Part shown: piece after piece, positions 1 through 64,000 of the stretch | How the letters are laid out: each line of letters starts with the position of its first letter | Numbering within the stretch: the stretch's first letter is position 1 | Assembly (NCBI GenBank): GCA_964035575.1 | Contig: OZ037839.1 | Coordinates: 1,860,001 to 1,924,000, forward strand | Length of the DNA: 64,000 nucleotides | Direction: 5' to 3' | Origin: Rhynchopus sp. YZ270_cl-10 | Lineage: Eukaryota | Notes under the pieces: generated by a model | Seen by the model: only the letters and a program-made list of their open reading frames with translations | The model's database searches: none | What the model was told of the DNA's origin: nothing | Program-made: the position numbers and the translations under genes

Positions 1-1565
1 ATGACACCAAATTCGTGATTGAGGTGGGTGAGAAGGACACAACGGAGACGATGCGGCAGAAGGTGGCGTCTGCAACAGGGTTGTGCGAAGACAGCTTCCG
101 CATGGGCTTCGGAGGGAAGGAGGAAGGAGAGGACATCACAGAACTGAGTGCTGGAGACACAGTCGTGTTGACGAAAACTACTAAGTACGCATCTGCTGAG
201 GAACTTCGTGCCTTGGGTGAGACAGACATTTCCGAAGCGAGGTTGGCGACTGTGAAGGATCCTGAGGTGGCTTCTCTGCTTCTTCAGGCGGAGGTTGCGA
301 CTGTTATTCCTGCTGGGTTCTTGAACGCAGCATCGTTTACGAGACTTGATCTCTCTGCTGTGTCTGTTGTGACGCAGATTCAGCACAACTTTCTCCACGG
401 GTGTGGGTCGGTGGAAACGGTTGACTTGTCGGGATTGTGCAACGTTACGCACATCGGGAATGACTGTCTCTATCGGTGCCCATCGTTGACAAGCCTTGAC
501 GTGTCAGGGTTCACTGGTGTGACGGTGATAGGGAACTCGTTCCTCCGCGGAAGTGGCATCACAGAGCTTGACTTGTCCGCGATGACGAGCGTGACGACGG
601 TTGGTGAATACTTTCTTCTCAACTGCAAGTCGTTGGAAAGTCTTGACATCTCAGGATGGCGCAGAGTCACGCACATTGAAGACGGCTTCCTCAAGAACTG
701 CACCTCGTTGGCAACCATTGATTTGTCAGCTTTTTGCAGCGTCACGAAGATCGGTTGTGACTTTCTCTTCAACTGCACGTCGTTGACCACCATCAGCTTT
801 TCAGGGATGACCAATGTGACGGACATTGGGAACAGCTTTTGTGCGGACTGCACCTCGTTGGAAAAGATTGATTTGACAGCACTGCACAGGGTTGTGAAGG
901 TGGAGCGCGACTTCCTTTGGAGGTGCACCTCGCTGACAAGTATCGACCTCTCAGCTTTTGCCAGTACCAGAGGCGTTGGGCACAGCTTTCTTGGTCACTG
1001 TTCATCATTGAAAACAGTTGATTTATCAGTGTTGCGCAGCATCGCACGCATTGAGTCAGGTTGGATGCAAAGGTGCTCCGCGTTGACAACAGCAGACTTC
1101 TCAGGACTGAGCAATGTTGAGTTCATTTGTGCACAGTTCCTGCAAGGGTGCACATCCTTGACCACGTTGGACATGTCAGGTATAGGCAGTGACACGCCGA
1201 TCCAGCACCACTTCCTGGACAACTGCAACGCACTCACAACAGTCGTCTTGCCAGGCAACATCGACATTCACGAGATGTCTCTCCCGAATGAATCCCAAAA
1301 GAACCATGGCTTTGGCGTCACGAAGACCTTCCATGCACGTGCGCGTGACATTTACGCAAGGTTTACGGAACAGTTCGGAGGTGTGCGGACAGAAGATCTG
1401 GTACGAACAGACGTGTCTGGAGATGCAAGACAATGTATTGCATTGAAAGCAGGACAAGAAGGAGAAGGTTTGATGCAAGCAGAAGAGGACGAGGACAAGC
1501 AGGAACTGGACAAACAGGAGCATGACAAGCAAGGGCATTTGGAGTGGCGGAGACACGCAGAGTGA
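1..1565 (+). CDS. Ubiquitin-like + LRR (BspA/LRR_5-like, 25-aa repeats) protein, copy 1; 5'-partial
   Basis: Begins inside the shared N-terminus (..DTKFVIEVGEKDTTETMRQKVASATGL..), then CTSLxxIDLS..VTxIGxxFL repeats. The ATG lies upstream of the window. Confidence 0.85.
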   Translation, partial: DTKFVIEVGEKDTTETMRQKVASATGLCEDSFRMGFGGKEEGEDITELSAGDTVVLTKTTKYASAEELRALGETDISEARLATVKDPEVASLLLQAEVATVIPAGFLNAASFTRLDLSAVSVVTQIQHNFLHGCGSVETVDLSGLCNVTHIGNDCLYRCPSLTSLDVSGFTGVTVIGNSFLRGSGITELDLSAMTSVTTVGEYFLLNCKSLESLDISGWRRVTHIEDGFLKNCTSLATIDLSAFCSVTKIGCDFLFNCTSLTTISFSGMTNVTDIGNSFCADCTSLEKIDLTALHRVVKVERDFLWRCTSLTSIDLSAFASTRGVGHSFLGHCSSLKTVDLSVLRSIARIESGWMQRCSALTTADFSGLSNVEFICAQFLQGCTSLTTLDMSGIGSDTPIQHHFLDNCNALTTVVLPGNIDIHEMSLPNESQKNHGFGVTKTFHARARDIYARFTEQFGGVRTEDLVRTDVSGDARQCIALKAGQEGEGLMQAEEDEDKQELDKQEHDKQGHLEWRRHAE

Positions 1566-1990
1566 CGCCGCCAGCTGCGCACTGCTCCCTCGAAGCTGCA
1601 CGACGCACACCCTCACAGGCCACTCCTCCCGCAAGCACTGCAGACAACAGAGCTGGAATCGCTGCTGCACAGCTTACTGGCAGCCCTACAATATCATGAC
1701 ATGTACGACAGTTTGTGTGGAGAGAGGCTTAGGTTGATCTCATAAACATTTCAAGTGCAATACGCGTTTTCGGATGTCACGAGTCTTACTGTTTCCCCTT
1801 CCCCCCTTTTGTGTCTCAGCACCTTACTTTTTCAATATGCGGGTTTTCGAGGGGTTTTTGGGTTTTTGGTTTTTCGGGTTTTTGGGGGGTTCCAAAAACA
1901 AAGAGAAAGGATGGATACGATGAACAAAGAGCAGGACGACAGCAAAATAGAGAACGGGGGCGTGTTTCATTTTTGTTTCACTGTTTCAAG

Positions 1991-2210
1991 GTAACCAAGC
2001 ACGAGTGGCTTTCGTTCATCTTATGAACCTTTCTTTCCATGCACTTGCAACTTATTCCCCAACCGGACGCTCCCATCCAGCAACACCACGCGCAGGTGCT
2101 GAGAGCTCCGTCTTCAACCTGCTGTACACCTTTCCTTCACGCTCTGCTTCAGCGCTTTGTCCATCCTGTCCCATATGCCCGAGGTGGGTAGCAACAGTTT
2201 TCCGTACACG
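1991..2210. repeat. ~220-bp short form of the element at 5669-7250
   Basis: Matches 5669-5697 and 7068-7250 with the internal ~1.37 kb replaced by cttatgaa. Related copies at 10186-10390, 9543/9636 and 12998. Confidence 0.75.
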
Positions 2211-2290
2211 TAGGCTCTGCACTTCCACTGCTGCGCGCATGCTCCTCTCAGACCTCGCAAGGTCCTGCTCATCTCATCGCCACGTACAGT

Positions 2291-3073
2291 GTGGACATCC
2301 GCAGGACCGCCACTGCACGCTTCCCTCTACATCCTTCCCGGGCCTGGCGTCTCACACCACGTAGACGGACACCCCGATGGGAGAGCACACGACAACTTCA
2401 CACTCATGTGGAGTCACCTCACTTCCTCTTCGACTCAAGGACACCTCTATACACGACCACACACATCTGTCTCACATCGTTTTCCACCATACACACGAAG
2501 CTTCCTGGGGAGGATTCGAGGCCAGAGGTGAACTACCTGCACCGCATCCTGAAGGGGAGGGTGGGGACGCAGGAGTTGGCGGTGCGGATCGCAGACTGCA
2601 AGGATGTGTCGCCACGTGAGGTGTACCGCTGTCTCAGCCCAGCGTTGCGTGAGGACAAGGTGTTGCTGCAGAAGCTTGCCCAACGGAGGAGACGCATCGT
2701 CCGTTTCTTCCCATCGCAGCTCTTTGACGATGAGGCCTTCGTGCGAGACGTGGTCCTCCCAGCACCCGGCATCGTCCTCAAGCTTCTTCCCCGCCCCGCA
2801 ACAGATCGGATCCACCCTTCAGTCAGGCGTGACGCCGTCGCGCTTCTGATTGCATCGGGGCACACAATCCCTGCGTTTCTTGCTGATGAGTATGACGACA
2901 CAGTGATGGAGAAGGCGAAGGGAAAGGAGAAGGGTGTGCAGAAGCATGGTGTGCCGATGAGACAGCGCCTCGGTCACCACGAACACTGCTACTGCTGCAC
3001 GAAGGTTGGGGCAAAGCAGGCGCAGGTCATCCGATCCATAAGAATATACCACAAAAAGCTGGAGAAGTCTTAG
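2291..3073 (+). pseudogene. Hypothetical ORF with DUF4116-like helical motifs, no early ATG (possible pseudogene)
   Basis: 260-codon open frame containing LSPALREDKVLLQKLAQ..IVRFFPSQLFDDEAFVRDVV. Starts at GTG; the nearest upstream ATG (2239) is out of frame. Confidence 0.35.
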
Positions 3074-3666
3074 CAGGTTTGCATGAGACTGATGTAAGCA
3101 CACAATCCGGTTCTCGGATGATTTATTGCACTGATTCCATGAAAAGCACGTTTGTGATGCAGACACAGCCCATCTTCAAACCCAACGTGTTCCAGCGCGA
3201 TAACGATGGTGATAAAGATGTGTGCACGAGAGGCACATTCATCTTACAAATTCTCAGTTCTTCTCTTCTTCTTTGCGAAGCGAGTTGTGGTCTGCCGACA
3301 TGAGCTTGTCCTTTTCTGCATTCTTGCCTTCTTTTGCGCCAGGACAAACGTGTTGACACAACTGCAATGTCACTGTCTAGTGAACGGCAAACGAACACGA
3401 TGCTCGAACTGAGCGCCTGCCCCCCACCCCCACAAGTGAGGCGCTTACACTTTGCACACCCCGTCTTCCAGATGACATCTGCAATGCATAAGCCAACGTT
3501 TGCCCCCTTTCAAGCATGATTAAGTTCAGCTTAAACATATTTTCCATTTCTCTGTTCTCACAACCGGCAAGTGAAACAAATAAGAAAGCTATTTTGTTGT
3601 ATCTTGCCTCCCTCCTCCTCCTTCTCAACACTTACCCCACAACAGAGCAACACTTCACTCGAAACA

Positions 3667-5256
3667 ATGGAACTGTGTGTGCAGGGATATGATGATGACA
3701 CCAAATTCGTGATTGAGGTGGGTGAGGGCGACACAACGGAGACGATGCGGCAGAAGGTGGCGTCTGCAACAGGGTTGTGCGAAGACAGCTTCCGCATGGG
3801 CTTCGGAGGGAAGGAGGAAGGAGAGGACATCACAGAACTGAGTGCTGGAGACACAGTCGTGTTGACGAAAACTACTAAGTACCAATCTGTTGAAGCACTT
3901 CGTACCTTGGGTGAGACGGACATTTCCGAAGCGAGGTTGGCGACTGTGAAGGATCCTGAGGTGGCTTCTCTGCTTCTTCAGGCGGAGGTTGCGACTGTTA
4001 TTCCTGCCGGGTTCTTGTGCAGAGCATCGTTTACGAGACTTGATCTCTCTGCTGTGTCTGGGGTGACGCGAATTGAGCCACACTTTCTCTTCAACTGTAC
4101 GTCGGTGGAAACGGTTGACTTGTCGGGATTGTGCAACGTTACGCACATTGGGACTCACTGCCTCTTTAGCTGCACATCGTTGACAAGCCTTGACGTGTCA
4201 GGGTTCACTGCTGTGATGGTGATAGGGGAGTCCTTCCTCCAAGGAAGTGGCGTCACAGAGCTTGACTTATCCGCGATGACGAGTGTGACGACGGTTGGTG
4301 ACTACTTCCTCTCCGAATGCGAGTCGTTGGAAGGTCTTCACATCTCAGGATGGCGCAGAGTCACGCACATTGAGAACAACTTCCTCCATCACTGCACCTC
4401 GTTGGCAACGATTGATTTGTCAGCTTTTTGCAGTGTCACGAAGATCGGCTCGAGCTTTCTCTTCGGCTGCTCGTCGTTGACCACCATCAGCTTTTCAGGG
4501 ATGACCAATGTGACGGGAATTGAGAATGGCTTCTGTGCGGACTGCACCTCGTTGGAAACGATTGACTTATCAGCACTGCACAGGGTTGTGACGGTAGGTA
4601 ACGACTTTCTGAGGAGGTGCACCTCGTTGACAAGTATCGACCTCTCAGTCTTTGGGTGTGCATTCATATGGAGCGGCTTTCTCAGTCACTGCTCATCATT
4701 GCAAACAGTTGATTTATCAGTGTTGCGCAGCATCACGCGCATTGGGCAAAGCTGGCTGCAAGGGTGCTCCGCGTTGACAACAGCAGACTTATCAGGACTG
4801 AGCAATGTTAAGAACATTAATACACAGTTCCTGCAAGATTGCACATCCTTGACCACGCTGGACATGTCAGGTATAGGCTGTGATACGCCGATCGGCAACC
4901 AGTTCCTGGACAACTGCAACGCACTCACAACAATCGTCTTGCCAGGCAACATCGACATTCACGAGATGTCTCTCCCGAATGAAGCCCAAAAGAACCATGG
5001 CACTGGACTCACGAAGATCTTCCATGCACGTGTGCGTGACATTTACGCAAGGTTTACGGAACAGTTCGGAGGTGTGCGGACAGAAGATCTGGTACGAACA
5101 GATGTGTCTGGAGATGCAAGACAATGTATTGCATTGAAAGCAGGACAAGAAGGAGAAGGTTTGATGCAAGCACAAGAGGACGAGGACAAGCAGGAACTGG
5201 ACAAACAGGAGTATGACAAGCAAGGGCATTTGGAATGCCGGAGACACGCAGAGTGA
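3667..5256 (+). CDS. Ubiquitin-like + LRR protein, copy 2
   Basis: ATG in the conserved context gaaacaATGgaactg (MELCVQGYDDD..), intact ORF, paralogue of copy 1. Confidence 0.9.
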   Translation: MELCVQGYDDDTKFVIEVGEGDTTETMRQKVASATGLCEDSFRMGFGGKEEGEDITELSAGDTVVLTKTTKYQSVEALRTLGETDISEARLATVKDPEVASLLLQAEVATVIPAGFLCRASFTRLDLSAVSGVTRIEPHFLFNCTSVETVDLSGLCNVTHIGTHCLFSCTSLTSLDVSGFTAVMVIGESFLQGSGVTELDLSAMTSVTTVGDYFLSECESLEGLHISGWRRVTHIENNFLHHCTSLATIDLSAFCSVTKIGSSFLFGCSSLTTISFSGMTNVTGIENGFCADCTSLETIDLSALHRVVTVGNDFLRRCTSLTSIDLSVFGCAFIWSGFLSHCSSLQTVDLSVLRSITRIGQSWLQGCSALTTADLSGLSNVKNINTQFLQDCTSLTTLDMSGIGCDTPIGNQFLDNCNALTTIVLPGNIDIHEMSLPNEAQKNHGTGLTKIFHARVRDIYARFTEQFGGVRTEDLVRTDVSGDARQCIALKAGQEGEGLMQAQEDEDKQELDKQEYDKQGHLECRRHAE

Positions 5257-5668
5257 CCCTGCCAGCTGCGCAGAGCTGGAATCGCTGCTGCACAGCTTAC
5301 TGGCAGCCCTACAATATCATGACATGTACGACAGTTTGTGTGGAGAGAGGCTTAGGTTGATCTCATAAACATTTCAAGTGCAATACGCGTTTTCGGATGT
5401 CACGAGTCTTACTGTTTCCCCTTCCCCCCTTTTGTGTCTCAGCACCTTACTTTTTCAATATGCGGGTTTTTCGAGTCTTTTGGGTTTTTTTGGGGGTTTC
5501 AAAAATACAGAGAAAGGATGAATACGATGAGCAAAGAGCAGTTGCAAGCAGCTTAGTTACACCTACGTGACATTGCAAGCAGTTGCAAGCAGCTTAAATT
5601 GTTAAGCCTTAATTACACACAGCAAAAAAAAGAACGGGGGTGTGTTTCATTTTGTTTCCTGTTTCAAG

Positions 5669-7250
5669 GTGACCAAGCACGAGAGGCTTACGATCATAAG
5701 AGGAACCTGTCGCTCCCGTCGCCCCTGATCCCCTTTATGACGTCGACGAAGCCACGGCAGCGATGGAGGCATGGCTGAGAGCCACTCTCCGATTGCGTGT
5801 ACGTGCTGGGGGCCGAAGTGGCGTCAGACATGGGGACTGCGAGTTCTGATTCGTCGATGAGGTCCATAGAGAACTCGCTGCCCTGCGATGCGGCGGGCGG
5901 CTGCTCTCTCGGGTGGACGGAAGAGGGAACTGCCTCAGAGGAAGAAGATACGGGGAGGGCTGAGTGGGTGTTTGAGAAGCCACTCTCCGTACCGGTCTGA
6001 GGTTGTGTTGCCCCGTCCGAACCAGGGTGTGTCGCAGAGGCGCCGGGACGGGCAACTGCTTGTGCGACAGGGGGCACCGAGGACGCGACAGGAGTAGGGA
6101 GGGCTGAATGTGTGGTGGAGTAGCCGCTCTCTTGTCCCTGGACGTCTGATGATGCCAGTCTCATGTTGCGTTGCGTCTGTGCCCTCCGCGCCTTTGCAGT
6201 CTCCACTTGGCTGGTCACGCGAGCTTCACGCTGTACCTTCACCAAGTTAATGCTCTTGGGGTCAATCATCTCGTGCGCGCGCGCAATGATCCTCGCCGCG
6301 CATGGCTTGCTGGACACTGGCAGGGCCCGCGGGAGGGAACGACACGGCAGACACACCCAAACTGAGCACTCTCGACACTCCCAATGACGTTCACGACCGA
6401 GGACCGCAGCCGAGCACAGCTCGCATTTCCCGAAATCCGCCCGAGAGTCTTCCAGGGGGCAGTCCAGAAGCCCCTCGCGTGACACACAAGTGAGAGGCGG
6501 CAGGCGCGGGGTCGGTTCATGCATGAGGAGGTACTGCGTCAGCTTCTCGGGGATATTGACCGGCGTGAAGTGACCTGCGGTGCGGCCATCGTGGGCTAGT
6601 GCGAGCACCTGACGGTATCCCACTTCGCCTGAGGGTGAAGACCGACGGTCGATGGCCACCAATGAACACCACCACCAGAGAATGCAGAGCTCGGGCCGCT
6701 AACCGTCACCATGTCAGCCCAAGTGTCAGGACGCGCACACCCAGCGATGCTCATCTGTCGCGCCCATACTCCGACACTTGGTTCAGCGCGAGCCGCTAAG
6801 TCCTCGTCTTGGACCACCTGTGCAATCGCCGCCTGTCTCAGGGACCCCGCACTCCTCCCGCACTGGTACGCCACGGCATCGAAGCAACAGTCGCCCACTG
6901 TGTAGCGGAAATCCGCGGGAACGGAGCACCCGAGGGAGGACAGCTGTAGCGGCAGGGCCGGCGGGGGGTCACATGTCTCCAGCGCCTTGAATGCTGTTGC
7001 AGGGTCTTCGCAGGGAGTGGAGGGTACTTCAAGGGTGGACGGATGGGTGGATTCCTTGCCCGCTTGTCCTTTCTTTCCATGCACTTGCAACTTATTCCCC
7101 AACCGGACGCTCCCATCCAGCCACACCACGCGCAGGTGCTGAGAGATCCGTCTTCAACCTGCTGTACACCTTTCCTTCACGCTCTGCTTCAGCGCTTTGT
7201 CCATCCTGTCCCATATGCCCGAGGTGGGCAGCAACAGTTTTTCGTACACG
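5669..7250 (-). mobile_element. Decayed element encoding a frameshifted OTU-like protease and a ZZ-like zinc finger
   Basis: ORF 6596-7129 has VGDCCFDAVAY..WADMVT; ORF 5694-6662 has GHFTP and CELC..WECRECSVWVCLPC. The ends recur as short copies elsewhere. Confidence 0.55.
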
Positions 7251-7303
7251 CCTCCTCCTTCTCAACACTTACCCCACAACAGAGCAACACTTCACTCGAA
7301 ACA

Positions 7304-9163
7304 ATGGAACTGTGTGTGCAGGGATATGATGATGAAACCAAATTCGTGATTGAGGTGGGTGAGAAGGACACAACGGAGACGATGCGGCAGAAGGTGGCGA
7401 CTGCAACAGGGTTGTGCGAAGACAGCTTCCGCATGGGCTTCGGAGGGAAGGAGGAAGGAGAGGACATCACAGAACTGAGTGCTGGAGACACAGTCGTGTT
7501 GACGAAAACTACTAAGTACCAATCTGTTGAAGCACTTCGTGCCTTGGGTGAGACAGACATTTCCGAAGCGAGGTTGGCGACTGTGAAGGATCCTGAGGTG
7601 GCTTCTCTGCTTCTTCAGGCGGAGGTTGCGACTGTTATCCCTGCCGGGTTCTTGTCGCAAGCATCGTTTACGAGACTTGATCTCTCTGCTGTGTCTGGGG
7701 TGACGCGAATTGAGGACAACTTCCTCTACGGGTGTGCGTCGGTGAAAACCGTTGACTTGTCGGGATTGTGCAACGTTACGCACATTGGCGATGCCTTTCT
7801 CTTGGGCTCCACATCGTTGACAAGCCTTGACGTGTCAGGGTTCACTGCTGTGACGGTGATACCGAAGGCATTCCTCCACGAAAGTGGCGTCACAGAGCTT
7901 GACTTATCCGCGATGACGAGTGTGACGACCGTTGGTACGTACTTTCTTCTCAACTGCAAGTCGTTGCAAAGTCTTAACATCTCAGAATGGCGCAGAGTCA
8001 CGCACATTGCGAATGGCTTCCTCTGGAACTGCACCTCGTTGACAACCATTGATTTGTCAGCCTTTTGCAGTGTCACGAAGATCGGATCCGATTTTCTCCG
8101 CAACTGCACGTCGTTGACCACCATCAGCTTTTCAGGGATGACCAATGTGACGGAACTTACGGACGGCTTTTGTAGGTACTGCACCTCGTTGACAACCATT
8201 GATTTGTCAGCTTTCTGCAGTGTCACGAAGATCGGCTGTGACTTTCTCTTCAACTGCTCGTCGTTGACCACCATCAGCTTTTCAGGGATGACCAATGTGA
8301 CGAAAGTTGGGAACAGCTTTTGTAGGGCCTGCACCTCGTTGGCAACGATTGACTTATCAGCACTGCACAGGGTTTTGAAGGTGGAGTACGACTTTCTTAT
8401 GGGCTGCACCTCGCTGACAAGTATCGACCTCTCAGCTTTTGGAAGTGCCAGAGGCATTGGGCACAGCTTTCTTAGTCAGTGCTCATCATTGAAAACAGTT
8501 GATTTATCAGTGTTGTGCAGCATCACACGCATTGAGTCAGGTTGGATGCAAGGGTGCTCCGCGTTGACAACAGCAGACTTATCAGGACTGAGCAATGTTA
8601 AGAACATTAATACACGGTTCCTGCAAGGGTGCACATCCTTGACCACGCTGGACATGTCAGGTATAGGCAGTGACACAATGATCCAGCATAACTTCCTGGA
8701 CAACTGCAACGCACTCACAACAATCGTCTTGCCAGGCAGCATCGACATTCACGAGATGTCTCTCCCGAATGAAGCCCAAAAGAACCATGGCACTGGCCTC
8801 ACGAAGACCTTCGATGCATGTGTGCGTGACATTTACGCAAGGTTTACGGAACAGTTCGGAGGTGTGCGGACAGAAGATGTAGTGCGAGCAGACGTGTCTG
8901 GAGATGCAAGACAATGTATTGCATTGAGGAGAAGGTTTGATGCAAGCACAAGAGGACGAGGACAAGCAGGAACTGGACGACAAACAGGAGCGTTACAAGC
9001 AAGGGCATTTGGAGGGTTAGGGTCCGGGACAGGCTGCAGCGATGTTGTGTCGAGCACAGTGAGGAACGGCCAGCAGAGGAAGTCAGTGGTTGAAGCCCGT
9101 CCGAAACGCAGTGCGCACCACAGGAGGATTCCCGCAAGTGGCAGAGACGAACACGCAGAGTGA
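7304..9163 (+). CDS. Ubiquitin-like + LRR protein, copy 3 (one extra LRR pair, altered C-terminal frame)
   Basis: ATG at 7304; 150-bp internal duplication; 14-bp deletion near 8926 shifts the frame of the tail. Confidence 0.85.
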   Translation: MELCVQGYDDETKFVIEVGEKDTTETMRQKVATATGLCEDSFRMGFGGKEEGEDITELSAGDTVVLTKTTKYQSVEALRALGETDISEARLATVKDPEVASLLLQAEVATVIPAGFLSQASFTRLDLSAVSGVTRIEDNFLYGCASVKTVDLSGLCNVTHIGDAFLLGSTSLTSLDVSGFTAVTVIPKAFLHESGVTELDLSAMTSVTTVGTYFLLNCKSLQSLNISEWRRVTHIANGFLWNCTSLTTIDLSAFCSVTKIGSDFLRNCTSLTTISFSGMTNVTELTDGFCRYCTSLTTIDLSAFCSVTKIGCDFLFNCSSLTTISFSGMTNVTKVGNSFCRACTSLATIDLSALHRVLKVEYDFLMGCTSLTSIDLSAFGSARGIGHSFLSQCSSLKTVDLSVLCSITRIESGWMQGCSALTTADLSGLSNVKNINTRFLQGCTSLTTLDMSGIGSDTMIQHNFLDNCNALTTIVLPGSIDIHEMSLPNEAQKNHGTGLTKTFDACVRDIYARFTEQFGGVRTEDVVRADVSGDARQCIALRRRFDASTRGRGQAGTGRQTGALQARAFGGLGSGTGCSDVVSSTVRNGQQRKSVVEARPKRSAHHRRIPASGRDEHAE

Positions 9164-10185
9164 CGGCGCCAGCTGCGCACTGCTCCCCTCACAAACCACT
9201 CCTCCCGCAAGCACTGCAGACAACAGAGCTGGAATCGCTGCTGTACAGCTTTCTGGCAGCCCTACAATATCATGACATGTACGACAGTTTGTGTGGAGAG
9301 AGGCTTAGGTTGATCTCATAAACATTTCAAGTGCAATAGGCGTTTTCGGATGTCACGAGTCTTACTGTTTCCCCCTTTTGTGTCTCAGCACCTTACTTTT
9401 TCAATATGCGGGTTTTGGAGGGGTTTTCGGGTCTTTTTGGGGGTTTCAAAAATAAAGAGAAAGGATGGATACGATGAACAAAGAGCAGGACGACAGCAAA
9501 ATGGAGAACGGGGGTGTGTTTCATTTTATTTCACTGTTTCAAGGTGACCAAGCTGCAGAAGCACGCGAGGCTAGGGTTCATATTTTTAACCCCTTTCTTT
9601 TGATGAAGCTGTATGCTGGGAGCCCCTTTCACACAATGCAACTTATTCCCCAACCGGACGCTCCATCACACAGGATTCATGAGCCTGTGTTCGCACTGAT
9701 CCCCGTTTATGTAGCTAATGAGCGGAAGGTGGTTATGGCATATCAGACGTAAAGCACGAAATGGATGCAGGATGGAATGGTTGGGTGTCCACCCTGGTAC
9801 ATCCGGTCATGGTGTTAGGGGGATACCTGGCTGACCTGACTCATGTACCAAGGTACACTGCCACGAGAGGCTTTGTATATCACCTCTACTTTGTTCTAAG
9901 TAAGTGAAAACCGCTTCTGGTGGGAACGGTAGTGAGAGCGCAGAGGAAGCGATGGTGGGAATGCAACGAGCTTTTTTCATGATGTTTTATTCCCCACACA
10001 AAATATCACGCGCAGGGAGTTTTTTTCATGCGTCTGTTGTTCGTTCTTCAGCGACACCTTTTTTTCATATTTTGTCCAGGTGTTCTCGCATCACCCTGAA
10101 CCCGAATTGGGTGTCTCTCACTGTCACCCCCCATCTACCCAGCCGGTCTGCGAGTTCAGTTCGCGCACCTCCTCCAGACCCGGCC

Positions 10186-10390
10186 GAGGCTTACGATCAT
10201 CTTATGAACCTTTCTTTCCATGCACTTGCAACTTATTCCCCAACCGGACGCTCCCATCCAGCCACACCACGCGCAGGTGCTGAGAGCTCCGTCTTCAACC
10301 TGCTGTACACCCTTTCCTTCCCGCTTTGCTTCAGCGCTTTGTCCATCCTGTCCCATATGCCCGAGGTGGGCAGCAACAGTTTTCCGCACG
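10186..10390. repeat. Short form of the 5669-7250 element
   Basis: gaggcttacgatcatcttatgaacctttctttcc...ccgcacg, nearly identical to 2005-2210. Confidence 0.75.
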
Positions 10391-10775
10391 CGACAATTAT
10401 TTGCACTTTCTCGCAAGATGCTGGGAAGACAATTCAAGCTTTGGTGTGGCGATCTGTTTTGTGTAGTTTTGCATTCGGAATGGAGCTAATATATTCTGTC
10501 CACTACTTCCACAACCGTCTGCACAACCACAATCAGTGAATGCCCACAGAGCTGGACAACAGCCGGAGGAGGAGGGATTGTTTTGGAAGGTTTGGTGCAC
10601 AAGTGTGCCCACCGCTTTTTATGAATAACCGTGTCAGCCCAAAGTCTTTTCTTTTTTTTTTTTCAGGGTGAGGATAAGCGAAAAACAAACAAGAAGGCTA
10701 TTTTGTTGTATCTTGCCTCCCTCCTCCTCCTTCTCAACACTTACCCCACAACAGAGCAACACTTCACTCGAAACA

Positions 10776-12722
10776 ATGGAACTGTGTGTGCAGGGATATG
10801 ATGATGACACCAAATACGTGATTGAGGTGGGTGAGAACGACACAACGGAGACGATGCGGCAGAAGGTGGCGTCTGCAACAGGGTTGTGCGAAGACAGCTT
10901 CCACATGGGCTTCGGAGGGAAGGAGGAAGGAGAGGACATCACAGAACTGAGTGCTGGAGACACAGTCGTGTTGACGAAAACTACTAAGTACCAATCTGCT
11001 GAGGCACTTCGTGCCTTGGGTGAGACGGACATTTCCGAAGCGAGGTTGGCGACTGTGAAGGATCCTGAGGTGGCTTCTCTGCTTCTTCAGGCGGAGGTTG
11101 CGACTGTTATTCCTGCTGGGTTCTTGTGGGGAGCATCGTTTACGAGACTTGATCTCTCTGCTGTGTCTGGGGTGACGCGAATTGAGCACGGCTTCCTCTA
11201 CGGGTGTGCGTCGGTGAAAACCGTTGACTTGTCGGGATTGTGCAACGTTACGCACATTGGGAATGACTGTCTCTCTAGCTGCCCATCGTTGACAAGCCTT
11301 GTGTCAGGGTTCACTGCTGTGACGGTGATAGGGAACTCATTCCTCAAAGGAAGTGGCTTCACAGAGCTTGACTTATCCGCGATGACGAGTGTGGCGACCG
11401 TTGGTATGAACTTGCTCCAGAATTGCGTGTCGTTGGAAAGTCTTGACATCTCAGGATGGCGCAAAGTTACGCACATTGCGAATTACTTCCTCAAGAACTG
11501 CACCTCGTTGACAACCATTGATTTGTCAGCTTTTTGCAGTGTCACGAAGATCGGCTCCGAATTTCTGCGCAACTGCACGTCGTTGACCACCATCAGCTTT
11601 TCAGGGATGACCAATGTGACGGACATTGGGCACAGCTTTTGTGTGGACTGCACCTCGTTGGCAACGATTGATTTGTCAGCTTTCTGCAGTGTCACGAAGA
11701 TCGGCTCCGAGTTTCTCCGCCACTGCTCGTCGTTGACCACCATCAGCTTTTCAGGGATGACCAATGTGACGGACATTGGGCACAGCTTTTGTGTGGACTG
11801 CACCTCGTTGGCAACGATTGATTTGTCAGCTTTCTGCAGTGTCACGAAGATCGGCTCCGAGTTTCTCCGCCACTGCTCGTCGTTGACCACCATCAGCTTT
11901 TCAGGGATGACCAATGTGACGGACGTTGGGAACAGCTTTTGTGCGGACTGCACCTCGTTGGAAACGATTGACTTGACAGCACTGCACAGGGTTGTGAAGG
12001 TAGGTTCCGACTTTCTGAGGAGCTGCACCTCGCTGGGAAGTATCGACCTCTCAGCTTTTGGAAGTACCACAGATGTTGGGCACTACTTTCTTAGTCACTG
12101 CTCATCATTGAAAACAGTTGATTTATCAGTGTTGTGCAGCATCACACATATTGAGTCAGGCTGGATGTCAAAGTGTTCCGCGTTGACAACAGCAGACTTA
12201 TCAGGACTGAGCAATGTTAAGAACATTAATTCACAGTTCCTACAAGACTGCACATCCTTGACCACGCTGGACATGTCAGGTTTTGGCATGGGCACAATGA
12301 TGCAACGTTACTTCCTTGACAACTGCAACGCACTCACAACAATCGTCTTGCCAGGCAGCATCGACATTCACGAGATGTCTCTCCCGAATGAAGCCCAAAA
12401 GAACCATGGCACTGGACTCACGAAGACCTTCGATGCATGTGTGCGTGACATTTACGCAAGGTTTACGGAACAGTTCGGAGGTGTGCGGACAGAAGATCTG
12501 GTACAAACAGACGTGTCTGGAGATGCAAGACAATGTATTGCATTGAAAGCAGGACAAGAAGGAGAAGGTTTGATGCAAGCACAAGAGGACGAGGACAAGC
12601 AGGAACTGGACAAACAGGAGCATGGACGCACACACTCACAGGCCACTCCTCCCGCAAGCACTGCAGACAACAGAGCTGGAATCGCTGCTGCACAGCTTTC
12701 TGGCAGCCCTACAATATCATGA
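10776..12722 (+). CDS. Ubiquitin-like + LRR protein, copy 4 (two extra LRR pairs)
   Basis: ATG at 10776; three tandem ~150-bp units at about 11500-11950. Confidence 0.88.
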   Translation: MELCVQGYDDDTKYVIEVGENDTTETMRQKVASATGLCEDSFHMGFGGKEEGEDITELSAGDTVVLTKTTKYQSAEALRALGETDISEARLATVKDPEVASLLLQAEVATVIPAGFLWGASFTRLDLSAVSGVTRIEHGFLYGCASVKTVDLSGLCNVTHIGNDCLSSCPSLTSLVSGFTAVTVIGNSFLKGSGFTELDLSAMTSVATVGMNLLQNCVSLESLDISGWRKVTHIANYFLKNCTSLTTIDLSAFCSVTKIGSEFLRNCTSLTTISFSGMTNVTDIGHSFCVDCTSLATIDLSAFCSVTKIGSEFLRHCSSLTTISFSGMTNVTDIGHSFCVDCTSLATIDLSAFCSVTKIGSEFLRHCSSLTTISFSGMTNVTDVGNSFCADCTSLETIDLTALHRVVKVGSDFLRSCTSLGSIDLSAFGSTTDVGHYFLSHCSSLKTVDLSVLCSITHIESGWMSKCSALTTADLSGLSNVKNINSQFLQDCTSLTTLDMSGFGMGTMMQRYFLDNCNALTTIVLPGSIDIHEMSLPNEAQKNHGTGLTKTFDACVRDIYARFTEQFGGVRTEDLVQTDVSGDARQCIALKAGQEGEGLMQAQEDEDKQELDKQEHGRTHSQATPPASTADNRAGIAAAQLSGSPTIS

Positions 12723-13713
12723 CATGTACGACAGTTTGTGTGGAGAGAGGCTTAGGTTGATCTCATAAACATTTCAAGTGCAATACGCGTTTTCGGATGT
12801 CACGAGTCTTACTGTTTCCCCTTCCCCCCTTTTGTGTCTCAGCACCTTACTTTTTCGATATACGGGTTTTGGAGGGGTTTTTGGGTATTTTTGAGGGTTT
12901 TAAAAATAGAGAGAAAGCATGAATGCGATGAACAAAGAGCAGGACGACAGCAAAATAGAGAACGGGGGTGTGTTTCATTTTGTTTCACCCTTTCAAGGTG
13001 ACCAAGCACGAACCTTTCTTTGTATGTTGTTTATTCTCTGCCAGTTGTGAGCTGCATGACCGGAGTCGGTCCTAGCCCATGGGGTGGCCCCTTTGTTTGT
13101 GTTATGCTCCTGGTGTGAAGCGCCCGTCCTAGCCAGGGTGTGGGAAATCTCAGGAGTGCCTTTTATACGTCCTGTCTGCCATTTAGGTTGATACAAATTA
13201 TCGCGCTTCGAAAACATTATAGCCAATTTGGTACAGAATAAATGTGCATGTTTTTCTGGACCAACGCTTTTGAAAGCACACACAAAGAGAGCTCATTAAC
13301 CGAATGCAACGTACTACTTTTGGGGGGTTCGTGTTCAGCCTTTTTCAAGCTTTTGTATAGGGAATAGTTTCGAACTTCTCCCCTCTTTATCCCACAGGGT
13401 TCTCCTTTGCCAACCCCGAGTCTCTCGAGCATGTTATCCCCCCATTTTGTTGTATCTTGCCTCCCTCCTCCTCCTTCTCAACACTTACCCCACAACAGGG
13501 GAACACTTCACTCGAAACAATGGAACTGTGTGTGCAGGGATACGATGATGACACCAAATTCGTGATTGAGGTGGGTGAGAAGGACACAACGGAGACGATG
13601 CGGCAGAAGGTGGCGTCTGCAACAGGGTTGTGCGAAGACAGCTTCCGCATGGGCTTCGGAGGGAAGGAGGAAGGAGAGGACATCACAGAACTGAGTGCTG
13701 GCGACACAGTCGT

Positions 13714-13732
13714 GTTGACGAAAACTACTAAG
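13714..13732 (+). repeat. Left target-site duplication GTTGACGAAAACTACTAAG
   Basis: Identical to 22517-22535 and single-copy in the uninterrupted paralogues. The last G may belong to the element, so the TSD is 18 or 19 bp. Confidence 0.95.
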
Positions 13733-13815
13733 AGGGTGAGAGACGACGCGCCTCCACGGGGTACCCTCGGGAGACGCCCCCCTCCTCTATGGGGGGAGGC
13801 GTCTGCTAAAGCGCG
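13732..13815 (+). ncRNA. Candidate HDV-like self-cleaving ribozyme
   Basis: P1 GAGGGUG/UACCCUC, L3-like UCCACGG, GG after P1', P4 AGACGCC/GGCGUCU, J4/2 GCUAA, P2 CGCGC/GCGCG. Located exactly at the element 5' end. The P2/P3 register is imperfect. Confidence 0.65.
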
Positions 13816-13852
13816 GGGAAGAAGGACGGCGGCGGGGGGCAGCCTCGACGCG

Positions 13853-16800
13853 ATGTGCGGAGGGGCAGGTGGCCAAGGGGGGGAAAAGGGGGTGCTGCAG
13901 AAATACCTGAGGGGCTTCGACATGCGGGTAAAGGACGCAGGGGGGAACGGAGACTGCCAATTTAAGGCGGTCTCGATGGCTGTGCACGGAGACGCCACGG
14001 CGCACGGGGGGCTGAGGGAGATGGCGGTGGGGGTGTTGGAACGGGAAGCGGAGAATTGGGGTGAGCACGTTGACGGAGGACCGTCCGCCTACCGGAGGTA
14101 CTGCTCGGCGATGGCGAAGCAGGGGTCCTGGGGGGACCACCTGACCCTGAAGGCGTTGGCGGAGGTGCTGATGCGGGAGGTGTATGCCTTCTCGGTGAAG
14201 GATGGGGAGGTGCGTGTGCTGAAGGTGCACCCGAAGGAGAAGGGCAGCGGTGCAGCGGTGACGGTGGCGTACGTGGACGCATGCCACTACCTGTGCGTCC
14301 TCCCCACGAGCACGGGGGAAGAAGCCGCCGAAGACCGGGCCCGCAAGGCGATGGTGGGGGGTGCGTTGGAGGTGACGGAGAAGCCGTACACCGTGCCGCA
14401 ACCGCGAAACGATGCGAAGGCGGGGACGGAGGGGGGCTTCACCCAGGGGGGAGGGAAAAAGAAGACGACGGCAGCGCTGACATTGCTGCAATCGGAGTGG
14501 GTGGGATCGACGCTTGTGCCGTGGGGGGAGGTGGTGGATAAGTCGGAGGGGGTCTGTCTTGTGCCGCAGGGTAGAGAGGTAGAGGCAGAGGGGAAGATCG
14601 CGCGCACGCCGGGCGTGACGTGGGTGGGTTTCGGGTCCTTCCCGAAGTCTGGTGGGGAGAAGATGCAGTGCCCCATGGGTAAGCAGGGGAATGGGGGGAA
14701 GGTGAACGGGGCGGCGAGCACGGCCGTGTACGTGGTGGGGAGGCTGAGGCCGGGGAGAGGAAACGGGGGGAAGAAGGCGTCGGCGGCCGTCCAACTGGTG
14801 ACGGTGTTTGTGACGATGAGGCCGACAGCAGGACAAGCGCAGGACCTGGTGTCAGCGGGGAAGAAGATGCGTGCGGAGGTGGGGTGCAACCTCAACCGCC
14901 CACCATTGTGGCAGGAGGGTAAGCTGATCTCCTCGGTGGCCGACGTAAGGGAGGACGTAGCAGAGCGCTGCCTGAAGCAGAGTGGGAAGGGGGGTGTCTT
15001 CTTCCGGATGAGACGCGAGCAGTCGGAGCATCTGCCTGTCGTGTGGTTGGTGGACGGGGTGGGGCTAGAAGAGGCCCAGGGGCTGGCGACCCGGATGGGG
15101 GGATGGGGAGTGGCGGCGAGGTACGAGTCCCTGGGGATACGGGTGAAGAAGGAGGATCAGGAGCGTGCAAATGCGGCACTCATGCAGGAGGGAAAGGCGC
15201 CCGAAGGTCGATACGTGGTGTCCGGTTTCCCGTCGGGTACGTCCGGTGAAGCGGTGATGGAGTCGCTGGCAGGCGCAGGGTGGACGGTGACGCCGCTGCG
15301 GAGGCTGGAGGGATGGCGTTGGGTGGTGGGAGCGAAGCTGGATCCGCCGACGTGGGCCATGGACATGGAGGGGAACGGGAAGGGGCTGCTGATCCGCAAG
15401 GATGGGCATAAGGAGGGCGGGGGTAGGGCAACGGCTCCGGGTCCGGGGGCGAAACAGAAGGCCAAGGTACATACCGCACATGCGTCTGGTCCGACATTTG
15501 GTGCCCGGACGGCGCCGGCGGCGACAGCGCAGCACAACCGTGGCACTGGGCCCGACTACGGTTGGGTGTCCTGGGCTGCGCACGCACGCCAAGCAGCAAC
15601 AGCGCCAGCTGCAGCGAAGCCACCCACTACCACATCAAGGACACCTCCACCAACAACAACAACAACAACGAAGCAACGGACGCCGAAGGGTCAACCCCCA
15701 ATGACGTCGCCCGCCCCATCACCTGAGGACGCAGGCGAGAAGTGGGCGGAGTTGGAGCGCCGGATGGAGGAGAGGTTGGACCGCCTGGTGGGCGAGCGCC
15801 TCCAGACCCTGCTGCAGGAGACGGTGGCGTCGCTGACGGCCCAGTTGCGGGAAGAACGGGTGGAGCAACGGAAGGAGCAGCAGGTGTGGATGGCGGCCAT
15901 GCTGGAGCAAGTGGGCAAGCTCTGTTCCATGCCGAAGGAGGCCACGGCTGCTGCGAGAGAGGACGCCGCTGCTGCTGCTGCAGCCCTGAGGCAGGAGGAG
16001 GAGGAGGAGGCGAAGGCCGCCGCCGCTGCAGCCCTGAGGCAGCGTGAGGAGGAGGCGAAGGCCGCTGCTGCTGCAGTCCTCAAGCAGCGTGAGGAAGAGG
16101 TGAAGGCCGCCGCTGCTGCAGCCCTGAGGCAGCGTGAGGAGGAGGCGAAGGCCGCCGCTGCTGCAGCCCTCAAGCAGCGCGAGGAGGAGGTGAAGGCCGC
16201 TGCTGCTGCAGCCCTGAGGCAGGAGGAGGAGGTCGCCGCTGCCGCAGCCCTCAAGCAGCGCGAGGAGGAGGTGAAGGCCGCTGCTGCTGCAGCCCTGAGG
16301 CAGCGTGAGGAGGAGGAGAAGGCCGCCGCTGCTGCAGTCCTCAAGCAGCGTGAGGAAGCCGACGCTGCTGCTGCAATCCTCTGGCAGCAGGAGGAGGAAG
16401 CCGCCGCCGCCGCTGCTGCAGTTGCTGCTGAGAACGCCAGGCAGCGCGAGGGGGAGGCTGCTGCTACTACGGCCCCGACTGTCGCAGTGCCCACTGCAGC
16501 GCCCACAACACCCGAGATGCAGATGGCGGATGAATTGTTGGACACACTCCCAGACGGGAATGCCGAGGACGTGATGTCACCGGAGCCCGCAACGATGGCA
16601 GGTAAGCGGATACGTGCGGGAAATGGGTCCAGTGAGGTTGAGGAGCTGAGCCCGCGCCGCAGGAGGAGGAGGGCTGACACCATCCGTGGAAAGCCGGGGG
16701 TAGTCGTAGAAGTCGCCGAAGCACGGAACCGGTCGCGGTCAGCACCGCCCAGGGACACATCGCCGACTGCGGACGTTGCTGGCGCCGGTGATGTGGAGGT

Positions 16801-17440
16801 AGTGGTGGCGTCCCCGAAGAAGAAGAAGAAACGCAGGAACATTGTGGCCGCTGAGAAACGACGGGAGGCACTACGGGCAGCACAGGAAGAAGCGGCGGCA
16901 AAGAAGGAGAGACGTGCTGCAGCAGTGCAGGCACAACGTGAGCAGGAGCAAGGGGAGAACGCCGGCGCAGGGACCCCCGCACCCACGACACCAGACGCCG
17001 AGGCACGGATGGACGACGCCGACATGGCACTGCCGGTGCAGACATCGCCAGACTGTGCGGCTGTCGAGGAGGACGCGGAGACCTCGCCAGCTCCCAGAGT
17101 GCCGGTGGCGCCACCTGCCGTGACCCTGGCGGGCAAGCGGGAAGACCGCAGTGAGTCCGGTGAGACGGTGGCGCTGCTGAGTCCGCCGCGCAGGATGCGG
17201 ACGGAAGTCCCCGCAAAAGAGCAGGCGGAGGGGAACGAGAAGAACGAGGAGTCGTACGGGAACGCAGTGCTGGAGGCTGGCGACTCCATGGAGTACTGCG
17301 AGGAGGGAGGCAACGGCGCAGCCATCCCGGTGACTGTCGTGAAGGTAGCGGGGGACGTCATCGAGATCGCGTTTCGTCCCGTCCAGGGACTAGACAACAG
17401 GTTGGTAGGCCGCAACACCCTGCGCGATGTGGGGCGGTGA
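13853..17440 (+). CDS. Retrotransposon ORF1: OTU-like cysteine protease, central domain, Ala/Glu/Arg-rich coiled-coil repeats
   Basis: GNGDCQFKAVS..SWGDHLTLKALAE..CHY OTU motifs. First ATG inside the element is at 13853. The frame is also open from the host ATG at 13520. Confidence 0.85.
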   Translation: MCGGAGGQGGEKGVLQKYLRGFDMRVKDAGGNGDCQFKAVSMAVHGDATAHGGLREMAVGVLEREAENWGEHVDGGPSAYRRYCSAMAKQGSWGDHLTLKALAEVLMREVYAFSVKDGEVRVLKVHPKEKGSGAAVTVAYVDACHYLCVLPTSTGEEAAEDRARKAMVGGALEVTEKPYTVPQPRNDAKAGTEGGFTQGGGKKKTTAALTLLQSEWVGSTLVPWGEVVDKSEGVCLVPQGREVEAEGKIARTPGVTWVGFGSFPKSGGEKMQCPMGKQGNGGKVNGAASTAVYVVGRLRPGRGNGGKKASAAVQLVTVFVTMRPTAGQAQDLVSAGKKMRAEVGCNLNRPPLWQEGKLISSVADVREDVAERCLKQSGKGGVFFRMRREQSEHLPVVWLVDGVGLEEAQGLATRMGGWGVAARYESLGIRVKKEDQERANAALMQEGKAPEGRYVVSGFPSGTSGEAVMESLAGAGWTVTPLRRLEGWRWVVGAKLDPPTWAMDMEGNGKGLLIRKDGHKEGGGRATAPGPGAKQKAKVHTAHASGPTFGARTAPAATAQHNRGTGPDYGWVSWAAHARQAATAPAAAKPPTTTSRTPPPTTTTTTKQRTPKGQPPMTSPAPSPEDAGEKWAELERRMEERLDRLVGERLQTLLQETVASLTAQLREERVEQRKEQQVWMAAMLEQVGKLCSMPKEATAAAREDAAAAAAALRQEEEEEAKAAAAAALRQREEEAKAAAAAVLKQREEEVKAAAAAALRQREEEAKAAAAAALKQREEEVKAAAAAALRQEEEVAAAAALKQREEEVKAAAAAALRQREEEEKAAAAAVLKQREEADAAAAILWQQEEEAAAAAAAVAAENARQREGEAAATTAPTVAVPTAAPTTPEMQMADELLDTLPDGNAEDVMSPEPATMAGKRIRAGNGSSEVEELSPRRRRRRADTIRGKPGVVVEVAEARNRSRSAPPRDTSPTADVAGAGDVEVVVASPKKKKKRRNIVAAEKRREALRAAQEEAAAKKERRAAAVQAQREQEQGENAGAGTPAPTTPDAEARMDDADMALPVQTSPDCAAVEEDAETSPAPRVPVAPPAVTLAGKREDRSESGETVALLSPPRRMRTEVPAKEQAEGNEKNEESYGNAVLEAGDSMEYCEEGGNGAAIPVTVVKVAGDVIEIAFRPVQGLDNRLVGRNTLRDVGR
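15961..16430 (+). repeat. 45-bp coding minisatellite (KAAAAAALRQREEEx) in ORF1
   Basis: About ten imperfect units visible in both DNA and protein. Confidence 0.85.
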
Positions 17441-20400
17441 CGGTGTGGTGCGGTGGAAGGGTACGGCACAGGATTGGCTTCTTCGTGCGTAGTTGGAGAA
17501 CGAGACGTTTTTGTGAAAACTGTCTCCCCAACAAGGGGTCAGCATCGTTTGCGCTCTGCGGGCTGTATGCTGTCGGGGACAAGGGGTAAGGGTAGAACGC
17601 GAAGGGGGGTGGGGCGAGGGGTCGGACACAGGGTGCGTCGAGGGAGGCGACGAGGGGCGTTTTTGGGCAGGGGGTCACTGCTGACATGTGGAGACGTGGA
17701 GGAGCATCCGGGTCCGTCGACCATGTCGCTTGGCACGGCAAACGTGACGTCTCTGAGGGCACACCCTGCGGTGGGGGAGTGGGATGTGGACGTTTGTGCT
17801 CTGCAGGAGGTGCGCCTCACAGAAGAAGAGATGAAGGGGGCAGCAAACGACGTGAAGGGGTATGGTGCCAAGCAGCTTCTCTTTGGTGCCCCTTGCAGAC
17901 GAAGCCAGGGATCAGACCCTCTGCGCACGCGCACGCAGAATGGTGGAGTTGCGATCATGACGTGCGCTGACATACCGACCAGAGCAGTACCGCCACAATG
18001 TGCCCAACAAGCGTGGAACGAATGCCGCTTTACGCATGCGCAGGTGGCATATGGGAGCGGGGGACGTAACATCTCTGTGTTCTCGTTTTATGGCGTGTGT
18101 GCTGACAGCGACCGCACGGAGCAACTCCTGACAGGCATCTTTGAAGAAGCAGCCAGCCTTGGGGACATACCGGTGTTCATTGCCGGAGACTTCAACGTAG
18201 AGGCTAACGAAAGTCTAGCCATTCGAGCGGCCATCTCCTCCGGCAAATGGGTTGATGCGGCAGATACCTACGCACAGCAGTTGGGTAAGGCAGCAGAGAA
18301 CACATGCTATACCTCCACATCGTCTGGCAGACGTATCGACTTGGTGCTGGCGAACCACGTGGCTGCCCCTGCGATCTCCAAAGTGGTGGTCTGGAAAGAG
18401 AGCTGCCTCCCGGTACACAGACCGGTGGTGTTGACGTTAGACCTGACGCGATACGAGCAGAAGGCACCGCAGGCACGCCCTCCCCTTTCTTTGATCGGCG
18501 ACGACTGGACGAAATGGCCGGCGAAGAAGGAGAAGGAGCTTGCAGCGAAGGTGATGCAGGAGAACGCTGCCCCTGAAGCCGACCTGACGAAGATGTCGGT
18601 TGAAGATCGCTGGGCACGCTTCTGCAAGATTGCGGAGGACTACCTGCTGAAGAGAGGTGCTGCAGACTCAGACCCGAAGCAACAACGCCACAGGGGGAGA
18701 GGGGAGGTGCAACCCGACGTTCTCCGACATCGGACGGCCCGCATGGACTGCGACACGCCGGATGCTGTGAACCTGGAGACGGCTCAACTGCAGAAGACAT
18801 GTCGTCAGATGGAGCAGCTCATTGGTGATCGGAGGAAGCGCTTCGGTCAGCCATCTGCAGAATCGTTGAACGAACGGCAGCTGTGGGCGAAAATCCGCAA
18901 GAAGAAGCATCTACTGAAGAGTGACACCTGGGACCTCGACCTTCCTGGGATAGAGGCGTTGTGTGGGCTCCTTGGCTGCTTGAAGAAGAGGGGTTTTGTC
19001 CTGCTGGAGCAACGGCGTCGGGCCCGCATCAAGGAATGGCGCCGCACAATGAAGGAACACATGAAGGTGAACCCAGCGAAGGTGTTCTCGTTCCTGCGGA
19101 AGGCTACGTCGTCACACACCACGTTCCTGAAACGGGAGGACGGCACGGTTACAGCTAACCTCCAGGAGATGGATGAACTGCTCATGGATGACCGTGCTTG
19201 GGGTGGGGTGTTCCGGATGTACGACGATTCCGAAGAACCTGCGTGGACGACGTTCTTTGATAGGTTCAAGGAACACATTCCTGAAGGGACCCCTTGTGTA
19301 TGCGAACCCCTGACCGCCGACGACCTCCGTACGACCATCGGCAAGATGAAGCGGAAAAAGGCGGCAGGCCTCGATGGGTGGAGGGTGGAGGAGCTGAAGG
19401 AACTGCCTTTGACACTGCTGGAGGAACTCGCGCGCTGCCTGAACCTGATCGAGGATACTGGGAACTGGCCCAGGGTGATTGCGAGGGCGTTGGTGGTGCT
19501 CATCCCCAAAGGAGAAGGCGAGGAGCCCCTGAAGCAGCGACCCATTACCATCACCAGTGTGATGTACAGGTTATGGGCGGCGACTCGACTCCGCAAAGTG
19601 GCGACGTGGCAGGAATCCTGGATTCACGAGCGGCAACACGGCTTCCGGAACAAACACGGAACCGAAGACCTGCTGTGGTTTCTCTGTGCGAAGATGGAGG
19701 AGGCTCTGATAGACGACACACCTATCTATCTAGCCTCCTTCGACTATCAGAAGTGCTTTGACCGTGTTCCCCAAGAGATCATGTTCCAGCTCGTCGAACG
19801 GTTGGGTCTTCCCGACAACATGATGCGCCCCATCCGGGGTATATACAAGAAGCTGGGGAGGCGTTTCAAACTTCCGGCAGGTCTTGGCAAAGAATGGTTT
19901 GCGACGAATGGTATCCTCCAAGGATGCCCACTGAGCGTAATCTTCCTGAATGCGCTGGTGGCGGTGTGGATGAACGGGGTGGAGAAGGAAACGGGCACGC
20001 AGGGGCTGGCGTATGCTGACGACACCAACCTCCTGACGAAGACCCTCGACCAGCTGCGAGCGGGTGTCGCCTTCACCGGACACTTTGCAGACTTGACGGG
20101 ACAACGCGTCCACGCGGGGAAGAGCACGTGGCAGAGCAACCGTCCTGATGAAGAGGAAACTGTGCAGATGAACGGCGCGGATCTTACTCGCGTCGAGAAG
20201 TCGGAGTGCCTGGGGGCGACGGTGCAGGCCCGACAGGCTGGGACGCCCACGCTCCCGACGAAGCTGGAAGACACCATCGACGCATGCGGACCGCTAGCAG
20301 GTAAGGTGGGATGCCTCCCGCTGACTCAAGGTGAGAAAGCAGGCATCATGCAGGCTGCAGTGATGTCGAAATCTGTGTACGGTATCACGGTGCAGGACCC

Positions 20401-22447
20401 ACCTGGGAAATACGTGAACAGTCTTGCAACTGCAGTGGAGAAAGGGGTCCACGGCGTGAACAAGATGAACCGAAGAAGCGTACCGGTCATGCTGAATGTC
20501 TTCGAGAAAGGCCATCTGCTCGACCCCTCGGTGGCATTCGACTACAGAAGGATCATGACGTGGGCGGCGATGATACGCAAATCGGATGAGATCTGTTTGC
20601 TGGTCGAAAAGTGCAGGTCACGTGCGAAAGCGAAGCAGGCGAAGACTGGAGGACCCATCGGGTTGATTGCGCGAGCCCTCAGCCGCCTTGCGTGGTCATG
20701 GATAGACACGACAAAAGTGAAAACGCACGATGGGAGCATCGTTGATGTGAAGACAGTAAGCTTGGGCAGACTGGGCCACGTTGTGCGAGAACGGATGTTC
20801 TTCATTCGACTCTCCCGTACGAAGACGACTGCGAAGGCCAATGGCAAAGGCAGAGCTAACCTGAAGGGTATTGAAGCGGGGGTGGATAAGGAGAAAACCC
20901 TTGCTCTCACCCGAAGCAAAACTTTGACGGATTACGAGGCGGGGACGCTGCGACACATTGTAGCTGACGGTGCGATAACGGGGGTGCGACTTGCGAGAGC
21001 GCGCATACGGGACTCGGCCATCTGCGTGCACTGCGAAGCGGGGGTGGACGAAAATCACAAACACTTGTGGTGGGAATGTGAAGCATGGAGTAGCATTCGT
21101 GCGGAGTACCCCTTGCTGTTGGACATTGACAGAACGACCTGGCCAAACTGTCTCGCTATCTGCGGCATGTGCACACCGGACACACCTTTGGAATGCGCCC
21201 GTGTTGCAGACCTGCAGAAGATGATGGTGCGCATCCTCATCGCACGCTCCAAGTGGAGCAGACCGGAAGCGGCGAACCCGCGACTGCAAGAAGACCGATA
21301 CCCGTGGACGTGGGCGCCGGAGTTGGACACGACGACGCAACACGCGAACAGTTTGGTGGACTACACCCCCCTGAAAAGGAGGTGGCCGTATGGACGTGCG
21401 CTGCTGCTGGCGTTTGCCTCCTGGCTGGGTGGTTTACAATGGAGCGACGAAGCTGGACGTGAAGTCTCCCACATGGAGCTGCTCATCGACTTCGAGGTTG
21501 CCACAGGGATGGACATCCGACCTGGGGACAAGACCGGCAGAATAGCGCCGAAGCTGAAGCAGCCGAGGGATGGGACTGGGGAAGAAGTCAACAATGGGGG
21601 GGAAGACGACGGGAGTGAGGAAGACGACGATGATGACGACGTGGTGCCAGTAGCGCTGGTCCACAGAGAAATGGCGAAGACGACCACCTTTGGGCATATG
21701 TTGGCTTCACTCAGAACCTTTTCGGAGAGCTCTCTCCATCCGGGGAAGGTGAAGGTAACGCATGTTCTCGCTTCGTTTGGGGCGAACGCCATCACAGGCA
21801 TCGACCGCCGTCCTATCTTTGCCGGCGGAGAAGAAACGTTGAAGGCATTGCGTGCGCTATACGATGCTGGTGTGGCGTACCGTCTGCAACGCAGCTCCGA
21901 AGGCATGTCTGAGGCGGAGCTCCGTGGTGGCGATAGAGCGAGAGGTACATGGATGGGGGAGTATTCTGCTGAGACGGCGTACCCCTCCACAGAAGTTAGG
22001 GGCAGGAGGGCACTACCATTCATCCAGCGGGCTGAACAGGAGACATCTGCGCATGCTCGCTACCGGCACCATGAGCACGTGCGTCCAGGGGACGCACCCG
22101 TGAAGGCACCTGAAGGAGCGGTTCCGATCTTCCAGTTTGCGATATGTGTGCTGCACCGGAAGACGAAGTGTGATGCCTGCTCGAAGAACGCCCAGGCAGA
22201 CCTGATGCATTGCTGCTTTGCGCACCACTCCAACGACGACGGGTTACCGATCCGACACGAAGCATGCACTAAGCATAGACTCTCGAGGTGCGGGAACTGT
22301 GTGCAAGAGAAGAGTACGCTGGATCACTGCTGCCGCCGCCACCACGACACCTCGAAGGGGCGACAGACGACGCTGGGAGGCTTCTTCAAGAAGAAGCAGA
22401 CGAAGCAGAAGGATGGGCACAGCAGGGGCGGTGATGGACTTATGTAA
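17441..22447 (+). CDS. Retrotransposon ORF2: 2A-like peptide, AP endonuclease, reverse transcriptase, CCHC-like finger, C-terminal Cys/His repeats
   Basis: APE: TANVTSL, LQEVR, GDFN, RIDLVL. RT: AGLDG, RPITI, QHGFR, DYQKCFDRV, GILQGCPLS, YADD. Finger: CVHC..HLWWEC. Same frame as ORF1; true start unresolved. Confidence 0.93.
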   Translation, partial: RCGAVEGYGTGLASSCVVGERDVFVKTVSPTRGQHRLRSAGCMLSGTRGKGRTRRGVGRGVGHRVRRGRRRGAFLGRGSLLTCGDVEEHPGPSTMSLGTANVTSLRAHPAVGEWDVDVCALQEVRLTEEEMKGAANDVKGYGAKQLLFGAPCRRSQGSDPLRTRTQNGGVAIMTCADIPTRAVPPQCAQQAWNECRFTHAQVAYGSGGRNISVFSFYGVCADSDRTEQLLTGIFEEAASLGDIPVFIAGDFNVEANESLAIRAAISSGKWVDAADTYAQQLGKAAENTCYTSTSSGRRIDLVLANHVAAPAISKVVVWKESCLPVHRPVVLTLDLTRYEQKAPQARPPLSLIGDDWTKWPAKKEKELAAKVMQENAAPEADLTKMSVEDRWARFCKIAEDYLLKRGAADSDPKQQRHRGRGEVQPDVLRHRTARMDCDTPDAVNLETAQLQKTCRQMEQLIGDRRKRFGQPSAESLNERQLWAKIRKKKHLLKSDTWDLDLPGIEALCGLLGCLKKRGFVLLEQRRRARIKEWRRTMKEHMKVNPAKVFSFLRKATSSHTTFLKREDGTVTANLQEMDELLMDDRAWGGVFRMYDDSEEPAWTTFFDRFKEHIPEGTPCVCEPLTADDLRTTIGKMKRKKAAGLDGWRVEELKELPLTLLEELARCLNLIEDTGNWPRVIARALVVLIPKGEGEEPLKQRPITITSVMYRLWAATRLRKVATWQESWIHERQHGFRNKHGTEDLLWFLCAKMEEALIDDTPIYLASFDYQKCFDRVPQEIMFQLVERLGLPDNMMRPIRGIYKKLGRRFKLPAGLGKEWFATNGILQGCPLSVIFLNALVAVWMNGVEKETGTQGLAYADDTNLLTKTLDQLRAGVAFTGHFADLTGQRVHAGKSTWQSNRPDEEETVQMNGADLTRVEKSECLGATVQARQAGTPTLPTKLEDTIDACGPLAGKVGCLPLTQGEKAGIMQAAVMSKSVYGITVQDPPGKYVNSLATAVEKGVHGVNKMNRRSVPVMLNVFEKGHLLDPSVAFDYRRIMTWAAMIRKSDEICLLVEKCRSRAKAKQAKTGGPIGLIARALSRLAWSWIDTTKVKTHDGSIVDVKTVSLGRLGHVVRERMFFIRLSRTKTTAKANGKGRANLKGIEAGVDKEKTLALTRSKTLTDYEAGTLRHIVADGAITGVRLARARIRDSAICVHCEAGVDENHKHLWWECEAWSSIRAEYPLLLDIDRTTWPNCLAICGMCTPDTPLECARVADLQKMMVRILIARSKWSRPEAANPRLQEDRYPWTWAPELDTTTQHANSLVDYTPLKRRWPYGRALLLAFASWLGGLQWSDEAGREVSHMELLIDFEVATGMDIRPGDKTGRIAPKLKQPRDGTGEEVNNGGEDDGSEEDDDDDDVVPVALVHREMAKTTTFGHMLASLRTFSESSLHPGKVKVTHVLASFGANAITGIDRRPIFAGGEETLKALRALYDAGVAYRLQRSSEGMSEAELRGGDRARGTWMGEYSAETAYPSTEVRGRRALPFIQRAEQETSAHARYRHHEHVRPGDAPVKAPEGAVPIFQFAICVLHRKTKCDACSKNAQADLMHCCFAHHSNDDGLPIRHEACTKHRLSRCGNCVQEKSTLDHCCRRHHDTSKGRQTTLGGFFKKKQTKQKDGHSRGGDGLM
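17663..17716 (+). other. 2A/StopGo-like peptide LGRGSLLTCGDVEEHPGP
   Basis: 16 of 18 residues identical to T2A (EGRGSLLTCGDVEENPGP), directly upstream of the endonuclease domain. Confidence 0.85.
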
Positions 22448-22516
22448 CATCACCTCCACGATGTATTGTATCACCTATCTCGGATAGGGGTGCATGCATC
22501 GAAAACGGGCCCCCAC

Positions 22517-22535
22517 GTTGACGAAAACTACTAAG
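22517..22535 (+). repeat. Right target-site duplication
   Basis: GTTGACGAAAACTACTAAG followed by the continuation of the LRR gene. Confidence 0.95.
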
Positions 22536-24280
22536 TACCAATCTGTTGAAGCACTTCGTGCCTTGGGTGAGACAGACATTTCCGAAGCGAGGTTGGCGAC
22601 TGTGAAGGATCCTGACGTGGCTTCCCTGCTTCTTCAGGCGGAGGTTGCGACTGTTATTCCGCACTACTTCTTGCGCAATGCATCGTTTACGAGACTTGAT
22701 CTCTCTGCTGTGTCTGGGGTGACGCGAATTTATGACAACTTTCTCCACGGGTGTGCGTCGGTGGAAACGGTTGACTTGTCGGGATTGTGCAACGTTACGC
22801 ACATTGGGAATGACTGTCTCTATCGGTGCCCATCTTTGACAAGCCGTTACGCACATTGCGGACAACTTCCTCCATCACTGCACCTCGTTGGCAACCATTG
22901 ATTTGTCAGCTTTTTGCAGTGTCACGAAGATCGGCTCCGAATTTCTGCGCAACTGCACGTCGTTGACCACCATCAGCTTTTCAGGGATGACCAATGTGAC
23001 GGACATTGGGCACAGATTTTGTGTGGACTGCACCTCGTTGGAAACGATTGACTTATCAGCACTGCACAGGGTTGTGACGGTAGGTAACGACTTTCTGAAG
23101 AGGTGCACCTCGCTGAGAAGTGTCGACCTCTCAGCTTTTGCCAGTACCAGAGGCGTTGGGCACTACTTTCTTAGTCACTGTTCATCATTGAAAACAGTTG
23201 ATTTATCAGTGTTGCGCAGCATCACACGCATTGCTGCAAGCTGGATGCAAGGGTGCTCCGCGTTGACAACAGCAGACTTATCAGGACTGAGCAATGTTGA
23301 GTTCATTTGTGCACTGTTCCTGCAAGGGTGCACATCCTTGACCACGCTGGACATGTCAGGTATAGGCTGTGATACAATGATCCATCACGACTTCCTGGAC
23401 AACTGCAACGCACTCACAACAGTCGTCTTGCCAGGCAACACCGACATTCACGAGATGTCTCTCCCGAATGAAGCCCAAAAGAACCATGGCACTGGACTCA
23501 CGAAGACCTTCGATGCATGTGTGCGTGACATTTACGCAAGGTTTACGGAACAGTTCGGAGGTGTGCGGACAGAAGATCTGGTACGAACAGACGTGTCTGG
23601 AGATGCAAGACAATGTATTGCATTGAAAGCAGGACAAGAAGGAGAAGGTTTGATGCAAGCACAAGAGGACGAGGACAAGCAGGAACTGGACGAATGAGGA
23701 TATTTCGAGGGTTTGGGGCAGGATAAACAGGGGGTCTGGGGGGAACGGGGACACTTCGGCAAAAGTATTGAAGCACCTTTTTGTTTTGGATATCTGTAAG
23801 GACTTTGGGAAAACTTGCCACAGTATGCATGCTGTTGCCGGCACGGCATCTGGGACGCAGATTGCCACAGTTTGATTCTGTGCCATACCAATCATATACA
23901 GTTGGAACATGCGGTATAAACATCGGAAGTGAAGAAGCAAAGTGAGGCATTTGATTTCGATAAGCTGCTGGTTTTTTCGAGTGCATGCGCTAAGGGACGC
24001 GTCATGACAGCTATGTCCACCACTCAGCAGTTCCAACATCGGCACCAAACACGCCGAGACCACCGGGACCAGAATGGATTCTTTGTCCAGAATGGAAGCT
24101 CGAGAATGTATGTGTAGGAGGACTGCATGGTTCGGGTCCACCCCATACACCAAGGTACACTCAGTAACACTGTCCTGAGATGGATTCAACTCAACTTTCC
24201 CCCACAAACCTCTCCCTCTTCCCCTCCCGTTACCGTCACCACGACGCACAGACGACTAACAACACTCAGTAACGCAAACA

Positions 24281-25741
24281 AGGAACACAGAGTTTGACGC
24301 AAAGCACTTTGTGAAGTGTTGTGCCGCTGCCGCAGGGACAGGGCTGCTGCTGAGGAAGGTGTGCGCCGCGTACAGAACGCCCCCACCACCAGCACCACCA
24401 ACCCGCTCGGCGCCTTGCCCGGAGACTGCACGCAGACCGTTCGATGAGTGCGAGGTGCTGAACGAGAAGGAGCAGAATGAGATGTTCTATAGACACTCTC
24501 GTGTGCAGAGCGTCACGTACTTTAGGCAGAAGGAAGGCGCGGAGGACGGCCTGATGGAGTATCTCCGTGACAGAGTTGCGCAAATGATAGCAAAAAACCC
24601 GTGGATGGCAGGGGAGATCCGTTTGCGTGATGCGAAGGACAGCAGCTCTCCGATGTGTCTGACGTGGAGGCATGAGGTGTCTGCTGAAGAAGCTGCCGAA
24701 CACTTCCATGTGTTCGAATGCGACGAACGTACGGAGGCCACCCTGCAGGAGGTCTACGGTCGCAACCACGGGGTCGTGCCGGACACACCCCCGCCAAGCT
24801 TTTCAGAGTTTTCCTTGCGGATCCTTGAGAAGTACAGCCCTGCCGGCGTGCCTCTTGTTTTCTACAGCCTGCTGCGGATGAAGTCTGGGTACCTCCTGGT
24901 CTCCTCCTGCAGTCACATTGTGGCGGACGGTGCGACGCACTACATGCTGCGTGCGATGCTCTCCAACGACGTTGAGGTGCAAGCGTTGGACAACAAACGT
25001 GTCCCCGAGGCAGACGCGATGACCAACCATTGGATGCCAAACGGGCTTGCGGCAGAGAACATGAGAGGCTTTCTGTTTGGCATAATGTGTTCGAAGCTGT
25101 ACATGGCGTGCTCCTCGTTGCCGCTCATTGGGCGTTTGTTTCCACCGCAGGCTGGTTTGGGGGTGTTTATCATGAATCAAACTGAAATTAATCGCCGCAA
25201 AAAGATTTCGGCAGATCGCAACCACGAGGGGCGTAAGGGTGTAGAATACGTTTCGAGCAATGATGTGATGACGACGTGGTGGGGGAACAAATTTCTGCGG
25301 AAGGGAATGCAGATGTGGTGCGTCTTGAACCTTCGCGGACGTGCCGAGGGGGTGACAAGCACGAAGGCGGGGAACTACATCGGAGCTATGGTCATCCAGA
25401 GCGACGACAAGGAGGTCACACCTGAGCACCTCCGTGAGGTCCTCATCCACGGCAACAACTCCGAACACCGCGAAGACTCGACTCTCGACTACTACACTAG
25501 GGCGGTAGCCTTCGTGACAAACTGGAAGACCTTCCACAGGAAGCTCGTCACACCGACACACGACCAGGTCATGCATCTCCCCGTTCTCGATTTCACTATG
25601 CGCTGGGGCAACAGCGTCTTCGTCTTTGGCACCGGCTGTGGCGACGACGAGACAGGTATCTATTGTGACCGTACAGTCTTCCGTGCACCACCCAGCCTCG
25701 ACAATGACTCAATGGTGGCACGCCAGCTGATGCGTGGATGA
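24281..25741 (+). CDS. BAHD-like CoA-dependent acyltransferase, copy A (ancestral ATG changed to AGG; next ATG at 24482)
   Basis: HxxxD motif SHIVADG, SSNDVMT, NLRGR, DFTMRWG (DFGWG-like). Confidence 0.7.
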   Translation, partial: RNTEFDAKHFVKCCAAAAGTGLLLRKVCAAYRTPPPPAPPTRSAPCPETARRPFDECEVLNEKEQNEMFYRHSRVQSVTYFRQKEGAEDGLMEYLRDRVAQMIAKNPWMAGEIRLRDAKDSSSPMCLTWRHEVSAEEAAEHFHVFECDERTEATLQEVYGRNHGVVPDTPPPSFSEFSLRILEKYSPAGVPLVFYSLLRMKSGYLLVSSCSHIVADGATHYMLRAMLSNDVEVQALDNKRVPEADAMTNHWMPNGLAAENMRGFLFGIMCSKLYMACSSLPLIGRLFPPQAGLGVFIMNQTEINRRKKISADRNHEGRKGVEYVSSNDVMTTWWGNKFLRKGMQMWCVLNLRGRAEGVTSTKAGNYIGAMVIQSDDKEVTPEHLREVLIHGNNSEHREDSTLDYYTRAVAFVTNWKTFHRKLVTPTHDQVMHLPVLDFTMRWGNSVFVFGTGCGDDETGIYCDRTVFRAPPSLDNDSMVARQLMRG

Positions 25742-27091
25742 GGGAAGTGAGGGAGAGACAGTGGGCCTCAAATTTCCTTTATGCTTACATGCAATACCAA
25801 AAGGAAATGGAACACCGTCCTCCCTTCCTTTTTCCATTTTTCTAATCTGCGGCGGGTTGGAGTAGAGCCACACTTCACCGACAGGTCGAGGTGTGTGCGT
25901 TTCACCACAACCTCTCCCTTTTGTCTTTATTGTTTTTATTGCTTTATTGTTTGCGGGGGTGGGGGAAAAACATAAAAAGGAAAAGTAGGAGCGCGATTTC
26001 AATTTTGCCACTCTTTTGGGCAGGGGAGCAGGGCTAGCTGTAACAGCCGTGATTCTTTTTTCAATTTTTTTTTTCGAAGGTGCAGAACTTTCGCAGCCGA
26101 AAAAAAAACCTTTTTTGGGAAGATCGGGCACTTTTCAGTTTAAGCTGGGAACCCTCAGATGTAACAGGAACTTTTTCCGAAGAAAATCACTGCGGCCCCT
26201 GGTGTGTTTACAGCTAACCCTACAAGGGGAGGAGGGGAGAGGAGGGAGCAGAGAAGAGAGGCAACATCGAAAAAAAATGAAGACTGTCTTTTGGCAGTTA
26301 TACTACAAAACGTGCTCCAAAAAAATGGCAATTTTTTAAATACGGGTGAAAAATAACACTTCATCTGCTCACATACCTAGGCTATTGGGCAATGTATTTC
26401 TCTTGGGAACTAGCCAGATGCTTTCAAATGCTCATGCAATTGACAATTGAATTGTTAACCGTGTGTTCCCTCTGGCTTCCGGAAGCACTCCTGCGTCTGG
26501 AGACCGGCAGCCGTCAGATTGTGACGAAGGACACAGCCGAGAATCAGGGGGGCACTTTGTTTGCGAGAAGTAACACTGTCGTACCCTGTTGTTGGCTTCG
26601 GTTCTCTCTTCCGCACTTTTTCTTCTTTCTTCCTGCCAAGTGAGGCTTTTATGCTCATCTTTCCAACCAGTACTTTTTCTTCACCGCTTACCCAAACATC
26701 GGAGGGGCACAGAACCAAGGTGGGTTTTCCGATTTTGGAAAGCAAAGCTGTTTTCCGCACCTTAGTTATGCCCATGAGTGTATACGCTAGACCTTCTTTA
26801 GGGACGCGTCATGACAGCTGTGTCCACCACTCAGCAGTACCAACATCGGCACCAAACACGCCGAGACCACCGGGACCAGAAGGTGCCTGTTTTTCTGATC
26901 AGATGTTCAGCTCGAGAATGGATGTGTAGGACTGCATGGTTCGGGTCCACCCCGTACACCAAGGTACACTCAGTAACACTGTCCTGAGATGGATTCAACT
27001 CAACTTTCCCCCACAAACCTCTCCCTCTTCCCCTCTCCCGTTACCGTCACCACGACGCACAGACGACTAACAACACTTAATAACGCAAACA

Positions 27092-28552
27092 ATGAACACA
27101 GAGTTTGACGCAAAGCACGTTGTGAAGTGTTGTGCCGCTGCCGCAGGGACAGGGCTGCTGCTGAGGAAGGTGTGCGCCGCGTACAGAACGCCCCCACCAC
27201 CAGCACCACCAACCCGCTCGGTGCCTTGCCCGGAGACTGCACGCAGACCGTTCGATGAGTGCGAGGTGCTGAACGAGAAGGAGCAGAATGAAGAGTTCTT
27301 GCGGATCTCTCGTGTGCAGAGCGTCACGTACTTTAGGCAGAAGGAAGGCGCAGAGGACGGCCTGGTGGAGTATCTCCGTGACAGAGTTGCGCAAATGATA
27401 GCAAAAAACCCGTGGATGGCAGGGGAGATCCGTTTGCGTGATGCGAAGGACAGCAGCTCTCCGATGTGTCTGACGTGGAGGCATGAGGTGTCTGCTGAAG
27501 AAGCTGCCGAACACTTCCATGTGTTCGAATGCGACGAACGTACGGAGGCCACCCTGCAGGAGGTCTACGGTCGCAACCACGGGGTCGTGCCGGACACACC
27601 CCCGCCAAGCTTTTCAGAGTTTTCCTTGCGGATCCTTGAGAAGTACAGCCCTGCCGGCGTGCCTCTCGTTTTCTACAGCCTGCTGCGGATGAAGTCTGGG
27701 TACCTCCTGGTCTCGTCCTGCAGTCACATTGTGGCGGACGGTGCGACGCACTACATGATGCGTGCGATGCTCTCCAACGACGTTGAGGTGCAAGCGTTGG
27801 ACAACAAACGTGTCCCCGAGGCAGACGCGATGACCAACCATTGGATGCCAAACGGGCTTGCGGCAGAGAACATGAGAGGCTTTCTGTTTGGCATAATGTG
27901 CTCGAAGCTGTACATGGCGTGCTCCTCGTTGCCGCTCATCGGTCGTTTGTTTCCACCGCAGGCTGGTTTGGGGGTGTTTATCATGAATCAAACTGAAATT
28001 AATCGCCGCAAAAAGATTTCGGCAGATCGCAACCACGAGGGACGTAAAGATGTCAAATATGTCTCGAGCAATGATGTGATGACGACGTGGTGGTGGAACA
28101 AATTTCTGCGGAAGGGACAGCAAGTGTGGTGCGTCTTGAACCTTCGCGGACGTGCCGAGGGGGTGACGAGCACGAAGGCGGGGAACTACATCGGGACGAT
28201 GATCATCCAGAGCGACGACAAGGAGGTCACACCGGAGCACCTCCGTGAGGTCCTCATCCACGGCAACAACTCCGAACACCGCGAAGACTCGACCCTCGAC
28301 TACTACACGAGACAGGTCGCCTTTTTGACAAACTGGAAGACCTTCCACAGGAAGCTCGTCACACCGACACACGACCAGGTCATGCACCTCCCCGTTGTCG
28401 ATCTCAGCATGCGCTGGGGCAACTGCCTCTTCGTCTTTGGCACCGGCTGTGGCGACGACGAGACAGGTATCTATGGCGATCGTACAGCCTTCTGTGCACC
28501 GCCCAGCCTCGACAATGACTCAATGGTGGCACGCCAGCTGATGCGTGGATGA
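27092..28552 (+). CDS. BAHD-like acyltransferase, copy B
   Basis: Intact 486-aa ORF with SHIVADG and DLSMRWG. Confidence 0.8.
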   Translation: MNTEFDAKHVVKCCAAAAGTGLLLRKVCAAYRTPPPPAPPTRSVPCPETARRPFDECEVLNEKEQNEEFLRISRVQSVTYFRQKEGAEDGLVEYLRDRVAQMIAKNPWMAGEIRLRDAKDSSSPMCLTWRHEVSAEEAAEHFHVFECDERTEATLQEVYGRNHGVVPDTPPPSFSEFSLRILEKYSPAGVPLVFYSLLRMKSGYLLVSSCSHIVADGATHYMMRAMLSNDVEVQALDNKRVPEADAMTNHWMPNGLAAENMRGFLFGIMCSKLYMACSSLPLIGRLFPPQAGLGVFIMNQTEINRRKKISADRNHEGRKDVKYVSSNDVMTTWWWNKFLRKGQQVWCVLNLRGRAEGVTSTKAGNYIGTMIIQSDDKEVTPEHLREVLIHGNNSEHREDSTLDYYTRQVAFLTNWKTFHRKLVTPTHDQVMHLPVVDLSMRWGNCLFVFGTGCGDDETGIYGDRTAFCAPPSLDNDSMVARQLMRG

Positions 28553-29121
28553 GGGAAGTGAGGGAGAGAAGGTGGTGACCTTTAAAAAAAACACGCTTAT
28601 TAGAGAGTGGCATGCTGAAACCTTTCATTAAAACCCCCTTTTTCAAAGTGGCAGGACTCGTGAGATATTCAAAAAAAAAAAGTGGAGATTGCACAACTGT
28701 GGCAACACAACCGAGGCAACTACAACAATTTATCAAATTTTATTTTTTGAAATACGGGTGAAAAATAACACTTTACCTGCTCACATACCTAGGCTATTGG
28801 GCAATGTATTTCACTTGGGAACTAGCCAGATGCTTTCAAATGCTCATGCAATTGACAATTGAATTGTTAACCGTGTGTTCCCTCTGGCTTCCGGAAGCAC
28901 TCCTGCGTCTGGAGACCGGCAGCCGTCAGATTGTGACGAAGGACACAGCCGAGAAGCAGGACGAAGCAGGGGGACACTTTGTTTGCGAGAAGCAACACTG
29001 TCGTACCCTGTTGTTGGCTTGGGTTCTCTCTTCCGCACTTTTTCTTCTTTCTTCCTGCCAAGTGAGGCTTTTAAGCTCATCTTTCCAACCCTTCATATCA
29101 GAACGAACTGGATATTGTCTG

Positions 29122-29165
29122 CTGGATGGGGTCCACCCCGGTGCACCGGGGTGGACCCCATCCAG
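29122..29165. repeat. Perfect 44-bp palindrome
   Basis: ctggatggggtccaccccggtg|caccggggtggaccccatccag. Confidence 0.95.
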
Positions 29166-30879
29166 GTTACACCGTTCACGCGGCTTTTTGTATTTTAAGT
29201 CTAAAACCTCGCTGCAGAAGACCCTTCTATTCTCCAAGATCAATTTTTTCTTTTACTTTTAAGACAGCAACGCACCGGTATTGGAAGCATACGTCGACCA
29301 ACCCGACCGATGCGTCCCAGCTGGTGGAGCCCCCCAGCAGACCCACCCTGCTGCTGTTTTACGACATGCGTTTTACGTCAGATGACCTCAGCGCATGAGC
29401 CCCCAGATTGCTTTTATTTTTACTTTTATTGTTATTTGCATCACAAGCCAGCCAACGCACCGGTATGCGTCAACCACCCGGCGGTGTTAAGACCAAACCC
29501 ATGCGTCCCAGCTGGTGGACCTCCACACAGACCTCACCTGCATTATGTTTGAACGAACGTTCAGTCCTGGTAATATTGACGTTCAGATACCCCTTTTAAC
29601 AAAGTTTTAGGTTTTCCTTGTCCCCCTTGTTTTTTGAGGATACCTATTCGGGGTTTGCAGACGCTGCCTTGTTTCTATTTTTTTCTCAGATGGAGACTCT
29701 CTGCATGGGTTCATCCGTCTTTGGGCTGACATCGTCAGTCGCAGGAGCTTGCGTCCTGCTCTTTACCTTTTTTCGTACCCTCCACCCACACTTCTAGCGA
29801 CCTTCGTGGGAGGTGGGGCACATTCTATCATTTTGTGTCGACCAAGCTGCGTTTTTAGCACGTTTCAACTACTCTTTTTGTTGTGCATTCATTTTTTTTC
29901 GTACCAACCGGACTGCAGACAGACTTACCGTATTCGTACAAAAAATTGTCGACCGTAATGATGTTCGACCTTTTCAGGATTTTTCTCGAAGTTCGACCTT
30001 TTTTTACGATAATTTGTATCGAAGACGGAAATTAACCTTTTGTATACAATGTCTCTCAGTATTGTTGTTTATGATTGCCTGCAGTATACCTTTTTTTTCT
30101 AATCCGGGGTGGGTTGGAGTAGAGCCACATTTCACCGACAGGTGCGTTCATCACAACCTCTCCGGTTTGTCTTTATTGTTTCTTGATTGTTTTATTGTTT
30201 GCGTGAAAAACATTAATAAGAAAAAGTAGGAGTGCGGTTTCAAAGTTTTTTTATTGTGCACCATGCTTTCTGTTGTTTTTAAAATTTATTGCTATCGCCA
30301 ATTCAAGTAGTAATTGACCCCACCACCACCACCACCACCTTCACCTCATCCATACTGTTTTGTTCTTTGTTGTGTTCCGTTTGCCATTTGAGGATCTCCA
30401 TTCTGCACTTGCACTGATCCTTGCACACGAGGAGAGCACGTGAAGCCGTAGTGGTAGCAGTGTGGGCACCACGTATCTACGGCACGCGGTTCATTAGCTT
30501 CCTTGCTACACTGTGTACGATGGTTCGTTAACGGGCTCAACCAGACAAATCACTCCACACAGGAGCAGCCATGCACCACTTTTTTATGAACCTTCACAGA
30601 GCCCCCTCACTTGCCCTCTGCACACCTCAACACACACGACACCACTCCACTGACCACCCTCACCTCTTACCACAGAGACTGTACCTACGTGAAGGCTTTG
30701 TACAGTTTGACAAAACCTTCTTGCACAGGGTACACTGTCCTGAGAGGGATTCAACTCAACTTTCCCCCACAAACCTCTCCCTCTTCCTCTCCCCCTCCCT
30801 CTTCCCCCCTGTACCTTCCTCTCTCCCGTTACCGTCACCAAGACGCACAGACGACTAACAACACTCAGTAACACAAACA

Positions 30880-32340
30880 ATGAACACAGAGTTTGACGCA
30901 AAGCACGTTGTGAAGTGTTGTGCCGCTGCCGCAGGGACAGGGCTGCTGCTGAGGAAGGTGTGCGCCGCGTGCAGAACGCCCCCACCACCAGCACCACCAA
31001 CCCGCTCGGTGCCTTGCCCGGAGACTGCACGCAGACCGTTCGATGAGTGCGAGGTGCTGAACGAGAAGGAGCAGAATGAAAAATCCTTGCGGATCTGTCG
31101 TGTGCAGACCATCACGTACTTTAGGCAGAAGGAAGGCGCAGAGGACGGCCTGGTGGAGTATCTCCGTGACAGAGTTGCGCAAATGATAGCAAAAAACCCG
31201 TGGATGGCAGGGGAGATCCGTTTGCGTGATGCGAAGGACAGCAGCTCTCCGATGTGTCTGACGTGGAGGCATGAGGTGTCTGCTGAAGAAGCTGCCGAAC
31301 ACTTCCATGTGTTCGAATGCGACGAACGTACGGAGGCCACCCTGCAGGAGGTCTACGGTCGCAACCACGGGGTCGTGCCGGACACATCCCCGCCAAGCTT
31401 TTCAGAGTTTTCCTTGCGGATCCTTGAGAAGTACAGCCCTACCGGCGTGCCTCTCGTCTTCTACAGCCTGCTGCGGATGAAGTCTGGGTACCTCCTGGTC
31501 TCCTCCTGCAGTCACATTGTGGCGGACGGTGCGACGCACTACATGCTGCGTGCGATGCTCTCCAACGACGTTGAGGTGCAAGCGTTGGACAACAAACGTG
31601 TCCCCGAGGCAGACGCGATGACCAACCATTGGCTGCCAAACGGGCTTGCGGCAGAGAACATGAGAGGCTTTCTGTTCGGCATAATGTGCTCGAAGCTGTA
31701 CATGGCGTGCTCCTCGTTGCCGCTCATCGGTCGTTTGTTTCCACCGCAGGCTGGTTTGGGGGTGTTTATCATGAATCAAACTGAAATTAATCGCCGCAAA
31801 AAGATTTCGGCAGATCGCAACCACGAGGGGCGTAAGGGTGTAGAATACGTTTCGAGCAATGATGTGATGACGACGTGGTGGTGGAACAAATTTCTGCGGA
31901 AGGGACAGCAGGTGTGGTGCGTCTTGAACCTTCGCGGACGTGCCGAGGGGGTGACGAGCACGAAGGCGGGGAACTACATCGGGACGATGATCATCCAGAG
32001 TGACGACAAGGAGGTCACACCGGAGCACCTCCGTGAGGTCCTCATCCACGGCAACAACTCCGAACACCGCGAAGACTCGACCCTCGATTACTACACGAGA
32101 CAGGTCGCCTTTTTGACAAACTGGAAGAGCTTCCACAGGAAGCTCGTCACACCGACACACGACCAGGTCATGCACCTCCCCGTTGTCGATCTCAGCATGC
32201 GTTGGGGCAACTTCCTCTTCATCTTTGGCACCGGCTGTGGTGACGACGAGACAGGTATCTATGGCGATCGTACAGTCTTCTGTGCACCACCCAGCCTCGA
32301 CAATGACTCAATGGTGGCACGCCAGCTGATGCGTGGATGA
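30880..32340 (+). CDS. BAHD-like acyltransferase, copy C
   Basis: Intact 486-aa paralogue. Confidence 0.8.
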   Translation: MNTEFDAKHVVKCCAAAAGTGLLLRKVCAACRTPPPPAPPTRSVPCPETARRPFDECEVLNEKEQNEKSLRICRVQTITYFRQKEGAEDGLVEYLRDRVAQMIAKNPWMAGEIRLRDAKDSSSPMCLTWRHEVSAEEAAEHFHVFECDERTEATLQEVYGRNHGVVPDTSPPSFSEFSLRILEKYSPTGVPLVFYSLLRMKSGYLLVSSCSHIVADGATHYMLRAMLSNDVEVQALDNKRVPEADAMTNHWLPNGLAAENMRGFLFGIMCSKLYMACSSLPLIGRLFPPQAGLGVFIMNQTEINRRKKISADRNHEGRKGVEYVSSNDVMTTWWWNKFLRKGQQVWCVLNLRGRAEGVTSTKAGNYIGTMIIQSDDKEVTPEHLREVLIHGNNSEHREDSTLDYYTRQVAFLTNWKSFHRKLVTPTHDQVMHLPVVDLSMRWGNFLFIFGTGCGDDETGIYGDRTVFCAPPSLDNDSMVARQLMRG

Positions 32341-33201
32341 GGGAAGTGAGGGAGAGAGGTGGTGACCTTTTAAAACACGATTATTGTGTCAAGCTGAGAG
32401 AGTGGCATGTTGAAACCTTTCATTAAAACCCCCTTTTTCAAAGTGGCAGGACTCGTGAGATATTCAAAAAAAAGTGGAGATTTGCACAACTGTGGCAACA
32501 CAACCGAGGCAACTACAACATTTTATCGATTTTTTTTTTTTTGAAACACGGTGAAAAATAACACTTCACCTGCTCACATACCTATGCTATTGGGCAATGT
32601 ATTTCTCTTGGGAACTAGCCAGATGCTTTCAAATGCTCATGTAATTGACAATTGAATTGTTAACCGTGTGTTCCCTCTGGCTTCCGGAAGCACTCCTGCG
32701 TCTGGAGACCGGCAGCCGTCAGATTGTGACGAAGGACACAGCCGAGAATCAGGATGAAGCAGGGGGGCACTTTGTTTGCGAGAAGCAACACTGTCGTACC
32801 CTGTTGTTGGCTTGGGTTCTCTCTTCCGTACTTTTTCTTCTTTCTTCCTGCCAAGTGAGGCTTTTAAGCTCATCTTTGCAACCCTTCATATCAGAACGAA
32901 CTCTGCTGGGGGGCTCCACCAGCTGGGACACATCGGTCGGGTTGATCGACGTATGCTTCCAATACCGACAATGTGGATTATTAATCCGGATTGTCGTAAT
33001 CCACATTTTTAGAGTCCACATTGTCGTTCCCCTTTTTTTAAAAACAAAAAGAAAACCGACGCGGGAGCTTTTCTTGGAACTGTTTTATTCTCCTCACCCC
33101 AACAACAATATCACATTCAGAAAAACATTGTTTTTTCGTTTTTATTCGCATTCTTTTCTTCTTCCTCACACTTTGTTACTGTGAAGAAAAAAATTTTCGT
33201 T

Positions 33202-33362
33202 AACCAACCTCTTTTCAACCTTCTTTGCGTCAGATGTTCTATGCGTAGGGTCTAACTGGCCTTAGTGGACCTGAACCAACCTCTTTTCATTCTTCTTTGC
33301 TCAGGTGTTTCCATGCGTAGGGTCTAGCTGGCCTTAGTGGACCGGAACCAACCTCTTTTCAA
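33202..33362. repeat. 72-bp tandem repeat, ~2.2 copies
   Basis: aaccaacctcttttca at 33202, 33274 and 33346 with similar intervening sequence. Confidence 0.85.
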
Positions 33363-33718
33363 TCTTGTTCTTTGATTTATCTCTACTTTAGCAGCAAAAA
33401 TACACTGCACACTCGTTGAGTGCCTCACGAAACCTCAAATTACTTCTTATTTGCTTTTATTTATCGTCTTCACGCTTTATCGTTGTTGTTGGGTTGGGAA
33501 ATAAAATTAGGGGGGTGAGGGGGGGTTTTACCCCCTCTCACGATTTTTTGAACAAGATAAAACAAAAAAGCTCGCATTTCTTTTATCGAACAGATTCTCC
33601 GCCCCGTACCCAAAACGTAAACACCACTTTGAATCAGAAAAAATATCTTCCTCTCCTTTTTTCTTCCACACGCGCTGGTTTTTGTATTTCGCTAATTTTT
33701 ATCAAAAAGCTTTCTTTA

Positions 33719-33862
33719 TATGATACAACTGCGTACGTATGGCGTAAGATGGCGTCTGCAGCAGCGTTGTGCGAAGACGGCTTTGACATGAGCTATGAGG
33801 GAAGGTGATGCCCGAAGGTGCGGACTCACGCGGTTGAGTACTGGGGACACAACCGTCCTGGC
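33719..33862 (+). pseudogene. Degenerate relic of the same ubiquitin-like domain
   Basis: RKMASAAALCEDGFDMSYEGR and TRLSTGDTTVLA versus RQKVASATGLCEDSFRMGFGGK and TELSAGDTVVLT; frameshifted. Confidence 0.7.
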
Positions 33863-36544
33863 CTGTCCACCACGACGCTTCGGGTTTGCGACAGACGACG
33901 CTGGGAGGCCACCTGCGGAAGAAGCAGAACGACGGACCTCGCGGTCTTGTGTCGCTCACACGCACGATGGACGGCATTGGTACCAGCAGAGCGTTTGAGC
34001 AGGACACCGTAGCCCCCGCCGACAGCAACGACCACGCAAGAGTGGGCAGTGGTTGCCAGTGGTGTAGCGGGAGTTTTTGTACACTCCGGTGACGGGAACG
34101 AAGGACTCGTATGCTGCAGGTACTAGCTTGGCGCCAGTTTCCAGACGTGGAGGTTGTGTCGGACAGGAACCTACACTACACTAGTGCGCCCGTTATTTGC
34201 GTAGTTTTCCCTGCAATGTGACGACGAGCCCACTGAGCCTGTATGACGTTTGCGGATGTACCTGGGATCGGCTTCCCTGCTGAGGAGGCGTTGTTTTCTA
34301 TGGGACGCTGTTCACGCTCCGTTGCGAAGACGCGGAGTATGGAGCTGCAGGATTGCGGTGTGTGGACGATTGAGCGCACGTGGAAGAACCAGAGGTACTA
34401 CATCATAGTCTGCACGGCTGTGGAGGTGACGTTGATGTGTAGCGCCGCCCTGCAGGAATAGTAGCCCTCAGTGATCCGTATCACCAGCATCGGCCCGCAA
34501 GGCTGAGGACAGACCACTCCTCGCCCTCCCCACCTTCAAGATTGCGTAGAAGACCGATTGGCTCGCCTTCTGATCGATGCGAGGGAATACGACATTGGGG
34601 TACCATGCTCAGATGCTACCCCCTATGCGACAAGAGTCTAAACCGGTTCTCCCTCACCTCACAACTGCACGACATCGAGCGCTCACCCACAACCTTCTCT
34701 GTTGCGTAGATTCTCTAGGGGATGTCGGGGCCGCGATGCCTTAGTATGCCTTTGCGAAGTGATTCATCAATCTCCGCACAGGAAAAGGCGGTGAAGATCC
34801 TTTGTGGTGACGTGACTCCGCCGTGGAGTTGTCGTGGGAAGCCCCCAGGCCGTAATCTCGCGGGGCAACAGAGTCAGCTGCAGCCTTGGCGATGAGGGCG
34901 GTGACCAGCTCCCTCATGCGAATTGACGGGTACGCATTACTGTGTATTTATGCTCGGATGTTTTTTGTGTCTGTTTGCTCTGTCTTACTTTCCTGTTATA
35001 TGAATGCGGATGACTGTATACTTGGTGGTCCTGCCCCTGCATTGAGTAAAGTCCTTGGTTGAGCCCTGGTGTGAGACTGAGTGCCGAGTGGGCTCGTCTT
35101 TTATGGGTGATGAGTTCTTCTGGTCTCTTGCGTGGATCGAGTATTTGTTGTTCGGATATGTTTCATGCTTTCGTTTCTGTGTGCTGTTTGCACTTTGTTT
35201 GTTCTTTCTGAGCCACGAACACTGATGAGTTTATACTTGGTAATCCTGCTTGAGTACAGTTCTTGGATGAGCCAGGTGATGAGTTCTTGTGTCGTCTCGT
35301 ATGGTAGTCCTGCTTGAGTGAAGTTCTTGGTTGAGCTAGGTGAGAGATTAAGTTCTTGGTTGAGCCTGGTAATGAGTTCTCGTGGTCTCTTGCTTGGCTT
35401 GAGTATTGGATGCTCGGATGTTATATGATGCTCTCTCCCGGTGCTGTTTTGCACTCTGTTGTTGCCATTCTTTTTCGCTGCACTAAAGTCAAATGAGTTT
35501 GTACCTGTACTTATGGTAAGATCCTGGTTGATCTCATGGATTGGACAGAGCACTTGTGGGCTCGCCTGTCCGGGGAAGAGAGCTGGTGGTCTCTCGTAGG
35601 ACAGAGTGCGGGATGCTCGGGTGTCCTTCGTGTTTCTTTCTCGGTGCCGTGTGCACCCTTCGCTCCCCTGGCTCCATGAATGTTAGTGTATTTTTCTCTT
35701 ACATAGTGCTCTTGTAGTCTCTAAGTGGATTGAGTGCTGGATGCTTGCTAACATCTCTTGTGACTTTCTTACGATTTTTTCTGCTACGCTCGTCGTAGCG
35801 CTTTCTTGTGACGCTTCTCGGTTCCCTCTCTGGAACATGTATACATGTTTCTGTTTGCTCTGTCAGTACACAGCCTAGCGGCGTGTCTGCTCTTACGTAT
35901 CGCTTGTTCTTTGTCATAAAGCAGAAAAATATGCACACGCATCAAATTTTAAAAACCCCTGCACCTGTGTTGTCATTATTTCCCTAGTTTCGAGTGCGAA
36001 ACGTTTCTACATGTATTGCACGGGAAACAATATGACAAACAGGTACAGGGTGGGTCCGTGCTTATCATAGAACCTGGTACCTTGTGCGTCTTCCAAAAAC
36101 CAAAAGCGTTGTTACAACTTGTATGTGTAGTTTTGAAGAAATTGAAACCGCACCCACTTTTCCTTTTTATGTTTTTCCCCCACCCCCACAAACAATAAAG
36201 CAATACAAACAATAAAGACAAAAGGGAGACGTTGTGGTGAAACGCACACACCCCAACCTGTCGGTGAAGTGTGTCTCTACTCCAACCCGCCGCAGATTAG
36301 AAAAATGGAAAAAGGAAGGGAGTAGGGTACGGTGTTCAATTTCCTTTTAGCATTGCATGTAATCATAGAAGGAAAAGTGTCGGACTGCATGGTTCGGGTC
36401 CACCCCGTACACCAAGGTACACTCAGTAACACTGTCCTGAGATGGATTCAACTCAACTTTCCCCCACAAACCTCTCCCTCTTCCCCTCTCCCGTTACCGT
36501 CACCACGACGCAGAGACGACTAACGACACTTAATAACGCAAACA

Positions 36545-38005
36545 ATGAACACAGAGTTTGACGCAAAGCACGTTGTGAAGTGTTGTGCCGCTGCCGCAGG
36601 GACAGGGCTGCTGCTGAGGAAGGTGTGCGCCGCGTACAGAACGCCCCCACCACCAGCACCACCAACCCGCTCGGTGCCTTGCCCGGAGACTGCACGCAGA
36701 CACTTCGATGAGTGCGAGGTGCTGAACGAGAAGGAGCAGAATGAAGAGTTCTTGCGGGTCTCTCGTGTGCAGAGCGTCACGTACTTTAGGCAGAAGGAAG
36801 GCGCAGAGGACGGCCTGGTGGAGTATCTCCGTGACAGAGTTGCGCAAATGATAGCAAAAAACCCGTGGATGGCAGGGGAGATCCGTTTGCGTGATGCGAA
36901 GGACAGCAGCTCTCCGATGTGTCTGACGTGGAGGCATGAGGTGTCTGCTGAAGAAGCTGCCGAACACTTCCATGTGTTCGAATGCGACGAACGTACGGAG
37001 GCCACCCTGCAGGAGGTCTACGGTCGCAACCACGGGGTCGTGCCGGACACACCCCCGCCAAGCTTTTCAGAGTTTTCCTTGCGGATCCTTGAGAAGTACA
37101 GCCCTGCCGGCGTGCCTCTCGTTTTCTACAGCCTGCTGCGGATGAAGTCTGGGTACCTCCTGGTCTCGTCCTGCAGTCACATTGTGGCGGACGGTGCGAC
37201 GCACTACATGATGCGTGCGATGCTCTCCAACGACGTTGAGGTGCAAGCGTTGGACAACAAACGTGTCCCCGAGGCAGACGCGATGACCAACCATTGGCTG
37301 CCAAACGGGCTTGCGGCAGAGAACATGAGAGGCTTTCTGTTCGGCATAATGTGCTCGAAGCTGTACATGGCGTGCTCCTCGTTGCCGCTCATCGGTCGTT
37401 TGTTTCCACCGCAGGCTGGTTTGGGGGTGTTTATCATGAATCAAACTGAAATTAATCGCCGCAAAAAGATTTCGGCAGATCGCAACCACGAGGGACGTAA
37501 AGAGGTCAAATATGTCTCGAGCAATGATGTGATGACGACGTGGTGGTGGAACAAATTTCTGCGGAAGGGACAGCAGGTGTGGTGCGTCTTGAACCTTCGC
37601 GGACGTGCCGAGGGGGTGACGAGCACGAAGGCGGGGAACTACATCGGGACGATGATCATCCAGAGCGACGACAAGGAGGTCACACCTGAGCACCTCCGTG
37701 AGGTCCTCATCCACGGCAACAACTCCGAACACCGCGAAGACTCGACCCTCGACTACTACACAAGACAGGTCGCCTTTTTGACAAACTGGAAGACCTTCCA
37801 CAGGAAGCTCGTCACACCGACACACGACCAGGTCATGCACCTCCCCGTTGTCGATCTCAGCATGCGTTGGGGCAACAGCCTCTTCGTCTTTGGCACCGGC
37901 TGTGGTGACGACGAGACAGGTATCTATGGCGATCGTACAGTCTTCTGTGCACCGCCCAGCCTCGACAATGACTCAATGGTGGCACGCCAGCTGATGCGTG
38001 GATGA
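36545..38005 (+). CDS. BAHD-like acyltransferase, copy D
   Basis: Intact 486-aa paralogue, closest to B. Confidence 0.8.
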   Translation: MNTEFDAKHVVKCCAAAAGTGLLLRKVCAAYRTPPPPAPPTRSVPCPETARRHFDECEVLNEKEQNEEFLRVSRVQSVTYFRQKEGAEDGLVEYLRDRVAQMIAKNPWMAGEIRLRDAKDSSSPMCLTWRHEVSAEEAAEHFHVFECDERTEATLQEVYGRNHGVVPDTPPPSFSEFSLRILEKYSPAGVPLVFYSLLRMKSGYLLVSSCSHIVADGATHYMMRAMLSNDVEVQALDNKRVPEADAMTNHWLPNGLAAENMRGFLFGIMCSKLYMACSSLPLIGRLFPPQAGLGVFIMNQTEINRRKKISADRNHEGRKEVKYVSSNDVMTTWWWNKFLRKGQQVWCVLNLRGRAEGVTSTKAGNYIGTMIIQSDDKEVTPEHLREVLIHGNNSEHREDSTLDYYTRQVAFLTNWKTFHRKLVTPTHDQVMHLPVVDLSMRWGNSLFVFGTGCGDDETGIYGDRTVFCAPPSLDNDSMVARQLMRG

Positions 38006-40234
38006 GGGAAGTGAGGGAGAGAGGGTGGTGACCTTTTAAAACACGATTATTGTGTCAAGCTGAGAGAGTGGCATGTTGAAACCTTTCATTAAAACCCCCT
38101 TTTTCAAAGTGGCAGGACTCGTGAGATATTCAAAAAAAAGTGGAGATTGCACAACTGTGGCAACACAACCGAGGCAACTACAACAATTTATCAAATTTTA
38201 TTTTTTTAAATACGGTGAAAAATAGCACTTCACCTGCTCACATACCTATGCTATTGGGCAATGTATTTCTCTTGGGAACTAGCCAGATGCTTTCAAATGC
38301 TCATGCAATTGACAATTGAATTGTTAACCGTGTGTTCCCTCTGGCTTCCGGAAGCACTCCTGCGTCTGGAGACCGGCAGCCGTCAGATTGTGACGAAGGA
38401 CACAGCCGAGAAGCAGGACGAAGCAGGGGGACACTTTGTTTGCGAGAAGCAACACTGTCGTACCCTGTTGTTGGCTTGGGTTCTCTCTTCCGCACTTTTT
38501 CTTCTTTCTTCCTGCCAAGTGAGGCTTTTAAGCTCATCTTTCCAACCCTTCATATCAGAACGAACTGGATATTGTCTGCTGGATGGGGTCCACCCCGGTA
38601 CACCGTTCACGCGGCTTTTTGTATTTTAAGTCTAAAACCTCGCTGCAGAAGACCCTTCTATTCTCCAAGATCAATTTTTTATTTTACTTTTAAGACAGCA
38701 ACGCACCGGTATTGGAAGCATACGTCGACCAACCCGACCGATGCGTCCCAGCTGGTGGAGCCCCCCAGCAGACCCACCCTGCTGCTGTTTTACGACATGC
38801 GTTTTACGTCAGATGACCTCAGCGCATGAGCCCCCAGATTGCTTTTATTTTTACTTTTATTGTTATTTGCATCACAAGCCAGCCAACGCACCGGTATGCG
38901 TCAACCACCCGGCGGTGTTAAGACCAAACCCATGCGTCCCAGCTGGTGGACCTCCACACAGACCTCACCTGCATTATGTTTGAACGAACGTTCAGTTCTG
39001 GTAATATTGACGTTCAGATACCCCTTTTAACAAAGTTTTAGGTTTTCCTTGTCCCCCTTGTTTTTTGAGGATACCTATTCGGGGTTTGCAGACGCTGCCT
39101 TGTTTCTATTTTTTTCTCAGATGGAGACTCTCTGCATGGGTTCATCCGTCTTTGGGCTGACATCGTCAGTCGCAGGAGCTTGCGTCCTGCTCTTTACCTT
39201 TTTTCGTACCCTCCACCCACACTTCTAGCGACCTTCGTGGGAGGTGGGGCATATTCTATCATTTTGTGTCGACCAAGCTGCGTTTTAGCACGTTTCAACT
39301 ACTCTTTTTGTTGTGCATTCATTTTTTTTCGTACCAACCGGACTGCAGACAGACTTACCGTATTCGTACAAAAAATTGTCGACCGTAATGATGTTCGACC
39401 TTTTCAGGATTTTTCTCGAAGTTCGACCTTTTTTTACGATAATTTGTATCGAAGACGGAAATTAACCTTTTGTATACAATGTCTCTCAGTATTGTTGTTT
39501 ATGATTGCCTGCAGTATACCTTTTTTTTCTAATCCGGGGTGGGTTGGAGTAGAGCCACATTTCACCGACAGGTGCGTTCATCACAACCTCTCCGGTTTGT
39601 CTTTATTGTTTCTTGATTGTTTTATTGTTTGCGTGAAAAACATTAATAAGAAAAAGTAGGAGTTCGGTTTCAAAGTTTTTTTATTGTGCACCATGCTTTC
39701 TGTTGTTTTTAAAATTTATTGCTATCGCCAATTCAAGTAGTAATTGACCCCACCACCACCACCACCACCTTGCCATTTGAGGATCTCCATTCTGCACTTG
39801 CACTGATCCTTGCACACGAGGAGAGCACGTGAAGCCGTAGTGGTAGCAGTGCGGGCACCACGTATCTACGGCACGCGGTTCATTAGCTTCCTTGCTACAC
39901 TGTGTACGATGGTTCGTTAACGGGCTCAACCAGACAAATCACTCCACCCACGAGCGGTCATGCAACACTTTTTTATGAACCTTCACAGAGCCCTCACCTG
40001 CCCTCTGCACACCTCAACACACGCGACACCACTCCACTGACCACCCTCACCTCTTACCACAGAGACTGTACGTACGTGAAGGCTTTGTACAGTTTGACAA
40101 AACCTTCTTGCACAGGGTACACTGTCCTGAGATGGATTCAACTCAACTTTCCCCCACAAACCTCTCCCTCTTCCCCTCTCCCGTTACCGTCACCAAGACG
40201 CACAGACGACTAACAACACTCAGTAACACAAACA

Positions 40235-41695
40235 ATGAACACAGAGTTTGACGCAAAGCACGTTGTGAAGTGTTGTGCCGCTGCCGCAGGGACAGGGCTG
40301 CTGCTGAGGAAGGTGTGCGCCGCGTGCAGAACGCCCCCACCACCAGCACCACCAACCCGCTCGGTGCCTTGCCCGGAGACTGCACGCAGACCGTTCGATG
40401 AGTGCGAGGTGCTGAACGAGAAGGAGCAGAATGAAAAATCCTTGCGGATCTGTCGTGTGCAGACCATCACGTACTTTAGGCAGAAGGAAGGCGCAGAGGA
40501 CGGCCTGGTGGAGTATCTCCGTGACAGAGTTGCGCAAATGATAGCAAAAAACCCGTGGATGGCAGGGGAGATCCGTTTGCGTGATGCGAAGGACAGCAGC
40601 TCTCCGATGTGTCTGACGTGGAGGCATGAGGTGTCTGCTGAAGAAGCTGCCGAACACTTCCATGTGTTCGAATGCGACGAACGTACGGAGGCCACCCTGC
40701 AGGAGGTCTACGGTCGCAACCACGGGGTCGTGCCGGACACACCCCCGCCAAGCTTTTCAGAGTTTTCCTTGCGGATCCTTGAGAAGTACAGCCCTGCCGG
40801 CGTGCCTCTCGTTTTCTACAGCCTGCTGCGGATGAAGTCTGGGTACCTCCTGGTCTCGTCCTGCAGTCACATTGTGGCGGACGGTGCGACGCACTACATG
40901 CTGCGTGCGATGCTCTCAAACGACGTTGAGGTGCAAGCGTTGGACAACAAACGTGTCCCCGAGGCAGACGCGATGACCAACCATTGGCTGCCAAACGGGC
41001 TTGCGGCAGAGAACATGAGAGGCTTTCTCTTTGGCGTAATGTGCTCGAAGCTGTACATGGCGTGCTCCTCGTTGCCGCTCATCGGTCGTTTGTTTCCACC
41101 GCAGGCTGGTTTGGGGGTGTTTATCATGAATCAAACTGAAATTAATCGCCGCAAAAAGATTTCGGCAGATCGCAACCACGAGGGGCGTAAAGATGTCAAA
41201 TACGTTTCGAGCAATGATGTGATGACGACGTGGTGGGGGAACAAATTTCTGCGGAAGGGAATGCAGATGTGGTGTATTGTGAACCTTCGCGGACGTGCCG
41301 AGGGGGTGACGAGCACGAAGGCGGGGAACTACATCGGAGCTATGGTCATCCAGAGCGACGACAAGGAGGTCACACCTGAGCACCTCCGTGAGGTCCTCAT
41401 CCACGGCAACAACTCCGAACACCGCGAAGACTCGACCCTCGATTACTACACGAGACAGGTCGCCTGTTTGACAAACTGGAAGACCTTCCACAGGAAGCTC
41501 GTCACACCGACACACGACCAGGTCATGCACCTCCCCGTTGTCGATCTCAGCATGCGTTGGGGCAACTGCCTCTTCATGTTTGGCACCGGCTGTGGCGACG
41601 ACGAGACAGGTATCTATGGCGATCGTACAGTCTTCTGTGCACCGCCCAGCCTCGACAATGACTCAATGGTGGCACGCCAGCTGATGCGTGGATGA
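40235..41695 (+). CDS. BAHD-like acyltransferase, copy E
   Basis: Intact 486-aa paralogue with A-, B- and C-type patches. Confidence 0.8.
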   Translation: MNTEFDAKHVVKCCAAAAGTGLLLRKVCAACRTPPPPAPPTRSVPCPETARRPFDECEVLNEKEQNEKSLRICRVQTITYFRQKEGAEDGLVEYLRDRVAQMIAKNPWMAGEIRLRDAKDSSSPMCLTWRHEVSAEEAAEHFHVFECDERTEATLQEVYGRNHGVVPDTPPPSFSEFSLRILEKYSPAGVPLVFYSLLRMKSGYLLVSSCSHIVADGATHYMLRAMLSNDVEVQALDNKRVPEADAMTNHWLPNGLAAENMRGFLFGVMCSKLYMACSSLPLIGRLFPPQAGLGVFIMNQTEINRRKKISADRNHEGRKDVKYVSSNDVMTTWWGNKFLRKGMQMWCIVNLRGRAEGVTSTKAGNYIGAMVIQSDDKEVTPEHLREVLIHGNNSEHREDSTLDYYTRQVACLTNWKTFHRKLVTPTHDQVMHLPVVDLSMRWGNCLFMFGTGCGDDETGIYGDRTVFCAPPSLDNDSMVARQLMRG

Positions 41696-42143
41696 GGGAA
41701 GTGAGGGAGAGAGGGTGGTGACCTTTTAAAACACGATTGCATGTTGAAACCTTTCATTAAAACCCCCTTTTTCAAAGTGGCAGGACTCGTGAGATATTCA
41801 AAAAAAAGTGGAGATTTGCACAACTGTGGCAACACAACCGAGGCAACTACAACATTTTATCAAAAAAACATTTTTGAAATACGGGTGAAAAATAACACTT
41901 CACCTGCTCACATACCTATGCTATTGGGCAATGTATTTCTCTTGGGAACTAGCCAGATGCTTTCAAATGCTCATGCAATTGACAATTGAATTGTTAACCG
42001 TGTGTTCCCTCTGGCTTCCGGAAGCACTCCTGTGTCTGGATCGTCATATTGTGACGAAGGACACAGCCGAGAAGCAGGATGAAGCAGGGGGACACTTTGT
42101 TTGCGAGAAGCAACACTGTCGTACCCTGTTGTTGGCTTGGGGT

Positions 42144-42763
42144 CAGGGGTCCTAAGAGTGGTAACTTTTACCACTTCCGAAGTGACCTTTTTTATTTTTT
42201 TGAAATTCGAAGGTCACTTCGAAGTGACCTTCGAAAAGTGCCCTAAAAAGTGACCTTTTTTTTTATTTTTTGAAATCCGGAACGAAGTGACCTAGGTTAC
42301 TTAACATACACTGGGAGCACGTTGGAGGGTCTGGGATTTTTTTCGCGAATTTTTTTGAAATATTGCGTACCGTGGCTTCGCCAGAAACTTTCGTTTTAGC
42401 AAAATACGCAAGTAATTTACGGAAACTTACGATAATTACCAACGATAGTGCCATTTTATGGCAACATTTTTTAGAAATGTTGCGTACCGTGGCTTCGCCA
42501 GGAACCAAAACGGTGACACAGACCGCTGCGAAAATTGCCTCACAAGAAAAAAATGTATCTAGTACCCTGTCCCTATGATAACCAACGTCCGGCGATAACC
42601 AACGTCCAGTGTATGTCCGAGGATTTGCAGCTTTTCAACTTCACTTGTGTTGTTGCCATACCGCCTCTGAGGGGGGAAAGTTTTTTTTTTCCTCCCCAAA
42701 AAACGAGAAGTGACCTTGAAGTTACCATTTTAAATTTTTTTGAGAACAGCGTTAGGACCCCTG
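42144..42763. mobile_element. Non-autonomous hAT-type MITE
   Basis: TIRs CAGGGGTCCTAA/TTAGGACCCCTG, 8-bp TSD CTTGGGGT, empty site in paralogous spacers. Confidence 0.92.
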
Positions 42764-44041
42764 CTTGGGGTCTCTCTTCCGCATTTTTTCTTCTTTCTTC
42801 CTGCCAAGTGAGGCTATTATGCTCATCTTTGCAACCCTTCATATCAGAACGAACTGGATATTGTCTGCTGGATGGGGTCCACTCCGGTACACCGTTCACG
42901 CGGATTTTTGTATTTTAAGTCAAAAACTTCGCTGCAGAAGACCCCTCTATTCTCCAAGATCAATTTTTCTTTTACCTTTAAGCCAGCAACGACCAACCCG
43001 ACCGATGCGTCCCAGCTGGTGGAGCCCCCAGCAGACCCACCCTGCTGTTTTACGACATGCGTTTTGCGTCAGATGACCTCAGCGCATGAGCCCCAGATTG
43101 CTTTTATTTTTACTTTTATTGTTATTTGCATCACAAGCCAACCGGCGGTGTTAAGACCCAACCCATGCGTCCCAGCTGGTGGACCTCCACACAGACCTCA
43201 TCTGCATTATGTTTGAACGAACGTTCAGTCCTGGTAATATTGACGTTCAGAGACCCCTTTTAACAAAGTTTTAGGTTTTCCTTGTCCCCTTGTTTTTTGA
43301 GGATACCTATTCGGGGTTTGCAGACGCTGCCTTGTTTCTATTTTTTCTCAGATGGAGACTCTCTGCATGGGTTCATCCGTCTTTGGGCTGACATCGTCAG
43401 TCGCAGGAGCTTGCGTCCTGCTCTTTTTACCTTTTTTCGTACCCTCCACCCACACTTCTAGCGACCTTCGTGGGAGGTGGGGCACATTCTATCATTTTGT
43501 GTCGACCAAGCTGCGTTTTACTACTCTTTTTGTTGTGCATTCATTTTTTCGTACCAACCGGACTGCAGACAGACTTACCGTATTCGTACAAAAATTGTCG
43601 ACCGTAATGATGTTCGACCTTTTCAGGGTTTTTCTCGAAGTTCGACCTTTTTTACGATAATTTGTATCGAAGACGGAAATTAACCTGTTGTTGGGAGGCA
43701 ATGTCTCTCAGTATTATTTAAGATGATGATATGCAGTACAGGTGTGACTGAAGGGGGGTGCTATTTTTAGGATATTTTCTGCTACTTTCTGCTATTTTGG
43801 GGTTCGTCAGCCACACCAAGTGTTTATGATTACCTGCAGTATACCTTTTTTTTCTAATCCGGGGCGGGTTGGAGTAGAGCCACATTTCACCGACAGGTCG
43901 AGGTGTGTGCGTTTCGCCACAACCTCTCCGTTTTGTCTTTATTGTTTTTTGATTGTTTTATTGTTTGCGTGAAAAACATTAATAAGAAAAAGTAGGAGTG
44001 CGGTTTCAAAAAAAATACATTGTGCACCATGCTTTCTATTG

Positions 44042-44093
44042 CATACTGTGGGTGTTATAACGGTATCGATTACGTTATAACACCCACAGTATG
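44042..44093. repeat. 52-bp hairpin insertion
   Basis: Perfect 21-bp arms with a 10-nt loop, flanked by TATTG on both sides; absent from paralogous spacers. Confidence 0.85.
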
Positions 44094-44551
44094 TATTGTT
44101 TTAAAAAAAAATTATTGCTATCGCTAATTCAAGTAGTAATTGACCCCACCACCACCACCACCACCTTCGCCTCATCCATACTGTTTTGTTCTTTGTTGTG
44201 TTCCGTTTGCCATTTGAGGTGCTCCATTCTTTACTTGCACTGATCCTTGCACACGAGGAGAGCACGTGAAGCCGTAGTGGTAGCAGTGTGGGCACCACGT
44301 ATCTACGGCACGCGGTTCATTAGCTTCCTTGCTACACTGTGTACGATCGTTCGTTAACGGGCTCAACCAGACAAATCACTCCACCACGAGCGGCCATGCA
44401 CCACTTTTTTATGAACCTTCACAGAGCCCCCTCACCTGCCCTCTGCACACCTCAACACACACGACACCACTCCACTGACCACCCTCACCTCTTACCACAG
44501 AGACTGTACGTACGTGAAGGCTTTGTACAGTTTGACAAAACCTTCTTGCAC

Positions 44552-46312
44552 ATGGGCTGTTGGGCGTGTGTTGAGTGGATAGTTTCGGGCAATGGGAAGT
44601 ATGGTGCGCGAGAGTCTACACAGAGGCTGCTGTTCCTTACGTTTGCTGCCGTTGGCCTGCCCTTCACGCTGGTGGCCTCGTGGGCGCACAGGGAGCGTCT
44701 CGTCGCCAACAAGTCTATGCTAGGGAACTCGGTGCTCACGGTGCTCTCCTTCCTCGTCACCATCTTCCTCGTGGCGTTCAGGTTCCCGGTCTCAGAGCGC
44801 ACCATCGTGGGTGTGATGTACTTCCAGTGTGTGCTCGTCTTCGCGGCAGATCTAAATGCACGTGTGTTGGGCTCAGAGCGCTGGCCGATTGTGATGCTTG
44901 CAGTGGACTACCTGCTTGTGCAGAGGGTGTCCACGCGCTACTCAGTGTGGCTTGTCGCCACCACTGCAGTCTACCTCTCGGTTGTGGCGGGCGAGCAGAC
45001 GCTGCGCTTAGGGCTGTTTGACCTGCCAGGCATGCTGCCACAGGAGGGCGAGTATGGGCGGCGTGCGTTCTATGAGTCTAGGATCGCGTGCGACACCCTG
45101 CCCTGTGCGGAGGACTTCCCGCCACGCACGTTCTTCGTCTCCCTCGCCGTCTTTTTGCTCGACTTTATGGCGACACGAGGCTTTGCACGCGACGTGCTGA
45201 AGGAGCAGGCGTCCATGGCACAGACAATCAGCACCGTGCAGGAGATCGCCTCCCTCCTAGCTGGCTACGACGTGGAGAAGGTGGCGGAGCTGCTGGAGGC
45301 GCATGGAGCGGACCTGCCTGAGGGGATGCTTCTTGCACTCAGTGCGTTGGAGGCGAACCTGCGTGTGTACAAAGCGTACCTGCCGACGACGTGTCTGCCT
45401 TTTGACGGATTTGCTGCTAACGAAGGTGAGTTGGACGAGGCACGTGAAAGGTCTGCGTCCGAGAGCTCGGAGGACACTGCCACGCTGTCCACGGGGAGCC
45501 TCTCAGTGTCGCAGTCACGTATCCTCACGAAGACCACCGCACGGCTGGACTTGCTGCCTGTGAAGGCAACGCTGCTGACGCTGAACATCAAAGACTCGCT
45601 CCGCCTTCTTGACGACACTACACACTTCTGTGAGATGTTCACGTCTCTCCTGCTTGAGACACTCAGCTCAGCAAGTGTGAACCGTGGCATGGTGGACGTG
45701 TTCATCGGAGACCGCATCCACTGCTCCTTCAACACATCACGGCCATGTGCCAGCCACGCCACCTCAGCGCTCCACACGGCGACGCTACTGCTGAAGGGCA
45801 TAGGCCGCTGCGAGTCCTTCTTCAACATCGGCATCGCAACAGGGAAGGTGCTCCGTGGCGACATGGGCTGTGAGATGATGCGCCGCTTCAGCATGATCGG
45901 CACTCTCGCGCGCGACGTGAACGGGATGGAACGTGCGGGGCGCATCCTCGGCTGCGATGTGCTCTGCAACCGCCTCTGCTTCAGCGACGGGGAGCTGGAG
46001 CACCAGCTGCGCCTTATCCCACGCAAGGTGGAGGTGGACGCGGGGTGTGACGAGGAGGTGGTGGCCGAGCTGGTGGTGACGCTGACTGCGTCTGAAGATG
46101 ACACACCTACGGGGGAGTGGATGTACACGCTCGGGAAGAAGGACTGGGATGCGTACAACAGCTCTGTGCGTGCGTACTTCAAGGGCGAAGCCTCTGCTGC
46201 AGACGTCACAGAAGCAGGACTCTTGCACACACACTGTCTCTCATACCAAGCACCTTCCACAACCTACACCACTCTACGCCTACCGGCCCGTTCTAAGGGC
46301 AGGGAGAACTGA
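44552..46312 (+). CDS. Multi-pass membrane protein with a divergent class III adenylate/guanylate cyclase-like domain
   Basis: Several hydrophobic segments, then GMVDVFIGDRIHCSFN and NIGIATGKVLRGDMG..RRFSMIG. Confidence 0.8.
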   Translation: MGCWACVEWIVSGNGKYGARESTQRLLFLTFAAVGLPFTLVASWAHRERLVANKSMLGNSVLTVLSFLVTIFLVAFRFPVSERTIVGVMYFQCVLVFAADLNARVLGSERWPIVMLAVDYLLVQRVSTRYSVWLVATTAVYLSVVAGEQTLRLGLFDLPGMLPQEGEYGRRAFYESRIACDTLPCAEDFPPRTFFVSLAVFLLDFMATRGFARDVLKEQASMAQTISTVQEIASLLAGYDVEKVAELLEAHGADLPEGMLLALSALEANLRVYKAYLPTTCLPFDGFAANEGELDEARERSASESSEDTATLSTGSLSVSQSRILTKTTARLDLLPVKATLLTLNIKDSLRLLDDTTHFCEMFTSLLLETLSSASVNRGMVDVFIGDRIHCSFNTSRPCASHATSALHTATLLLKGIGRCESFFNIGIATGKVLRGDMGCEMMRRFSMIGTLARDVNGMERAGRILGCDVLCNRLCFSDGELEHQLRLIPRKVEVDAGCDEEVVAELVVTLTASEDDTPTGEWMYTLGKKDWDAYNSSVRAYFKGEASAADVTEAGLLHTHCLSYQAPSTTYTTLRLPARSKGREN

Positions 46313-46484
46313 GCACACACCTGCAACGCGAAGCGAATTTCCATTCTCTTCGCATTGTAGACCATTCGGTGCAAGCATAAATATACTAGCTAAAAAACTA
46401 AGTCCCACTCTCAGGGCTGGAATTCCGACCTGTAGGCGAGAGGACTTAAGTTAACTTTTCTTTCACTTCGACTTCGTTTTTCGA

Positions 46485-46605
46485 GGTGACCCACCTGATT
46501 TTGTCTGAAAATTTGTGTGGTGTTCAGTGGTGGTGTTTAATACAATACCACCAAACCCCACTGATCTCCACCAAAATTTCAGGCAAAATCATGTGAGTGG
46601 TCACC
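46485..46605. repeat. Imperfect inverted repeat (decayed MITE-like)
   Basis: ggtgacc..tgattttgtctgaaaattt..cagtgg versus ccactg..aaatttcaggcaaaatca..ggtcacc. Confidence 0.6.
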
Positions 46606-47114
46606 ACATGTCTATTTGTTTTTTCTACACTCACGCCTCACGACCTACCCTTTGCATTGAGCTTGACTGAGATGCGTTTTAGCACAACTCTTTTTTTGCT
46701 CAAGAGGCGTATGACGTGGGTAGCGTACCAACTAAACAAAAGATGAAAGGGGGTTTTTATTATTTCTCAAGAATACAATAAAGCCAACTTCGAACTTTTT
46801 CTGCACAAATGATATCTTTTTGACGCAGCCGTCAGATTGTACTTACTTCCTAATTCCTACTGCAGACGGCATAGCAGTGTTCCACACCACACCACACCAA
46901 GGGCCATATTCTGCGCAAGAATTACCCTCACTAGGCATTACCGCACCACACCGCATCCTCGCAGAAGAGATCAGTACAGTACCCAAGGAAGAAGGTCAGA
47001 GTGAGGCGACTGTATCCGTTCCGTTCGCCTTCTTCCGCTGCCCAATTTCAACCCCCCCCTTCGTCGGACAGTTGGAGGGGAAAGCGTCTTTCTTGTCCCA
47101 CCTGATGATGCATA

Positions 47115-47584
47115 CTATGCAGCTATGCAGCTATGCAGCTATGCAGCTATGCAGCTATGCAGCTATGCAGCTATGCAGCTATGCAGCTATGCAGCTATGC
47201 AGCTATGCAGCTATGCAGCTATGCAGCTATGCAGCTATGCAGCTATGCAGCTATGCAGCTATGCAGCTATGCAGCTATGCAGCTATGCAGCTATGCAGCT
47301 ATGCAGCTATGCAGCTATGCAGCTATGCAGCTATGCAGCTATGCAGCTATGCAGCTATGCAGCTATGCAGCTATGCAGCTATGCAGCTATGCAGCTATGC
47401 AGCTATGCAGCTATGCAGCTATGCAGCTATGCAGCTATGCAGCTATGCAGCTATGCAGCTATGCAGCTATGCAGCTATGCAGCTATGCAGCTATGCAGCT
47501 ATGCAGCTATGCAGCTATGCAGCTATGCAGCTATGCAGCTATGCAGCTATGCAGCTATGCAGCTATGCAGCTATGCAGCTATGC
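47115..47584. repeat. (ATGCAGCT)n 8-bp satellite, ~58 units
   Basis: Uninterrupted tandem array of 470 bp. Confidence 0.98.
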
Positions 47585-47881
47585 GTTGTGCTCCCCTGCT
47601 CTCCATACCCCACGCACGCATACGTCTTGCAGCAACTCTGGCCCTGATGAACAAGGGAAGACAACTCCATTGGAGGCGACGCGAGCGGGCTGGATTGTTT
47701 TTCAAGTCAAATTTTCACTTTTGAGCATCTGTAGCACTTTTTAGGCTTTTGCCACTGTTCACGAGACACTGCATTTCAAGCCAACTCTTTGCTCGCTTTC
47801 CTCCTTTCTCCCACACACTTTCCCTACAGGACACCTCCACCCCCTCCACCCTCCACCCCCTCCAGGTCTCTTCCAGCTTCT

Positions 47882-50800
47882 ATGGCACAATGTGGGTTGA
47901 TCGGGCAGTTCCCTGGGGACGACGAGAAACGAGCCAAGCTTGCAGAGATGGAGTCTCGTCTCTCACACGGAGACGTGCCCACAGCGGCAGAGGTGCTGGA
48001 GGTGCTGGAGCTGCTGCCGTACCGTGGGAGGGTCGCGTTTGTACGCCGCCTTGTGGACGCAGATGCTGGGGGGGAGATGCTGTGGACGTTGTTCATGAGC
48101 TGTGTGGGCGGTGTGGAGGGGCAGCCAGGCAACGGCACAATGCATAGCCATGCGAAGGCCGTGATCACTGCAGGACGTGGCTCGCAGGCGGTGCGGATGT
48201 TCCGCGAATATGAGACGCGCGGTGGGCGGCGTCACCGCATGGCGTTGCTGGGCGCTGCCATCGGCGATGTTGCGCTGGGTGATGAGGAGCTGCTCGAGGC
48301 CTACCGGAACTCCGTTGTGAAGGACCGGGCTGAGGTCCTGGCACGCGCCAAGCATGGCGGACGGGGCGGGTTTCTGCGTCTGCTCCTCGACGCAGGCGAG
48401 GTCGTGTTGGTGGACGTCGTGTACGCTGTGCCGGGGTTGATGTCAGGCGCGCTGCTTGCACCCACCGCCACACCTGCCTCGCAGGAGACCATCTGGCATC
48501 ACGGCTTCAGAAACTGGTCGGCACACGGAGACACCTATATCGCCTTCCTCCGTGCAGAGCTGAGTGCCTGCGGCACCAACGCTCTCGAACGAGGCCGTAT
48601 CTTCCGCAAATTCGAGCGCAAAATCCACGGCAACGTCACTGCACCACAGGTCCTCCGCCTAGCAGCACTGTGCAAAGACCTCCAACCCTTAGAGTTCTCG
48701 GAGGTAGTGTCGAAGAAGAAGAATGGCACCAAGGTGAAGCAACAGCAGTACCTCGCAGCTGAGTCCCTCAGTGGCAGGTTAGATCTTTCCTTCCCTGGTG
48801 TGCGTGTGGCGATGCCGGGCACGAAGCTGCTGCAGAAGCTTGAGAAGAAGGTTGCCTTCGTGGAGAGCCTCCTGGTGACCGCTGACGACGGCGCATTGAG
48901 TATCGAGCGAGGGTACGAAGACACAGTGCAGAGCGCCCTGCAGCTTGCGAGATCGTCGCGCAGTCGTGACCAGCTGACCGTCCTCGCAACGAAGTGCTTT
49001 GCGCACCTCCCCGAGGACGCCTTCTGGCTGCACACCCTGCGCCACCACCGTGATGGGGATCGGGATGTGTTGGACCCTTGGGATGCAATGTGCACGCCAG
49101 AGATCCGCTTCTTTTCTGATCTTGTCGGATTGTTGGACTTCAACATGAACGGTGATCACCGAAGCACTGATGCCGTTGTGGACGCGTGGGTCGCACTGCA
49201 TCGTCGTTGCGTCCCAAATGCTGACACGGCTGCACGGCTTGCGAGATGTGTGTCGCTGAAGCCGCTTCCCTGCGGTGTGGCTGGGGAGCACTTCCTGTGG
49301 ACGCAGTGGGTGGGGAGTGTTGGAAGTGCTTTCGGTGCACCGGTTCTTGCCTCGTTGAAGGAGGCGGGGCGCTTGGTGGTGTGCACTGACCTGGAGGGAC
49401 GGTCGGGGCTGACGGCGCATCTTGGCTTCGTGTCGGCACTGCAGGACACCCTGGTGGCTGCGTTGGAGCTGCCTCTTGCCTTCGCAGCCAAGGCAGAGGG
49501 CGCACCTACGTGGGAGATGCCCGCCACAGTCATGCATACGCTCTCCACAGCGCTGCTTCCGTCTATAGGCCCACAGCACGCCGTGCTGCTCCATGCAGGA
49601 TCAGACTCCCCTGTGCTGTCCCGTCACCGCAGTGCGCTGTGCGCGTTGCACACAGAAGTCATGGCCCCGCTGCTGACGGGGCTGCTTGGTGCCTTCAGTG
49701 CCACATCGGAGCTGTACATGAAGGAGGCTGCCCTCACAGCGTGGGAGCAGTTCTTCAGCTTCTTTGCCGATGAGAGGTATAAAGCACTTTTTGCGCATTC
49801 GCCAGCATTCATGGAGGCAACACTCGAGACGCTGGAGGGGTGCCTGTCTGTGGTGCACCTGACGCAGGAGCAGAAGGACCAACGCTTCGCAGTGCTGCAG
49901 CACGGTGGCGTGCGTTCCTTCCGTGTTTACGTTGTAGGGCGGCATGGAGAGTTCGTGCAGAAGACGATGGAGGTGGTGCTGATGATGTCGACCGTTCTGC
50001 ACAGTCAGGAAAAATGGCGAAGATATGAAGAAGATACAGCGCTCGACGCGCTTGCGATGCGTCTGTGGACGTTGTACAAGCAGACAGAGTTCATGCAGGT
50101 AGAGGAAGGAGTGGTGCTGCTGGAGAAGCTGCAGAGGAGCTGGGAAAAAGAAGGAAAGAAAGACAAATATGAGAAGAAGCGTGCACAGTACCTCAGAGCT
50201 GTGGGTGGGCAGCGCCGTGCAGTGGTGCTTGCAGAACAGGGCACCATCCTCAAAGTGGCGCAAGGGGACGAATGCTTCCAGCAGCTTGGGACGGAAAAGC
50301 TGCGTAAGGTAGGCCTCCTTGACATCCTGTACACAGCGAACCCACACCTGTCGGATCGCCTCCTGCCATGGATTCACTGTCTGCCCTCTGTCCTGGAAGG
50401 CACCAACCCCATTGCCACGACACTCACCGAGGACGCAAAGTCAAGCGACGTGCTTGAACGCATGAAGGCACACTGCAACATGGTCGACTGTGCGTCCTCG
50501 AAGCTGGAGGGTGTCGGTGGGAACGTTGATTTGGCAGGTTTTGTACGTGTTCTGGAAGATGTCTGCAGACGGACACGGAACGAGGCCAGTTATGCACGCG
50601 AGCACCTGCAGGACACCTTGCATACGCACCTCCACCTCATGGTGCGTGCGTCGCTATGTGCGGGCACAGATGCAGAAGCACTTCAAGCGACACAAGCACT
50701 CCACGCGCAGATCCTAACGCTGGTGCGAGACAACGACTCGAAGCGCGACAGCATCAAGGGCAGGTATCTCAATCCGGAGAAGATCCTTCGATTTGCGCTG

Positions 50801-53401
50801 GCGTTCGACAACGAGCAGACCTGGGGCAGGCCTGCAAAGGCTCTGTGCAGACGCAGCGATGTGCGGCGTGCATGGGTTGAGCTTGCGGTGCGCATTGAGT
50901 TCCTCGCGATGAAGAACCTTGGTGAGGAGCAGTGCCGGCAGGTGGCCTTCCCATCGTTGCCGGCGGGTTTTGTTGCTAGCCTGCCTGCGTGGGACCTCGC
51001 CAGCATCGATGCACGCAAAGTTGCGCACATCGCACAGCAGCACTACGGCCAGCACGCCGCACAGCAGACGGCAAAGCTTCTTGCCGCCACAGCAAACAGC
51101 CCCGCCAGCGCGGGCACGCCCTATTCAGTTATAGAGTGCGCAGAGATGCTGACCTCCGCCCTCGACGCTGTGAAGTCGACAACCGCACTCAAGGACCATA
51201 ACTTCTTTGGCCTCGACGGCGTGGAGCTCAGCACAGGGGAGGTGAAGGCGGTGTTTGCGCGGGTTGCCTTCCTTGCGAAGATATGTAAATGGCAGTGGGT
51301 CAACTGTGCGCAGGTGACGGACTTTGTGGATGCATTCGTGGAGCGTGTGAAGACACCGGCATGGTCGACAATGCGCATGGACGTGAGAGAGGAACACGCG
51401 AAGCAGGGGCTAATGCTGTACCAGCTGCTTGGGAAGACGGTGCCGACGCACTTCCGCAGCGCCTCCGCGCAGCTCACTGCGCTGTGCACGGCGCTGCTGC
51501 AGGAGACGGTGGGCATCGCATCGCTGCAGAAAGGCTTCAGGCAGACGGCGCACGCAGCGGCGAAGATGTTCCTCTCACTGCACAGCACAGGAACCGTGTT
51601 CGAAGGCGTCTCGCCCTACGAGTTGATCCTGCTTGCGGAGGTCGGGAAGAAAGCCCTGCTGCCCCTCAAGCGCCGAAGAGCGGACTTCAAGGCAGGCAAC
51701 TCTGAAGCACTGCTCAGTGCGGTGAGTACCATTCTCGACCTCTCTCCGAGTGCCGTGCACCTGGACACAGTGCGCACAGCGTTGATCTGCCACAGAGACG
51801 ACCTGCTCACGCTCTTCTTGGGGAGGCCGTGTGCAGACTTCAGCGGCCCGCTTCAACGTGACACTAAAGTGCCGAAGGGCGTGTTTGTGTTGAACATTGA
51901 GGCGCGATACCTGCCGTGTTTGAACGGGGCGTGCGCAGAGTTGTACAGCACGCTCTTGTTGAAGAACGCACTGCGGTTGGAAGCAAGCACGCAGGAGCGC
52001 ACACAAGCTGTTTCGGACTACGTCATGTTCACATCGACGTCGGGCGAGGACATCGTGGCGTTGCTGCAGACGCTTCAGAAGGACAGCCCCGCCATGGTCG
52101 AGGTGGCTGTGCTTGCGGCATTCAAGACCGACTCCGCGTGGTGCGTTCTGGAGTACCTGCTGCGCCCCGCAGTGCTCAAGGGGGCACCACAGGCGACCAC
52201 TGCCGCAGTCCTGCGGAATCTGTGTCTGTGGGCGCCACCAGAAAGGGTGACCGCTGTCCTCAAGCGTCTTCTCACGGAACAGGACAGCAGAAGCGCGATG
52301 CGCATGCCGCTCTTCAAAAGCGTCGTACGCGAGCTTCTCAACTCCACCGACACCACCGCCACAGGAGTGCTTCTGCACGAATGGCGCAACCGCAAACACA
52401 ACGCACTCCACAAAGACCTTCAGCGCGAAGTCGTCGGCAGCTGTCTTACACAGGTCCTCGACGTGACGTCCACAGGGAAGGCGGTGCCAACAGACGACGT
52501 GTGGGAAGTCCTCGCAGAGGCCGCTGACCCTGCACAGAACCCTGAGGAGGTGCAGCTTGAGCTCCTTGTACCACGAGGGTATCAAAACGTCTGGTTTGAC
52601 GCAGGTGGGGACACGTATCGATATGGAGTCAGGAGGGTCGACCCTACCATGGACCACTGGGTGGAGAATATGAGGTCTACCGAGTTCATGAAGAGGTACA
52701 GACAGAGGATTTCCGAAAGTGAAGGCTACAAATCTTGCGTCCCTCGTCTGCGCTACTGCGTGGACGCTCAGGACGTTGAGGACCCACGCTATATGCAGCA
52801 GAACGCGCGGACGAAGCGTGTCCTGGAGTTCCTCCAGCACGCAGGCACACAGCTTGCAGAGGGTGCGCAGGACGAGCACATCCGCACGATTGCAGAAGTG
52901 GGCCGCTTTCAGTACGACTGGCGTGGGTGGTCCGGGCACATTGAAGTGGACACGCTGAGGGAGATGGAGGCCGCTTTCTTGAGGCGCATCCCTGACACGC
53001 AAGATAGCAACGTTCCCATCGATATCCCAGACGAATTTGTGGCTTTCAAACTGAGCAGAGTGTACACGCATTATGTAATGACATGTTTGGAGAAGAGAGA
53101 AATGTGCAAGCAGACGTACACACCCTTCGAGCGGAGTCAGGGCTTGGCGCGTGCGCACATTGTGCAGTCGAACCCAGTCGCGCAGCAGTTCATGTCGTTT
53201 TCCGGCACAATCATCAACGGCCTGCTCGACACACCTGTGCGTAACCACGTCCGGCGGCATTACTTCAGGGCTGCTGCCGCCAATATTATCTTTGCAAGCA
53301 TGAGCCGTGGCTGGCAGAAGGACCTTATATCGACGCCACACCACGCCAGCCTGAGGCACATGGAGAATAAGAATTACCAAGAAATTTGTATTGAAAGGTG
53401 A
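47882..53401 (+). CDS. Large hypothetical protein (1839 aa), probably alpha-helical
   Basis: 5.5-kb uninterrupted ORF with ATG after a pyrimidine tract and CAG. Leu/Ala-rich, no motif recognised. Confidence 0.85.
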   Translation: MAQCGLIGQFPGDDEKRAKLAEMESRLSHGDVPTAAEVLEVLELLPYRGRVAFVRRLVDADAGGEMLWTLFMSCVGGVEGQPGNGTMHSHAKAVITAGRGSQAVRMFREYETRGGRRHRMALLGAAIGDVALGDEELLEAYRNSVVKDRAEVLARAKHGGRGGFLRLLLDAGEVVLVDVVYAVPGLMSGALLAPTATPASQETIWHHGFRNWSAHGDTYIAFLRAELSACGTNALERGRIFRKFERKIHGNVTAPQVLRLAALCKDLQPLEFSEVVSKKKNGTKVKQQQYLAAESLSGRLDLSFPGVRVAMPGTKLLQKLEKKVAFVESLLVTADDGALSIERGYEDTVQSALQLARSSRSRDQLTVLATKCFAHLPEDAFWLHTLRHHRDGDRDVLDPWDAMCTPEIRFFSDLVGLLDFNMNGDHRSTDAVVDAWVALHRRCVPNADTAARLARCVSLKPLPCGVAGEHFLWTQWVGSVGSAFGAPVLASLKEAGRLVVCTDLEGRSGLTAHLGFVSALQDTLVAALELPLAFAAKAEGAPTWEMPATVMHTLSTALLPSIGPQHAVLLHAGSDSPVLSRHRSALCALHTEVMAPLLTGLLGAFSATSELYMKEAALTAWEQFFSFFADERYKALFAHSPAFMEATLETLEGCLSVVHLTQEQKDQRFAVLQHGGVRSFRVYVVGRHGEFVQKTMEVVLMMSTVLHSQEKWRRYEEDTALDALAMRLWTLYKQTEFMQVEEGVVLLEKLQRSWEKEGKKDKYEKKRAQYLRAVGGQRRAVVLAEQGTILKVAQGDECFQQLGTEKLRKVGLLDILYTANPHLSDRLLPWIHCLPSVLEGTNPIATTLTEDAKSSDVLERMKAHCNMVDCASSKLEGVGGNVDLAGFVRVLEDVCRRTRNEASYAREHLQDTLHTHLHLMVRASLCAGTDAEALQATQALHAQILTLVRDNDSKRDSIKGRYLNPEKILRFALAFDNEQTWGRPAKALCRRSDVRRAWVELAVRIEFLAMKNLGEEQCRQVAFPSLPAGFVASLPAWDLASIDARKVAHIAQQHYGQHAAQQTAKLLAATANSPASAGTPYSVIECAEMLTSALDAVKSTTALKDHNFFGLDGVELSTGEVKAVFARVAFLAKICKWQWVNCAQVTDFVDAFVERVKTPAWSTMRMDVREEHAKQGLMLYQLLGKTVPTHFRSASAQLTALCTALLQETVGIASLQKGFRQTAHAAAKMFLSLHSTGTVFEGVSPYELILLAEVGKKALLPLKRRRADFKAGNSEALLSAVSTILDLSPSAVHLDTVRTALICHRDDLLTLFLGRPCADFSGPLQRDTKVPKGVFVLNIEARYLPCLNGACAELYSTLLLKNALRLEASTQERTQAVSDYVMFTSTSGEDIVALLQTLQKDSPAMVEVAVLAAFKTDSAWCVLEYLLRPAVLKGAPQATTAAVLRNLCLWAPPERVTAVLKRLLTEQDSRSAMRMPLFKSVVRELLNSTDTTATGVLLHEWRNRKHNALHKDLQREVVGSCLTQVLDVTSTGKAVPTDDVWEVLAEAADPAQNPEEVQLELLVPRGYQNVWFDAGGDTYRYGVRRVDPTMDHWVENMRSTEFMKRYRQRISESEGYKSCVPRLRYCVDAQDVEDPRYMQQNARTKRVLEFLQHAGTQLAEGAQDEHIRTIAEVGRFQYDWRGWSGHIEVDTLREMEAAFLRRIPDTQDSNVPIDIPDEFVAFKLSRVYTHYVMTCLEKREMCKQTYTPFERSQGLARAHIVQSNPVAQQFMSFSGTIINGLLDTPVRNHVRRHYFRAAAANIIFASMSRGWQKDLISTPHHASLRHMENKNYQEICIER

Positions 53402-53419
53402 ACATGTGGGAGGGGGATG

Positions 53420-54097
53420 CAGGGGTCCTAAGAGTGGTAACTTTTACCACTTCCGAAGTGACCTTTTTTATTTTTTTGAAATTCGAAGGTCACTTCGAAG
53501 TGACCTTCGAAAAGTGCCCTAAAAAGTGACCTTTTTTTTTATTTTTTGAAATCCGGAACGAAGTGACCTAGGTTACTTAACATACACTGGGAGCACGTTG
53601 GAGGGTCTGGGATTTTTTTCTTTTTTGTCAAGATCAGTGGTCTGCAGGGCTGCAGGTTGCTACCATGTACAATTTTAAGCGAATTTTTTTGAAATATTGC
53701 GTACCGTGGCTTCGCCAGAAACTTTCGTTTTAGCAAAATACGCAAGTAATTTACGGAAACTTACGATAATTACCAACGATAGTGCCATTTTATGGCAACA
53801 TTTTTTAGAAATGTTGCGTACCGTGGCTTCGCCAGGAACCAAAACGGTGACACAGACCGCTGCGAAAATTGCCTCACAAGAAAAAAATGTATCTAGTACC
53901 CTGTCCCTATGATAACCAACGTCCGGCGATAACCAACGTCCAGTGTATGTCCGAGGATTTGCAGCTTTTCAACTTCACTTGTGTTGTTGCCATACCGCCT
54001 CTGAGGGGGGAAAGTTTTTTTTTTCCTCCCCAAAAAACGAGAAGTGACCTTGAAGTTACCATTTTAAATTTTTTTGAGAACAGCGTTAGGACCCCTG
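53420..54097. mobile_element. Second copy of the hAT-type MITE
   Basis: Same TIRs, 8-bp TSD GGGGGATG, 58 bp longer internally. Confidence 0.92.
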
Positions 54098-55770
54098 GGG
54101 GGATGCCATTGCCCTTGTTCGCCTTTGGTTTGAATCTTTCTTTGTTTGTCTGCATGTGGCATGTGAGGCTATATTGAGCGGAACGTGGCAGATTAAAAGC
54201 TTTTTATGAAAACCCCTGAAACTTAAAAAAAAAGAAAAGCAGTGGCAGGACACGCTCCTGTCTGAACTCAACCAAAAAATTCTCTTCTGTAGTCGTGTAC
54301 ACGAAGGCACAGTTCAGTTCTTTCCTTTGTTATCGTTTTTTTTTGTAGTACTGATGTACACAAAGCATTTTTTGAACAAGATAAAACAATAAGCTCGCGT
54401 TTCTTTTATCGAACAGATTTTATTCTCCGCCCCGTACCCAAAACGTAAACACCACTTTGAATCAGAAAAAAATATCTTCCTCTCATTTTTTCTTCCACAC
54501 GCGCTGGTTTTTGTATCTATCGCTAATTTTTATCAAAAAGCTTTCCCCTAGTTTCGACGCGAAACGTTTCCTCATGTATTGCACGGGACACAATATATAT
54601 GACAAACAGGTGCAGGGTGGTTCCGTGCATATCATAGAACCTGGCACCTTGTGTGTCTTCCAAAAACCAAAAGCGTTGTGTGTGAAGTTTTGAGGGAAGG
54701 AAAAATAAAAGTGTGAGAAAAAAGGGGGGTCGTAATGTACCTTGTTCTCACCACTTTCTCAAAATATGCAAGGTGACTAAGCAAGAGAGGCTTAATTTCA
54801 GCAAAAAGATTGATGAATAACCAATGTTCAAAACATTAAGTAACCTAATCAGACTAAGCAAGAGTGGCTTAATTTTCTTCAATGGTAACGTTGGTGTGAC
54901 TAAGCACTAATTGGCTGGGGTACACGAGTGAAGTAGGTGACTTGATTTTGTTGTACTGTTTTTTGTTTCACTACAGCCACATGCCAAGTCATGTACTTCT
55001 CTCTGTCGTAGTGTACAGCTTCTGACATCACACCAACGCTGCTCTGATATGTGGGAGGGGAAATGATGTGATACCCGACAATCCTGTTATATGCAAAACC
55101 ATACAGCTGATGCTGTGGGACGGTAACGATTGGGATAACACGGTGACTCAGCGACTAGAGGTCGGGTTTGTTCTTACGCTTTTGCTGTCTTTCTTCTATT
55201 TGCTTTTTTGTACAGTTTTATTTTTTTTTACATCGCCCGCCTGCCTTACGTGATACAACATATTTGTTGCTACTCTGACGACATTCGTAAAAGAAGTTGG
55301 TTCTAAATGTCCAACATTAGTACGTCCCAACGTATTTACAGAGTAGCAGACAGCGTTACAGTTGCGGTAACCTATCCTTCTTTACGCTCTGTTGCTTCAT
55401 TCAGCTTGATACCGTATACGAACATTTGACACATGGCTAGGAGCTTTCCAACGTTTTAAATGATTACAATGTCATGCGATGCTCAAAGGACATTGAACAC
55501 CGTCCCAACTCCTTTCCCCCCTTTTTTTCTTCTTTTTTTTGAAAACTTGGTTGTATTAGTGTAGACACCCGAGGATGCACTACTACTTCTTTTCTCTTGG
55601 GGGTTGAAACAGAGCCACACTTCACCTAGAGGTCGAGGTGCGTTTCACATAACCTCTCCCTTTTTGTTTTTTTTTATTGTTGTTATTGTTTTTATTGCAA
55701 AAAAACACAAAAGGAACGCCTTCAGTGTGCAGAAGCTAGCGTTATACACAAAGACAACCCCCTCCCTTCC

Positions 55771-55907
55771 TAATGGTGGCAGTATTGTGATGGGAGCCCA
55801 TTGGAATACGCAAAATACATCAAAATACATCACAATACACGTATTGTGATGTATTTGATGTATTTTGCGTATTCCAATGGGCTCCCATCACAATACTGCC
55901 ATCATTA
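55771..55907. repeat. 137-bp near-perfect palindrome (foldback mini-element)
   Basis: Arms differ by one mismatch and one indel; flanks tcccttcc / tccctttc resemble an 8-bp TSD. Confidence 0.85.
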
Positions 55908-56559
55908 TCCCTTTCCATACCTTTTTTTAACCATTTAATAACATCAATTCTGTTGTCCTCCCTTTTTTGTGCCTCCTTAAGCTCTGCGGTGCGTCTCTCC
56001 TCTCTTCGGCAATCCCAACCGCATCCTGCACACTGCTGTTTCCGCTCCTTCACATACAGGAAATGGTTGTTTCTATTATTCCATTTGTGTTCACTACCCC
56101 TACTTCATGTCTGGTGTCTGGCACAGAGTAGGTCGTATGTCAAGACTACCACGTCGAACAGCCTTCTTCGGTGGCATACACTTTTGCTTCTTGTTCAACC
56201 TTCATTCTTCTGAAGACACACGACCTCTGAACACACCACGTCCCATCGGATTGTAAGGGGGTTGCTAATGCGGATGGCTGCTGCATTGCCCCCTTTGTGC
56301 AGAATTTTGAACTCATTTTTGAGTGCCAAAAAAGTGGGATTTGAGGGGGGGTGGGGAGCAGTGATGGAAGGTCGGGTTTTTTGCTGGGTTTTTTGGTGGG
56401 TTTTTTGCGGATTTTTTGCGGGTTTTTTTGGGTTTTTTTTGGGTTTTTTGGGTTTTTTGCCAGCACCCGGGGTTTTTCCATCACTGGTGGGGAGGGGGGT
56501 GGGGAGTCCAGCTGCACCCTTTGTATGACCACCTAACAGTTAAAAGACCCAGACACATT

Positions 56560-57678
56560 ATGAATCTTTTAGTCAAGACCGCCGCCCCTGCCAGCTCCAA
56601 CTCTGCAGTGCTCTCGCAGTCACAGCCTCTCGATGTCAAGCCCGGGCAGGTTCTGGTGAAGGTCACGCACACCGCCTTCACGAGCAACAACGTCAGCTAC
56701 GCGCTGGCCGGGCGCGCCCCTATGATGAAGTACTTCGACTTCTTCCCTGTATCCGGAGAAGAGGGGTCGGGCCACAGCCAGGTGCCTACTTGGGGACTGG
56801 CGACTGTGGTCGCTACCAGACACCCCCTGATCAAGGAGGGGGAGCTGTTGTACGGGTTTCTGCCGTATGCACAGTACGTCGTGTTGGAGGCCACCACGGT
56901 GACGGAGACGACCTTTGCAGACCTGCAGCCACACCGTAAGAAGCTTGCGCCAGTCTACAACAGCTACAGCCGTCTCTCCACGGGGCTGGACCCACTGTAC
57001 CGCAAGGAGAACGCGCTGCTGATGATCCTGCTGCGTCCGCTCTTTGTGACGTCGTGGCTGCTTGCAGACTTCGTAGCGTCCAGCATCGAGTCAAGCCCTG
57101 CGCAGGTCATCATCACATCAGCGTCCTCGAAGACCTCATACGGCCTGGCCTTCCTGCTGAAGGAGAAGAAGAAGGCACAAAAGAACATCGAAATCATCGG
57201 CCTCACATCGAAAGGCAATCTGGCGTTCACAACAGGGATGGGAGTGTATGACCGTGTGGTGTTGTATGGCGACGTGGTGAAGGAGGTGGTCGATGACGGA
57301 CGCAAGGCAGTGGCGGTGGATATGGCGGGCAACAGGGGGGTGATCGACGACGTGCTGCAGAAGGTGCCTGCGTGCCAGGTGGCGCTCGTGGGGACGACAA
57401 ACAAGAAGGTGGAGAGAATGCCCGGTAAGTTCTTCTTCGCGCCCACTCAGGCGCAAGCAGTCATCAAGAGATTCGGAGGTGCGGCTCACTTCAACGCAGC
57501 TGTGGCACGTGACTGGAACTGCTTCGTGGACACAGTGCGTGAACGCAACTGGTGCCACGTAGAGGAACACCACGGCCCCGAGGCTGCGCGTGACTGCTAC
57601 AACACCACAATGGGGGCCGCCTTCGACCCCACAAAAGGCATCGTGCTTTCCCTCTGGGATAACAAAGCGCGGCTCTAA
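56560..57678 (+). CDS. DUF2855-like protein (MDR/quinone-reductase-like fold)
   Basis: FTSNNVSYA, VPTWG, LRPLFVTS, TSASSKTS, FFFAP motifs; family recognised from memory. Confidence 0.75.
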   Translation: MNLLVKTAAPASSNSAVLSQSQPLDVKPGQVLVKVTHTAFTSNNVSYALAGRAPMMKYFDFFPVSGEEGSGHSQVPTWGLATVVATRHPLIKEGELLYGFLPYAQYVVLEATTVTETTFADLQPHRKKLAPVYNSYSRLSTGLDPLYRKENALLMILLRPLFVTSWLLADFVASSIESSPAQVIITSASSKTSYGLAFLLKEKKKAQKNIEIIGLTSKGNLAFTTGMGVYDRVVLYGDVVKEVVDDGRKAVAVDMAGNRGVIDDVLQKVPACQVALVGTTNKKVERMPGKFFFAPTQAQAVIKRFGGAAHFNAAVARDWNCFVDTVRERNWCHVEEHHGPEAARDCYNTTMGAAFDPTKGIVLSLWDNKARL

Positions 57679-58982
57679 ATTTGTTTCAATTTTTCAAGAA
57701 AAGATGGGGGGGAAAATGGCAGAAGGAAGTCCATTGGCTTCAAAAAAAAAATGGTGTTTCTCCCTTTCTAACAAAGTGACCAAGCATAGGAGAGGCTTGG
57801 TTGATCTTTTTAACTGAGCTGTTTGGGCGCTGTGAGATTTGATGATAAAAAGAATAGATCTCCCTTGGCGGGTTGTCAAATGCAACACAAAAAGCAAGAA
57901 AAGCTATTTTTTTTAACCCGTGTGCTGCTGTTCTTTTTGTATGTAACCACAAACGCCTCTCTTTTTCCATTACAACTGTGGAATGTGGTACAGTTGTGAG
58001 GTGTTTTCACACAGCCTTGAAGTTCAATATTGCAGGTGTTGGTTTTTTTTTTTTGGTTTTTTTTTTATCCCAAAGAACGAGGTTTTCAAAAAGGAAAGAT
58101 AATAAATACTGTGCACGAAATAGAGGTAGTGCAGGCAGACCACTTGCGTGGTGGCTGACCGTGGTCAAGGCTTTCCCAACAAAAATAAAAAAATACTTTT
58201 AATAAGAGTGCGGCTGTCTTGCACGGTCCTCGTGTACCCATCTCTAACGCGAACCAAGATTTTCATTTCAAATAATAATAAACATAGTCAGAGCATCCTC
58301 GGGTGTCTGCACTAAGTACTGCAACCAAATTTTTCAAAAACAAAAAAGGAAAAAAAAAATTAGCACACATTGCAGTAGCTTTCTACCTCCCACCTTTGCC
58401 TCTCTATTTCTCTTTCTTTCTGTCTTCTTTTGCTGGTTGAGGCAGAGGCTCGGGGTTAGTGATCAACACCAGTTTTTTTGTGAACTTGGTGCGCGGGACT
58501 GACCGGAGATCGTTGTCTTAACTCTCCCACTTTGCTGTGGCTTTCTTTTAGGTGACTTTAGTGTGACAGTGCCACAACAAACACCGGTGGGGGTAAAAGC
58601 TAAGGAGGATTTTGGGATTTCAAAACTAGGAGGGTTTTTACCCCCCGATGTTTGTTGTGTAGCTTCTCTCAGCGTGGTGCGCAAAGTACGTCATTCATTT
58701 GTTTTAACGAATAATTGTACCGAACGACATACTCTGGACTGGGTATGCCCAGACTAGGCTCGGGGAGGGGGACAAGTGTCCCTTATTATTCTGTGGCACG
58801 ACGCACTGTGACAATTACGGACTCTCGCTTTAACAGTTTTTTTAATACATAAAAGCCATACATGTTGGTACGTACGTGCCTGGAGAAGTGGAAAACAAAG
58901 AAAGCTATTTTGTTGTATCTTGCCTCCCTCCTCCTCCTTCTCAACACTTACCCCAAAACAGAGCAACACTTCACTCGAAACA

Positions 58983-61661
58983 ATGGAACTGTGTGTGCAG
59001 GGATATGATGATGAAACCAAATTCGTGATAGAGGTGGGTGAGAACGACACAACGGAGACGATGCGGCAGAAGGTGGCGTCTGCAACAGGGTTGTGCGAAG
59101 ACAGCTTCCGCATGGGCTTCGGAGGGAAGGAGGAAGGAGAGGACATCACAGAACTGAGTGCTGGAGACACAGTCGTGTTGACGAAGGTGACGAAGTACGT
59201 ATCTGTTGAGATACTTCGTGACTTGGGTGAGACAGACATTTCCGAAGCGAGGTTGGCGACTGTGAAGGATCCTGAGGTGGCTTCTCTGCTTCTTCAGGCG
59301 GAGGTTGCGACTGTTATTCCGAACAACTTCTTGTACAAAGCATCGTTTACGAGACTTGATCTCTCTGCTGTGTCTGGGGTGACGCGGATTGAGGACTCGT
59401 TCCTCCGCGGGTGTAGGTCGGTGGAAACGGTTGACTTGTCGGGATTGTGCAACGTTACGCACATTGGTAATCACTGTCTCTCTGCCTGCACATCGTTGAG
59501 AAGCCTTGACGTGTCAGGGTTCACTGGTGTGACGGTCATAGGGAGGTCGTTCCTCCGCGGAAGTGGCATCAGAGAGCTTGACTTATCCGCGATGACGAGC
59601 GTGACGACGTTTGGGGGATTTTTTATTTACAACTGCGTGACGTTGGAAAGTCTTGACATCTCAGGATGGCGCAGAGTCACGCACATTGAGAACAACTTCC
59701 TCTGGAACTGCACCTCGTTGGCAACGATTGATTTATCAGCTTTTTGCAGTGTCACGAAGATCGGCTCCGAATTTCTCGGCGGCTGCTCGTCGTTGACCAC
59801 CATCAGCTTTGCAGGGATGACCAATGTGACGGACGTTGGGCACAGCTTTTGTAGGGCCTGCACCTCGTTGGAAACGATTGACTTCTCAGCACTGCACAAA
59901 GTTGTGGAGGTAGGTTACGGCTTTCTTGAGAGGTGCACCTCGCTGACAAGTATCGACCTTTCAGCTTTTGGCAGTACCACAGACGTTGGGGGCGGCTTTC
60001 TTGGTCACTGCTCATCACTGAAAACAGTTGATTTATCAGTGTTGCGCAGCATCGCGCACATTGAGCAAAGCTGGATGCAAGGGTGCTCCGCGTTGACAAC
60101 AGCAGACTTATCAGGACTGAGCAATGTTAAGAACATTAATACACGGTTCCTGCAAGGGTGCACATCCTTGACCACGCTGGACATGTCAGGTATAGGCTGT
60201 GACACAATGATCCTTCTGCCTGTCGCCTTCCTGCACAACTGCAACGCACTCACAACAGTCGTCTTGCCAGGCAACATCGACATTCACGAGCTCTCAGAAG
60301 AGGACCGCAGGGCACTGCACAGCACCGATGTACCCTTCCATGTGTGTGTGCGTGTTATGTACGCAAGGTTTTCTGAACAGTACGCAGATGTGCGGACAGA
60401 AGATGTAGTGCGAACAGACGTGTCTGGAGATGCAAGAGAATGTATTGCATTGAAAGCAGGACAACAAAGAGAAGGGTTTCGAGCAGGAAAAGCAGGAGCA
60501 TTTGGACGCTTTGCTGCAGGACAAACAGGAGGAACACAAGCAGGAGGATTTGGAGGGTTTGGGACAGGACAAACAGGAGCAACACAAACAGGAGGGTTTG
60601 GGAGTGGATCTAAAAAATTTAAGTCAGGACAAACAGAAGCTGTAAAATCGGAAAGACATGGAGGGTTTGGTGCAGTGCGAACAGAAGCAACACAAGCAGG
60701 AAGATTTGGAGGGTTTGGGGCAGGGCAAACAGGAGCAGCACAAGCAGGAGGGTTTGGAGGGTTTGGTGCAAGACAAACAGGAGCAGCACAAGTAGGAGGA
60801 TTTGGAGGGTTTGGGACAGGACAAACAGGAGCAACACAAGCAGGAGGGTTTGGAGGGTTTGGTGCAGGACAAACAGAAGCAACACAAGCTAGAGGATTTG
60901 GAGGGTTTGAGGTTGGATCTAAAAGATTTAAGTCAGGACAAACAGAAGCTGTAAAATCGGAAAGAAATGGAGGGTTTGGTTCAGGACAAACAGGAGCAAC
61001 ACTAACAGGAGTAACACAAGCAGGAGGATTTGGAGGGTTTGGGGCAGGACAAACAGGAGCAACACAAGTAGGAGGATTTGGAGGGTTTGGGGCAGGACAA
61101 ACAGGAGCAGCACAAGCAGGAGCGTTTGGAGGGTTTGGGGCAGGACAAACAGGAGCAGCACAAGCAGGAGGATTTGGAGGGTTTGGTTCAGGACAAACAG
61201 GAGCAACACTAACAGGAGCAACACAAGCAGGAGGATTTGGAGGGTTTGGTTCAGGACAAACAGGAGTAACACAAGCAGGAGGGTTTGGAGGGTTTGGGGC
61301 AGGACAAACAGGAGCAGCACAAGCAGGAGGATTTGGAGGGTTTGGTTCAGGACAAACAGGAGCAACACTAACAGGAGCAACACAAGCAGGAGGATTTGGA
61401 GGGTTTGGTTCAGGACAAACAGGAGTAACACAAGCAGGAGGGTTTGGAGGGTTTGGGGCAGGACAAACAGGAGCAGCACAAGCAGGAGGATTTGGAGGGT
61501 TTGGTTCAGGACAAACAGGAGTAACACAAGCAGGAGGGTTTGGAGGGTTTGGGGCAGGACAAACAGGAGCAACACAAGCAGGAGGATTTGGAATGTCTGA
61601 TAGGCGGTGTGAAGAACATTTCGGTGAAAATATCGAACTTCATTTTTGGATACACCTGTGA
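58983..61661 (+). CDS. Ubiquitin-like + LRR protein, copy 6, with a long GFGGFG repeat tail
   Basis: Same N-terminus and LRRs as copies 1-5, followed by ~365 aa of QAGGFGGFGxGQTGAx repeats. Confidence 0.9.
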   Translation: MELCVQGYDDETKFVIEVGENDTTETMRQKVASATGLCEDSFRMGFGGKEEGEDITELSAGDTVVLTKVTKYVSVEILRDLGETDISEARLATVKDPEVASLLLQAEVATVIPNNFLYKASFTRLDLSAVSGVTRIEDSFLRGCRSVETVDLSGLCNVTHIGNHCLSACTSLRSLDVSGFTGVTVIGRSFLRGSGIRELDLSAMTSVTTFGGFFIYNCVTLESLDISGWRRVTHIENNFLWNCTSLATIDLSAFCSVTKIGSEFLGGCSSLTTISFAGMTNVTDVGHSFCRACTSLETIDFSALHKVVEVGYGFLERCTSLTSIDLSAFGSTTDVGGGFLGHCSSLKTVDLSVLRSIAHIEQSWMQGCSALTTADLSGLSNVKNINTRFLQGCTSLTTLDMSGIGCDTMILLPVAFLHNCNALTTVVLPGNIDIHELSEEDRRALHSTDVPFHVCVRVMYARFSEQYADVRTEDVVRTDVSGDARECIALKAGQQREGFRAGKAGAFGRFAAGQTGGTQAGGFGGFGTGQTGATQTGGFGSGSKKFKSGQTEAVKSERHGGFGAVRTEATQAGRFGGFGAGQTGAAQAGGFGGFGARQTGAAQVGGFGGFGTGQTGATQAGGFGGFGAGQTEATQARGFGGFEVGSKRFKSGQTEAVKSERNGGFGSGQTGATLTGVTQAGGFGGFGAGQTGATQVGGFGGFGAGQTGAAQAGAFGGFGAGQTGAAQAGGFGGFGSGQTGATLTGATQAGGFGGFGSGQTGVTQAGGFGGFGAGQTGAAQAGGFGGFGSGQTGATLTGATQAGGFGGFGSGQTGVTQAGGFGGFGAGQTGAAQAGGFGGFGSGQTGVTQAGGFGGFGAGQTGATQAGGFGMSDRRCEEHFGENIELHFWIHL
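60493..61592 (+). repeat. 48-bp coding minisatellite (FG repeats)
   Basis: Repeating caagcaggaggatttggagggtttggggcaggacaaacaggagcaaca units. Confidence 0.92.
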
Positions 61662-61885
61662 GCTCTGGGGGTAGGGGAGTCAAAGCAACGCGTATGACGT
61701 GGGTACGTACACATGGAGGAACGGGATTATTTATACTAATCAGGATGATTATCGTTCTCTGTCTTTGTAAAAGGCTGGAGAACTATCAATTTTTTGTGTC
61801 GAACAAGATAAAACAAAAATCTTGCGTTTCTTCGAACAGATTATATTTTCCGACCCGTACCCAAAACACCATTTTCAATTACCTA

Positions 61886-62566
61886 CCCCCCCCCGTGCAT
61901 AAGTCTGCGTATAAGTCCGATTTTTGGGGGGGCTGAGGGCCTCCGGACTTATACACGGGGTTTCGGACTTATGCACGGGTATCGGACTTATACACCGGTT
62001 TTGTGCACCCAGGTACCCAGACCCATGAGGTGTCACGTGACCTCAATGTGAATGACCCACACATGAGGGAATGTGACACCGCAAAATTTAACGGCCGTTT
62101 TCAACGCCGCAGGCAGGCCAAATAGCGTTTGACTCGGAGGAATGCCTGTGCAGGTATCAAACATGAGAACCAACTCCCAGCAACAAGGGGCGCCTTTTGG
62201 CTGTTGAGACTGTTTGGGGTGCAAAGTTTTCCACACTGTTGCAGTAACAGTTCACATCTTTGAGAATTGTGAGGATGATGTATTGACATGAGAAGCGCGA
62301 ATATGATCCCTGGTGAATACACCGCCAATAAAAATAAAGTTGCGCTCGCTTCGCTCGCGGAAAAACACCCCAAAAATTTTCCCCCGCTCGCTTCGCGAGC
62401 GGGAAAACGCCCCCAAAAAAATTCTCCCCACCACCAATACACAAAACCGGTGTATAAGTCGGCCTGTGCATAAGTCCGATCCTGAGCCCAAATCTGCCCG
62501 GACTTATACACGGGTCATCGGACTTATGCACGGGTCATGGGGGTCGGACTTATGCACGGGGGGGGG
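61886..62566. mobile_element. Non-autonomous TIR element
   Basis: C9-GTGCATAAGTC / GACTTATGCAC-G9 ends with many subterminal GGACTTAT(A/G)CAC repeats. Confidence 0.8.
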
Positions 62567-62571
62567 TCCCC

Positions 62572-63438
62572 CCCCCTAGGCATACTGTGCGGGCGAGTAA
62601 AAAAAACTCGCCTACTCGCCAAAAACTCGCCTAAAACTCGCCCATTTTTGGGGGGCGAGTTTTGGCGAGTTTTTTTTTTTTGGTAGGGATTTTACCTTGG
62701 GAAAAGTGTATACACGAAAATATGAGGGAAATTTGAGTTTTGAAGGGAAAATTTTTTTCGTTCCACTTGAACAAGACCTCTACAGTTTGCTTTGTAGGCT
62801 TCCACAACCAGTATCACCAGTCCAGCTGTAGCTTCTGCGGATCCATGAAGCTTGCACAGATGGGTGCGATGTAGTCGTGGGGGAGTACCGCCAAGGGGTG
62901 GCCTGCAGGGTTGCCATTTACCGGCATGGCGAGGACATTGTTGTATAGCGAGTGTAGCCCCGGCTCATGTCTTCGTCATCCTCCGGATTGTAGCACGTCT
63001 TGTCCCGGGATCTATGGCACGCTTGGATCTTCCCCTGGAGCAAATGTTTACATACATGCCTGTCAGCCACTGCCGTGACATGGTTGCCTTTAGACGTACA
63101 AGTGACACAATTTCAATTTTTTTGTGTGTTTTCGAGTGGCATGTTGTCATCAGTCACCCCCGCCCTCCATTTTCACATCCTGGTGCACATTTTCACCCCC
63201 AAGGTGCGTATGTGCACCAGGATTTGCACCCAAATTGGGGCGAGTTTAGGCGAGTTTAGGCGAGTTTAGGCGAGTTTTTGGCGAGTTTAGGCGAGTTTTG
63301 GCGAGTTTTTGGCGAGTTTTGGCGAGTAATAGGCGAGTAATGGGCGAGTAGGGCGAGTTTTTGGCGAGTTTTTCCTGAAAATCAGGAAAACGAAAAACTC
63401 GCCTAAAAACGGCTCGCCTGCACAGTATGCCTAGGGGG
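62572..63438. mobile_element. Non-autonomous TIR element with GGCGAG subterminal repeats
   Basis: CCCCCTAGGCATACTGTGC / GCACAGTATGCCTAGGGGG ends; CTCGCC/GGCGAG arrays near both ends. Confidence 0.8.
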
Positions 63439-63699
63439 TATCAAACCCCACGTATAAGGTGTCATAAAACACGTATTTTTTTCTTTTTGACAAAAATGCA
63501 TTTCAAAGTGATTTTGACCATATATTCCCACCCACACCACCCAAAAAATACCCCCTCGCCCTGTTTTGACCCCAACCGACCCTTTTTTGGCCCCAAAACG
63601 GGCAAACTGAAAAAGTGGCAAGGACTTGGTACCTTGGGAGGGTACTAGGACCTGGTACCTTTTTTGAAACATGGTTCTAAGTTCCACGAAGTCCCTCTA

Positions 63700-63955
63700 A
63701 ACACCCCGAAACCGCCTGGGTACCCCTCGGGATAGGTTCTGGGGTGAAAGTATGTGGCTTTTAGGGCTTTTCTGGCCCCAAAATGAGTAAAAGCGGTCCA
63801 AACAGCAGGTGGTGCAGATGAAGGCCACAGTGGAGAGAACCACACGCTGCTTTTTGCACCGCTTTTACCCATTCTGAGGCCAAGAAAACCCTCAAAGCCA
63901 CATATTTTCACCCCAGAACCTATCCTGAGGGGTGCCCAGGCGGTTTCGGGGTGTT
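63700..63955. repeat. Inverted repeat with ~110-bp arms (MITE-like)
   Basis: aacaccccgaaaccgcctggg.. versus ..cccaggcggtttcggggtgtt with a ~37-bp spacer. Confidence 0.8.
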
Positions 63956-64000
63956 CATCCACCTTAGTACGCACGCTTTTTTCTTGATTTTTTGATTTTT

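What the first reader, a model, noticed from the sequence alone, without database searches (positions are those of the whole stretch)
1..23697. Ubl-LRR family with hypervariable residues in a near-constant framework (immune-receptor-like)
Seen: the Ubl domain and LRR scaffold are almost identical across six copies, while the residues flanking each FL differ. First repeat: AG-FL-NA, AG-FL-CR, AG-FL-SQ, AG-FL-WG, HY-FL-RN, NN-FL-YK; the pattern recurs in most repeats with whole codons replaced. Inference: strong diversifying selection or targeted diversification of one binding surface, in a cytosolic receptor (no signal peptide) that could route targets to the proteasome through its Ubl.
Basis: partly seen in the sequence, partly recalled or inferred. 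Interest (0 to 1): 0.85.

Follow-up and report, generated by a model that had tools for sequence, protein, structure and literature searches.

The report
Protist ubiquitin-LRR recognition repertoire
A single-celled eukaryote, probably a diplonemid, carries well over a hundred genes that join a near-constant ubiquitin-like domain to bacterial-type leucine-rich repeats in which four residues per repeat are under positive selection, which likely makes an inherited repertoire of intracellular sensors for foreign proteins, and a retrotransposon repeatedly inserts into these genes at one codon.

Summary
Across the six, amino-acid identity is 96% in the Ubl, 88% in the LRR frame and 35% at the four positions flanking FL. 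These positions are under positive selection: omega 3-7, surviving multi-nucleotide and recombination-tolerant models. No mutator signature: their synonymous rate is not raised and there is no adenine bias. Copies are mosaics. At least 147 held relatives share the architecture, many with NLS-like or CaaX-like tails. A LINE encoding an OTU protease sits right behind the Ubl in 13 members. Best reading: a germline-encoded intracellular non-self sensor family; no ligand or expression shown. This scan noted hypervariable LRR families in other protists, none with Ubl in my five answered look-ups.

The parts
3..1565 (+). C1, Ubl-cap-LRR gene, first ten codons cut off by the window start; open frame of 520 aa
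3667..5256 (+). C2, complete 529-aa gene: Ubl (aa 1-69), three-helix cap (70-105), 13 TpLRR/BspA-type repeats, acidic tail
7304..9163 (+). C3, 619 aa; two extra repeats from a 150-bp internal duplication; different, basic C-terminal tail
10776..12722 (+). C4, 648 aa; four extra repeats (two further copies of the 150-bp unit), one in-frame codon deletion
13520..13732 (+). C5 5' part: the Ubl, left in frame with ORF1 of the inserted element
13714..13732 (+). 19-bp target-site duplication, left copy (right copy 22517-22535)
13733..22516 (+). Full-length non-LTR retrotransposon: ORF1 with OTU protease domain (to 17440); ORF2 (17441-22447) with a 2A-like motif, AP endonuclease and reverse transcriptase
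22517..23697 (+). C5 3' part: cap and LRRs, with a 170-bp frameshifting deletion near 22844; pseudogene
58983..61661 (+). C6, 892 aa, outside the stated interval; LRRs followed by a long GFGG-repeat tail

Best explanation
These genes are members of a large, inherited family in which four residues per leucine-rich repeat are under positive selection, and they likely act as intracellular sensors that bind foreign proteins and would hand them, through the conserved ubiquitin-like domain, to a shared but unidentified host partner. Shown: architecture (Ubl, helical cap, TpLRR/BspA-type solenoid), positive selection at repeat positions 17, 18, 21, 22, conservation of Ubl and cap, mosaic copies, repeat-number changes, gene death, varied tails. 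Inferred: new specificities arise by point change fixed by selection plus unequal crossing-over and gene conversion that swap repeats in register; the four positions stack into one stripe along the solenoid, on the side that is convex in canonical LRRs; NLS-like and CaaX-like tails post members to nucleus and membranes; the ligands are proteins of endosymbionts, viruses or engulfed microbes; the Ubl works through a surface other than the Ile44 patch, most likely recruiting a ubiquitin-system factor that neutralises or degrades the bound protein. The LINE is read as a parasite of this multicopy family, not as its diversifier.
For: Site models on 6 copies x 432 codons: M2a vs M1a LRT 150.8, 15.6% of sites at omega 6.7; with double/triple hits LRT 56.1, omega 5.3. 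17 of 20 sites with posterior >0.95 fall in the 52 columns at 17/18/21/22; 0 in 108 Ubl+cap columns; 0 in 48 exposed strand columns. With their own synonymous rate these columns give omega 4.2 (alpha 0.91; LRT 15.4) or 3.2 without multi-hits. Tree-free pairwise likelihood with a separate divergence per pair and repeat: omega 3.8, composite LR 42.9, not reached by 18 of 18 neutral hot-spot simulations with a random tree per repeat; lowest of 25 bootstraps 1.56. Holds without C5 (LRT 127.1 / 42.6) and on C1-C4 alone (70.5 / 19.6). Same positions vary in 95 other paralogues. 147 distinct Ubl+cap+3 or more LRR proteins among 262 held hits. Nearest neighbour changes from repeat to repeat; PHI-like p 0.02. 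Variable residues are mostly N, S, G, H, R, D, A, Y, a set typical of binding surfaces (own knowledge). Tails: 43 NLS-like and 17 CaaX-like of 106 by pattern match; two B-box-like domains precede the Ubl in some (weak Pfam hits).
Against: No ligand, partner, localisation or expression is shown. The Ile44 patch is absent, so the link to the proteasome has no direct support. The neighbouring unrelated five-copy array also gives a weak signal (LRT 13.0, 5.9 with multi-hits), so part of any LRT here can come from conversion. The null simulations were less diverged than the data (0.39-0.56 vs 0.68 differing codons at these sites). Synonymous rate at adjacent positions 14 and 16 is about three times the frame, and C-ending codons exceed the framework-based expectation (88 vs 63 of 170; 81 expected from two other genes); both leave room for a local mutational or patch-conversion process. 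The four positions are the free 'x' positions of this repeat class and also vary between repeats of bacterial relatives. The face assignment rests on secondary structure and a published consensus, not on coordinates.
Confidence: 0.5

Rival explanations
1. The family polices internal parasites (retrotransposon or other selfish-element proteins); the LINE that inserts behind the Ubl and encodes an OTU deubiquitinase is the opponent, disabling sensors and countering ubiquitin signalling.
For: 13 insertions at one codon separating Ubl from LRR; OTU domain above Pfam cut-off in ORF1; many members carry NLS-like tails.
Against: Targeting a multicopy sequence is a known safe-haven strategy that needs no conflict (PMC4640811, passages). 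In the element-centred search only 2 of 5 truncated copies were joined to a Ubl. No binding data.
Confidence: 0.15
2. The proteins are offensive effectors delivered into prey or host cells, where tails address them to nucleus or membrane and the variable stripe tracks prey targets.
For: Repeat type shared with signal-peptide-like bacterial proteins, one from a Holosporales bacterium; LRR proteins lie beside secretion-system genes in diplonemid endosymbionts (10.1101/719211, passages).
Against: The window copies begin with the Ubl fold and show no hydrophobic N-terminus; no delivery route is known.
Confidence: 0.12
3. Neutral variation: the four positions are merely tolerant surface sites, and gene conversion plus multi-nucleotide changes mimic positive selection.
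For: They are the non-conserved positions of the TpLRR consensus (PMC2946307, passages); strong mosaicism; weak signal in the control array.
Against: Omega stays above 1 with multi-hit rates, a private synonymous rate and a tree-free model; other exposed positions (2, 3, 5, 7) are conserved (tied omega 0.5).
Confidence: 0.08
4. Kin, mating-type or self/non-self recognition between cells of the same species after contact or fusion.
For: Hypervariable repeat stripes serve allorecognition in fungi (own knowledge; also named in earlier scan notes).
Against: Over a hundred dispersed paralogues with varied tails fit a broad repertoire better than an allelic key; no death or signalling domain found among the top 25 Pfam families of 89 members.
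Confidence: 0.07
5. A targeted mutator (DGR-like or somatic), possibly using the LINE's reverse transcriptase, rewrites the codons beside FL.
For: Half of differing codon pairs differ at 2-3 bases; many variable codons end in C; raised synonymous rate at positions 14 and 16; a reverse transcriptase lies within the array.
Against: Variable columns: A 42 of 56, C 32 of 50, G 28 of 39, T 7 of 11, so no adenine specificity; C-ending codons match host usage for those residues (88 vs 81 expected). Window self-comparison shows no invariant template copy (rest of the genome not available). 6 of 8 variant motifs read from loose ends in two runs match stored paralogues. The RT is a LINE ORF2 with AP endonuclease.
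Confidence: 0.08

Closest known systems
BspA-like / TpLRR families of Trichomonas and Entamoeba (PMC2843621, passages read)
   Same: Same repeat class (Pfam LRR_5 above cut-off; best fold match Bacteroides LRR 4fs7); massive lineage-specific expansion; CaaX tails as in some Entamoeba members.
   Different: N-terminal Ubl and helical cap; 25-residue FLxxC repeat; 'ubiquitin' does not occur in that paper's main text; those proteins are treated as surface or secreted adhesins.
Ectocarpus LRR-ROCO and NB-ARC-TPR candidate immune receptors (PMC3341825, passages read)
   Same: Four positively selected sites per repeat, omega about 3.5-6, repeat shuffling, clustering, gene birth and death.
   Different: There one exon per repeat, a GTPase or NB-ARC domain, and selected sites on the concave face; here intronless frames, only a Ubl, and selected sites outside the LxxLxL strand.
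[quoted passage not shown]
   Same: Huge young LRR family physically tied to a non-LTR retrotransposon.
   Different: REP lies in or near introns and most genes are reported under purifying selection; here the element cuts the coding sequence at one codon and the sites are positively selected.
Nematode and plant F-box / MATH-BTB adaptors under positive selection (Thomas 2006; recalled, paper not held)
   Same: Constant ubiquitin-system module plus fast-evolving substrate-binding domain, proposed to target foreign proteins.
   Different: No F-box or BTB found; the constant module is a Ubl lacking the Ile44 patch.
UBL proteasome adaptors (Rad23, Dsk2, midnolin; functions recalled)
   Same: N-terminal non-conjugatable beta-grasp domain (Z 9-10 to Dsk2 and Rad23 UBL, 8.8 to midnolin).
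   Different: Single-copy conserved genes; here a hypervariable multigene family; hydrophobic patch missing; no UBA detected.
Target-specific APE-type non-LTR retrotransposons (R1, Tx1) and 2A-bearing Ingi/L1Tc (PMC4640811, PMC4494074, PMC3708506, passages read)
   Same: Fixed site in a multicopy sequence, target duplication, 5' truncations; 2A-like motif just before the AP endonuclease.
   Different: Targets listed there are rRNA, SL, tRNA and snRNA genes, transposons, microsatellites and telomeres; here a protein-coding family. Ingi elements lack ORF1; this one has an OTU-bearing ORF1, and His replaces Asn in the 2A motif. Clade not determined.

Membership tests
TpLRR / BspA-type LRR proteins | Repeat consensus LxxLxLxxxLxxIgxxAFxx(C/N)xx, 23-25 residues | tested here: met
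   25-residue LxxIDLSxxxxVTxIgxxFLxxCxS; Pfam LRR_5 100.5 bits vs cut-off 27.7; 88 of 89 aligned members hit LRR_5; consensus from PMC2946307
TpLRR / BspA-type LRR proteins | Solenoid fold like solved TpLRR proteins | tested here: met
   Model pLDDT 91 with two short strands per repeat; best matches 4fs7, 4gt6, 4h09
TpLRR / BspA-type LRR proteins | Surface exposure or secretion (BspA adhesins) | not testable with these tools
   No signal-peptide predictor available; by inspection the frame starts with the Ubl fold; an upstream exon cannot be excluded
UBL proteasome shuttles (Rad23/Dsk2) | N-terminal ubiquitin fold without C-terminal di-Gly | tested here: met
   Z 10.7, rmsd 1.7 A over 67 residues to ubiquitin; Pfam ubiquitin in 79 of 89 members at E up to 1; domain ends LTKTTK
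UBL proteasome shuttles (Rad23/Dsk2) | Leu8-Ile44-Val70 hydrophobic patch | tested here: not met
   Ile44 aligns to Gly45; family: G60% S30% there, T88% at the Val70 position (placed by hand from the sequence alignment), F/Y/C at Leu8
UBL proteasome shuttles (Rad23/Dsk2) | UBA domain binding ubiquitin chains | tested here: inconclusive
   The three-helix cap resembles a UBA only by eye; no UBA among the top 25 Pfam families, 0 PDB sequence hits; the fold search was filled by the Ubl
NLR / ROCO-type immune receptors | NB-ARC, NACHT or ROC-COR switch domain | tested here: not met
   None in the window copies or among the top 25 families of 89 members
NLR / ROCO-type immune receptors | Positive selection on periodic exposed repeat residues | tested here: met
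NLR / ROCO-type immune receptors | Selected residues on the LxxLxL beta-sheet (concave face) | tested here: not met
   0 of 48 columns at strand positions 2, 3, 5, 7 pass 0.95; selected sites follow the second strand. Curvature itself was not measured.
Diversity-generating retroelement target | Adenine-specific substitutions | tested here: not met
Diversity-generating retroelement target | Invariant template repeat and DGR-type RT | tested here: inconclusive
   No template in the window; the RT is a LINE ORF2; the rest of the genome was not available
F-box/LRR SCF adaptors | F-box domain | tested here: inconclusive
   No F-box among Pfam hits shown; the cap's fold is unresolved
Target-specific non-LTR retrotransposon | Independent insertions at one position of a multicopy sequence, with target duplication | tested here: met
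   19-bp duplication; 13 members joined to the element right behind the Ubl, same strand, with different 5' ends (11 firm, 2 weak), plus four 3' junctions
Target-specific non-LTR retrotransposon | Most genomic copies lie in the target | tested here: inconclusive
   2 of 5 truncated copies from an element-centred search carry the Ubl, 2 have other N-termini, 1 shows no flank; genome not available

The most novel reading that the evidence does not exclude
A diplonemid has built an antibody-like intracellular repertoire from a repeat shared with bacterial endosymbiont proteins, reading ligands with the face opposite the canonical LRR binding sheet, tagging members for nucleus, membranes or nuclear pore, and coupling them to a ubiquitin-system partner without the Ile44 patch; a deubiquitinase-carrying retrotransposon has evolved to cut these genes exactly between effector and sensor, as counter-defence or as a motor of module swapping.
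Probability: 0.2. Interest if true: 0.85.

Novelty: new variant of a known kind. Interest (0 to 1): 0.62.

Why it matters
Immunity in heterotrophic protists is largely undescribed. A small, soluble, intronless family with a fixed scaffold and a mapped selected stripe makes ligand discovery directly testable, and would show that recognition repertoires can be built without NB, kinase or F-box modules and on a non-canonical LRR face. A LINE that targets one codon of a protein-coding recognition family would extend the known targets of site-specific retrotransposons. The general pattern (hypervariable repeats in an expanded family) is known, which limits the surprise.

Tried and rejected
Whole genome: none held, so dN/dS rests on six window copies; other paralogues were available only as proteins. 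Expression: no RNA holder listed; two guessed-RNA runs laid nothing; no evidence either way. Summed contig depth was not used as copy number. One bin of C2 had no cover in two runs at 99%; uninformative. DGR-like NNC pattern: explained mostly by residue choice and host codon usage. NG86 counting gave omega 1.43 and raised dS for positions 14, 16-18, 21, 22 pooled; superseded by likelihood models that separate 14/16. The free-alpha fit did not move from its start and was redone. Cap as UBA or F-box: no support; not excluded. OTU1 UBX-like match in 21 of 89 members (best E 0.009): too weak to claim Cdc48/p97 binding. Module swaps at the element's site: some members carry the window-type Ubl joined near aa 68-72 to another cap and LRR type, but change points are spread; inconclusive. 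Relatives elsewhere: none confirmed among 495 metagenome and 91 viral pattern matches; ESM Atlas gave only sub-0.9 ubiquitin+DUF285 clusters, a lead for a convergent architecture. The DUF2855 neighbour did not reveal the lineage (best named hits thraustochytrids at 43-44%). A structural re-alignment of the full-length model did not run, and model coordinates are not exposed, so the binding face was not measured. No complex prediction was run: no candidate partner was available. Literature searches that found no description of this family; for the element 74, 82; the library lacks most subscription papers.
Full report
Observation. The window holds six copies of one intronless reading frame on the + strand: C1 (3-1565, cut by the window start), C2 (3667-5256), C3 (7304-9163), C4 (10776-12722), C5 (13520-23697, broken) and C6 (58983-61661, outside the stated interval). 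All six first-repeat motifs are as quoted. C5 is interrupted right after the Ubl by an 8.8-kb retrotransposon with a 19-bp target duplication and has a 170-bp frameshifting deletion. C3 and C4 have two and four extra repeats from duplication of a 150-bp unit; I kept one unit of each for the codon alignment. Mean amino-acid identity is 96% in the Ubl, 93% in the cap, 88% at other LRR positions and 35% at positions 17, 18, 21, 22 of the repeat LxxIDLSxxxxVTxIgxxFLxxCxS.

Anatomy. The model of C2 (pLDDT 91) shows a beta-grasp domain, three short helices and a solenoid with two short strands per turn. The N-terminal domain matches ubiquitin at Z 10.7, rmsd 1.7 A although its Pfam score is under the cut-off. 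The repeats are TpLRR/BspA type. The main strand is at positions 3-5 and a second at 14-15; the variable residues follow the second strand and flank the invariant FL. By the consensus in PMC2946307 (passages read) positions 3-5 form the concave sheet and this segment corresponds to the convex-side variable segment. Equal positions in successive turns stack, so the four residues should form one stripe.

Selection. On 432 codons, M2a beats M1a by 150.8 (omega 6.7 on 15.6% of sites), and by 56.1 (omega 5.3) when double and triple changes are allowed (my own implementation of MG94-type models). 17 of 20 sites above 0.95 are in the 52 columns at 17/18/21/22; none in the 108 Ubl+cap columns or the 48 exposed strand columns. 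Giving these columns their own synonymous rate leaves omega 4.2 with alpha 0.91 (multi-hit) or 3.2 with alpha 1.67, and omega = 1 is rejected (LRT 15.4, 20.1). Because the copies are mosaics (C5 is nearest C1 in repeats 2 and 11, C2 in 5 and 8, C4 in 6; PHI-like p 0.02 on 78 sites), I also used a tree-free pairwise likelihood: omega 3.8, alpha 1.2, composite LR 42.9; 0 of 18 neutral hot-spot simulations with free recombination between repeats reached it (highest 35.0, at omega 0.4), and 25 bootstraps stayed at or above 1.56. Leaving out any one repeat gives 4.0-5.1. The result stands without C5 and on C1-C4 alone. The choice of positions is confirmed independently in 95 other paralogues. Against: the simulations were less diverged than the data; the neighbouring five-copy array gives LRT 13.0, or 5.9 with multi-hits; synonymous rate at positions 14 and 16 is about threefold raised, which I cannot fully explain and which suggests short conversion patches or hitch-hiking.

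Mutator or selection. No base is favoured at variable nucleotide columns, and the excess of C-ending codons (88 of 170) is close to the 81 expected from two unrelated window genes, though above the 63 expected from the framework. Six of eight variant motifs read from loose ends in runs X1 and X3, two studies, match stored paralogues; two do not, but only part of the family is held. Contigs drop rare variants, so somatic change is not excluded.

Family. The protein search gave 1081 hits at E up to 0.001; of the 120 listed, 114 are labelled ENA and 3 are withheld as window-linked, on contigs of 0.19-2.2 Mb, several on the window's own contig. That they come from one assembly is my inference from shared contig lengths. 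106 of 120 carry the cap motif. With the exhaustive search on the first 115 residues (186 hits, 150 listed), 147 distinct proteins of 262 held have Ubl, cap and three or more repeats. Tails by pattern: 43 NLS-like, 17 CaaX-like, 46 neither of 106; tail type largely follows the tree of the N-terminal region (quick tree). Four tested members have B-box-like domains in front (weak Pfam hits). C6 ends in GFGG repeats. All 10 divergent hits checked were unnamed ENA proteins. The one named carrier of this Ubl subtype is a Rhynchopus euleeides protein without LRRs (34%, E 2e-8); with the single-strand, intronless gene layout this suggests a diplonemid host, which is an inference. The same FLxxC repeat occurs in two bacterial proteins with signal-peptide-like starts, one from a Holosporales bacterium; Holosporales endosymbionts of diplonemids encode LRR proteins near secretion genes (10.1101/719211, passages; its Table S1 was not seen). 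Direction of transfer was not tested.

The Ubl. Ile44 aligns to Gly or Ser in 90% and Val70 to Thr in 88% of 114 members, and there is no di-Gly end, while R28, K30, E39, D40 and LSAGD are nearly invariant. So the domain is conserved for some partner, but not through the patch that proteasome receptors usually bind (own knowledge). Proteasome routing remains possible through another surface but has no support here.

The retrotransposon. ORF1 carries an OTU protease domain and is in frame with the C5 Ubl; ORF2 has AP endonuclease and RT, preceded by GDVEEHPGP, one residue off the 2A consensus in PMC3708506 (passages). Of 34 family hits whose match stops before residue 108, 11 run into this element right behind the Ubl, on the same strand and at different element positions (two of them weak matches); four others begin with the element's 3' end at the same spot. 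Four weak matches at other places (E 0.001-0.04) were not counted. An element-centred search found 5 truncated copies, 2 of them Ubl-joined at this codon, giving 13 events in all. This shows a strong preference, not exclusivity. Targets listed in PMC4640811 and PMC4494074 (passages) are RNA genes, transposons and simple repeats; Tetrahymena REP favours LRR-gene introns (PMC6564038, passages).

Mechanism. Most likely (0.5) a germline repertoire of intracellular sensors: selection fixes new residues on one stripe, crossing-over and conversion shuffle repeats, tails place members in compartments, and the Ubl couples binding to a shared partner. Rivals: policing of selfish elements (0.15), effectors against prey (0.12), neutral variation (0.08), a mutator (0.08), kin recognition (0.07).

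Comparison and novelty. It works like Ectocarpus ROCO receptors (PMC3341825, passages) and nematode F-box families (recalled), but is a member of neither; by repeat it belongs to the TpLRR/BspA class (PMC2843621, passages). FNIP-repeat families also vary off the sheet, at its edge, and some are fused to F-box domains (PMC9525666, passages). Searches found no description of a Ubl-TpLRR family; the Diplonema papillatum genome paper has no 'LRR' or 'ubiquitin' in its main text (PMC10161547, term search; supplements not read and may bear on this). Earlier scan notes report hypervariable LRR families in other protists and fungi, none on this sequence, genome or architecture. Verdict: real, positively selected, a new variant of a known kind; interest 0.62.

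Noticed in passing
window 13733-22516; P0250, P0277, P0293, P0303, P0307, P0310, P0321, P0328, P0329, P0331, P0386, P0388: OTU- and 2A-like-bearing LINE inserted at the same codon behind the Ubl in 13 family members; deserves its own study as a retrotransposon targeting a protein-coding family.
   Followed up: partly
P0241, P0288, P0290, P0333 and P0287, P0295, P0356: Two further recurrent breakpoints: four members end near residue 92-93 in the same short foreign peptide, and three run into another shared peptide; probably other elements inserting into the family.
   Followed up: no
window 60480-61600: C6 ends in about 370 residues of GFGG-rich repeats resembling nucleoporin FG repeats (recalled resemblance); P0311 has a shorter similar tail.
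   Followed up: no
window 24482-41695: Five-copy tandem array of a 486-aa gene with no Pfam match; clustered differences and a weak positive-selection signal (LRT 13.0; 5.9 with multi-hits); used as control.
   Followed up: partly
P0031, P0053, P0304, P0311, P0323: Members with B-box-like domains and a helical region before the Ubl-LRR, a TRIM-like layout without a RING (weak Pfam hits for the four tested).
   Followed up: partly
P0027, P0029, P0069: Window-type Ubl joined near residues 68-72 to the cap and repeats of other subfamilies: module swaps close to the element's target site.
   Followed up: partly
window 56560-57678: DUF2855 gene whose best named relatives are thraustochytrid and bacterial proteins at 35-44% identity; possible horizontal acquisition.
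   Followed up: partly
window 47115-47584: Perfect tandem repeat of a short unit (reads MQLCSYAA in one frame) upstream of an 1839-aa gene without Pfam match.
   Followed up: no
window 5697-6840 and 2192-3070: Spacers between copies carry different inserts: a reverse-strand frame with a Cys-rich stretch between C2 and C3, and a 293-codon frame without Pfam match between C1 and C2.
   Followed up: no
ESM Atlas clusters: Ubiquitin + DUF285 repeat proteins form several clusters: a possibly convergent Ubl-plus-bacterial-repeat architecture in other organisms (scores under 0.9).
   Followed up: no

Follow-up and report, generated by a model that had tools for sequence, protein, structure and literature searches.

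We identified in Rhynchopus sp. YZ270_cl-10 an APE-type non-LTR retrotransposon whose recorded copies occupy one codon of a multicopy Ubl–LRR gene family, in every record that is informative about the insertion site. The copy described here lies in a 64,000-nucleotide stretch of contig OZ037839.1 (positions 1,860,001 to 1,924,000; the window). From its anatomy, the conserved stop codon between its two ORFs and the shared insertion codon, all of which were observed directly, we infer with a probability of about 55% that the element is transcribed with its host gene, freed by a 5′ ribozyme and translated into a polymerase that starts at an AUG of its own in ORF2 and is trimmed of its leader by a 2A-like peptide. 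The features are as follows.

13520–13732 (+): host gene upstream of the insertion, ubiquitin-like (Ubl) domain (PF00240, E 8e-6)
13714–13732 (+): 5′ copy of the target-site duplication (TSD), 19 bp, exact repeat with four empty paralogous sites
13732–13815 (+): predicted HDV-like ribozyme (descriptor and drawn fold); its first G is the last TSD base
13732–13737/13763–13768 (+): ribozyme P1; P3 at 13750–13752/13760–13762; L3 at 13753–13759
13754–13755/13769–13770 (+): ribozyme P1.1; P4 at 13772–13804; putative catalytic C at 13806
13853–17440 (+): ORF1, 1195 aa, with OTU domain, predicted-RRM middle, Ala/Glu/Arg repeat of variable length and low-complexity tail
13943–14287 (+): OTU-like cysteine protease domain (PF02338, E 1e-9, ORF1 residues 31–145)
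15200–15412 (+): predicted RRM-like domain, the last of the modelled region (model pLDDT 75)
17438–17443 (+): TGA stop of ORF1 with CGG next; the 7 of 7 family records that extend this far share the ORF1 end
17441–17566 (+): 42-codon spacer, open, T-rich, not coding-like; AGs at 17491 and 17534 as candidate splice acceptors
17567–17716 (+): first in-frame AUG, Arg/Gly-rich leader and 2A-like peptide
17666–17716 (+): 2A-like peptide, predicted skip between Gly (17711–17713) and Pro (17714–17716)
17768–18394 (+): APE endonuclease domain (PF03372, E 6e-10)
19502–20152 (+): reverse transcriptase (RT) domain with YADD (PF00078, E 2e-19)
22148–22342 (+): C-terminal duplicated Cys/His-rich motif, kept in a sister ORF2
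22448–22516 (+): 3′ UTR, 69 nt, stable hairpin, without poly(A) tail (folding and sequence)
22517–22535 (+): 3′ TSD copy, exact repeat
22536–23697 (+): host gene downstream of the insertion, BspA-type LRR; frame change near 22845

The element spans 13733–22516 (13732–22516 if the last G of the TSD is counted), about 8.8 kb, between perfect 19-mers at 13714–13732 and 22517–22535. Four uninterrupted paralogous copies of the same 19-mer, at 167, 3861, 7498 and 10970 in the window, represent the empty site. ORF1 (13853–17440) and ORF2 (17441–22447) are both open in one common frame, with a single TGA-CGG between them. Because APE and non-LTR RT domains are encoded in one ORF within a TSD-flanked unit, this is an APE-type non-LTR retrotransposon; the perfect TSD, the two uninterrupted ORFs and the intact APE–RT element described in the initial annotation were all confirmed, and an intact, recently active element is supported. 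The best PDB sequence match was LINE-1 ORF2p (186 bits, versus 112 bits for R2). An ESM Atlas search returned generic RT and APE clusters only, no RNase H domain matched in Pfam at E 0.1, and the C-terminal Cys/His motif is possibly a nucleic-acid-binding zinc module. The 3′ hairpin (22445–22520) has a z of −3.25, with 2 of 200 shuffles equally stable, and the junction sequence has no poly(A). No second full copy was found within the 64-kb window; the family copies discussed here come from protein records and sequencing-run contigs.

The OTU domain, already noted in the initial annotation, is borne out by its Pfam match and is shared with relatives; its catalytic motifs, Cys35 and His145, are present here and in all 9 of the homologous records listed. 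We modelled ORF1 from an alignment, as a single-sequence model reached a pLDDT of 37 only. The best Foldseek matches of the RRM-like model were tandem RRM proteins (E 8e-5), and structural comparison gave a middling score (Z 7.3, rmsd 2.7, 69 aligned residues). We infer that the ORF1 protein binds RNA and probably carries a deubiquitinase. Intact OTU motifs across several families suggest that retrotransposons may counter ubiquitin-based host control, of which our full-text literature searches returned no report.

One codon of the Ubl–LRR genes

The host genes are tandem Ubl–LRR paralogues. Our insertion-site count covers 31 family records, with 15 of 34 main-cluster members among the matches listed (19 others lie outside). 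Foreign N-terminal sequence is carried by 8 of the 31, and in all eight it is a Ubl domain ending at the identical codon; the remaining 23 begin within the element and hence are silent on the insertion site. These eight records represent eight different Ubl–LRR paralogues, joined to the element at the Leu-Thr-Lys site at the end of the Ubl domain, so that independent copies sit at one site of a repeated sequence in 8 of 8 informative records. Gene-caller protein records show in-frame insertions only, and 2 of 8 full-length 5′ ends lack a host fusion. In a family with a 54% identical ORF1, the upstream sequence was not Ubl in either of two informative records. The element's anatomy had been read correctly in the initial annotation, which overlooked this target-site specificity.

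The host genes being tandem paralogues, duplication or gene conversion could plausibly have spread a single old insertion without any targeting. The flanks argue otherwise: host parts of the fused records are 54–94% identical among themselves, differing by up to 46%, and the element parts of all five other full-length fusions match the window copy at 699–700 of 700 residues. Two of the eight host-joined copies have unequal 5′ truncations and come from separate ORF2 subfamilies (76% identical), and they share the same codon nevertheless; the window copy has a perfect TSD. We therefore consider spread without targeting very improbable. In the targeted insertion that we favour, the APE would nick the conserved Leu-Thr-Lys codons, the other strand would be nicked about 19 nt further, and target-primed reverse transcription would proceed on a tail-less RNA, with co-transcribed host sequence as a possible priming site.

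The predicted ribozyme at the 5′ junction

Host transcription would enter the element, and the ribozyme would cleave before G13732, after which ORF1 would be translated from AUG 13853. The fold has the HDV-like features, with structural ranges taken from the relevant part of PMC3774820: a P1 of 6–7 bp, a P3 with a 7-nt L3, P1.1, P4 and a C in J4/2. Its P2, a helix expected to have at least 5 bp in HDV-like ribozymes, is weak (3 bp, a bulge, 2 bp). Mismatches in P2 occur in one third of R2 ribozymes, according to the same part of that source, and a Leishmania ribozyme whose P2 had 3 bp and a mismatch showed very low activity (PMC4035085). Our descriptor, composed after inspection of the junction, matched once in 128 kb, exactly at the 5′ junction, and 8 times in 527 kb, with 0 matches in 3,000 resampled controls. 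An Rfam search returned nothing for the element at the gathering level or close to it, and the folding energy of the region is ordinary (z −0.89). On 10 metagenome loci, most of which lack the 5′ end, the descriptor found no 5′ match; it matched once internally, in locus L008.

In the family with the 54% identical ORF1, 21 of 28 translated codons are conserved within the fold and 1 of 12 past its end, and this family's changes in P4 permit all seven pairs, as random changes do in 43 of 798 cases; its DNA did not align over the element 5′ region at 80%. The ribozyme of the initial annotation thus stands as a fold at the 5′ junction in a region kept in a sister family, and not in Rfam or folding energy; a 5′ HDV-like ribozyme is likely from these sequence comparisons. 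The region might instead be retained as coding sequence, with ORF1 made as a host Ubl fusion from an uncleaved capped mRNA and the ribozyme weak or dead. The weak P2 would fit this, and a single open frame runs from the host ATG through the element 5′ UTR to the end of ORF1 at 17440, as it does in 6 of 6 host-fused full-length records; however, 47% of UTR shuffles are likewise open and the protein records reveal in-frame cases only. With conservation ending where the fold ends and all seven P4 pairs kept, we judge a Ubl–ORF1 fusion improbable.

Translation of ORF2

The ORF1 stop is neither a copy-specific mutation nor an assembly error, both of which were ruled out by its presence in 7 of 7 copies and by a contig of sequencing run X1 that spans 16982–17727 with zero differences. 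The initial annotation had taken it for a leaky UGA that sets the ORF1:ORF2 ratio, with StopGo releasing the polymerase from ORF1, and had proposed to compare the signals across copies. That comparison found the stop in every copy that reaches it, the ribozyme region in the sister family and an exact 2A motif in sister copies P0053 and P0054. A conserved stop in a type II readthrough context stands; the sequence past it is not coding-like, and what the sequence presents is a readthrough-like context, not readthrough. Leaky translation and the ratio that it would set are favoured by the 3-nt context only and opposed by several controls.

Were a fraction of ribosomes to pass UGA-CGG, they would translate spacer and leader, and the 2A would then free APE–RT from ORF1. 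Type II readthrough contexts have UGA followed by CGG or CUA, and TGA-CGG is the one known from tobraviruses (PMC2754532). The stop, the frame and the open spacer are conserved, as judged from the seven of seven ORF1 ends, the run X1 contig and five ORF2 records that start at one codon just past the stop. Relative L005 has an in-frame TGA-CTG ahead of its polymerase ORF, and a related family joins OTU to APE–RT in one ORF (P0157). Conservation of the stop is weak evidence, as the copies are nearly identical. Against readthrough, TGA is the stop of 14 of the 16 other plus-strand frames of at least 250 aa in the window, many of them paralogues; the context is TGA-C in 4 frames and TGA-CGG in 1. 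The codon score of the spacer (−0.16) is below those of all 37 ORF2 windows and similar to UTRs, and its GC3 is 0.45 versus 0.68–0.81; 16% of spacer shuffles are also open, as is a second frame, and the 133 nt from the stop have no notable structure (z 0.48). A similar UGA junction in Tca2 gave no readthrough in the yeast reporter described in part of PMC2194720, and literature searches found no precedent in a non-LTR retrotransposon. We hold readthrough to be possible but doubtful, and initiation at ORF2's own AUG more likely. An undescribed protist LINE lineage in which an OTU domain, a strict one-codon target and a host transcript come with ribozyme, UGA readthrough and StopGo chained together is, as a whole, unlikely.

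Separately, a 2,944-aa record (P0134) was considered as a natural ORF1–ORF2 fusion and rejected: the frame appears to be lost in its middle part, and all but one of 11 Diplonema papillatum ORF1 records end at one place.

The in-frame AUG at 17567, passed over in the initial annotation, precedes the skip site by 49 codons, a distance that falls within the 40–80 aa from the ORF2 start at which published LINEs carry 2A, both without an ORF1 and, in three cases, with one (in the part of PMC3708506 on these elements). The 2A is therefore explicable without a fusion to ORF1. The AUG-to-2A leader has a low codon-usage score (−0.09). In distant relative L008, an AUG 54 codons before a 2A-like motif is out of frame with the upstream ORF, which did not match our ORF1 profile. 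The 2A-like motif before the APE, which the initial annotation had noted, is a variant: GDVEEHPGP, ending at 17716, has H in place of the N of GD[V/I]ExNPGP, as do P0036 and P0333. The H form occurs in 20% of L1Tc, with lower activity (parts of PMC5814959 and PMC3708506), and the latter notes that the motif by itself is insufficient for ribosome skipping. On the RNA shared with ORF1, ribosomes would begin ORF2 at AUG 17567, either reinitiating or entering internally, and the 2A would free part of the APE–RT from a 49-aa basic leader.

The same AUG and 2A could also be used on a distinct capped mRNA, produced when a spliced leader is trans-spliced to an AG of the spacer. Essentially all D. papillatum mRNAs bear a spliced leader (PMC10161547), the spacer is T-rich with AGs behind 14–15 pyrimidines in 25 nt, 17524–17538 resembles a stretch about 22 nt before host ATGs, and a related contig is similar up to 17578 and again from 17648. 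L1Tc transcripts are unspliced in the account given in part of PMC5814959, and the closest look-alike ends in AAG, whereas the host look-alikes end in CAG. Trans-splicing seems quite unlikely to us. How bicistronic LINEs translate ORF2 is an open question in the relevant part of PMC3708506, and this 280-nt junction bears on reinitiation, trans-splicing and readthrough alike.

Comparable systems and relatives

L1Tc/ingi elements share a 5′ HDV-like ribozyme, cleaving at +1 in their case (PMC5814959, in part) and predicted as a fold here, as well as APE–RT, a TSD and a 2A in N and H variants just before the APE (parts of PMC5814959 and PMC3708506). Ingi is a single-ORF element that lacks ORF1, includes an RNase H and ends in a poly(A) tail, whereas the window element has a 1,195-aa OTU ORF1 with a conserved stop, gave no match to RNase H and lacks poly(A); by eye, its RT motifs differ from the L1Tc and Tvingi entries. 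The L1Tc/ingi parallel drawn earlier thus extends to the 2A and the 5′ fold and not to the single ORF, RNase H or poly(A): judged from sequence, the element works like L1Tc/ingi without the defining architecture of the Ingi clade. The RHS hot spot of ingi/RIME is likewise a single insertion site, located towards the 5′ end of the coding region in a protein-coding multigene family, where insertion yields pseudogenes (PMC7563717, in part), but host family and element differ, and genome-wide the specificity of L1Tc/ingi is only relative.

R2, R1 and Tx1 also use a fixed site in a multicopy gene; their listed targets are RNA genes, repeats and transposons, in contrast to protein-coding genes here. 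R2 is transcribed along with its target gene and released by an HDV-like ribozyme in which host bases may take part (parts of PMC3774820 and PMC4640811), but it has a restriction-like endonuclease (RLE) and one ORF. NeSL/Utopia-1_TSP is another site-specific non-LTR element with an N-terminal cysteine protease domain, Ulp1-like rather than OTU, with an RLE in a single ORF. Most reported APE elements with sequence specificity belong to the R1 and Tx1 clades and target RNA genes and repeats; the present element is a new system in which to study how a site is chosen by an APE or by the tail-less 3′ end of an RNA, a question that bears on RNA-only gene insertion tools. The CR1/L2/Rex1/Crack LINEs of Odon et al. 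(2013) resemble it in the position of 2A, and CR1-26_BF, CR1-53_BF and CR1-1_LG combine 2A with an ORF1; these are animal clades with a PHD/esterase ORF1, and the passages of PMC3708506 describing them mention neither OTU nor ribozyme.

The lineage is apparently a separate one and may already be named in Repbase; the RT tree had as outgroup RTE-like fish proteins and one long row only. The RTclass1 file of PMC3708506 contained 0 occurrences of the RT motifs YRLW, ILQGCP and LQGCP; on visual comparison, Ambal and Ingi entries differ, and Proto1, RandI and CRE share single motifs. Sixteen pattern matches in viral contigs included no relative. Elements of D. papillatum that carry automatic names only also resemble it: separate OTU-ORF1 and 2A–APE–RT gene models occur there under consecutive accessions in four pairs. 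One pair (KAJ9444445.1 with KAJ9444446.1), which differs in a 325-aa repeat leader before the 2A, has an OTU ORF1, a separate ORF2, nearly the same 2A-like peptide and an RT that is 51% identical and falls on the same starred six-row branch of the tree.

Element structure and target site

The element, an intact APE-type non-LTR retrotransposon, interrupts one gene of the Ubl-LRR host family. A sequence repeat search delimited an insert of 8,784 bp (13733-22516) flanked by two perfect copies of one 19-mer, and four further copies, unbroken in adjacent Ubl-LRR paralogues of the window, fix the empty site and bear out the perfect target site duplication (TSD) of the initial annotation. The two uninterrupted ORFs that it placed in one frame also stand, with TGA-CGG as their sole divider:

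13853-17440, plus strand: ORF1, open, in frame with ORF2
17441-22447, plus strand: ORF2, open

By Pfam search, ORF1 carries OTU, ORF2 carries APE and RT, and the element proteins had no RNase H match. The 3' end lacks a poly(A) tail, and the 3' UTR folds into a hairpin in a folding calculation. The element is real and recently active.

Target-site specificity was absent from the initial annotation. Foreign N-terminal sequence was present in 8 of the 31 family records listed (19 further cluster members lie outside this count), and in all eight it was host Ubl domain cut at one codon; the other 23 start within the element and are uninformative on the insertion site. The eight Ubl parts share 54-94% identity among themselves, five other full-length host fusions equal the window element at 699-700 of 700 residues, and two of the eight copies, one from each ORF2 subfamily, are 5'-truncated at differing points. 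Because the host parts are diverged, the elements near-identical and the truncations and subfamilies different, the pattern in these records fits independent retrotransposition into a single site, not duplication. Leu-Thr-Lys codons, the beginning of the TSD, are kept in 8/8 host genes, and the first nick would fall there. As protein records reveal in-frame insertions only, and flanks in the diverged family (sister elements, ORF1 54% identical) were non-Ubl in both informative records, site specificity may be limited to the window element's family and not necessarily strict. RHS genes with ingi/RIME offer a precedent, as an insertion hot spot likewise inside a protein-coding gene family (PMC7563717, in part). 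Contig depth summed over the Ubl part exceeded the depth of single host contigs by a factor in the hundreds, and the Ubl-LRR family is therefore very large.

Tandem Ubl-LRR (BspA-type) paralogues occupy 1-12722 and 58812-61661. The interrupted gene shifts frame about 310 nt past the insertion (22840-22850), through decay or assembly error. At 33745-33930, a decayed Ubl fragment directly precedes a small remnant of a related element's 3' end (79% over 62 nt); the pair may mark an ancient insertion into this host gene family.

Ribozyme, stop codon and expression of ORF2

The 5' HDV-like ribozyme proposed earlier can be drawn, with P1 (6 bp), P3, L3, P1.1, P4 and the C in J4/2; P2 is weak. A descriptor, composed after the site had been seen, matched once in 128 kb, at the junction (13732), and resampled controls gave 8 matches in 527 kb and 0/3000 for the 5' stretch. 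Support independent of the descriptor comes from diverged-family records in which the region is translated, since agreement is confined to the fold (21/28 codons across it, 1/12 past it). Three P4 stem changes in that family leave all 7 pairs possible, as do 43/798 random changes, a comparison softened by the synonymous ambiguity of back-translated codons. An Rfam search and folding energy of the 5' region did not detect a ribozyme. On balance, the predicted ribozyme is quite probably functional. The P4 loop contains an out-of-frame AUG, the start of a 6-codon upstream ORF (13789-13809).

Copies were seen as protein cluster records and run contigs. ORF1 ends at the identical residue in 7/7 family records reaching that point, the window's own counted, and homologously in 4/4 diverged-family records; two other family records leave the frame earlier. 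Five ORF2 records share the same first codon directly past the stop. In sequencing run X1, contigs over 16982-17727 and 13730-14424 did not differ from the element, at depths of 792 and 547 versus 78-114 for host contigs, where depth is not copy number, rare variants are lost and the run may be the source sample. The shared end and matching contigs make the stop a feature of the family. An Ala/Glu/Arg repeat of ORF1 (15960-16420), the end point of one of the frame-leaving records, differs in length among copies identical elsewhere.

The 2A expected ahead of APE is present as a 2A-like motif with H in place of N, in a peptide that we take to be close to the insect-virus T2A peptide; the exact form occurs in the sister ORF2 subfamily. 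The same two forms are known from L1Tc, where H is less active (PMC3708506, in part). Two records of this subfamily (P0053, P0054) join the element's own spacer, the 42 codons after the TGA, to an ORF2 just 76% identical with the exact motif, a likely recombination close to the 2A site. Many relatives have motifs resembling 2A ahead of APE, and others lack them; the relatives P0012 and P0024 have two in tandem there.

We assign a probability of about 0.55 to translation of ORF2 from its own AUG on the same RNA. An in-frame AUG lies 49 codons upstream of the predicted skip site, a distance inside the 40-80 aa range reported for LINEs with 2A, and three of those LINEs have an ORF1 as well (PMC3708506, in part). 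In L008, a related metagenome locus, an AUG lies 54 codons upstream of the 2A-like motif, in a frame differing from that of the upstream ORF. The element's own AUG also counts against the initial annotation's leaky UGA. The stop is conserved, TGA-CGG is among the contexts known to be leaky (PMC2754532, in part), and the related locus L005 has an in-frame TGA-CTG; the ORF1 profile matched the upstream ORF of neither locus. However, TGA closes 14/16 other long plus-strand frames in the window, of which four end TGA-C and one, a paralogous host gene, TGA-CGG. The spacer is not coding-like in codon usage, scoring level with UTRs and under each of the 37 ORF2 windows, on which the scoring model was itself trained, and 16% of its shuffles were likewise open. 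Tca2 shows that junctions of this type need testing (PMC2194720, in part). Readthrough is an improbable source of ORF2 product, and supply of its mRNA by trans-splicing is more doubtful still.

OTU module and placement

The OTU assignment to ORF1 held, with Cys and His motifs intact in 9/9 records among the matches listed. The closest named relatives of the element proteins are Diplonema papillatum proteins (45%), which makes a diplonemid host probable; in that species, OTU-ORF1 models adjoin 2A-APE-RT models in four pairs with consecutive accessions, and P0157, of another family, is a single ORF with OTU, APE and RT and without 2A. From these pairs and this fusion, the predicted OTU domain is a module of the lineage. 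It may act against ubiquitin-dependent host control. The proteases known from NeSL and Utopia are instead Ulp1 (PMC4640811, in part), and we found no OTU-bearing LINE in print in literature outside subscription journals and Repbase. A model built for the central part of ORF1 (15-row alignment, pLDDT 75) matched RRM proteins with middling scores; RRM is an expected component of LINE ORF1. Three ORF1 relatives (P0134, P0203, P0313) have an added domain ahead of OTU, by eye like a degenerate RNase H, and P0252 combines OTU with zinc knuckles.

In an RT tree of rows with at least 230 RT residues and no reference-clade RTs, the element shared a branch of 6 rows (96/99) with proteins of D. papillatum and unnamed environmental ones. 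The signature motifs YRLW, ILQGCP and LQGCP are absent from the RTclass1 file (PMC3708506), and the element's RT looks by eye unlike the Ingi and Ambal entries. The element resembles L1Tc/ingi in working (PMC5814959, PMC12278014, PMC4035085, PMC6765202, each in part) but misses three defining Ingi features: single ORF, RNase H and poly(A) tail. The D. papillatum elements are assigned to no class in the main text of that species' genome paper (PMC10161547). Ribozyme and 2A are devices already known; the novelty of this variant lies in its OTU module and in insertion at a single codon of a protein-coding gene family.

Elsewhere in the window, a 493-codon frame in five copies (24260-41695) and frames of 1888 (47735-53401) and 662 codons (44324-46312) had no Pfam match. 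A DUF2855 gene (56365-57678; Pfam E 2e-80) was possibly transferred from bacteria.
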